A stretch of DNA of 34,557 nucleotides from Candidatus Nanoarchaeia archaeon (GCA_035290625.1 DATDTY010000015.1:1-34557), one strand, 5' to 3'; shown: positions 1 to 34,557, numbered from the stretch's first letter. Made by a program: numbers and translations. Notes: generated from the letters alone by a model not told the origin.

Positions 1-45
1 TATAGCTAAAGCTACTCAGATCTGTCTGTATCATTTGATCTTCCT

Positions 46-96
46 CCGAAGGATAGCACAGCTTCAACGCTTTTTGGCTATCCTTCGGTTTTCTTT
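46..96 (+). terminator. Stem-loop followed by a T-tract, terminator-like
   Basis: CCGAAGGATAGC (46-57) pairs perfectly with GCTATCCTTCGG (77-88), followed by TTTTCTTT. Confidence 0.5.
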
Positions 97-145
97 AAGA
101 AAAAGGAGATTTTATGTTTTCCCACTTAAGTTGACTTAACCAGAG

Positions 146-165
146 GACAGATAGGTTTATAAATA
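146..165 (+). promoter_or_regulatory. Archaeal BRE/TATA promoter for the CxxC-x17-CxxC gene
   Basis: Purine-rich GACAGATAGG followed by TTTATAAATA (156-165). Confidence 0.55.
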
Positions 166-269
166 CGTCCTTCTTTTATGCAGAGTAATCAGGAGCACTC
201 TTGGCTTGTTGTTGGTAACGGTTCGAGATTGGATTTTTCTGATTAAAAACAAACGGAGCGTAGAAGACC

Positions 270-479
270 ATGAGGCGGGATAACCGAAGATCAGATAGGG
301 ATTCTGGTGAGAAATCTGGGTTTAGAAGCAATTTTCGGGAGTTTGGATCCGGGCCGAGAGAGATGCATAAGGCCACGTGTTCTGAGTGCGGAAATGAATG
401 TGAGGTTCCTTTTAAGCCTACACAAGGCAAGCCAGTATACTGCAGGACCTGCTTTGCCAAGCGCAGGCCTCAGTTCTGA
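270..479 (+). CDS. CxxC-x17-CxxC zinc-ribbon protein
   Basis: R/G/S-rich N-terminus, then REMHKATCSECGNECEVPFKPTQGKPVYCRTCF, the characteristic family motif. Confidence 0.9.
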   Translation: MRRDNRRSDRDSGEKSGFRSNFREFGSGPREMHKATCSECGNECEVPFKPTQGKPVYCRTCFAKRRPQF

Positions 480-491
480 GGCTGCGCAAGA

Positions 492-638
492 ATGGTGGAT
501 TACAACATCATAAGGTATTGTCGGCTGTGCAAAAAACGAATGGTTCTCAAGAAAGGAGAGTTTGCGTTCTACTGCGCTGATTGCAAGCTGAGGCTGGATA
601 AGCAGCCGAGGAATCCACCCTCTTCCGTTGCCAAGTAG
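492..638 (+). CDS. Small 48-aa zinc-finger protein (not in the ORF track)
   Basis: MVDYNIIRYCRLCKKRMVLKKGEFAFYCADCKLRLDKQPRNPPSSVAK*; CxxC-x14-CxxC; starts 12 nt after the previous stop. Confidence 0.7.
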   Translation: MVDYNIIRYCRLCKKRMVLKKGEFAFYCADCKLRLDKQPRNPPSSVAK

Positions 639-683
639 GCATTCATTGATTTTGATAGGCTGATTGAAAGAGTTCCAAAATTC

Positions 684-1286
684 TCAAATATCAATAATCT
701 TCCCGCTCTTTCCGACATTGATGACCTTTGTCGATCCGATCTTCTCTTCGATGCCTTCTGCCTCATGGACATGGGAGCAGAGCACGATGTCTGGCTTAAA
801 GGCATCAATGGCCTTTCTTAATCCAACAGAGCCTGGAAAGAAATGAGTAAACTTCTCCATCAAGGTTCCTTCGGGATGGACATGGGAAACAAGCACCTTC
901 GTCTTCGCCGCCTTAATGCCCTCATGGGCTTTTTTCAGAGTCGCATAGATCTCCTCTTCACTCAGCCGATGCGGCCCAACATTTGCTCCGCCGCAGCCAA
1001 AGAATCCGATATCCTTGTATTTTACTGAATACCCATGGAGGTTTTTTACTCCATACAGCTCTGCAAGAAAGTCAGCAGTTGCAAAGCTCTCATGGTTTCC
1101 AGGAATCAGCATGACTTTCTGCTTATTCTTCACAAAAGGGCCGATAATACCCTGTGTTGACTGCTCAGATTGTGTGAGATCCCCACACAGCACGACAAGG
1201 TCTACCTTTTCCTTCTTTGCCTTCTCAGCCAGCTTCCTGACCTGGCTTGTGTCTCCGTGGATGTCTCCTGAAGCAAGTATTTTCAT
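684..1286 (-). CDS. Calcineurin-like metallophosphoesterase (Icc-related)
   Basis: MKILASGDIHGD, CGDL, PGNHE, SHVHP and CSHVHE motifs. The true start is at 1286; the upstream extension in the ORF track is the tandem repeat. Confidence 0.9.
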   Translation of the reverse strand: MKILASGDIHGDTSQVRKLAEKAKKEKVDLVVLCGDLTQSEQSTQGIIGPFVKNKQKVMLIPGNHESFATADFLAELYGVKNLHGYSVKYKDIGFFGCGGANVGPHRLSEEEIYATLKKAHEGIKAAKTKVLVSHVHPEGTLMEKFTHFFPGSVGLRKAIDAFKPDIVLCSHVHEAEGIEEKIGSTKVINVGKSGKIIDI

Positions 1287-1499
1287 TGTGTACTCCGTTG
1301 CTGAAGGAGGCTCAAAAATCCCTGATTTTTGTTGTCTCCTGAAGCAAGTATTTTCATTGTGTACTCCGTTGCTGAAGGAGGCTCGAAAATCTCTGATTTT
1401 TGTTGTCTCCTGAAGCAAGTATTTTCATTGTGTACTCCGTTGCTGAAGGAGGCTCGAAAATCCCTGATTTTTGTTGTCTCCTGAAGCAAGTATTTTCAT
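1262..1499. repeat. 71-bp tandem repeat: 4 copies of the first 25 nt of the phosphoesterase CDS separated by 3 near-identical 46-bp inserts
   Basis: TGTCTCCTGAAGCAAGTATTTTCAT at 1262, 1333, 1404 and 1475. The inserts are TGTGTACTCCGTTGCTGAAGGAGGCTCRAAAATCYCTGATTTTTGT. Confidence 0.95.
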
Positions 1500-1506
1500 C
1501 TTAGTA

Positions 1507-1935
1507 CTAAGAATATTCTGTTCTTGGCTGGACCCCCAGTTCATTCGCTTCATCAAATCTGTGAACAACGCCTTCCAAAGAATCAGTGCCGAATACTTCC
1601 CTCGTCTTTCTCAATAAGTGACGGTACATTCCTTTTGGTTCCTCTCCCAAACCTTTTTCAAACAATTCCGGAACAAACCAAAGAAGATGGACTCTTTCAC
1701 CAGCCAACACATTGGGAGCAACTGCTTCCAGCCGTTTAAAAGTTTCCGGGTCTTGACTGAGTTGATACCCGAGCCTTTGTATGATGGATGGCCTTCTCAA
1801 TTTGGTTGCTATATTGGTAGTTATATTGGTGCTGCCAGATTCGTAATATCTCAGCAACATCCCGGCAGCATCACCATATGCTCTTTGTTCATACAATCGT
1901 ATGATGTCTTGAGGGTCTATTCGGGTTTGTTCCAT
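1507..1935 (-). CDS. Hypothetical protein
   Basis: 142-aa ATG ORF with a GGAG-type SD upstream; no recognised motif. Confidence 0.65.
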   Translation of the reverse strand: MEQTRIDPQDIIRLYEQRAYGDAAGMLLRYYESGSTNITTNIATKLRRPSIIQRLGYQLSQDPETFKRLEAVAPNVLAGERVHLLWFVPELFEKGLGEEPKGMYRHLLRKTREVFGTDSLEGVVHRFDEANELGVQPRTEYS

Positions 1936-2048
1936 TGTTGGTATACCACTCCCTAGAGATTCTATTTGATCGTCTGTCGATGAAGGGTGGTTGGAATTGC
2001 TTTATAAATGTTCTGGTACAGTGGTGACAGATTACCGCGAGGATATCT

Positions 2049-2314
2049 TTGTGAAGAGTTGAGCGTAGTGCGGCTCGATTGCAAGTTAACTCGAGAGGAA
2101 TTGAATAAATGCTAAACAGGGTCAATAAAGCTAAAATCTCTAAATTTCGCTCTTTTGGATTGCAGTATCAGACGGGAAGATCCAACCCAAGAACCCCCGG
2201 ATTATGGAACTTGATGAAGATGCCTATGAGCGTCGCGACCAATCTTGGATCTGTCTTGACGATTTTTATATAGGAACTTGCAATCGAGCCGGTTCACCAA
2301 GGGCTCAGTCACAA
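2049..2314. other. Approx. 265-nt intergenic element with long terminal inverted repeats (MITE-like or structured RNA)
   Basis: Perfect 17-bp IR CGGCTCGATTGCAAGTT (2071-2087) / AACTTGCAATCGAGCCG (2275-2291). It is extended outward by TGAGC/GCTCA and TTGTGA/TCACAA and has an inner AGATCCAA/TTGGATCT stem. Confidence 0.6.
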
Positions 2315-2346
2315 GCCTTATATAGAGATTGGCTTTGTCCCATGCC

Positions 2347-2910
2347 ATGAACCTAGCAGTGTGCGGATCAGCAGCAGACCACTTCAAAGACAGCATACTG
2401 CGGAAGGCATTTCTCCTTGGAAAGATCATAGCAGAGAAAGGCCACACACTTCTTACTGGCGGAAGCGGAGGCTTGCCCTATCAGGCTGTTCTTGGCTGCC
2501 ATGAAGCTGGAGGAAAGAGCATTGGGTATTCAGCTGCGATTAATCTCCGGCAGCACATCTCCTATAAGCAGCCAACTCATGGGTTCACAGAGTTCGTTTT
2601 CATACCACGAAATTATGAGTATGCGAGCAACAAGCTTGTCTCACGCAAATACCGCAACATATCCTTAGTGGCTGCAGCAGATGCAGTCATCATCATTGGC
2701 GGAAGGATCGGCACAATGAACGAGTTCACCATAGCGTATGACCTTGGAAAGCCAATCGGCATCCTTGAAGGAACAGGCGGAATTACCAACAGCGCGATCA
2801 AAGTTCTCGTTGCCGAGGCAGGTAAAGAATCTCCTGCCGCAATCCTCAGAGAATCAGACCCGTCCATCTTAGTGGATAAGATAAGCCAGATTTATACCAA
2901 CTCTTGTTGA
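2347..2910 (+). CDS. LOG/SLOG family nucleotide-binding protein
   Basis: LLTGGSGG, RNISLVAAADAVIIIGGRIGTMNE and GTGG motifs. The ATG at 2347 lies about 25 nt after TTATATA, so the transcript is probably leaderless. Confidence 0.85.
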   Translation: MNLAVCGSAADHFKDSILRKAFLLGKIIAEKGHTLLTGGSGGLPYQAVLGCHEAGGKSIGYSAAINLRQHISYKQPTHGFTEFVFIPRNYEYASNKLVSRKYRNISLVAAADAVIIIGGRIGTMNEFTIAYDLGKPIGILEGTGGITNSAIKVLVAEAGKESPAAILRESDPSILVDKISQIYTNSC

Positions 2911-2915
2911 GTAGC

Positions 2916-3078
2916 GGCTCCGGTGAAAATCATTGCTGCCGCCTCTTTGTGAGGCTCTTAAGGATTGCCATAGACGGAATTGAGGGGGTCGCCCCATTCG
3001 GGGCTTCAAAGGTACGCAAGCAGAGGATAGAACGAGCCGAGCCGGCGGCAGCCGCGAAGAGAGATTTTCGCCGAATCC
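2916..3078 (+). ncRNA. Candidate structured RNA, unassigned dispersed family, copy A
   Basis: P1 CGGTGAAAA/TTTTCGCCG; P2 GCTGCCGCC/GGCGGCAGC; TTT-GTGA-GGCTC...GAGCC-GAG; apex GGGGGTCG-CCCC-ATTC-GGGG. Confidence 0.65.
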
Positions 3079-3125
3079 AAGCAATTACGAAGATTTATTA
3101 AGAAGTTCTTTCCTACTGCTGGACT

Positions 3126-4136
3126 ATGAAGGTAGCATTTTTCGGACTGGAGAATGAGCACGAGGAGTATGCCAAAAAAGTTCTCAAGAAGCATCAGCTG
3201 TCCTTCTATCGCAACCATCTCGACGAGCAGACCCTTGCCCTTATAAAGGATGTTGATGTGCTGGCTGTCTTTGTCTTCTCTCCAGTAACCAGGGCAGTTA
3301 TTGACAGCCTGCCCAAGCTTAGGCTTGTCACAACAATGTCCACAGGCTTTGACCATATCGATCTTGAATACTGCAAGAAAAAGAAGATTACTGTCTGCAA
3401 TGTTCCAACCTATGGAGAGAATACTGTAGCAGAGCATACCTTCGCCCTTATACTGGCATTATCACGAAGGCTCTATCAGGCAATCGAGAGGACTCACAAA
3501 CAGCATTCATTTGAGACTGACAGCAGCTTGAGGGGATTTGACCTTAAGGGAAAGACCTTAGGCGTTGTGGGATGCGGCCATATCGGCAGGCATGTCGCCA
3601 GGATTGGTGTAGGGTTTGAGATGAATGTAGTCGCCTTTGACCATTATCGCGATGAAAAACAGGCACGCAAGATTGGCTTCACCTATGCTCCTTTTGACGC
3701 AATCCTCAAGAAATCAGATATCCTCACCCTGCATGTTCCTTACATGAAGCAGACCCATCACCTCATTGATGCAAAAGCGATCAGGAAGATGAAGAAAGGC
3801 GCATTGATTATCAACACAGCAAGGGGGGGAATTATTGATACCCCGGCATTAGTTGATGCCCTGGAAAGCGGAAAGCTTGCTGGAGCTGGCCTTGACGTGC
3901 TTGAGGGAGAGTGCGAAATCAAGGAGGAGGCTTCTGTCCTGAAGAAGGAATACAAGGCAACCTGCAATCAGCTCACTACTTTGCTTGAAGACCATGAGCT
4001 GATGAAGATGGAGAACGTGATCATCACTCCGCATAACGCCTTCAATTCAAAGGAAGCTTTGCAGCGGATCCTTGACACAACGATTCAGAATATTGTCAGT
4101 TTTGCACAGGGAAAGGTGGAGAATCAGGTGAAGTGA
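3126..4136 (+). CDS. D-isomer-specific 2-hydroxyacid dehydrogenase (D-lactate dehydrogenase-like)
   Basis: STGFDHID, GVVGCGHIG, INTARG, GLDVLE and TPHNAF motifs. Confidence 0.93.
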   Translation: MKVAFFGLENEHEEYAKKVLKKHQLSFYRNHLDEQTLALIKDVDVLAVFVFSPVTRAVIDSLPKLRLVTTMSTGFDHIDLEYCKKKKITVCNVPTYGENTVAEHTFALILALSRRLYQAIERTHKQHSFETDSSLRGFDLKGKTLGVVGCGHIGRHVARIGVGFEMNVVAFDHYRDEKQARKIGFTYAPFDAILKKSDILTLHVPYMKQTHHLIDAKAIRKMKKGALIINTARGGIIDTPALVDALESGKLAGAGLDVLEGECEIKEEASVLKKEYKATCNQLTTLLEDHELMKMENVIITPHNAFNSKEALQRILDTTIQNIVSFAQGKVENQVK

Positions 4137-4146
4137 CGAAATCCAG

Positions 4147-4638
4147 CTACTTCAGCATATCTATCGTCTTTCTTAGTTGATAATGAGTATCCAAGTAACC
4201 TTCTCCTGGCACATACATTCTAAGGTGGCCGCCCCTATATAGGTCTAGAATACCAATAGGATCTTTTGGATGGATAATCACAGACTGCTCAGACACAATG
4301 GTGTAATCCTGGGTGTTGCAGCAGTCTAACAAAAGCGCTAATGCCTGCCCATCCATCTTGTTGATCCAATTCTGCATGATATGCTCTCTTTTACCATCAA
4401 AAAAAATCCACTTGCTTTCCGAACCATCAGTTTCAAGACCATGAGCACTGAGTAGGATATACCCTGTTAAATGGGTTCTTTGGCTATAGGCTTCCAGCAC
4501 TTCTCTAAACAATCGCCGCTTTGTAAACTCTCTTACTATAGTGCCTACATATACCTCCAAATCCTCCGATCCCCTCTCTTGATCAAAGAAATCTGAGGAT
4601 TCATAATACTCACAATGGTCAAAAGTGTATAGTCTCAT
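4147..4638 (-). CDS. Hypothetical protein
   Basis: 163-aa ATG ORF with TTATAA about 26 nt upstream. It has SAHG and DCC motifs reminiscent of a caspase-fold His/Cys dyad (weak). Confidence 0.6.
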   Translation of the reverse strand: MRLYTFDHCEYYESSDFFDQERGSEDLEVYVGTIVREFTKRRLFREVLEAYSQRTHLTGYILLSAHGLETDGSESKWIFFDGKREHIMQNWINKMDGQALALLLDCCNTQDYTIVSEQSVIIHPKDPIGILDLYRGGHLRMYVPGEGYLDTHYQLRKTIDMLK

Positions 4639-4684
4639 GAAGGAACTAGCGTTTTGAGGGAGATTATAACCGTTGCGGCAACAA

Positions 4685-4892
4685 GGGCTCCATCCAAAAA
4701 ATGAAGGTTGCCATCAATTCGTGAGGCTCTTTGCAATGATATGCGCTGCTGGCAGGGGGATGTCCCTACGGGGATGCCAGCCTTATACTGTGAGAAGATC
4801 AGCCGAACCGATGCGCTCCGGAGGAGCACTTGAAAATACCCGAGTATTTTCATTGGCAACCCGACTGAAAGGAGGTTTTTTGGATGGAGCTC
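4685..4892 (+). ncRNA. Candidate structured RNA, copy B (carries a 42-nt insertion)
   Basis: 17-bp P1 GGGCTCCATCCAAAAAA/TTTTTTGGATGGAGCTC; TGAA-GGTTGCCATC; TTC-GTGA-GGCT...AGCC-GAA; GCTGGCA/TGCCAGC; apex GGGGGATG-TCCC-TACG-GGGA. Confidence 0.7.
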
Positions 4893-5009
4893 CTCAAAAG
4901 GTTCGCGAGAGTTCGATTCTGAGGATGCCAAAGCTGCAAAAAAGGTAGTTCAAAACGTCTACAATTATCACAGGTCTTATTATGTAGCTTTAAGAAAGCC
5001 GTAATGAAT

Positions 5010-5249
5010 TCATTTTTCAACATACCATCCAGGAATCTCATCGAAGAAGATGTAATCCCGGCAAACAGAGCTTCTCACCCTGTTCAACTCTTCTGCGGCG
5101 CTGAAATACTCCAGTGATTGAAAAAGAAACGTGAAATAATTATTGAGCACAACATACTTCTTGCATGCAGCAAACAAATCGATTACCCTATTTTGGTCTT
5201 TGGTATGCGCCTCAGCCAAGAGTTCTTCCAGGAGTTGTGTGTCTTGCAT
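5010..5249 (-). CDS. Small hypothetical protein, possibly truncated
   Basis: 79-aa ATG ORF with a TTTATAAA box about 30 nt upstream. Confidence 0.45.
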   Translation of the reverse strand: MQDTQLLEELLAEAHTKDQNRVIDLFAACKKYVVLNNYFTFLFQSLEYFSAAEELNRVRSSVCRDYIFFDEIPGWYVEK

Positions 5250-5395
5250 TTCTGTTCAATGGTTGTGGGCTCTCACTTACTTTATAAAAATTACTACTTT
5301 CGATAGGTGTGATCTTAGAATCAATCACTCATAACTTCACTATCGTTACGGATACTTTTAAATAAACCTCATTGCAACATTGCGCTTGATTACGA

Positions 5396-6289
5396 ATGAT
5401 CTGCATCATCGCTTTGATTGTCTTTGGGATTTTAGGCATTTTCAGCGCAGCGCACAGGAAGCTTGCAAAAGAGGCTCTTGATTGCGTTGCCAGGAGAGTT
5501 GTCCTTAGGCCTTGCGAGACAGGCTTTGACCAGAGGATAAAGAGCCTTGTTGTTGGAAAGTTTCTCCGCTTTCCCTGGCTCGCCAGGCCGCTGTACAGGC
5601 ATTTTGAATCCTTTTCCTGGCTCTTGATTGGCCTGATGATTGTAAGCACGTTCTTTATTGCCCAGGGCGCTTACAATTATGCGAAGTATGGGAACTGCAA
5701 TGGCAGCCAAGGAGGATTCTGCATCTATGATTCCCTGGATGGAAAATCTGAGCTAAAAAACCCAGGCCCCGATGACGATCCCGGCATTGGCCCAATCGAT
5801 GCGCCTGTCCAGATTATCGAGTTTGGCTGCTTTAAGTGCTCGTTTACAAGGGAGGCTGACAAGGTTATCTGGCAGGTTATGGAAGAGTATCCGGAGAAGA
5901 TAAGGTTTGTGTACAGGGATTTTCCTCTCTCAGCAAGGCACAGGGGCGCTGTTGATCCCAGCCTTGCAGCAGACTGTGTGCTTGAGCAGGACCAGAGCGC
6001 ATATTGGCAGTACCGCGGCATTCTTTTCCAGAACCAGAATGCGCTGAGCAATGAAGACCTTGCTGCCTATGCTCAAAACATAAGTATAGACCTGGAGCAA
6101 TGGAAAGAATGCTTTGACTCAGGAAAACACCTTGATGAAGTGGAGCATGACTATGAGGATGGATTGGAAGCAGGAGTGTATGGAACACCCACATTCTTCA
6201 TCAACAACCAAAGCTTTGTCGGGCCTCAGAGCTATAAAACGTTCAAGAGGGTAATCGAAAAGGAGCTGGAGAAAGCGGGCGTCACGTGA
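5396..6289 (+). CDS. Membrane-anchored DsbA/thioredoxin-fold protein
   Basis: Two N-terminal TM helices; GPIDAPVQIIEFGCFKC, FVYRDFPL and GVYGTPTFFIN motifs. Confidence 0.85.
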   Translation: MICIIALIVFGILGIFSAAHRKLAKEALDCVARRVVLRPCETGFDQRIKSLVVGKFLRFPWLARPLYRHFESFSWLLIGLMIVSTFFIAQGAYNYAKYGNCNGSQGGFCIYDSLDGKSELKNPGPDDDPGIGPIDAPVQIIEFGCFKCSFTREADKVIWQVMEEYPEKIRFVYRDFPLSARHRGAVDPSLAADCVLEQDQSAYWQYRGILFQNQNALSNEDLAAYAQNISIDLEQWKECFDSGKHLDEVEHDYEDGLEAGVYGTPTFFINNQSFVGPQSYKTFKRVIEKELEKAGVT

Positions 6290-6465
6290 TCGTTTTAGTT
6301 GGTTAGAAAATCAGCGAAAATTAAACAATTAAATAAAATTAATGAAGATTAAACAATGAAATGCGAATAAAGGCTCAATGAAAATAAAAAGATAAAGACA
6401 GTAATCAGGCATAAAACGGAAGATGATGTCAATGAGAAGCAAATACTAGCTCCGGTCTATTAAAA

Positions 6466-7683
6466 ATGCTCAACACAGAAAAGATACGAAAGGATTTTCC
6501 GATATTGGAAGGCAAGAACCCTCCGGTCTATTTTGACAGCGCATGTATGGCGTTAAAGCCAAGGCAGGTTGTTCAGGCATTAGAGCGCTATTACTATGAA
6601 TTTCCAAGCTGCCATGGAAGAAGCTCGCATAGGCTTGGAAGGAAGCTGAATGACGAGATTGAAGCCAGCAGAAAAGTGATTCAGAGGTTCTTTGGCTCCA
6701 AGGGAGAGGTTGTTTTTACCAGAAACACAACCGAGGCCATTAATCTGGTAGCCAGCTCATTTCCCTTCAAAAAAGGAGATACAGTCATCACAACAGATAA
6801 GGAGCATAACTCCAACCTGGTTCCATGGATACGATTAGCTCAGGAGAAAGGGATTGTCCATAAGATTGCAGCATCTGATGAGAGAGGCCTTTTTTCTTTG
6901 GATTCATTTGAGAGCCTCTTAAAAAAAGCAGGAAAGGAGGGAGCATCGCATAAAAGTATATTGGTCTCAATGGTGCATACCTCTAACCTTGATGGAACAA
7001 CACTTCCTGCAAAGGAGATCTGCAAGATCAGCCATGAGTACGGAGCTGTTGTGCTTCTAGACGGCGCGCAATCTGCCCCGCATAAGGAGATTAACCTAAA
7101 AAAGATTGATGCTGACTTCTTTGCCCTCTCAGGCCACAAGATGATGGGGCCCACAGGGATTGGATGCCTGATTGGAAAGCCGGAAGCTCTCGAGAAGCTC
7201 TCCCAGTTCATTGTTGGGGGCGAGACAGTAACAAACTCAACCTATGAAGGATACACTCCTGAAAGAATACCGAATCGTTTTGAAGCAGGGCTGCAGCACT
7301 ACGCAGGCATCATAGGGATGGCAGAGGCATGCAGGTATATTGAGGCAATTGGGAGATCAGATATAGAAAAGCATGACCTGGAGCTGAATGGGATCATAAC
7401 CCATGGGCTTAGGGATTCTGTCGATATCCTTGGGCCAGAGGATCCTGCAAAGCGCGGCAGCATCTTCAGCTTCTGGATTAGGGGGATGGAAAGCCATGCA
7501 GCTGGCCTGATGCTTGATGCCCGGAATATCATGGTCCGCTCAGGGATGCACTGCTGCCATTCGTGGTTCAATGCCAGGAAGAAGGAAGGGTCTGTCAGAG
7601 CATCCCTGTATATCCATAATACTGCAGAGGAATGCCATAGGTTTATTAATGAGATAAAAAGAATAAAGCGTATTGCGGGGTGA
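6466..7683 (+). CDS. sufS: Cysteine desulfurase, SufS-like (class V PLP aminotransferase)
   Basis: IRKDFPIL, YFDSA, EHNSN, DGAQS, SGHKM and RSGMHC motifs. Confidence 0.9.
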   Translation: MLNTEKIRKDFPILEGKNPPVYFDSACMALKPRQVVQALERYYYEFPSCHGRSSHRLGRKLNDEIEASRKVIQRFFGSKGEVVFTRNTTEAINLVASSFPFKKGDTVITTDKEHNSNLVPWIRLAQEKGIVHKIAASDERGLFSLDSFESLLKKAGKEGASHKSILVSMVHTSNLDGTTLPAKEICKISHEYGAVVLLDGAQSAPHKEINLKKIDADFFALSGHKMMGPTGIGCLIGKPEALEKLSQFIVGGETVTNSTYEGYTPERIPNRFEAGLQHYAGIIGMAEACRYIEAIGRSDIEKHDLELNGIITHGLRDSVDILGPEDPAKRGSIFSFWIRGMESHAAGLMLDARNIMVRSGMHCCHSWFNARKKEGSVRASLYIHNTAEECHRFINEIKRIKRIAG

Positions 7684-7687
7684 AACC

Positions 7688-8386
7688 ATGAGGTATGATC
7701 AAATAACAGCTGTTGTGCTGAGCCTTGTTTTGGTTATGTTGGTTATCAATTATTTCCAGATCCAGTCAGTCCAGAAGACCTTGAAAGGAACAGGATTGGC
7801 GACTGTTGGAAATACCGACACTGTGAAAGGCGCTGTTCCTGTTGAATTCTATGTGATGAGCCAGTGCCCCTATGGAATCCAGGTTGAGAATGCCATAGCT
7901 CCAGCTTTAGGGTTATTGGGAGATGCTGTTGATTTCAGGGTTGACTACATTGCGGATGGAAGCGGCGGAAGATTTACAAGCCTTCATGGCCAGCCTGAAG
8001 TCGAGGGAGATAAGATCCAGCTGTGTGTCCAGGAGCACTTCCCCCAGGAGTTTATGGATTTTGTCACATGCCAGAATCAGCAGCCTGCAAACCTTGGAGG
8101 AACCGTAGAGTCATGCAGCAGAGCCGCAGGCATTGATTCGCAGAACGTGCTTGCATGCGCTTCAGGAGAGGAAGGAAACATGCTTCTGGAGCAGTCGATT
8201 GCAGCTTCAAGGAATGCAGGAGCGACAGGAAGCCCGACCATGTTCGTCAACAACAAGCCGTATAGAGGAGAAAGAAGCTCGCAGGCTTTCCTGGCAGCAA
8301 TCTGCAATGAGCTTGCTGTGAAGCCGGCTGCCTGTAACAGCATTGTCGGAGGAGAGGCTGCTGCTGTGCAGGGCGGATGTGAGTAG
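7688..8386 (+). CDS. Membrane-anchored thioredoxin-fold (GILT/DsbA-like) protein
   Basis: N-terminal TM helix; FYVMSQCPYG, SLHGQPE and GSPTMFVN motifs; Cys-rich. Confidence 0.75.
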   Translation: MRYDQITAVVLSLVLVMLVINYFQIQSVQKTLKGTGLATVGNTDTVKGAVPVEFYVMSQCPYGIQVENAIAPALGLLGDAVDFRVDYIADGSGGRFTSLHGQPEVEGDKIQLCVQEHFPQEFMDFVTCQNQQPANLGGTVESCSRAAGIDSQNVLACASGEEGNMLLEQSIAASRNAGATGSPTMFVNNKPYRGERSSQAFLAAICNELAVKPAACNSIVGGEAAAVQGGCE

Positions 8387-8471
8387 GGGGTAGTTTGTAT
8401 GTTTGGCATTTTGGTTCCAAAAAAGAGTACAGGGCTCTTGGCTTAAATGTATGGGAACTGGAAAGGCGTTC

Positions 8472-9209
8472 TTACACTTTTTCTTTCTTATCTTCAAGGT
8501 TAGTTCTTTCATCTCGTGCTTTAACCGCCTTATACCACAGTACGTGCTCATAGATGCTTGACCATAACATTCCAAAGGTAAAAGCAAACATCAATTCTTC
8601 CAAGGGCACTCCAAGAAGCAATACTCCTGAAATTGCTGAAAGATTCCACACTTCTTGAACCAAACCAGGATAACCTAGGTTAAACAAAAGGAAAAATCCA
8701 AAATAGAGGGCTAGGAAGGATAACCCTCCAATCCAGACTTTTCTCTTTAGATCAGGCCGGCAGAAAATTGCGGCTATCCCGCCAACAAACATGGCGATAC
8801 TCGCTGAATAAATGGGATTCAATTTAGTAAATAATTGTAATGGAAGGAAAACAATCACCGGAGAAGCTAAAGCAAGTAGATGCAATCTATGTTTTTTTCT
8901 ATGTCTTTCATGCTTGCTTATTTCTTGATGGTTCACTCTAAGTAAAGCTTCATACATGATCGCCCCAATCCCACCAATAGCAAAGCTGAAAATAAAGCTC
9001 TCGATATCAAAGCCGGTTCTACTAGCTAGGTTAAATAAAGATGGAGGGCTCCAGTATTCGGGCACGAACAAATGTTCGGTTAGTCCAAAAGGCGCAGTGA
9101 AAATACTTACCCAAAACATTTCTTTACGGAGTTTTGGCTTAACCAACCAGATAAGCAGCCAAACTGACAGAAGTACTAAAGACGCTGTTAACCATGGATT
9201 CAATGCCAT
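8472..9209 (-). CDS. Lycopene-cyclase-domain integral membrane protein
   Basis: Multi-TM protein with a duplicated W...G(F/V)(D/P)(I/L)E(S/E)..F.F motif. Confidence 0.7.
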   Translation of the reverse strand: MALNPWLTASLVLLSVWLLIWLVKPKLRKEMFWVSIFTAPFGLTEHLFVPEYWSPPSLFNLASRTGFDIESFIFSFAIGGIGAIMYEALLRVNHQEISKHERHRKKHRLHLLALASPVIVFLPLQLFTKLNPIYSASIAMFVGGIAAIFCRPDLKRKVWIGGLSFLALYFGFFLLFNLGYPGLVQEVWNLSAISGVLLLGVPLEELMFAFTFGMLWSSIYEHVLWYKAVKARDERTNLEDKKEKV

Positions 9210-9271
9210 CGTTTCTCTTTTGCAGCTTTCCTCTCGTCAACATTCATCTTGCATATCGGATCCTGTACCGT
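9200..9271 (-). pseudogene. YHS-domain N-terminal remnant
   Basis: GAGGT SD, then ACG (probable mutated ATG) VQDPICKMNVDERKA, matching the YHS DPxCxMxV start. It ends after 23 codons at the next gene start. Confidence 0.55.
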
Positions 9272-9362
9272 ACTACTGACCTCAAGATCATTTTAACGGA
9301 TGCTTTGGCAGCCTCCATCTACCCCTTTTTTTGAGAGAACAATCTCCCATGTTTTTTCCATG

Positions 9363-9470
9363 TTACGGCCTCAGCCATGTTGGGTGCATTATCACCAGCA
9401 TAATTATAAAGAATGCTGCAAATATCCCCCATACCATCGCATTCTTAATTCTCCTTTTGTCTAATGGCAT
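9363..9470 (-). CDS. 35-aa single-TM peptide (not in the ORF track)
   Basis: MPLDKRRIKNAMVWGIFAAFFIIMLVIMHPTWLRP*; GGAGAGG SD upstream; overlaps the end of the upstream gene. Confidence 0.5.
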   Translation of the reverse strand: MPLDKRRIKNAMVWGIFAAFFIIMLVIMHPTWLRP

Positions 9471-9682
9471 TTTTTATCCTCTCCGGGTTTCTTATCGTCA
9501 TGCATATGCCTCATCATAAAGTAATGCGATAGCGGACAGAGCAATAATACCGCCCAAAATAAATAACTTCTGCTTATTCCAAAAAAATATATGGCTCCAA
9601 TTAACAAAAGCAAAGGCACGCCGCAGCACACAATCATCATTAAGGCGTGGTTATGCTTTAATTTGTCTATCCAGTTCTTCAT
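9461..9682 (-). CDS. DUF2933-like small membrane protein (copper-cluster associated)
   Basis: HALMMIVCCGVP...LLLCPLSHYFMM, His-containing tail ending KCH; GGAGGG SD before the ATG at 9682. Confidence 0.75.
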   Translation of the reverse strand: MKNWIDKLKHNHALMMIVCCGVPLLLLIGAIYFFGISRSYLFWAVLLLCPLSHYFMMRHMHDDKKPGEDKKCH

Positions 9683-9745
9683 GTTTACCCTCCAAACATT
9701 ACGGTAATTGCATTGAGGGTAACCCCTCCTCGATTCACCCATCTA

Positions 9746-9778
9746 TATTTAGATATATCGAAATATTTAAATATTTCG
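9746..9778. promoter_or_regulatory. Palindromic operator/TATA between divergent genes (probable PadR site)
   Basis: Perfect 20-bp palindrome CGAAATATTTAAATATTTCG (9759-9778) overlapping the imperfect palindrome TATTTAGATATATCGAAATA. Confidence 0.55.
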
Positions 9779-9796
9779 GTCGCTTCTACACAGTAT

Positions 9797-10228
9797 ATGC
9801 AGGTGAAGATCGGAAGTTTAGTCAAGTTTTATACAATTCTTCTGCTTAGTGAAGAGCCCAAGCATGGCTATGACCTTATGAAAGAGCTGGAAGAAACGTT
9901 AGGAAGAAAGATAAGCACCAGCCAAGTATATCCCTTCCTTAAGCTCTTAGAGAAAAATAGGCTCATTAAAATAGAGGAGATAGGGGAAAGAGAGAAAAAA
10001 ATATATCAGTTAACAAAAAACGGGAAAAAATTCGTTAATGTTTTCCTTCAAAGATTCGGGGATTTGATTGATATAGCCGTAGAGCCAAAACTCACAACAT
10101 GCGCGCATTGCAGCTGCAAGGTCTATGAAGGGGGCCATGCTGAACAAATGAAAGGAAACCTATTAAAATTCTGCTGCATGCACTGCGCCAGCGCCTACAA
10201 AAACATGTTAAAGAAACGTTTAAGGTAA
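9797..10228 (+). CDS. PadR-family regulator with C-terminal TRASH-like metal-binding motif
   Basis: PKHGYDLMKEL, VYPFLKLLEK and KKIYQLTKNG motifs; C-terminal CAHC...FCCMHC. Confidence 0.85.
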   Translation: MQVKIGSLVKFYTILLLSEEPKHGYDLMKELEETLGRKISTSQVYPFLKLLEKNRLIKIEEIGEREKKIYQLTKNGKKFVNVFLQRFGDLIDIAVEPKLTTCAHCSCKVYEGGHAEQMKGNLLKFCCMHCASAYKNMLKKRLR

Positions 10229-10229
10229 A

Positions 10230-10730
10230 ATGAAGCCCTGCTTTGCAAATCTTGACAATAAGCGAATCGGGATGGTTATCAGTGTTATTTCCATTATACT
10301 CCTGCTCATGTTATCCTCATTTTCCTTTAAAATCGCAAGGGCGGAAGCCGCAGCATGTGTCCATCCCGGCAATGTGTCATGCCCCGTAACCGCGCACATA
10401 CCTCCAGCCTCATATTTTGGAGCTGCTCTCCTTGCAGTTATATTCATTCTTGGGATTCGGCTTATGCGAAAAGCTGAAGCTGGTGAAAAAATACGCAAAG
10501 ACGCTGCAGAAAAGGCAGAAGCCGTTGCAAAAGCATTAACAGGAGACGAGAAAAAAGCTTATGAGCTGATTATGGCATCACAAGGGGCCGTTTTCCAGGG
10601 CGAGCTTGTGGAAAAAATGGGCTATTCAAAAATGAAGGTTACAAGAACTCTGGACAAGCTGGAAGGGCAGGGGTTAATCGAGAGGAGAAGGCGCGGATTG
10701 GCAAATATGGTTTTGATAAGATATCGCTAG
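10230..10730 (+). CDS. Membrane protein with C-terminal winged HTH
   Basis: Two TM helices, then LTGDEKK...QGELVEKMGYSKMKVTRTLDKLEGQGLIERRRRG. Confidence 0.8.
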   Translation: MKPCFANLDNKRIGMVISVISIILLLMLSSFSFKIARAEAAACVHPGNVSCPVTAHIPPASYFGAALLAVIFILGIRLMRKAEAGEKIRKDAAEKAEAVAKALTGDEKKAYELIMASQGAVFQGELVEKMGYSKMKVTRTLDKLEGQGLIERRRRGLANMVLIRYR

Positions 10731-10826
10731 TAACGTTGTAAGCTGAAACTAGTTTTGTTACTATGCCTTATATATTGTATCATCTTGACAATGGCAGAAC
10801 CAAACATAAACCTGAAAGGAGGGATC

Positions 10827-11714
10827 ATGATTTCACAGAAAAGAAACATCATCACAGCATCTTTAATATTGATAATCTTTGTTGGAAGTATTGTCGGATA
10901 TGGCATTATGGATGCGAACCCAGGAAAAAACAGCAAGGACATAAAGAAAACGCCAACTGGGAGCTTTCTTGGCTTGCCAGAGTATCCTGATGATATAACC
11001 ACAATGTTCCTGTGCCCGTGCTGCGGCCAGGCTCTTGACAGGAAAAACATATGCTGTGGCATGGCTTCTGATATGATAGCTTATATTAATTCATTGACTG
11101 GCTCAGGGCTTTCAAAAGACGAAGTCCTTATGAAGGGTGTCGAGAAATACGGCATCAATTCAGTCATAGAGTCAAAAAGATCTGCGGTGCAGGCGATGTT
11201 CGCAAAGCAAAATCCCTCAGTCTTCCCAGAAGGGCAGCTTCTGTTCTCAAATGCCGTAGGCCAAAAGGCTCCTGATTTCACGCTTGAAAGCATCGAAGGA
11301 GTATCAGTAAAGCTAAGCGATTACAAGGGGAAAAACGTGGTCTTATTTTTTACAGAAGGAAGCATGTGCTATCCTGCATGCTGGGACCAAATGAGCGCTT
11401 TTGGAAATGATGAAAGGTTCAATAATGATGAGCTAGTTGTATTTTCAATAACACCCGACCAAAGAAGCGAGTGGCAGAAAATAGTCCAAAAAGTCCCTAA
11501 AATGGCAAAAGCTAAAATTTTGTTTGACTCAGCAAGGGCAGTCTCTTCAGCTTACGATGTGCTGTCGCTTGCATCCTCAATGCACAAGGGCTCTTATCCG
11601 GGCCATACCTATTTTATAATCAACAAGGAGGGGATTATCCGCTATACACTGGACGATCCAAAGATGGCTATAAGGAACGACGAGCTTATTTCTGAGATAG
11701 ATAAGATTGCATGA
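10827..11714 (+). CDS. Redoxin (AhpC/TSA-like) protein with N-terminal CcmH-like Cys domain
   Basis: TM anchor, FLCPCC...ICCGMA, then VGQKAPDFTL...LSDYKGKNVVLFF...CYPAC; GGAGGG SD before the ATG at 10827. Confidence 0.8.
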   Translation: MISQKRNIITASLILIIFVGSIVGYGIMDANPGKNSKDIKKTPTGSFLGLPEYPDDITTMFLCPCCGQALDRKNICCGMASDMIAYINSLTGSGLSKDEVLMKGVEKYGINSVIESKRSAVQAMFAKQNPSVFPEGQLLFSNAVGQKAPDFTLESIEGVSVKLSDYKGKNVVLFFTEGSMCYPACWDQMSAFGNDERFNNDELVVFSITPDQRSEWQKIVQKVPKMAKAKILFDSARAVSSAYDVLSLASSMHKGSYPGHTYFIINKEGIIRYTLDDPKMAIRNDELISEIDKIA

Positions 11715-11723
11715 GGGCATAGA

Positions 11724-12581
11724 ATGGAATATGTGCTGGTAATGGCCTCGCTTGTAACCGCCTTTATTGCCGGAGTGGCCGCATTGTTTGCACCCTGCTG
11801 CATAACCGTGCTGCTGCCTGCTTATCTTGGCTCGATTTTCAGGCAGAAGGCTACAATAATGCTCATGACTTTTGTGTTCTTTGCAGGGCTGCTTGCAGTA
11901 TTTTTGCCTCTTGGATTGGGCTTTGCAGCCCTCGGTGTATTGTTCAGCAAATACCATAACTTAATTTTTGTGTCAGGGGGCGTTTTTCTATTGCTTTTAG
12001 GCGCATCAACACTTCTTGGAATGCATTTTTCGCTGCCATCTGCGCATCCAAAAATGAAGGTGCAGGATGCCGCTTCTGTTTTTGTGCTGGGAGTTTTTTC
12101 AGCTTTCGCAACCCTTTGCTGCGCCCCGGTATTAGCTGGCGTTCTGGCTTTGTCAATATTGCCTGGCTCAGTATTCTGGGGAGGACTGTATGCGCTTGCG
12201 TATGTGTTAGGCATGATTTTTCCGCTCTTTATCCTTGCTTATTTTGTGGACAAATCGGACTTAGGCAATAGACTGAGCTTTTTCAAAAAACAGGTTTCAT
12301 ATTTCATCGCAAAGAAGAAAATAGAAGTTACAATTGCCGAGATGATAGCAGGGATAATGTTTCTTTTGATGGGAACGCTTATACTCTACCTTGCAAAAAT
12401 GGGCAAGCTTGCAATGAGCAGCGATTACCAGGTAAGCGTAAATATATTTATGGCTAATCTAACCACTTTGATAAACTCTTTTTTTGTAAAAGGGCCTTTA
12501 GTAGTTTGGTTTTTGTTTGCAGCCGCAGTTTTATTGGCCTTAATTGCATTAATAAAGAGGGGGAAGGGTCAAGTTGACTAA
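11724..12581 (+). CDS. ccdA: CcdA/DsbD-type transmembrane disulfide reductase
   Basis: AFIAGVAALFAPCC..LLPAYL and CCAPVLAGVL motifs; multi-TM. Confidence 0.85.
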   Translation: MEYVLVMASLVTAFIAGVAALFAPCCITVLLPAYLGSIFRQKATIMLMTFVFFAGLLAVFLPLGLGFAALGVLFSKYHNLIFVSGGVFLLLLGASTLLGMHFSLPSAHPKMKVQDAASVFVLGVFSAFATLCCAPVLAGVLALSILPGSVFWGGLYALAYVLGMIFPLFILAYFVDKSDLGNRLSFFKKQVSYFIAKKKIEVTIAEMIAGIMFLLMGTLILYLAKMGKLAMSSDYQVSVNIFMANLTTLINSFFVKGPLVVWFLFAAAVLLALIALIKRGKGQVD

Positions 12582-12624
12582 ACAATTCATCTTTAGGTGA
12601 CCTCGACTTTACAGCTCAGATAAG

Positions 12625-12799
12625 GGAGGTTGGTGCAAAATTGTAGGTTGCCATCATTTTGTGAGCAACATCGCTAATGAATAAGCATCGACCTCGAGGG
12701 GATGCTCCATCCGGGACGAATGTCGATTATCACAGACATCTATGCCATGTGCGAACTCGATGGCAATCCGAGCATTGCGAGAATTTCGCACCAGCCTCC
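12625..12799 (+). ncRNA. Candidate structured RNA, copy C
   Basis: P1 GGAGGTTGGTGC/GCACCAGCCTCC; TGTA-GGTTGCCATC/GATGGCAATC; TTT-GTGA-GCA...TGC-GAA; ATCGAC/GTCGAT; apex AGGGGATG-CTCC-ATCC-GGGA. Confidence 0.7.
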
Positions 12800-12864
12800 A
12801 GATAATGGAAAGTCTTAAATATTCTCTCTGCAAGATACATTTCTTGAGCAGGTAAGCAGATGCA

Positions 12865-13812
12865 ATGAAAAAGCAACAACCATCAAAAAAGATTAAAACA
12901 AAGAATTACCAGCGGCTTAGTTTTCTTGCTCTTTTTCTGGCGTTTGCTTTGATTCTAGGCAGCTTAATCGGAAATGATAAAGACAGCGACAAAGCAGGCC
13001 TTGCCTCAAAGAGCAGCACTGATCACTCTACTGATACTTCTCATTCTACTGAAGTGAGAATCTGTGAGGCTCCGTGTATACTCTCATTTAATCCTTCTCG
13101 ATGGACGCCTCCTCAAGGAGTTACTCAGCCAGATGATGTCGGCAGGGAGATTGCACGCAGTCTCGGAATGACAGGAGAAGGATGGAGCGAAGGTGTTATG
13201 TCTATATGCCGCAGAGAGTTCTCTGAATCAGTTTATGATGTAATGAGATGTCGTCTTTCTTTTGTCACTATTTCAGGGATCGGAGATCGAAATAAAGACA
13301 CCGACAAAGCAGGCTTTGCTTCAAAGACTACTACCCATTCAACTGAGGTATCCACTGAAGTACCGACCTGCCAGGCTCCTTGTATACGCCATTTAGACCC
13401 ATCGGATCCCTTCCAATGGCAGCAACTAAGAGAGATTACTCAGCCAGATGATGTCGGCAGGGAGATTGCACGCAGTCTCGGAATGACAGGAGAAGGATGG
13501 AGCGAAGGTGTTATGTCTATATGCCGCAGAGAGTTCTCTGAATCAGCTGATGTAACGGGATGCTATCTTTCTTTTTTCAATATTGCATTGGAAGGAGCTT
13601 GCGTAGGCGGCCAAAGCCCTTCCGATGTAGCTTGGAACACGCTTCAGGCAAACGGCATAGAAGACAGAAACGCATATAGCGGTACAGAAGAAACTCAGCG
13701 TTGTTTAAACGCCCGCAGAGATTGCCAGGAGGCCTGCGGTTCTATCCCAGACGGTGAATTACTAAACACGTGCCTTACTCGGCTTAAAACCATAAACCCA
13801 GCCTGCGGATAA
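12865..13812 (+). CDS. Membrane-anchored Cys-rich protein with an internal duplication of about 105 aa
   Basis: Basic N-terminus plus TM helix; two copies of CxAPC...TQPDDVGREIARSLGMTGEGWSEGVMSICRREFSES; TATA CTTAAATA upstream. Confidence 0.75.
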   Translation: MKKQQPSKKIKTKNYQRLSFLALFLAFALILGSLIGNDKDSDKAGLASKSSTDHSTDTSHSTEVRICEAPCILSFNPSRWTPPQGVTQPDDVGREIARSLGMTGEGWSEGVMSICRREFSESVYDVMRCRLSFVTISGIGDRNKDTDKAGFASKTTTHSTEVSTEVPTCQAPCIRHLDPSDPFQWQQLREITQPDDVGREIARSLGMTGEGWSEGVMSICRREFSESADVTGCYLSFFNIALEGACVGGQSPSDVAWNTLQANGIEDRNAYSGTEETQRCLNARRDCQEACGSIPDGELLNTCLTRLKTINPACG

Positions 13813-13848
13813 TAATCATTAAAGCCAAAACCAAGCACCCCTTATTAT

Positions 13849-14421
13849 TTATTTCCTCACCACTTTCTCCTTCCCTCCCGTCAGATCAACCACCTGGGAA
13901 GGCTGCCCGTTCTTCTCCCCTTCATAGATCACAATGGGAACCTGTGCCTTGAAATCATGGTGCAAGTTCTCCAGAGAAGTCATGAAGTCCTGGCCTGCCT
14001 TGTTGGCAGAGGTGGTGATAATAGGAAAGCCGAGTTTCTCAACGACAGTATGGATCCAGTGGTTGGGAATTCTCACGCCGAGAGTCTTGCCTCCCGGGTT
14101 TACAGCCTGGCTCACGGCCTTCTTATTCTTTAGCTCCAGGATAAGAGTCAATGGCCCCGGAAGCTTCTGCACCCACTTCCTCTCCTTCTCAGATACCCTG
14201 CAATTCTTCAGTATCCATTCCTTTGAGGGAGCGATGATGGAGAACGGAGCAGTCTTCCTTGCCTTGAGCTCCCTGATCTTCCTGACTGCAGCATCATCCT
14301 TTGCATTGCAGCCGATGCCGTAGATCGTGTCTGTAGGATAGATGAAAATCTCCCCTTTCTTTATCTCAGCAAGGCAGATGTCCGCAGTATACAGCACGTC
14401 TTCCTTTGAGAGCACTCTCAT
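13849..14421 (-). CDS. tsaC: L-threonylcarbamoyladenylate synthase (single YrdC domain)
   Basis: YPTDTIYGIGC, KAR, PGPLTLIL, GVRIP and TTSAN motifs. Confidence 0.92.
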   Translation of the reverse strand: MRVLSKEDVLYTADICLAEIKKGEIFIYPTDTIYGIGCNAKDDAAVRKIRELKARKTAPFSIIAPSKEWILKNCRVSEKERKWVQKLPGPLTLILELKNKKAVSQAVNPGGKTLGVRIPNHWIHTVVEKLGFPIITTSANKAGQDFMTSLENLHHDFKAQVPIVIYEGEKNGQPSQVVDLTGGKEKVVRK

Positions 14422-14665
14422 GCCACCTCGGCATTGCCGGGAATTTATAAGAGTATGGTTTAGATTTTATATAATTTATATAGAACTCCAGTACTATCCC
14501 CAAGTGTGGAACTTCGCTTTCTGGAAAACCTGCCGAAGTTATTACTGCTGAATGGATCGCATCTTCCCGAGGATAAAACGCAAAAAACAACGTATCTGTT
14601 CTAATCTATAGTTTTAAGATTCAATGTATTTATAAATTCAGCAGCCAGAAAAAAACTTCAGAAAG

Positions 14666-17620
14666 ATGGATAACAAAACCCTTCAGTATGTTCGAAAGCG
14701 GGATGGCTCAAAAGCGGAGTTTTCCAGAGACAAGATCACTGAAGCCATTTTCAAGGCTGCCGGGTCTGTAGGAGGCAGCAACAGGAGAGAGGCAGCCAAG
14801 CTTGCTGATTTGGTTGTGGCGCTTATGGAAGAGGCATTTCCTTCCTCGCACATCCCGCATGTTGAGGAGGTCCAGGATATCGTTGAGAAAGTCCTGATTG
14901 AGAACGGTCATGCAAAGACTGCAAAATCCTATATCCTGTATCGGGCCAGGAGGGCAAAAGAGCGCGAAGAGGAAGTCACCCAGAAGGTCGAATCAGAACA
15001 TGCTGAACAAGGGTCTGCTGAAAGCCCGGGCCAGGCCGTTGCTGAGATGTTCACCTATACCTCAAAGCTTTCCAGGCTTGTGCCAAAGGAGAGGATTGAG
15101 ACATACCGGAGGCTCTATTATCTGCTCAAGGACATGATTGCTGCAGGCGAGCTTCCAAGCCATCCAAACTACCTGGGCGATAACGAGCTTGCAGAGAACA
15201 TCTACAGGAACAAGTATTATCTGAAGGATTTTAAGGGAGAGTGCATTGAGGGCTGTCCTGAAGACGTCTTTGCCAGGCTGGCCTCATATATCGCTGCAGT
15301 TGAGCCAACAGAGGATACTCAGAAGAAGTTTGCAATTGCGTTCTACAAAGACCTGTATCATGGAAGCTATCTTCCAGGAGGCAGGGTGATGGCCGGAGCA
15401 GGGGATCTCTACAGGCTCAAGACCCTTGCCAATTGCTTTGTGAGCCTGATCCAGGGAGACGATATCGAGTCTATATTCGGCACTGCCTATGAATGTGCGC
15501 GCACCTATAGTTATGGAGGCGGCATTGGTGTGGATATCTCAAACCTCAGGCCGACAGATTCCATTGTGCATAATGCAGCAGACCGCTCAACAGGAGCAGT
15601 CTCATTTATGGAGCTCTACAGCCTCACCACAGGCTTAATTGGCCAGTCAGGAAGAAGAGGGGCGCTTATGCTTACCATGGATGTCAAGCATCCTGATATC
15701 CTCCGCTTCATTGATGTCAAGAAAATCCCGAATTGGGTAACAAAGCAAGTTATCAAGCAGTGCGAATGGACAGGAAAATTCAGCCAAGCCCAGCTTGGAG
15801 AGATTGAAACGCAGGTGAGGGATAACACCCAGGTGAGGTTTGCCAATATCAGCATCAAGGTTTCTGATGAGTTCATGGGAGCAGTAGACGAACAGATCAC
15901 CTATGGGGAGAACGCTATCATGGTCTACAAGAAGTATACGCAGCATATCGTAAACGACGCTCCGCAGAACAAGACCCTGCACTACTCCTACGGCATTCCC
16001 TCAAAGAACCTTGAGGATTACAGCTTAGAGGCTGGCTTTAACACACTTCAGGACGCCAACACCTACCTCAAAGAGAAGTATCATATCGCGCTCAAAGAGG
16101 CTGACCTCGCATTTGAACGGAGAGATGTGTTCGGAGATTTTGTTGTCCCCCTGGAGCATGAGAGCTATCATCTGGCGATCCATAGGTCTGGTGATTTTAT
16201 GCTGTACTTCAGTTCTTCCCATACAGGCGAGATCAAGAGGCTTGTCAAGGCAAGAGATGTCTGGAACCGCTTTATTGCCTCAAACTATAAGACTGCAGAG
16301 CCTGGCCTGATATTCTGGTCTACAATGGTGAAGTATTCACCCTCAAACTGCCTTGGCGTGCCGATTGCAAGCACCAATCCCTGCGGAGAAGTTCCTTTGG
16401 AGGATGGCGGAGCCTGCAACCTCGGCTCTATAAACCTCTCACGCTTTGTGAAAGGGGGGTATACTGAAGAGGCGAGCATTGACTGGAAGGGAATCCAGGA
16501 TGCAACCTCCAACCTCGTCCGTTTTCTTGATAACGTGATCAGCTGGAATTCGGTGCTCAATCCCCTGGAGAAGCAGAGGGCTGCAGCATCCAGCATGAGG
16601 AGGATCGGCCTTGGCATCATGGGCATTGCAGATATGCTGAATCAGCTCGGGATTGGCTATGACAGCGAGGAGGGCATAAAGCTCATGGAGAAGGTCTCAT
16701 CAGTGATTGCAAACAGCGCGTATGGTGCATCAGCCATGATTGCTGCTGAGAAGGGCTCATTTCCGCTCTTCAACCTTGAGCAGTATGCAAAGAACAGGTT
16801 CTTCATTGAAAGCCTTGCTGCCGAAACAAGAGAGGCAGTGGTGAAGCATGGCTTGAGGAATGTTGCCATCCTTTCAATTGCGCCCACAGGAACCATATCA
16901 AATGCCATCCTGGGGTTCACGAACAAGGCTAGGAATTATGTTGGCGTTTCAGGAGGCATTGAGCCGATCTTCAGCCTCTACTACACAAGACGATCCGAGT
17001 CATTCAACAAATTCTTCAAGGTATTCCATCCAACTGTGCAGGCCTATATTGACCTGAAGGAGATGAACACCAAGGTCCAGGATACAAAGGATATCGATGA
17101 TCTGCAGAAGCTGCTTCCCAGCCATTTCTTCCGCACAGCGCACTTCATTGCAGCAGAGAAGAGGGTTGTGATCCAGGCAATCTGCCAGAAGTATATTGAC
17201 CACAGCATCAGCTCTACGGTAAACCTGCCTGAGAGCGTTGATCCGGAAACGATCACAAACATCTACCTCAATGCCTGGAAGCAGAAGCTCAAGGGCATTA
17301 CGATCTACAGAGATGGAAGCAGGTATCCAATCCTCTCCATCGAGGCAGAGCAGACAGAGTTCAAGGATATCAAGGAGAAGCAGTTCCGCTACCTTACAGA
17401 GGAGGGCGAGCAGATCGTGAAGGGAGACGAGGTTGTTGTGCTTCCGAATGCCGAGCTCAGCACACCTTTCCATCTCATGAAGAACGGCAAGCCTAATGAT
17501 ATCATCCTTGAAGAGATCTCAGCAGAGGAGCAGCTGGTGCAGCCTGAGGTCCCTGTTTCTGGAAAGGTATGCAAAGTGAAGTTTGAGAACGGCAAGCTTG
17601 TCAAGGACTGCGGTGATTGA
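14666..17620 (+). CDS. nrdJ: Adenosylcobalamin-dependent (class II) ribonucleotide reductase with N-terminal ATP cone
   Basis: VRKRDG ATP cone; LANCFV, RRGALM, TNPCGE, ACNLGSINL, APTGT and KGITIYRDGSR motifs; C-terminal Cys pair; no adjacent small-subunit gene. Confidence 0.9.
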   Translation: MDNKTLQYVRKRDGSKAEFSRDKITEAIFKAAGSVGGSNRREAAKLADLVVALMEEAFPSSHIPHVEEVQDIVEKVLIENGHAKTAKSYILYRARRAKEREEEVTQKVESEHAEQGSAESPGQAVAEMFTYTSKLSRLVPKERIETYRRLYYLLKDMIAAGELPSHPNYLGDNELAENIYRNKYYLKDFKGECIEGCPEDVFARLASYIAAVEPTEDTQKKFAIAFYKDLYHGSYLPGGRVMAGAGDLYRLKTLANCFVSLIQGDDIESIFGTAYECARTYSYGGGIGVDISNLRPTDSIVHNAADRSTGAVSFMELYSLTTGLIGQSGRRGALMLTMDVKHPDILRFIDVKKIPNWVTKQVIKQCEWTGKFSQAQLGEIETQVRDNTQVRFANISIKVSDEFMGAVDEQITYGENAIMVYKKYTQHIVNDAPQNKTLHYSYGIPSKNLEDYSLEAGFNTLQDANTYLKEKYHIALKEADLAFERRDVFGDFVVPLEHESYHLAIHRSGDFMLYFSSSHTGEIKRLVKARDVWNRFIASNYKTAEPGLIFWSTMVKYSPSNCLGVPIASTNPCGEVPLEDGGACNLGSINLSRFVKGGYTEEASIDWKGIQDATSNLVRFLDNVISWNSVLNPLEKQRAAASSMRRIGLGIMGIADMLNQLGIGYDSEEGIKLMEKVSSVIANSAYGASAMIAAEKGSFPLFNLEQYAKNRFFIESLAAETREAVVKHGLRNVAILSIAPTGTISNAILGFTNKARNYVGVSGGIEPIFSLYYTRRSESFNKFFKVFHPTVQAYIDLKEMNTKVQDTKDIDDLQKLLPSHFFRTAHFIAAEKRVVIQAICQKYIDHSISSTVNLPESVDPETITNIYLNAWKQKLKGITIYRDGSRYPILSIEAEQTEFKDIKEKQFRYLTEEGEQIVKGDEVVVLPNAELSTPFHLMKNGKPNDIILEEISAEEQLVQPEVPVSGKVCKVKFENGKLVKDCGD

Positions 17621-17623
17621 GTT

Positions 17624-17754
17624 TCAAGTAACATCGGGGGTTCTGTTAGCCGACCTACGCGTAAACATCTAGAGAGACATCTCACTTTTCTAGAAGATAG
17701 GTAGTATCCAGACCGCATAAATAGGCTAAAGCAACCTCTCGTTCTTGTTGTTGA
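17624..17754 (+). other. Long imperfect hairpin between convergent genes
   Basis: Nested stems TAACA/TGTTG, GGGGGTT/AACCTCT, TTAGCC/GGCTAA, ACCTA/TAGGT and TCTAGA/TCTAGA. Confidence 0.55.
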
Positions 17755-17766
17755 TCTATAATCAAG

Positions 17767-18090
17767 TTATACCTTCACTTGAACGAGCGGTTTTACGCGC
17801 CCCTTCTCCACTTCGGAATCAACAACGGACCAATAGTATGCAATGAACTTCTCTACATAGGGATTTTCCCTGTTTAATGCATACATTTTTGCCTTTCCAA
17901 CATTCCTTGTATTGACAACGATCTTTCTTCTTATGAAAAGTTTCCAGATTTCTTTTAACGCAGTGTAGCTCACGTCTGAGAACCGAGCAATATCTTTCAT
18001 TGAATAATCAAATTCTGAATGAACTATTAAAAAATTCCATAGTCTATTCCGGACGGTATTCCCTTCCAGTCTTAGAAATGCTGATGTCAT
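17767..18090 (-). CDS. Small winged-HTH protein
   Basis: FDYSMKDIARFSDVSYTAL...TRNVGKAKMYALN. Confidence 0.8.
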   Translation of the reverse strand: MTSAFLRLEGNTVRNRLWNFLIVHSEFDYSMKDIARFSDVSYTALKEIWKLFIRRKIVVNTRNVGKAKMYALNRENPYVEKFIAYYWSVVDSEVEKGRVKPLVQVKV

Positions 18091-18193
18091 GGAATAAGGA
18101 ACCTGGCCCTTGTATATAAAGGTTTCTTTTTTGTACTTTAAGGGTCAAGAAAGCGACCCAAACTTTATTAAGCCGGTAGTATCGTCTTAATCT

Positions 18194-18511
18194 ATGCCCA
18201 AAGTGAAAAGGAGTGAATATATCAAACTCAGTAGAACCGTCATTAGAAAATTGTACGATGGAACTTGTTTTGGCAAGGGTTCCCTGTATCTTGAAACTCT
18301 ACAGCACGGCATTCCTCCTGAGTATGGAGGCAAAGTAGAGATCGTACTCGATGCTTTGGTTAAACAGCGCGTTTGCGGAAAGAAGAAGAAGGAACATGGC
18401 TGGAAATATTATCTGAATATGGAGAGAATAGACAAAATCAAAGAAATACTAAAAGAGAAGGACGAAAGATCAATAATTCCGCTATTGTTGATGTTACCGA
18501 ACATCTTGTAA
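18194..18511 (+). CDS. Small hypothetical protein (winged-helix-like)
   Basis: 105-aa ORF divergent from the HTH gene, with TTTATTAA about 25 nt upstream. Confidence 0.65.
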   Translation: MPKVKRSEYIKLSRTVIRKLYDGTCFGKGSLYLETLQHGIPPEYGGKVEIVLDALVKQRVCGKKKKEHGWKYYLNMERIDKIKEILKEKDERSIIPLLLMLPNIL

Positions 18512-18546
18512 ATATGACTGCTGTCGGAGATGCAGAGATTTGGTGA

Positions 18547-19242
18547 TTAACGATTTTCTACATGGATTGTTGAATCCTTCATACCCAATTTAAGGATGTC
18601 ATCGAGGCTTGCCCTTTCAGCCGGAACTATGCCGTCAAGAGCGTCTGTTTTGTTTCCGTCCTTGAGATCTCCTACACACCAGACCTTATCCCAAAGATTA
18701 AAGGCATAACCAGCCTGCGCAAAACCAATGAGCGCGTCATGCATTGTCCCATCATACAAAAGACGCCTTTCTGCTTTGGCAAATCGTATTTTTTGATGAA
18801 GAAAGTCATCATACCGGCCACTTCGATCCTGTAATCTGAAACAGTCTATTCGCCTGGCTGGAGCTGTGATTTCCGCGAGAAGATTGAGAGACTCATCCCA
18901 CATTGCTTGCTTGAGAGATGATGACTGAGACTTGAAACCTGATGCCGGAGGATGAGAGATCATATAAACTCCCGTATTATCATATGCTGCGTGGGATTGA
19001 TTTTTTATTTCTATCATACGTGCAATTTCTTCTCCAGTAGAGAAGCCCATTCGCTCCAGATCTTTTCTAGATTGGGCAAGATATTCCTGCCATTCTTCGG
19101 GATTCTTCCTTCGCCATATCCTTACTCCTTCCACAAGAAATACTCTATGAGAGGCGAATAATTCCGGAATGGATACCTTTAGCCTCCCAGAATCCGGGTC
19201 TCTATTTTCGGAGATTACTGAATCTGAATAGAGATGAGCCAT
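18547..19242 (-). CDS. Hypothetical protein
   Basis: 231-aa ORF with GAGGT SD, directly downstream of tfb. Confidence 0.65.
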   Translation of the reverse strand: MAHLYSDSVISENRDPDSGRLKVSIPELFASHRVFLVEGVRIWRRKNPEEWQEYLAQSRKDLERMGFSTGEEIARMIEIKNQSHAAYDNTGVYMISHPPASGFKSQSSSLKQAMWDESLNLLAEITAPARRIDCFRLQDRSGRYDDFLHQKIRFAKAERRLLYDGTMHDALIGFAQAGYAFNLWDKVWCVGDLKDGNKTDALDGIVPAERASLDDILKLGMKDSTIHVENR

Positions 19243-19275
19243 AAAAGACCTCTGCCATTGGGTTTCTAGTAAGAC

Positions 19276-20196
19276 TTATTTCTTCCGCTTAACCTTCTTT
19301 ATCTCCCGCTCCAGCTTAAGCTCTTCAAGAAGTTCCTTGTAGCGGTTTCGGATTGTGACTTCAGTGACTCCTGCCACGTCTGCAACCTCTCTCTGAGTCC
19401 TCTTCTCTCCATGGATGAGGGCTGAAACATACAACGCAGCTGCAGCAATCCCTGTCGGCCCTCTTCCTGAGGTCAGCTCAGATCTCTGTGCGCGCTCAAG
19501 GATCTCAACAGCCTTTGATTGCGTCTCTGCAGTGAGCTTTAATGAGGATGCAAACCTGGCGATGTAGTCAGAAGGGTTGGATGGCCTGATTGTGATCCCA
19601 AGCTCTCTCGTGACAAAACGATACGTCCTTCCGATCTCTTTCTTCTCTATTCCAGAAGCTTCAGAAAGCTCATCCAATGTTCTTGGCACTTCATGCCTTC
19701 TGCATGCTGCATAGAGCGCTCCTGCAACAACAGATTCCATAGACCTTCCCCGTACAAGGCCCCGCTGGACAGCAAGGGTATAAATCCTGGCAGATTCCTC
19801 TTCCACAGAACTTGGAAGCTTAAGGTAGGAAGCAACACGCTTCAGCTCTGCCAATGCAAGCTTGAGGTTCCTTTCAATAGCTGTAGAGATCCTGTACTGC
19901 CACTTTCGCAGCCTGAAGAATTTGTTCCTGTCTCTTGCCCCAAGCTGGTAGAGGTCTGCCTTTCTCCCAACCTCAGTCCCCATGCCCTGGTCAAACTGGG
20001 TATAGGTCATGGGAGCTCCGGTTCTCCTTCGTGACTCCCCGCCTTCTGACTCAAACTCACGCCATTCCTGGGTGAAATCGACCATCTTGTCTTCAATGAC
20101 AAGGCCGCAGTCTTTGCAAATGATCTCTCCCTTCTCCTTATTCATGAAGAGATTGATTCCTGCGCATTCCGGACACTTCTTCACATATTGGACCAC
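19276..20196 (-). CDS. tfb: Transcription initiation factor IIB (TFB)
   Basis: Zn ribbon CPEC...CKDCG; EWREF...RTGAP B-reader; RGRS and SGRGP cyclin repeats; TQREVADVAGVTEVTIRNRYKEL. Confidence 0.97.
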   Translation of the reverse strand: MVQYVKKCPECAGINLFMNKEKGEIICKDCGLVIEDKMVDFTQEWREFESEGGESRRRTGAPMTYTQFDQGMGTEVGRKADLYQLGARDRNKFFRLRKWQYRISTAIERNLKLALAELKRVASYLKLPSSVEEESARIYTLAVQRGLVRGRSMESVVAGALYAACRRHEVPRTLDELSEASGIEKKEIGRTYRFVTRELGITIRPSNPSDYIARFASSLKLTAETQSKAVEILERAQRSELTSGRGPTGIAAAALYVSALIHGEKRTQREVADVAGVTEVTIRNRYKELLEELKLEREIKKVKRKK

Positions 20197-20322
20197 TGCC
20201 AGACCCCCAACTTATTTATCGGCATATGATAACACTACTTTTATATACTAAATTCAGTCTCCCTTTATAAATATATCGCTTTTTTGGGAAGGTTTATAAA
20301 TGGCGGTCGGATTTTTGGCCCT

Positions 20323-20463
20323 ATGGGGCTTCCAAAGGAACTTCTGGACATGCTGGCCTGCCCCCAGTGCAAGGGAAAGCTGAAGCAGAACGGAGAGAGC
20401 CTTCTGTGCGAAAAATGCAGCAAGGAGTATCCAATCCAGGATGGGATCCCTATCCTGACATAA
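20323..20463 (+). CDS. trm112: Trm112-like methyltransferase activator (46 aa, not in the ORF track)
   Basis: MGLPKELLDMLACPQCKGKL...LLCEKCSKEYPIQDGIPIL; TTTATAAA about 25 nt upstream. Confidence 0.9.
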   Translation: MGLPKELLDMLACPQCKGKLKQNGESLLCEKCSKEYPIQDGIPILT

Positions 20464-20485
20464 GTCCATCGTTCTGAACAATTCA

Positions 20486-20646
20486 GCTCTGGTGAAAGTG
20501 AAGGTTGCCGCCCTTTCTGTGAGGTTTTGGACCAAGACATCAGCACCGACAAGGGAGTTGCCCCCATGGAGGAATGTCGGTTACCATCAAAAACAGCAGA
20601 GCCGGACTTGGCGGCAACCCAAGCGTTTGCGAGATTTCACCGGAGT
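20486..20646 (+). ncRNA. Candidate structured RNA, copy D
   Basis: P1 GCTCTGGTGAAA/TTTCACCGGAGT; TGAA-GGTTGCCGCC/GGCGGCAACC; TCT-GTGA-GGTTTTG/CAGAGCC-GGA; ACCGACA/TGTCGGT; apex AGGGAGTTG-CCCC-CATG-GAGG. Confidence 0.7.
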
Positions 20647-20669
20647 AGCATACTTCATACTCTTGAAAA

Positions 20670-20760
20670 CCAGCCATACATGGCTGCAGACGGATTGCCC
20701 TGCAATCCTACTCGGGTTTCCCGAAGGGAACGACCCCTCCCTCGTCTGCGCCATGGCTGG
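20670..20760. ncRNA. Candidate three-way-junction small RNA, unassigned
   Basis: Stems CCAGCCAT/ATGGCTGG, GCAGACG/CGTCTGC, GATTGC/GCAATC and GGGT-TTCCC/GGGAA-CG-ACCC; C(UUCG)G loop on the minus strand. Confidence 0.55.
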
Positions 20761-20805
20761 AGTCCTCTTCTCGGATAATCGGGATGCAGTTGCACGTTCC
20801 AAACC

Positions 20806-20813
20806 TTTATAAA
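20806..20813. promoter_or_regulatory. TATA box for tRNA-Ser (symmetric, possibly bidirectional)
   Basis: TTTATAAA, 25 nt upstream of the tRNA 5' end. Confidence 0.65.
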
Positions 20814-20838
20814 CGAAATTTAATTCAGGTTTCTTCCT

Positions 20839-20922
20839 GCCGCGGTGGCACAATCTGGCACTGCGCGAGCTTGGAGAGCTCGTTTCCTTCGGGATATCCC
20901 GGTTCAAATCCGGGCCGCGGCG
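20839..20922 (+). tRNA. tRNA-Ser(GGA), long variable arm, no encoded CCA
   Basis: Acceptor GCCGCGG/CCGCGGC+G; anticodon arm CGAGC-TTGGAGA-GCTCG; variable arm TCC-TTCG-GGA; T arm CCCGG-TTCAAAT-CCGGG. Confidence 0.95.
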
Positions 20923-20989
20923 TAGCGAACAGAGTGAGTGAAGCCAAGGCACGGTCCGAGACGAAGTCTCACTACCGGGCCGCGGCGTA
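20910..20989 (+). repeat. 15-bp direct repeat of the tRNA 3' end flanking a 50-bp insert
   Basis: CCGGGCCGCGGCGTA at 20910-20924 and 20975-20989. Confidence 0.9.
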
Positions 20990-21054
20990 TCCTTACTTTT
21001 CCTTTTGTAAATCTCCACATCATCTTTTTAAAATCCATCATATTCTCCCATCCA

Positions 21055-21501
21055 ATGCCCAAATACCTATTCGTTTGCAATCAAAATCTCTTCAGAAGCC
21101 CATGGGCTGCTGACTGGTGTTCTGAGTACTGCAGGAGCAGAGGCGTCTCTGCCGAAGTGAGGTCTGCAGGCGTCGGAGAGGAGCTCGAGAGCCATGCAAC
21201 CCGGTTTTCCAGGGACTTGCTCAAATGGGCTGATGCCATCTTTGTTATGGAAGGGTATATGAAAACTGCAATTCTTGAAGACTACTGCCAATTAGGCGAA
21301 GAGGAAAAAAGAATTGCTGAAGAAAAGATCGTCTGCCTGGATATACCTGATTGCTTCAGGCGAAAAGCAGAAGAAAATTCGATCTCAGAGAATATGACGC
21401 CTCAGGAAGCAATAGCCTACCTTAATCAACATCCCTGCCACATCTTCGGCCCAAAGCTGTTTTCCAAGGCTCTTGAAGGGAAGTTGGAAGCGCTGCTCTA
21501 A
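21055..21501 (+). CDS. Low-molecular-weight phosphotyrosine phosphatase-like protein
   Basis: LFVCNQNLFRS (CX5R), VRSAG, WADAIFVME and CLDIPD motifs. Confidence 0.85.
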   Translation: MPKYLFVCNQNLFRSPWAADWCSEYCRSRGVSAEVRSAGVGEELESHATRFSRDLLKWADAIFVMEGYMKTAILEDYCQLGEEEKRIAEEKIVCLDIPDCFRRKAEENSISENMTPQEAIAYLNQHPCHIFGPKLFSKALEGKLEALL

Positions 21502-21568
21502 AACCGAAAGGTTTATATATCTTAAGTTAATTCTACTTAACCTAAAATAGAATCTAAGTTAACTAGAA

Positions 21569-22831
21569 ATGACACAGATTAAGGATGTGCTCTTGGAGCT
21601 AAATCCCTGGTGGAAGCAGGATTTCAAGGCCGAATTTAAAGAGAGAGAGGTCTACTCTAAGATACAGAAATTTATGCCCCTCAGACAGATCCTGGCATTT
21701 ACTGGCTTAAGGAGGGTTGGGAAGACCACATTACTGCGTAAGATCATCGAGGATGCCATCACAAAAGAGAACTTTGATCCAAAAAGGGTTATGTACTTCT
21801 CATTTGACGAATGCAGGGAAGCTGAGATAAAAGAGGTGCTGCGCAGCTATGAGGAACTCACTGAAAACAGCCTGCGAGAAAAAAGGAGCTTAGTAGTGCT
21901 TGACGAAGTGCAGAAAGCAAGCAATTGGGAAGGCCAAGTCAAGAGCATATACGACCTCTATGAAAAACACGTCAAGATCATTGTTTCAGGATCAGAATCC
22001 TTGTTTATAAGAAGCAAATCAAAAGAGACTCTTGCTGGAAGAATATTCGAGTTCAAGATAGAGCCATTGTCTTTCAGGGAGTTCTTAAGATTCAAGGAAG
22101 CGAAGTTCGAGCCCATCCCTCTGTATAAAAGGGAGCTGGAAAAGCTTTTTGAGGAATTCACCTTAACCCAGGGCTTTCCGGAATTGATCGGCATTCAGGA
22201 TAAAGAGATAATAAAGAAGTACCTAAAAGAAAGCATCATTGAAAAAGTCGTATTTCAGGATATGCAGAGATTATTTCCTATTAAGGACGCATCACTCATA
22301 GAATCCCTGCTTAGCATCTTTCTTGAAGAGCCCGGGCAAATAATAGAGATTTCTGACCTCGCGAACGATTTAAACGTATCAAGGCAGACCCTTTCAAATT
22401 ATATACTGTACTTGGAACATGCCTTTCTGATAAGGAAGCTGTATAATTTCTCCAGGAACAGAAGAAAAGTTGAGAGAAAACTAAAAAAATATTACCCCAC
22501 CATCGTTTCACCAACGCTTGTATTCCGGCAAGATGATGTATCCAAGTCAAAGGTGTTTGAATGGCTCATTGTTAATCAGCTTCAAGCAGAATTTTTCTGG
22601 CGGGACCCGTATAAAAATGAAGTTGATATTGTTTTATTTGACAAAACAATAATGCCAATAGAAGTTAAATATGGGAAAATAGAATTGGAGGGCATGCGCT
22701 CTTTTATGGAAAAATTTAAGGTTAAAGAAGGCTGCATCATCTCGAGAAATGTTGAGGAAAAGAAGAAAACCGATGGAAGGACAATCTCCATAATCCCTGC
22801 CTTTAGATTTCTATTGGGCAGGGGAATCTGA
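21569..22831 (+). CDS. AAA+ ATPase (AAA_14 + DUF4143-type, PD-(D/E)xK tail)
   Basis: GLRRVGKT, LDEVQ, SGS, LAGR, GFPE and EVDIV...PIEVK motifs. Confidence 0.9.
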   Translation: MTQIKDVLLELNPWWKQDFKAEFKEREVYSKIQKFMPLRQILAFTGLRRVGKTTLLRKIIEDAITKENFDPKRVMYFSFDECREAEIKEVLRSYEELTENSLREKRSLVVLDEVQKASNWEGQVKSIYDLYEKHVKIIVSGSESLFIRSKSKETLAGRIFEFKIEPLSFREFLRFKEAKFEPIPLYKRELEKLFEEFTLTQGFPELIGIQDKEIIKKYLKESIIEKVVFQDMQRLFPIKDASLIESLLSIFLEEPGQIIEISDLANDLNVSRQTLSNYILYLEHAFLIRKLYNFSRNRRKVERKLKKYYPTIVSPTLVFRQDDVSKSKVFEWLIVNQLQAEFFWRDPYKNEVDIVLFDKTIMPIEVKYGKIELEGMRSFMEKFKVKEGCIISRNVEEKKKTDGRTISIIPAFRFLLGRGI

Positions 22832-25800
22832 CTACCTCTCCGGAGTCGGAGTCACTGTAGGAGTAGGCGTTCTTGTGACCAAAGGAGTGAGAGGCGTTGG
22901 AGTGCGGTAGAACTCCTGGCTTGCCGGAGGCTGCTCGACAATGTAGTTAAGAGCACCAACTGTATCTACGCGGACAAGATTCTTGGTTATACCTGATGCG
23001 TCCGGGCCTCGGCCATAGACTGTGAAGTTGTAATTTCCTGACTGAGGGCCCTGTCTGAAATTCGGATGGATAAGCCTGTTTCCTGGTGCCCAGACAAGCA
23101 TCCCTTCTCCCTCAAGAGGCCCCGTCCTTCCAAGATAGACGCCGTTGGCATACACATGGTGGTCTGTAAACACCTGGCCAGGCTGCCGGAGATCAAATCG
23201 AATCACGATCTGCCTGTCATTCTGGGGATCTGTGTCTGAGCCTCCTGCAAGGTTCTCCAGGCTCTGCTCTGTGTCTGTGATTGCAACTCCATAATAGCCG
23301 ACAGGGCCTGTATGCAGGCTAACAACAGGAACCAGAGCATTGGATGTGTTCCGTGCAAGCCCATACAGATCAAACTCGTGTTCTGATCCGAACTGAGGCC
23401 CATTCCTGAAAGCAGGGACGATATTCGTGTTGCCAGGCTCCCATTCAAGGGAATCCACAACGCCAGAGTGTGTCTGGCCAAAGTAGCTCCTGACTCCGTT
23501 TTGGATGATGTAAGCATGGAAGTTCTCAATATCAGCTCTTGCAACACTCCATTGCAAGCTGAGCTTGCGCGCCAATGGAGAATCAAGGTCATAGTGGCCT
23601 GATAAATCAACAATAGAGTCAGCATGATCTGTCACAATGAATGTGTCTGGAGTAAACTCGTAGGTTACAGGCCCGGCATCGATGCCAGAAAGAGGATGCA
23701 GCACATTATTCTCATCTGCTACAAGAGGGAATATCCTGAAACTGATGTTTCCTGGAACAGGAGCTCCTGCTGAAAGAGGATTTGTCTCAGACCACTCAAA
23801 GCTGGTTGCTTCTCCATCTCCTGTTCTACCGATATAGATGTAAGGGCCTCCATTAACTGAAGCCTGAAAATGGATGTCTGCAAGGCCATCAAGATTGCTG
23901 AATTTCAATGCGAGGCTTCTGTCAGCAGCAGTGTCTATGTCTACTTGTCCAGTCAAGTCAATAAGGCTTTCAAGATTGTCTGTAATGATTGGGTTTTGGA
24001 TTGGAGGCACGGGTGTTGGGGTTGGAGTGGGCTGTTCAACAATATAAGAGAGGGTTCCAGACTCAAGGGGCTGCTCCGGAACATTCCCATGTAAGCCAAA
24101 CACCCTGAATTGCCAAATTCCCGGATCAAGATTCTGCAAAAGGATAGATGTTGCATTTCCATCGCCTGTCCTTGCAAGGTAGCCATAGTTGCCTCCATTC
24201 AAAGAGCCATAGACATGATGGTCAGTAAGAGTATTGACTCCAAGATCCCACATTAATGCAAGAGTCCTTTCATCGAATGGGTCTTTGTCTTCTCCTCCTG
24301 TAAGGTCGAGGTCTGAGCCAAGATTGTCAGTGATTCTGAGATTTGACAAGGCTGGAGGAAGGGTAACATTATAGGCAATGACTGGAGAGTCAATAGGATT
24401 AAGGGGAACGTTTCCCTGCAATCCAAACACCCTGAACTGATAGGTTGCGGGCGAGTCAGTACCTGGCATCCACGAGAAAGATGTATCAGTTCCATTTCCT
24501 GTCTGTCCAAGGAATTCATAAGGACCGCCATCCTTTGATCCATAGATATGAGCATTTGTTGTAGGCACAGGAAGATTCCATCTTACAACGAGCTCTCTGT
24601 TATTTATAACATCCTCATCATGCACGATAGCCTCAAGGCTAGCCAGAGTATCAGTCACAATCACTGATCCCGCAGGCAAAGGAGTATAGGTTGGAGTTGC
24701 TGTTGGTGTGTTAGTTGGAGTATTTGTTGGAGGAACAGGTGTTGGAGGTAGTGGAGTGTCAGTTGGCAGGCCTGGAGTGAAAGTGGCAGTGGGTTGAAGT
24801 GTATTTGTAGGAGTTGGAGTGTAGGTTGATGTCGGAAGTGGCGTACGTGTATATGTGGGTGTTGGAGTTGGAACAGGAGTGTTGGTTCTGGTATAGGTTG
24901 GAGTTCGGGTTGGTGTTCTGGTGGATGTGGGTGTGGATGTCGAGGTTTGGGTTGCTGTGTATGTAGGTGTGCTTGTTGGAGTTGCAGTGTATGTTGATGT
25001 TGCTGTAGCCAGGCTAGTTGCGGTTGCTTCTAAAGTAGGAGTTGCTGTTGGATTCAGAGGATTGATAACAAGATGGATGTTTTGCGTGTCTGAATAATCG
25101 CTTCCGTCATAAGCACGGATTGTGAAGTTAAAGTCTCCTGGAGCTGAGGTATTCAGGCGGTATTCTCTAATAAGCAGAGTTCCGACTGGCAGCTGTGGGT
25201 TGATTGGGGTCGCCCGATCAGAATCTGAAAGGACGATCTCAAGCAGCGACGGCCCTTTGTCAAGATCCCTGGCCGTAGCTGTAATTTGGCGTACATCTCC
25301 CTGAGTCAAAACATACTCAGTATCGCGAGGAAAAATGCCTAAGGTAGGATGCACATTGCCTGGCAAGGGGATGTTTGTTGCTGTTGCTGTAGCAGTTGCC
25401 GTACTTGTCGGGATAGGAGTGTCTGTAGGAATAAGCGTTGGTGTTGGAGTGTACGTTGGAGTGTCTGTCGGCAAAGGAGTGTTTGTAGGAGCAAGAGTGT
25501 AGGTTGGCGTAGCTGTGAATGTTGCCGTTGGAAAAGGCGTGCTGGTTGACGGAACAGGCGTGAATGTGCTGGTTGGCTGAGACGGTACTGGAGTGTTGCT
25601 TGGAGTGAATGTAGAGGTTGGCTGAGGTTGCGGGGGGACTGAAGTAAACGTGCTTGTCGGCTGGGGAGGAACTGGCGTGAAGGTTGAGGTTGGGATGGGA
25701 GTGTTTGTGTAGGTAGATGTTGAAGTCGGAGTGTTTGTGGACGTGGCAGTTGCTGTAGGAGTTGGCGTTGGAGTGGGAGCAGGGATGGTGATGTTCTGCG

Positions 25801-26767
25801 CTGTGCTTCCCCCAATAGTATGGATGACCTGTTCAAGAGCCGGCTCGTTATTGATGTAGATTCTAAGTGCCTCTCCGTTAACTCCGCCCTCCTTATTCTC
25901 TATTTCAGGAGTATTTGGATCATCAAGGGTAGCAGGATTATCAGAAAGCGCAAGAACATTATAATAACCTGATGTTGTTGTTGGAGAGTCCTGCGTGTAG
26001 TTCTGTCCAGTTGGGCCTTTAATCCTGACTTCAAGGCCGTCAGGCACTGCTCCGCCATGATAATTCACAAGGCCGTAGAATCTGGAAGGCGCTTGAGGAA
26101 CATCAGGCGGTGCTGTCGGCGTTGGCGTGATTAAGGCCGTGGCTGTTGGAACGAGAGTATATGTGGCGGTTGGAAGAGGCGTACTTGTATATGTAGGTGT
26201 TAACGTATTTGTAGGAACTGGCGTGAATGTGCTTGTTGGAGCTGCTGTAAATGTGGGGGTGGCAGTATACGTTGGGGTTGGCAGTGGCGTGTTTGTTGGA
26301 GTAAATGTTGGAGTGTCTGTTGGAACTGGAGTATTTGTGGAGGTTGCTGTTGGCGTAGGAGTGGGGGAAGGGATGGTAATATTAACAGATGAACTCCCTC
26401 CAATCGAATGGGTTACGGTCTGGGTTGCAAGCTCATTGTCGATGTAGATTTGTAGTGTCTCTCCTGAAAGCCCTCCTTCCTTTTGGGGTGTGTCAGGATC
26501 ATCAGAAAGCGCATACACATTATAGTAGCCGCTGGCTGTTGTCGCTGAGTCTTGGGTGTAATTCTCTCCAGCCGGGCCTTCAATCCTGATAGCAAGACCA
26601 TCAGGAACAGCACCTCCGTGATAATCAACAAGGCCGTAGAAGCGTGAAGGTTGTTGAGGAACTGATTCAGCATTCCTCACTGCATACATAGAACCGAAGG
26701 TGAGAGCAGTAAGTGCTTCCAGAGTCACTGCCGCTTTGCCGATTGTCTTCCTGAGTTTCTGTATAAT
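22832..26767 (-). CDS. Large secreted/surface protein with Thr/Pro-rich linkers and repeated beta-sandwich-like domains
   Basis: Two [16 protein letters not shown] domains, long TPT repeats and five TD..S..DL.G..D.D...R.L..W...H.Y....YLG.TG modules. The start is probably ATT at 26767; the ORF track uses GTG at 26728. Confidence 0.85.
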
Positions 26768-26819
26768 AGTCTGTCCCCCCTCAAAAATGGAAATTAGGTT
26801 ATGCTTTTATTCTTTGCGG

Positions 26820-27881
26820 TTAAGGAGCACTTGCATTCAGGTTAATCCAGTATCCAAACCCAGACGTTGCAGTTGTCAAGGAATTCAGGAAGGCAGGGGC
26901 CTTTGGATCAAAGACTTTCCATTCATTTCCGGCATCAAAAGGATCATAAATCCACGCAGCCAGTGTCTGGTTGGTGTAGTTTCCAAGGAAGGCCTCAATT
27001 GGTTTTCCTGTTGTGAATGGATATCCTATCATGTTCCATCCATTGGCCATATTTAAGGTAAAATTCAAGCTGTCAATGCCAGTCACATTAAGCGTTGTAT
27101 CCTTGCTCATGTTGATCCAGAACCCTTGGCCTCTGTGGATCTCTGTCAAAGAGTTCAGGAAGTCAGGAGCAGCAGGATCAAAGCCCTTCCATTCTGTTCC
27201 TACTGATTGGGCATCGTACAGGTTAATCACATTAAAGTCTCCTATGAGGTTCTTAAAGATGTTTCTTACAGACTCGTTTTCAAGGACAAGAGGTATGGAA
27301 ACAAGGTTCTGTCCCTTCTTTAGGGGGATCTGGAGTGTGGTGAGTGAGACGACGCTAAAGCTTGCCTCTCCAGAATAGATATGGGAAGCTGAGGGGCTGT
27401 CTGCATTCATATCAAGAGTCAGCGTGTGATTGCCTGGCGTAATGCCAAGGAATGTGCTATTCAGCTTTACGTGATAAGAAAGATTCCCCGTATAGCCCTG
27501 GTCAAGGCCATACCCATAGCCAAAGTTTGTGAATTCTAAAGTAGCCTCATCTGTTCCTGAAAGGTTTCCTGTTCCAAAGCTTCCGGTGCTTAAAGGAGTG
27601 ATTTCGATTCCTAGGCAGGGAGTTGTCGGAGTTCCGTTGACTGCAAAGCTGCAGATCGGAGCTGCATCAAGCTCAAGGCTTAAGTCAGTGATTGGAATCC
27701 TTTCATTCGGGTTGATCATAAGGTTCAGGTCTGCCTGGACTTCCTCATCAGGCACATACTCCGGCTTGCTTGTAAAGACAGAAACAGAGACAGCTGTTGC
27801 AAAATTTGGTATAAGATAGATGGCAATCACTAGTATTGTAAGGGTTATACTTAGTAGACTCTGCTTCCCGTTCTTATTCAC
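26820..27881 (-). CDS. Secreted/surface protein with GYGYG motif and L..G.NL.S.P repeats
   Basis: Signal peptide, FGYGYG, and duplicated LKKGQNLVSIP / MANGWNMIGYP...GFWIN / GYWIN. Confidence 0.8.
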   Translation of the reverse strand: MNKNGKQSLLSITLTILVIAIYLIPNFATAVSVSVFTSKPEYVPDEEVQADLNLMINPNERIPITDLSLELDAAPICSFAVNGTPTTPCLGIEITPLSTGSFGTGNLSGTDEATLEFTNFGYGYGLDQGYTGNLSYHVKLNSTFLGITPGNHTLTLDMNADSPSASHIYSGEASFSVVSLTTLQIPLKKGQNLVSIPLVLENESVRNIFKNLIGDFNVINLYDAQSVGTEWKGFDPAAPDFLNSLTEIHRGQGFWINMSKDTTLNVTGIDSLNFTLNMANGWNMIGYPFTTGKPIEAFLGNYTNQTLAAWIYDPFDAGNEWKVFDPKAPAFLNSLTTATSGFGYWINLNASAP

Positions 27882-28032
27882 AGTTCCTCACGCAGATTCT
27901 GCTAAGGAAGCTACTTTATAAAGATTTTGATTGTTGGAGCTATAGGATGTGGGATTTATGTGGAATGAATATATCACTGGAGGATAACAATCCTTAAATA
28001 ACCGTAGGGATACCATTTGCGAAGGGGGAAGC

Positions 28033-28168
28033 ATGGTCAACGTAGACATTGATGATACACTCTATAATGAGATCAAGGAGATTGTAGAGAAAGACAGGCT
28101 GAGCTACTCCTGCATCAGGCACCGGCAAGATGGCCTTTGAGAAGGTATCGGAGGTTAAGAAGGAATGA
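28033..28168 (+). pseudogene. Frameshifted copy of the small RHH gene (copy 1)
   Basis: MVNVDIDDTLYNEIKEIVEKDRLSYSCIRH, then a frameshift; the tail KMAFEKVSEVKKE* in another frame overlaps the next ATG. Confidence 0.7.
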
Positions 28169-28461
28169 ATCCGGAAAGCGCTTTAGTCGTATTTCAGGGA
28201 AAGGGGATCAGAGGGATATGGCACAATAATGAGTGGTATTTCTCAGTGGTGGATGTTATTGCTGCCTTAACAGACAGCCCCACGCCCATGCAATATTGGG
28301 GCAAGGTCAAGGACAGGGAATTTGCAAAGCTTGAGTTGTCCCCAATTTGGGTACAACTGAAGTTGATTTCAGCAGACGGCAAGAAATATGACACTGACTG
28401 CGCAAATACCGAGTCTATGCTCACAAGAATGAAGGCGCCACAAGTTTTATATACTACTTAG
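28165..28461 (+). pseudogene. Truncated Bro-N domain protein
   Basis: IRGIWHNNEWYFSVVDVIAALTDS...QLKLISADGKKYDTDCANTE, then it breaks off before the usual IQSIPSPKAEPFK segment. Confidence 0.75.
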
Positions 28462-28478
28462 TATTACTTAGTTATACC

Positions 28479-28733
28479 ATGGAAGCTGTAAGCTTGAAAT
28501 TAGAAGATTCATTTTTGAAGGACATAGAGAGGTCTATGAAGAGGCATAGATATACGACGAAGACAGAGTTTATCAGAGAAGCAATAAGGGATAAAATGAG
28601 GGGCCTGGAAAAAGAAGAGGCATTATTGAGGGTAAAGGGGCTTTATGGGGCATCAAAAAGGAAGACAACAGATGCAGAGTTACATAGAGCCAGAGAAAAG
28701 GCTTTTAGAGAGCTAGACAAGGAGCTTAGATAA
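28479..28733 (+). CDS. Ribbon-helix-helix (CopG-like) antitoxin-type protein
   Basis: VSLKLEDSFLKDIE...YTTKTEFIREAIRDK. Confidence 0.85.
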   Translation: MEAVSLKLEDSFLKDIERSMKRHRYTTKTEFIREAIRDKMRGLEKEEALLRVKGLYGASKRKTTDAELHRAREKAFRELDKELR

Positions 28734-29133
28734 GGTCTTCTGGCAGTTTAGCAATGGTAATATCTCTTAACTGCATAAAATGAAGGTCTCGGGAGATCAT
28801 TTGCAGATTATTGTCTCTGCATAAAATAGCTTGTAAAGCATCTCCTTCAGGCACATTTCTCTGTTTAGCCGTCTTTTTAGCTTCTTCTTTTTGCTCTCGA
28901 TAGATATGAACTTTCTGGATATTATTTGGCTTGAGCATACTCAAAACAGAGTCTATTTGATCTTGGGTATAATCCAGATCTTTGAATTCTTTAACATTCA
29001 AATCGGAATACCCTATCCTGAGATCTTCGTTAAGTATCTTAAGAATCAATTTTAAAGCTGACCCTCCATTCTTACCCCTTTTCTCATGGAAATCTAACCA
29101 AATTGAGGTGTCAAAATAAAATCCCTCTGTCAT
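28726..29133 (-). CDS. PIN-domain (VapC-like) nuclease
   Basis: FYFDTSIWLD, GDAL and ISRDLHF motifs. Confidence 0.85.
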   Translation of the reverse strand: MTEGFYFDTSIWLDFHEKRGKNGGSALKLILKILNEDLRIGYSDLNVKEFKDLDYTQDQIDSVLSMLKPNNIQKVHIYREQKEEAKKTAKQRNVPEGDALQAILCRDNNLQMISRDLHFMQLRDITIAKLPEDLI

Positions 29134-29269
29134 TTAGATCAGCCACGTATCTCTCCTTATATAATTTGCTGATGAAATTGGTTTTCGTTTTGATTCTTGA
29201 GTGAAGAAAAAAACAACAATCTTTAAATAAACGCATCCATTCCGCATAAGAAATATGTTTGGGGGAAGC

Positions 29270-29371
29270 ATGGTCAACGTAGACATTGACGAGAAGCTTT
29301 ACACTGAGATCAACGAGCTTGTTGGAAAAGACAGGCCGCTCAGATGGTCGTGGCAGAACGGAAAAACTTAA
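29270..29371 (+). pseudogene. Truncated copy of the small RHH gene (copy 2)
   Basis: GGGGGAAGC-ATG, then MVNVDIDEKLYTEINELVGKDR; homology ends just before the MNT promoter. Confidence 0.7.
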
Positions 29372-29373
29372 AT

Positions 29374-29414
29374 ATAACCTAAATAGTGGTTATTATAACC
29401 TAAATAGAGGTTAT
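29374..29414 (+). promoter_or_regulatory. Tandem palindromic operators upstream of MNT-HEPN
   Basis: ATAACCTAAATAG(T/A)GGTTAT twice (29374-29393, 29395-29414), directly after the TATA CTTAAATA. Confidence 0.75.
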
Positions 29415-29418
29415 CTAA

Positions 29419-29919
29419 ATGGGCATCCTTGATTTTTTAAGATCAGACAAGAATACGAGGAAGGTATTCGGGAAGAGGGAATTAAAGATTATTGAGAAGC
29501 AGCTCTACGGAGTTGCCTTAAGCCAGTCAGAGAAAAACAGGCTCTCCCGGGATATACGCAAAAAGCTTGAGTTTATGCGGGAAGCTGCCAGGTTTTCAGA
29601 AGAATTTGAATTAAAGAAGGGAAGCATCATCAAAGACGCAATAGAGGAGGCTAAAGAGGCCATCTTAGCTGAGTCTAACAAGGTCAATGAAATACGGCTC
29701 TACGGCTCTGCAGCAGAGAATACTCTTACGCTCAGGTCAGATATCGATATAAGCGTTGAGTTTTCCGCTATCAGCCTAAAGGAGGCAACGCTGTTCAGGA
29801 AGAGGATTTCCGGAAGGGTCAATCCCCGGATAGACATCCAGGTCTACAATCATCTGCCTGAGAAAATAAGAAAAGAGATCAGGGCTAAAGGCAGGGTGCT
29901 GTATGAGGATAAAAGATAA
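29419..29919 (+). CDS. Minimal nucleotidyltransferase (MNT antitoxin) with N-terminal extension
   Basis: LYGSAA...SDIDISV...IDIQVY. Confidence 0.88.
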   Translation: MGILDFLRSDKNTRKVFGKRELKIIEKQLYGVALSQSEKNRLSRDIRKKLEFMREAARFSEEFELKKGSIIKDAIEEAKEAILAESNKVNEIRLYGSAAENTLTLRSDIDISVEFSAISLKEATLFRKRISGRVNPRIDIQVYNHLPEKIRKEIRAKGRVLYEDKR

Positions 29920-30319
29920 GACAGAAGAGATTGAAGGCTACCTCTCAGAGCTTTCAGAGATCATGCCAAAAAGCCTTGAGGAATACAGCGAATTAAAGAC
30001 AAAAGCTGCATGCGAGCGGTATTTTGAGAAGATTATTGAGGCAACAGTTGATCTGTCTTTTTTGCTGATCAAGGAAAGGCGGCTAAGGCCTGCTGAAGAA
30101 GATAAGGAATCCTTTGATATCATCTCAAAAGAAGGGCTCATCCCTGCTGAACTGGCAGGCAGGCTTAAGGATGCCAAAGGGATGAGAAACATACTTGCCC
30201 ATGAGTATGGAACCGTTGATGATGAAACTGTTTTTCACGCCATAACAGAAGAATTGGCAGGCGATATTAGGGAGTTTATTGCTCATGTTAAGCATAGGGA
30301 AAAGGAAGAGAAAGGATAA
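29903..30319 (+). CDS. HEPN/DUF86 RNase toxin
   Basis: ACERYFEKIIEATVD and GMRNILAHEY (RX4H); overlaps the MNT gene. Confidence 0.9.
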   Translation: MRIKDKTEEIEGYLSELSEIMPKSLEEYSELKTKAACERYFEKIIEATVDLSFLLIKERRLRPAEEDKESFDIISKEGLIPAELAGRLKDAKGMRNILAHEYGTVDDETVFHAITEELAGDIREFIAHVKHREKEEKG

Positions 30320-30340
30320 GACAGGAGAGTTGGGGGAAGC

Positions 30341-30481
30341 ATGGTCAACGTAGACATTGACGAAAAGCTGTATGCTGAGATCAAGGAGATTGTTGAGAAA
30401 GACAGGCTGAACTATCCTTCCATCCGGCATTTCGTGCATAAGGGATTATTGGAGAAGGTGAAGAATGGGGGGAAGGGATGA
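30341..30481 (+). CDS. Small 46-aa RHH-like protein, intact copy 3 (not in the ORF track)
   Basis: MVNVDIDEKLYAEIKEIVEKDRLNYPSIRHFVHKGLLEKVKNGGKG*; GGGGG SD. Confidence 0.75.
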   Translation: MVNVDIDEKLYAEIKEIVEKDRLNYPSIRHFVHKGLLEKVKNGGKG

Positions 30482-30570
30482 ATCCTTGATTAGGCTGCGG
30501 ATCTTGGACAGGCTTTTGAGGGATTTATGCCTTATGGAGGTTGTATGGTGAGGATTTGCGGAGGTCTAGG

Positions 30571-30648
30571 ATGAAGCTGGTGGGTGTTATTCCTGCGTTT
30601 GATGAGGAAGAGCCCGTTGCCATTGCACGTTTATTTTCATTTATTTGA
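30571..30648 (+). pseudogene. Glycosyltransferase family 2 N-terminal remnant
   Basis: GGAGGT SD, then MKLVGVIPAFDEE (GT2 IPAxNEE start), broken at the next operator. Confidence 0.6.
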
Positions 30649-30753
30649 AAATATGAGGTATTATTTATAAATGAAAACAAGTATATTCACTATTTTGAAA
30701 ATAGAAAGATTTAAATATATGAAACAGTTATCTATTTTCACTATTTTGAAAAT
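30633..30753 (+). promoter_or_regulatory. Three palindromic operators upstream of the wHTH-MNT gene
   Basis: AT(T/A)TTCA-N6-TGAAAAT at 30633-30652, 30683-30702 and 30734-30753, around TTTAAATA. Confidence 0.7.
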
Positions 30754-30810
30754 GTATATACCTAGCAAAGTGATTTCGATCATCCTCAAAGATGGAGGTT
30801 TTGGCATAAA

Positions 30811-31437
30811 ATGTTCCTCGAAAACGTGGTAGGATCAAAGGCAAAAGTAAAGATACTCAGGGTTTTATCAGAATCCAGAGCTGCTTTCAGCCTGCAAAAC
30901 CTCAAGAATGAAACCGAGCTGAGCATTGGAATAATCCACAAGGCCCTTGAGGAGTTAGTCGAAGAGGGGATTTTGCTTAAAATCAAAGGAAGCAGAAAAG
31001 AAAGGCTCTTCAAGTTCAATACTGAACATCCTTTCGCCCATGAGGTATTTGAGATTTTCAGAATAGAAAAAACGCGGCAGCGGAAAGAGATTGTATTTTT
31101 ACATACATGGAATGTCCTGGAAAGCGCTGTTGCAAAAATAAAAGAAAATGCCGGCTTAATCATGCTCTTTGGAAGCCAAGCCAGGGGGGATGCAACATTA
31201 CGAAGCGACATTGATTTGCTGATTGTGCCAAAAAATTCCCAGGATGGGATTTTAGATGCGCTGCGTGAGGTAAAATCAGGCAATAAAATAAACGCAACGG
31301 TTATAAGCCTGGAAGCCTTTAAGAACGATGCAAAAAAGGACACGTTATTCCACAAAAACATAAAAAGCGATTCCATCATCCTGCATATCAGTCCTGAGCT
31401 GAAGGAAGAGGTAGCCTCATTTCTGGGGGTCATCTAA
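30811..31437 (+). CDS. wHTH-nucleotidyltransferase (MNT) fusion
   Basis: N-terminal HTH (GSKAKVKILRVL...IHKALEELVEEG); LFGSQARG...SDIDLLIV. Confidence 0.88.
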   Translation: MFLENVVGSKAKVKILRVLSESRAAFSLQNLKNETELSIGIIHKALEELVEEGILLKIKGSRKERLFKFNTEHPFAHEVFEIFRIEKTRQRKEIVFLHTWNVLESAVAKIKENAGLIMLFGSQARGDATLRSDIDLLIVPKNSQDGILDALREVKSGNKINATVISLEAFKNDAKKDTLFHKNIKSDSIILHISPELKEEVASFLGVI

Positions 31438-31908
31438 ATGGATAAAGAATTTGAAGAAAAATGCCTGGGCAGGAGAACGCTCACATTGGAGCCTACGGTA
31501 ACCAACATAGAGGACAACAGGATGGTGCAGCAGCTGTCAAAACAGCATAAAAATAATTCTGAATATTTTCTGGAAGGCACCAAGGCGCTATTGAAATCTT
31601 CTGCCCCATTATTAGCGGTGTTGACAGGCTATTTTGCCATGGAGCACAAGGCAAACCAGATTTTGGCTTTGAAAGGCTATAAAGTCGAAAGCCATATTTG
31701 CGTGCAGATTGCCCTAAGCCGGGTTTTAGGCAGGAGAGCTCTTGCAAAGAAAATAAGCCGGGTTTTTGAATTAAGGCAGAATATCGGCTACCGAATGTTT
31801 TTAGCCCATAGCGAAGAAGAGAGAGAAAATACAGAGAAGATTATTAATGGGGACATTATTCCTTTCATAAGAGAGATTGATGGCCTGATAGAGAAAGAAG
31901 ATTATTAA
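31438..31908 (+). CDS. HEPN-domain protein
   Basis: GYFAMEHKA..ILALKG, SH and LRQNIGY motifs; adjacent to the MNT gene. Confidence 0.75.
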   Translation: MDKEFEEKCLGRRTLTLEPTVTNIEDNRMVQQLSKQHKNNSEYFLEGTKALLKSSAPLLAVLTGYFAMEHKANQILALKGYKVESHICVQIALSRVLGRRALAKKISRVFELRQNIGYRMFLAHSEEERENTEKIINGDIIPFIREIDGLIEKEDY

Positions 31909-31929
31909 AGTTCATGTTGGGGGTTTAGG

Positions 31930-32004
31930 ATGAAATTAGGGGTTATTATCCCTGCACTTCGTGCGCAAAGGATTGACAAGGTGAAGAATGGGGGGAAGGG
32001 ATGA
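31930..32004 (+). pseudogene. Chimeric remnant: GT2 start fused to the 3' end of the RHH gene
   Basis: MKLGVIIPA followed by cacttcgtgcgcaaaggattg...AAGGTGAAGAATGGGGGGAAGGGATGAA; the last 28 nt are identical to 30455-30482. Confidence 0.65.
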
Positions 32005-33167
32005 AAAGCGTCTGCATTATCGGCCTGGGGTATGTGGGCATGCCACTGGCTGAGTTATGCGCTCAGAAAGGGTATGATGTTGTTGGATATGATATTCTCG
32101 AGAAGAAATCCAGGATAAAGACGACTACTGACCCTTCCTGCATCAAAGAGGCTGATATTGTCGTGATGTGCGTTCCCACTCCTGTTGATGAAAGACACAA
32201 TCCTGATTACGGTCCTGTGCAAAAGGCAGCTGAGTCAATTTCAACGTTTATGAAGCAAGGCCAGCTTGTGATCATTGAATCAACCCTGAATCCCGGAGCG
32301 ACTGAAGAGGTCATCAAGCCGATTCTCGATGAGAGCGGAAAGAGGTATAATCTTGCCTATTGCCCTGAAAGGATTGATCCAGGAAACAAGGAATTTACGC
32401 TTACAAAGATACCAAGAGTCATCGGAGGAATTGATGCAGAGAGCTTACAATTGGCAAAGAAATTCTATGCCTCAATCCTCGACTCACCAATCAAAGAGAT
32501 GAGCTCAATCAGGGCAGCAGAGGCAGTCAAGATTGTCGAGAATACATTCAGGGATGTCAATATCGCTTTTGTGAATGAATTGGCTAAAGGCTTTGACAGC
32601 ATCGGCCTTGATGTGATTGAGGTTATCCAAGGAGCGTCAACAAAGCCGTTTTCCTTTATCCCCCATTTCCCTTCCTGCGGAGTTGGAGGCCATTGCATCC
32701 CTGTAGATCCATATTACCTTATCAGGAATCCCGGCAAGAACGGCTTTGACTATAAATTCCTGAAATTAGCGAGGGAGATCAATGAGGGCATGCCTGCGTA
32801 TACGGTGAAAAAGGCACTAGAGGCAATTACGGAAAAAGGAAAAAATGCGAAGGACGTGAAAATCAGCGTTCTTGGCTTGGCGTATAAGGGGAACGTTCCT
32901 GATATCCGCGAGAGCCCTTCCTTCGAGATCATTCATGAGCTGAGGAAGCTGGGGGTTGAGCCTTTGGTTTTTGATCCCCATGTTCCTGAAAAGTCAAACT
33001 GCAGCTTTGAGGAGGCTCTTCGCTCTGATGTCCTGATATTTGCATCAAACCACGATGAGTTCAGGCAGATCGACTTCTCTAAGATGAAAGATAAGATCGT
33101 GATTGACGGAAAGAACTTTTTGAAGATTGAGGATGGCTCGATAACCTATAAGGGGATTGGGAGATGA
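32001..33167 (+). CDS. Nucleotide-sugar dehydrogenase (UDP-GlcNAc/ManNAc dehydrogenase family)
   Basis: GLGYVGMP, CVPTP, EST, CPERIDPG, KIVENTFRDVNIA, GGHCIPVDP and DIRESP motifs. Confidence 0.92.
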   Translation: MKSVCIIGLGYVGMPLAELCAQKGYDVVGYDILEKKSRIKTTTDPSCIKEADIVVMCVPTPVDERHNPDYGPVQKAAESISTFMKQGQLVIIESTLNPGATEEVIKPILDESGKRYNLAYCPERIDPGNKEFTLTKIPRVIGGIDAESLQLAKKFYASILDSPIKEMSSIRAAEAVKIVENTFRDVNIAFVNELAKGFDSIGLDVIEVIQGASTKPFSFIPHFPSCGVGGHCIPVDPYYLIRNPGKNGFDYKFLKLAREINEGMPAYTVKKALEAITEKGKNAKDVKISVLGLAYKGNVPDIRESPSFEIIHELRKLGVEPLVFDPHVPEKSNCSFEEALRSDVLIFASNHDEFRQIDFSKMKDKIVIDGKNFLKIEDGSITYKGIGR

Positions 33168-33234
33168 ATGAATATTCATTATTATTGAATGATTGGGCGG
33201 CTGAGGAAAGCTTGAGGATTTTGGAAAGGACAAG

Positions 33235-34557
33235 ATGAAATTCAAAGAGTCCGAGACCGTTGAATTGAAGAAATCAACCTCTGAACTAAAGGAGGCTGTT
33301 ATTTCGATAGCTTCCATCCTGAACAAGCACCAGAAGGGGGAGCTTTATTTTGGGATAAAGAATGACGGGGCCGTTGTCGGGCAGGAGATTACCGAAAGAA
33401 CGCTCAGGGAAATCTCAAAAGCAATTTCTGACTCCATTGAACCAAAGATCTATCCCTCCGTACAGAAGCTGGATCTCGAGGGAAAAGAATGCGTCAAGGT
33501 TTCTTTTCATGGAGAAGATGCGCCTTATTTCGCTTTTGGCAGGGCCTATATCCGGGTTTCTGATGATGACCGGCGGCTGAGCCCAAAGGAGATTGAGAAT
33601 TACATCTTGAAGAAGAACATGGGGAAACTTCGGTGGGACAGCCAAATATGTGAAAATGCAACATTAGGGGACATTGATGAAAGTGCGATCAGGAGATTCA
33701 TTGAAGCAGCAAAAAAATCAGAAAGGCTTGCCATTAAAAATGAAAAGAAAGGATTAGTCCTTAAAAAGCTCGGCTTAATCAAGGATGGCAAATTGACAAA
33801 TGCAGCAATAATCCTTTTTGGCAAGGAGCCCAAGAAATTCTTCAACAATGCTATAGTTAAATGCGGAAGGTTTAGGGGGGTCACGAAAGAAGGATTTATT
33901 GACATGAAGGATTTTGACGGCAACTTATTTGACAGTTTAGACAAGAGCATATCTTTTTTCCAAGAGCATTTAAGGTTGTCCGCTAAAATTGAAGGGCTTT
34001 ATCGAAAAGAGAGATGGGAAGTCCCGATTGAAGCATTAAGAGAAGCGGTAATTAATGCTTTGATACACAGGGAGTATTTTAGCACAGGGTTTGCTTATAT
34101 CAAGATTTACGATTCTGAAATTGTCATTGCCAATCCCGGAAAGCTTCCTGATAAAATAAAGATCAAGGATTTGTACAAAGAGCACGAATCGGTGCCGAAA
34201 AACCCCTTATTAGCCAAGGTTTTTTATTATACCGGGTTAATTGATGTGTGGGGCAGGGGCATTCTCAATATCATCAAATGGCTTAAAGCGGAAGGGCTTG
34301 ATAAGCCAGCGTTTGAGGAGTCTGCGGGCCATTTCAGGATAATCTTTGAAAGGCCGGCAGGAAAAACTTCGGAGAAAACTTCGGAGAAAACTTCGGAGAA
34401 GATAATTGAACTGATAAAAGCCAACCCGGAGATCAGCGCAAAGGAATTGAGCCAGAAAATTGGGATAAGTTCGAGAGCAATAGAAATGCAGCTTTCCAGC
34501 CTGAAGAAGTCAGGAAAAATAAAAAGAGTCGGCCCGGACAAAGGCGGCCATTGGGAG
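33235..34557 (+). CDS. Schlafen/AlbA_2 + HATPase_c_4 + HTH protein (runs off the window end; absent from the ORF track)
   Basis: ESETVELKKS, GELYFGIKNDG, ALREAVINALIHR, NPG, NPLLA, WGRG and GPDKGGHWE motifs. Confidence 0.88.
   Translation, partial: MKFKESETVELKKSTSELKEAVISIASILNKHQKGELYFGIKNDGAVVGQEITERTLREISKAISDSIEPKIYPSVQKLDLEGKECVKVSFHGEDAPYFAFGRAYIRVSDDDRRLSPKEIENYILKKNMGKLRWDSQICENATLGDIDESAIRRFIEAAKKSERLAIKNEKKGLVLKKLGLIKDGKLTNAAIILFGKEPKKFFNNAIVKCGRFRGVTKEGFIDMKDFDGNLFDSLDKSISFFQEHLRLSAKIEGLYRKERWEVPIEALREAVINALIHREYFSTGFAYIKIYDSEIVIANPGKLPDKIKIKDLYKEHESVPKNPLLAKVFYYTGLIDVWGRGILNIIKWLKAEGLDKPAFEESAGHFRIIFERPAGKTSEKTSEKTSEKIIELIKANPEISAKELSQKIGISSRAIEMQLSSLKKSGKIKRVGPDKGGHWE
34363..34398 (+). 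repeat. In-frame 12-bp tandem repeat x3 (KTSE)
   Basis: AAAACTTCGGAG at 34363, 34375 and 34387, in the linker before the HTH. Confidence 0.9.

What the first reader, a model, noticed from the sequence alone, without database searches (positions are those of the whole stretch)
2916..20646. Dispersed family of four 160-210 nt structured RNAs with covarying stems and conserved junctions
Seen in sequence: elements at 2916-3078 (A), 4685-4892 (B), 12625-12799 (C) and 20486-20646 (D) share the same order of parts. (1) A closing stem P1 of 9-17 bp whose sequence differs among B, C and A/D but stays paired. (2) TGWA (TCATT in A). (3) P2 G(G)YTGCCRYC / GRYGGCARYC. (4) Pyrimidine run-GTGA, then stem P3. 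(5) A large variable loop, then stem P4. (6) A G-rich bulge (GGGGGTCG, GGGGGATG, AGGGGATG, AGGGAGTTG) and a 4-bp hairpin. (7) On the return strand, GRR-CY(Y) opposite GTGA, and CRA-minihairpin-GAGR before P1. Compensatory changes are visible: GCCATC/GATGGC vs GCCGCC/GGCGGC, GGCT/AGCC vs GCA/TGC, GTTGCC/GGCAAC vs GCTGCC/GGCAGC. Each P1 has a G-T wobble on the + strand, which favours + strand folding. A, C and D start 5-43 nt after the stop of unrelated + strand genes (LOG, ccdA, trm112); B follows TTATAA at 4664. Inference: a multicopy functional RNA or single-stranded mobile element that I cannot match to tRNA, 5S, SRP, RNase P, C/D or H/ACA RNAs. Four copies in 18 kb suggest many more genome-wide.
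Basis: partly seen in the sequence, partly recalled or inferred. Interest (0 to 1): 0.9.

Follow-up and report, generated by a model that had tools for sequence, protein, structure and literature searches.

The report
Promoter-edge hairpin mini-transposons, not RNA genes
The four "structured RNAs" are copies of a very abundant miniature non-coding transposon of a small groundwater archaeon that lands at a fixed spot just upstream of gene promoters and keeps a conserved hairpin fold, so the kind of element is ordinary but its landing precision and conserved interior are unusual.

Summary
All four elements exist at the stated places on the + strand, share the described order of stems and loops, and match no Rfam family. 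They are not a private RNA family. The 1.37-Mb genome holds about 180 copies on both strands.

IS5-family insertion sequences in other genomes of the same order carry near-identical terminal repeats. They are therefore MITEs.

They sit in either orientation with their end about 15 nt (duplication plus about 6) from a TATA box and 43-48 nt from the neighbouring start codon. That explains why they seem to "follow" unrelated genes.

The interior fold is real: 86% of cells pair against 33-48% in slid controls, and every pair shows changes on both sides. It is kept across 43 of 149 other genomes of the order. Its loops are more conserved than its stems, and the parent ISs lack it.

No strand or expression evidence supports an RNA gene. 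This scan has reported the same kind of promoter-hugging MITE before, on other DNA of this genome and of other DPANN genomes.

The parts
2916..3078 (+). MITE copy A (163 bp), GGC-type ends (13 of 16 complementary), no recognisable target duplication: an old copy
   Evidence: Covariance-model hit, 111 bits. Terminal repeat and duplication scan.
3094..3100 (+). TATA-like heptamer of the gene starting at 3126. It begins 15 nt after the end of copy A.
   Evidence: Sequence read; flank listing; family-wide peak at 15 nt.
4685..4892 (+). MITE copy B (about 206-208 bp). Its terminal repeat type matches 15 of 16 bases (compared by eye) with a 1183-bp IS5-family IS of another genome of the order (L096). 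It carries an extra two-hairpin module of about 42 nt at about 4812-4853.
   Evidence: Covariance-model hit; terminal repeat 15 of 16; IS in L096. Contigs in three of four runs skip 4812-4853, probably from family copies without the module (table 5).
4663..4669 (-).
   Evidence: Sequence read; ORF list; flank listing.
12626..12798 (+). MITE copy C (173 bp), terminal repeat type GAGGTTGGTGCRAAAT
   Evidence: Covariance-model hit, 116.4 bits; terminal repeat 14 of 16.
12617..12625 (.). Left copy of the 9-bp target-site duplication of C (CAGATAAGG)
   Evidence: 8 of 9 identical to the right copy.
12799..12807 (.). Right copy of the duplication of C (CAGATAATG). A TATA-like motif follows at 12815-12821, and the gene starts at 12865.
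20486..20646 (+). MITE copy D (161 bp), degraded ends (12 of 16), no recognisable duplication and no TATA-like motif beside it
   Evidence: Covariance-model hit, 116 bits.

Best explanation
[quoted passage not shown] These are non-coding derivatives that DDE transposases of small IS5-family insertion sequences move in trans.

Shown:
- Terminal inverted repeats, 8- or 9-bp target-site duplications and about 180 copies in this genome.
- IS5-family ISs of 0.9-1.2 kb in related genomes carry the same terminal repeats.
- Insertion occurs in either orientation at a fixed position: the duplicated 9-mer lies about 6 bp upstream of a TATA box, at the upstream edge of the archaeal promoter, 43-48 nt before the start codon of mostly leaderless genes.
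- The interior is a long imperfect hairpin (P1-P2-tandem G-A-P3-P4-apical hairpin) whose stems covary and whose loops are nearly invariant.
- This interior is absent from the parent ISs and is shared by subfamilies with different terminal repeats and different duplication lengths.

Inferred:
- The transposase, or the way the target DNA is presented at a TBP/TFB-bound promoter, directs insertion to the promoter edge. Pure selection for harmless sites is the less likely cause.
- The interior is kept by selection on the element itself. It would act as a folded or dyad-symmetric DNA module that brings the two ends together and offers conserved loops to a protein, so that well-folding masters out-multiply the others.
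- No transposase of the right kind is in this assembly, so the copies here are either immobile relics or are moved by an IS that was not assembled or binned.
For: Terminal repeats and duplications:
- 130 of 181 copies have ends at least 12 of 16 complementary.
- The best flanking 9-mer is perfect in 20 of 67 full-length copies and has one mismatch in 13 of 67. Mismatched flank pairs give 0.2% and 2.0%.
- At exact ends, 16 of 54 GGC-type copies have a 9-mer duplication and 14 of 16 GGTSGCATTG-type copies have an 8-mer.

Copy number: 189 nhmmer hits and at least 143 covariance-model hits. Several copies lie at contig ends.

Parents:
- 30 loci with DDE_Tnp_1 hits from the order were scanned. Seven held 0.89-1.2-kb units bounded by GG...CC repeats. 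Read by eye, several of these repeats closely match MITE subfamilies: L096, L090, L099, L100, L087, L086.
- L096 has a perfect 9-bp duplication.
- The five ORFs tested from these units best match the NCBIfam IS5-family model NF033579, and 2 of 5 pass its cut-off.
- The nearest annotated plasmid hits are archaeal 'IS5 family transposase' genes at 28-35% identity.

Promoter edge:
- The first TATA-like heptamer lies 13-17 nt from the end (mode 15) in 70 of 240 flanks, against 2.9% of 2000 random intergenic positions.
- 28 of 65 starts facing the 5' end lie at 43-47 nt, and 18 of 66 starts facing the 3' end lie at 43-48 nt. Distances to facing stops are scattered.
- In two arrays, neighbouring copies are separated only by copies of one 8-9-mer.

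Fold: for this genome. In the cross-genome set, 94.1% of cells pair in 13 matches from 11 genomes, against 31-40% when slid.

Spread: full-length matches in 43 of 149 other genomes of the order.

Interior not from the parents: no covariance-model match better than 13.8 bits in the IS loci, and only the terminal 14-16 bp look alike by eye.
Against: - The own genome holds no IS5-type transposase. Its only DDE_Tnp_1 hit is an IS1634-family gene.
- No empty site or presence/absence variant of the four window copies was seen in contigs of four DNA runs, so movement is inferred, not observed.
- Copies A and D have no duplication left.
- Loops conserved more than stems, and a well-defined strand asymmetry, are what one expects of a functional single-stranded fold. 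Transposase binding to double-stranded ends does not explain them.
- The covariation counts rest on alignments fitted to the model and on related copies, so they are inflated to an unknown degree.
- The gene calls behind the distance and orientation counts are crude ORF calls.
- Promoter-edge position could partly reflect survival of harmless insertions in a compact genome.
Confidence: 0.8

Rival explanations
1. The elements are MITEs, but the conserved interior is kept by the host. Once inserted between a gene end and the next promoter, the transcribed hairpin (or its DNA) would serve as a terminator, insulator, RNA-stability element or upstream promoter element. The fold would then be under purifying selection at each locus.
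For: - The elements always lie between one gene's end and the next gene's promoter.
- In copies with decayed duplications (3 or more mismatches, n = 39), pairing in the terminal repeat falls to 0.66-0.72 while core pairing stays at about 0.80-0.82.
- The loops are nearly invariant across 11 genomes of different families.
- MITE transcripts that fold into stable stem-loops, and MITEs that act on neighbouring genes, are described in reviews (passages of PMC3184786 and PMC10969869).
Against: - Orientation is random with respect to the flanking genes (48 against 39) and to the promoter (37 against 24), although the conserved loops are strand-asymmetric.
- The result is biased, because copies with a decayed core are not detected and wrong ends lower the P1 score.
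- G-T pairs are rare, as are A-C pairs (8 and 4 of 462 cells). That fits DNA complementarity better than an RNA helix.
- No expression data exist.
Confidence: 0.12
2. The elements are a family of independently transcribed, functional structured small RNAs. The inverted ends would be a closing helix, not transposon ends.
For: - Strong covariation in every helix and conserved loops.
- A TATA-like motif lies about 15 nt from one end of many copies.
- No known RNA family matches, so such a family would be new.
Against: - Flanking 8-9-bp direct repeats have no place in an RNA gene.
- The closing helix equals the terminal repeats of IS5-family ISs.
- The TATA boxes sit 22-25 nt before the neighbouring start codons and lie on either side of the element. 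They serve the neighbouring genes.
- Orientation is random.
- Copies pile up in arrays that share one duplicated 8-9-mer.
- Copy number differs greatly between genomes of one order.
Confidence: 0.04
3. The apparent compensatory evolution is a by-product. The two arms of each master copy would be kept complementary by conversion or repair within a fold-back, or each subfamily would arise anew as a fold-back of one IS end, with no selection for the fold.
For: - Nearly all pairs are Watson-Crick, and G-T and A-C are both rare. That is what arm-to-arm conversion would give.
- The subfamilies are discrete.
Against: - The unpaired loops are more conserved than the stems: GAG, the G-run, CGA and the mini-hairpin are invariant or nearly so. 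Conversion does not explain this.
- The same asymmetric architecture is shared by subfamilies with different ends and by 11 genomes of different families.
- The parent IS ends lack the interior, so independent fold-backs of IS ends cannot be its source.
Confidence: 0.04

Closest known systems
Prokaryotic MITEs derived from IS5-family insertion sequences (9-bp duplications are those I recall for the IS903 group and 8-bp for the ISH1 group; both figures are recalled, not tested)
   Same: Small size (about 145-210 bp), no ORF, terminal inverted repeats starting GG, 8-9-bp target duplications, many copies, intergenic position, parents with matching ends and DDE_Tnp_1 / IS5-family transposases.
   Different: - The interior is not an internally deleted IS. 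It is a conserved, covarying fold shared by subfamilies with different ends.
- Insertion is at a fixed distance from the archaeal TATA box.
- The subgroup of the IS5 family was not resolved here.
Structured bacterial repeats such as bcr1 of Bacillus and Correia elements of Neisseria
   Same: These are MITE-like repeats that fold into long stem-loops. Compensatory base changes are reported for bcr1, and positions next to promoters and effects on neighbouring genes for Correia (passages of PMC3184786 and PMC10969869).
   Different: - Those are bacterial, with other parents and other target sites.
- The passages I read mention no fixed distance to a promoter element.
- Here the host is an archaeon and the landmark is the TATA/BRE promoter.
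MITE census of prokaryotes (NAR 2024, PMC11602168)
   Same: It reports that a Woesearchaea genome is among the archaea richest in MITEs, at 105 per Mb (passage). This family alone reaches about 130 per Mb here (181 copies in 1.37 Mb).
   Different: The passages I read describe counts only. They give no fold, no parent IS and no insertion site. Its supplementary sequence files were not opened, so these elements may be listed there.
Promoter-targeted retrotransposons of yeast (Ty3 at Pol III start sites; recalled, no call)
   Same: Works alike in one respect: insertion within a base or two of a fixed position relative to a bound transcription-initiation complex.
   Different: Those are retroelements with integrases in eukaryotes. 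Here the elements are DDE DNA transposons in archaea, and no interaction with TBP or TFB has been tested.

Membership tests
MITE (non-autonomous DNA transposon) | Terminal inverted repeats | tested here: met
   130 of 181 copies have at least 12 of 16 complementary end bases, and 84 have 15-16.
MITE (non-autonomous DNA transposon) | Target-site duplication flanking the element | tested here: met
   33 of 67 copies have a 9-mer with at most 1 mismatch, against 2.2% in the mismatched-flank control. 8-mer in 14 of 16 copies of one subfamily. Of the window copies, only C keeps one.
MITE (non-autonomous DNA transposon) | Small, non-coding, multicopy | tested here: met
   Lengths cluster at about 145, 160 and 200 bp. 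About 180 copies. Length-changing insertions and deletions in alignments.
MITE (non-autonomous DNA transposon) | Autonomous element with the same ends | tested here: met
   Found in other genomes of the order (L096, L090, L099, L100, L087, L086). Not found in the own genome.
MITE (non-autonomous DNA transposon) | Presence/absence polymorphism (empty sites) | tested here: inconclusive
   No contig in four DNA runs joins across any of the four window copies. The contigs mostly break inside them.
IS5 family as the mobilising partner | DDE_Tnp_1 transposase of the IS5 family between the matching ends | tested here: met
   The best NCBIfam model is NF033579 for 5 of 5 proteins, and 2 of 5 pass the cut-off. 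tblastn hits are annotated as IS5 family.
IS903 group of the IS5 family (named in earlier scan notes) | Group-level relationship of the transposase; 9-bp duplication | tested here: inconclusive
   A 9-bp duplication is seen for GGC-type copies and for L096, but one subfamily makes 8 bp. No comparison with an IS903 transposase was run. The group assignment rests on recalled properties.
Any Rfam RNA family (C/D, H/ACA, SRP, RNase P, ribozymes, OLE/HEARO-type RNAs) | Covariance-model match | tested here: not met
   No match at gathering scores, and none up to E = 10 inside the four elements.
Kink-turn motif | Three-nucleotide bulge directly 5' of tandem G-A pairs | tested here: not met
   Tandem GA/GA is present. 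However, the two bases 5' of GA pair with the return strand and covary (G-C 124; C-G 67 against U-A 62). The bulge therefore lies one helix further out.
IS200/IS605-derived elements (PATE, REP/RAYT, omega-RNA ends) | No terminal inverted repeats and no target duplication | tested here: not met
   Both are present.
Integron attC sites | Cassette arrays in one orientation; conserved core sites at both ends | tested here: not met
   Copies are dispersed on both strands among housekeeping genes. The ends are transposon repeats. The attC core consensus is recalled and was compared by eye only.

The most novel reading that the evidence does not exclude
The conserved interior is a functional folded nucleic-acid module in its own right (single-stranded DNA, extruded cruciform or RNA). 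A protein would read it through its invariant loops. The module would have moved between different terminal-repeat sets, and so between different IS5-type transposases with 8-bp and 9-bp duplications. It would contribute to the single-base promoter-edge targeting or to mobilisation, as a structure-dependent cofactor element and not as filler between two ends.
Probability: 0.15. Interest if true: 0.8.

Novelty: new variant of a known kind. Interest (0 to 1): 0.45.

Why it matters
The result removes a false lead. An apparently new family of structured RNAs is a transposon family. Covariation alone is not enough to call an RNA gene when the "closing helix" may be a pair of terminal inverted repeats.

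What remains is of interest to people who study mobile DNA and archaeal transcription.

- **Site choice.** A DDE-transposon family inserts within a base or two of one position at the upstream edge of archaeal promoters. If this is active targeting, it would parallel promoter-tethered integration in eukaryotes. It would also give a natural probe of promoter architecture in uncultured DPANN archaea.
- **Conserved interior.** The covarying interior with invariant loops is shared across an archaeal order and across different transposon ends. This suggests that MITE interiors can be under their own selection.
- **Annotation.** About 2% of this genome is made of these elements, so they need masking before RNA-gene or promoter prediction in such genomes.

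Tried and rejected
- **Rfam:** gave nothing at gathering scores, and nothing up to E = 10 within the elements.
- **RNA evidence:** no RNA holder is listed among 20 runs.
- **Empty sites:** contigs of four DNA runs laid on 2000-21000 showed no joint across any element. The contigs break in the elements, and depth rises there.
- **IS6-family partner:** considered because a 915-bp IS6-family IS is in the genome. Rejected because its ends, and those I could delimit among 21 of its 29 metagenome relative loci, differ from all MITE end types.
- **DDE_Tnp_1_5 (PF13737):** no hit in the own genome.
- **Exact end pattern GGCTCMGKWGAAARTC:** nearly confined to this genome. It matches 44 times here and once each in 3 of 60 relatives. 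Only the covariance model showed the spread.
- **Co-occurrence of the MITE with any DDE_Tnp_1 gene across the order:** this is my hand tally from the tables, and it assumes that handles G001-G149 are the same genomes in both. 18 of 43 MITE-positive genomes and 38 of 106 MITE-negative genomes have a hit. There is no clear association, and the test is weak because the family is broad and ISs assemble badly.
- **RNAalifold on the plain MAFFT alignment:** recovered only P1. The structure had to be set by hand.
- **Earlier scan notes searched by sequence:** nothing found.
- **Other readings rejected:** kink-turn, attC site and IS200/605-type element (see membership tests).
- **Protein-coding reading of ORFs 2904-3101, 4673-4948 and 20492-20812:** not pursued, because helix covariation and insertions or deletions argue against it.
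- **Literature:** searches for MITEs in Woesearchaeota and for insertion at archaeal TATA boxes found no description. Subscription journals are not covered.


Full report
**What is there**

The four stretches are real and alike. Neither Rfam search reports any family inside them, at gathering scores or up to E = 10. The only solid RNA hit in the window is tRNA-Ser at 20838-20923. Folded alone, B, C and D are more stable than shuffles (z = -4.08, -3.20, -2.72), and A is not (z = -0.67).

**Copy number**

The window is one whole contig of a 1.37-Mb, 84-contig genome with 46% G+C. A profile made from the four copies found 148 hits in that genome, and a second round found 189. Of these, 150 cover more than 120 of 170 positions, on both strands (102 + and 87 -). 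Split hits merge to 181 copies. That is roughly 2% of the genome (my arithmetic).

A covariance model built from 32 dereplicated copies with a hand-set structure found 141 matches in 440 kb of fetched loci plus the window. It found at least 143 in the whole genome, where only 150 of 486 candidates were scored. In the window it finds only A-D, all on the + strand. Several copies lie at contig ends, as expected of repeats that break assemblies.

**They are transposons**

When full-length copies are lined up with their flanks, the "closing stem P1" turns out to be a pair of terminal inverted repeats that mostly start GGC and end GCC. They fall into discrete subfamilies.
- 130 of 181 copies have at least 12 of 16 complementary end bases.
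- The flanks carry direct repeats. The best 9-mer is perfect in 20 of 67 copies and has one mismatch in 13 of 67. When left and right flanks of different copies are paired, the figures are 0.2% and 2.0%.
- At exact ends, 16 of 54 GGC-type copies have a 9-bp duplication, and 14 of 16 copies of the GGTSGCATTGAAAAGT type have an 8-bp one.
- In the window, C keeps CAGATAAGG / CAGATAATG. A and D keep nothing, and B is unclear.

**Who moves them**

The own genome has no suitable transposase. Its one DDE_Tnp_1 hit is an IS1634-family gene on a 2.3-kb contig without matching ends. PF13737 gives nothing. The genome does hold a 915-bp IS6-family IS, but its ends and those of its metagenome relatives differ from every MITE end type.

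A search of 201 genomes of the order for DDE_Tnp_1 found hits in 72 (the tally includes G131, flagged unpublished). I scanned the 30 loci returned. Seven held 0.89-1.2-kb units bounded by GG...CC inverted repeats around a 275-321-residue ORF. Compared by eye, their ends match MITE subfamilies:
- L096, 1183 bp with a perfect 9-bp duplication, matches the ends of window copy B at 15 of 16 bases.
- L090 matches the GGCTGCGTTC type at 15 of 16.
- L099 and L100 resemble the GGCTCTG types.

The five ORFs tested best match the NCBIfam IS5-family model NF033579, and 2 of 5 pass its cut-off. One of them finds archaeal genes annotated "IS5 family transposase" at 28-35% identity. The subgroup was not resolved. 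The 9-bp and 8-bp duplications are those I recall for the IS903 and ISH1 groups.

**Where they land**

Using crude ORF calls (1296 ORFs, 84% coding), the distance from an element end to a facing start codon is sharply peaked:
- 28 of 65 starts facing the 5' end lie at 43-47 nt.
- 18 of 66 starts facing the 3' end lie at 43-48 nt.
- Distances to facing stop codons scatter from -19 to over 100 nt.

The 61 flanks listed read: element end, about 9 nt, about 5-6 nt, TATA-like box, about 22 nt, ATG. The first TATA-like heptamer lies 13-17 nt from the end (mode 15) in 70 of 240 flanks, against 2.9% of 2000 random intergenic positions.

A, B and C follow this rule. TATA-like motifs lie at 3094, 4663-4669 (for the minus-strand gene 4147-4638) and 12815. 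D does not follow it.

Orientation is free, both relative to the promoter (37 against 24) and relative to co-directional flanking genes (48 same, 39 opposite). Two arrays have neighbouring copies separated only by copies of one 8-9-mer, which indicates repeated hits on one site. Four of six parent ISs with a readable flank also have a TATA-like motif 14-15 nt from an end (read by eye). In a compact genome, the upstream edge of one promoter is just behind the previous stop codon.

**The fold**

The interior is a long imperfect hairpin. On 140 distinct copies, 86.1% of 5174 cells pair, against 33-48% when partners are slid by 1-3 columns. All 42 pairs show changes on both sides. There are 953 such cells against 283 +/- 21 in shuffles.

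The model finds full-length matches in 43 of 149 other genomes of the order, from many GTDB families, with at most 19 candidates scored per genome. In 13 matches from 11 of those genomes, 94.1% of cells pair against 31-40% when slid, and 34 of 42 pairs change on both sides.

The two bases before the conserved GA pair with the return strand and covary (C-G 67, U-A 62). The motif is therefore a tandem G-A inside a helix next to a U-rich bulge, not a kink-turn.

The unpaired parts are the most conserved. GAG, a G of the G-run and the G of CGA are invariant in 55 and in 32 dereplicated copies. They persist across the 11 genomes. The parent ISs share only the terminal 14-16 bp with the MITEs (by eye), and the model finds nothing above 13.8 bits in them. 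Optional modules of about 42-45 nt sit at two fixed places and give the 200-bp size class.

**RNA or DNA**

- Wobble pairs do not favour the + strand clearly: 249 G-T against 156 A-C cells, with some P1 columns mostly A-C.
- In the cross-genome set both are rare: 8 and 4 of 462 cells.
- That pattern, together with free orientation, fits a constraint on DNA complementarity better than an RNA helix. However, the best-scoring copies are the youngest, and the alignments are fitted to the model.
- The recurring GCGAAGC heptamer is, as I recall, a notably stable DNA mini-hairpin. This is a hint, not a test.
- In copies with decayed duplications, the terminal repeat pairs less (0.66-0.72) while the core stays near 0.80. 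This comparison is biased by detection.
- No RNA run holds the region, and contigs of four DNA runs show no empty site.

**Verdict**

The finding is a MITE family of IS5-type parents with two unusual traits: landing at the upstream edge of archaeal promoters, and a conserved, covarying interior with invariant loops that its parents lack. MITEs that fold, sometimes with compensatory changes, are known (passages of PMC3184786 and PMC10969869). A very high MITE density in a Woesearchaea genome is in print (passage of PMC11602168; its supplements were not opened). My searches found no description of the promoter-edge rule.

Earlier notes of this scan describe the same kind of element on other DNA of this genome and in other DPANN genomes. 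I re-derived the ends, the duplications, the IS5-family parents and the TATA distance independently. I could not confirm the IS903-group label.

Noticed in passing
own genome, G000:C49:1-915 (L042) and G000:C67:39801-39832; loci L046, L055, L058: A complete 915-bp IS6-family IS (NF033587, 126.5 bits) with 12-bp perfect ends stops 44 nt before the ATG at C49:960, with a TATA-like motif about 15 nt from its end. A 32-bp end-to-end remnant of it and several metagenome relatives sit the same way. An unrelated IS family thus occupies the same promoter-edge position, which hints that the target, not one transposase, sets the site.
   Followed up: partly
own genome, G000:C33:72974-73300 and beyond; G000:C67:2-450: Arrays of two or three MITE copies of different subfamilies are separated only by copies of one 8-9-mer. 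This points to repeated insertion at one site.
   Followed up: partly
family-wide; in the window about 4812-4853 (copy B): Two optional hairpin modules of about 42-45 nt occur at fixed places (before and after the 3' strand of P2) and give the 200-bp size class. Contigs in three of four runs skip 4812-4853.
   Followed up: no
own genome, G000:C61:271-1821 (L001): An IS1634-family transposase gene (516 aa, NF033559, 267 bits) lies on a 2.3-kb contig. It has no ends like the MITEs.
   Followed up: partly
L086:1318-1352: A G+C-rich hairpin about 100 nt inside one parent IS gives a weak match (13.8 bits, E 0.028) to the model's apical G-rich hairpin. It may be a faint trace of where that part of the MITE came from, or chance.
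   Followed up: no
window 11399-11491 (+): A weak C/D-box-like match (snoZ122, 27.9 bits, below the gathering score, E 4.2) with AUGAUGA and a terminal stem. It lies inside the AhpC/TSA-type ORF 10755-11714 and is probably chance.
   Followed up: no
window 22832-26728 (-) and 26820-27881 (-): Two long ORFs of 1298 aa and 353 aa have no Pfam match at E 0.001.
   Followed up: no
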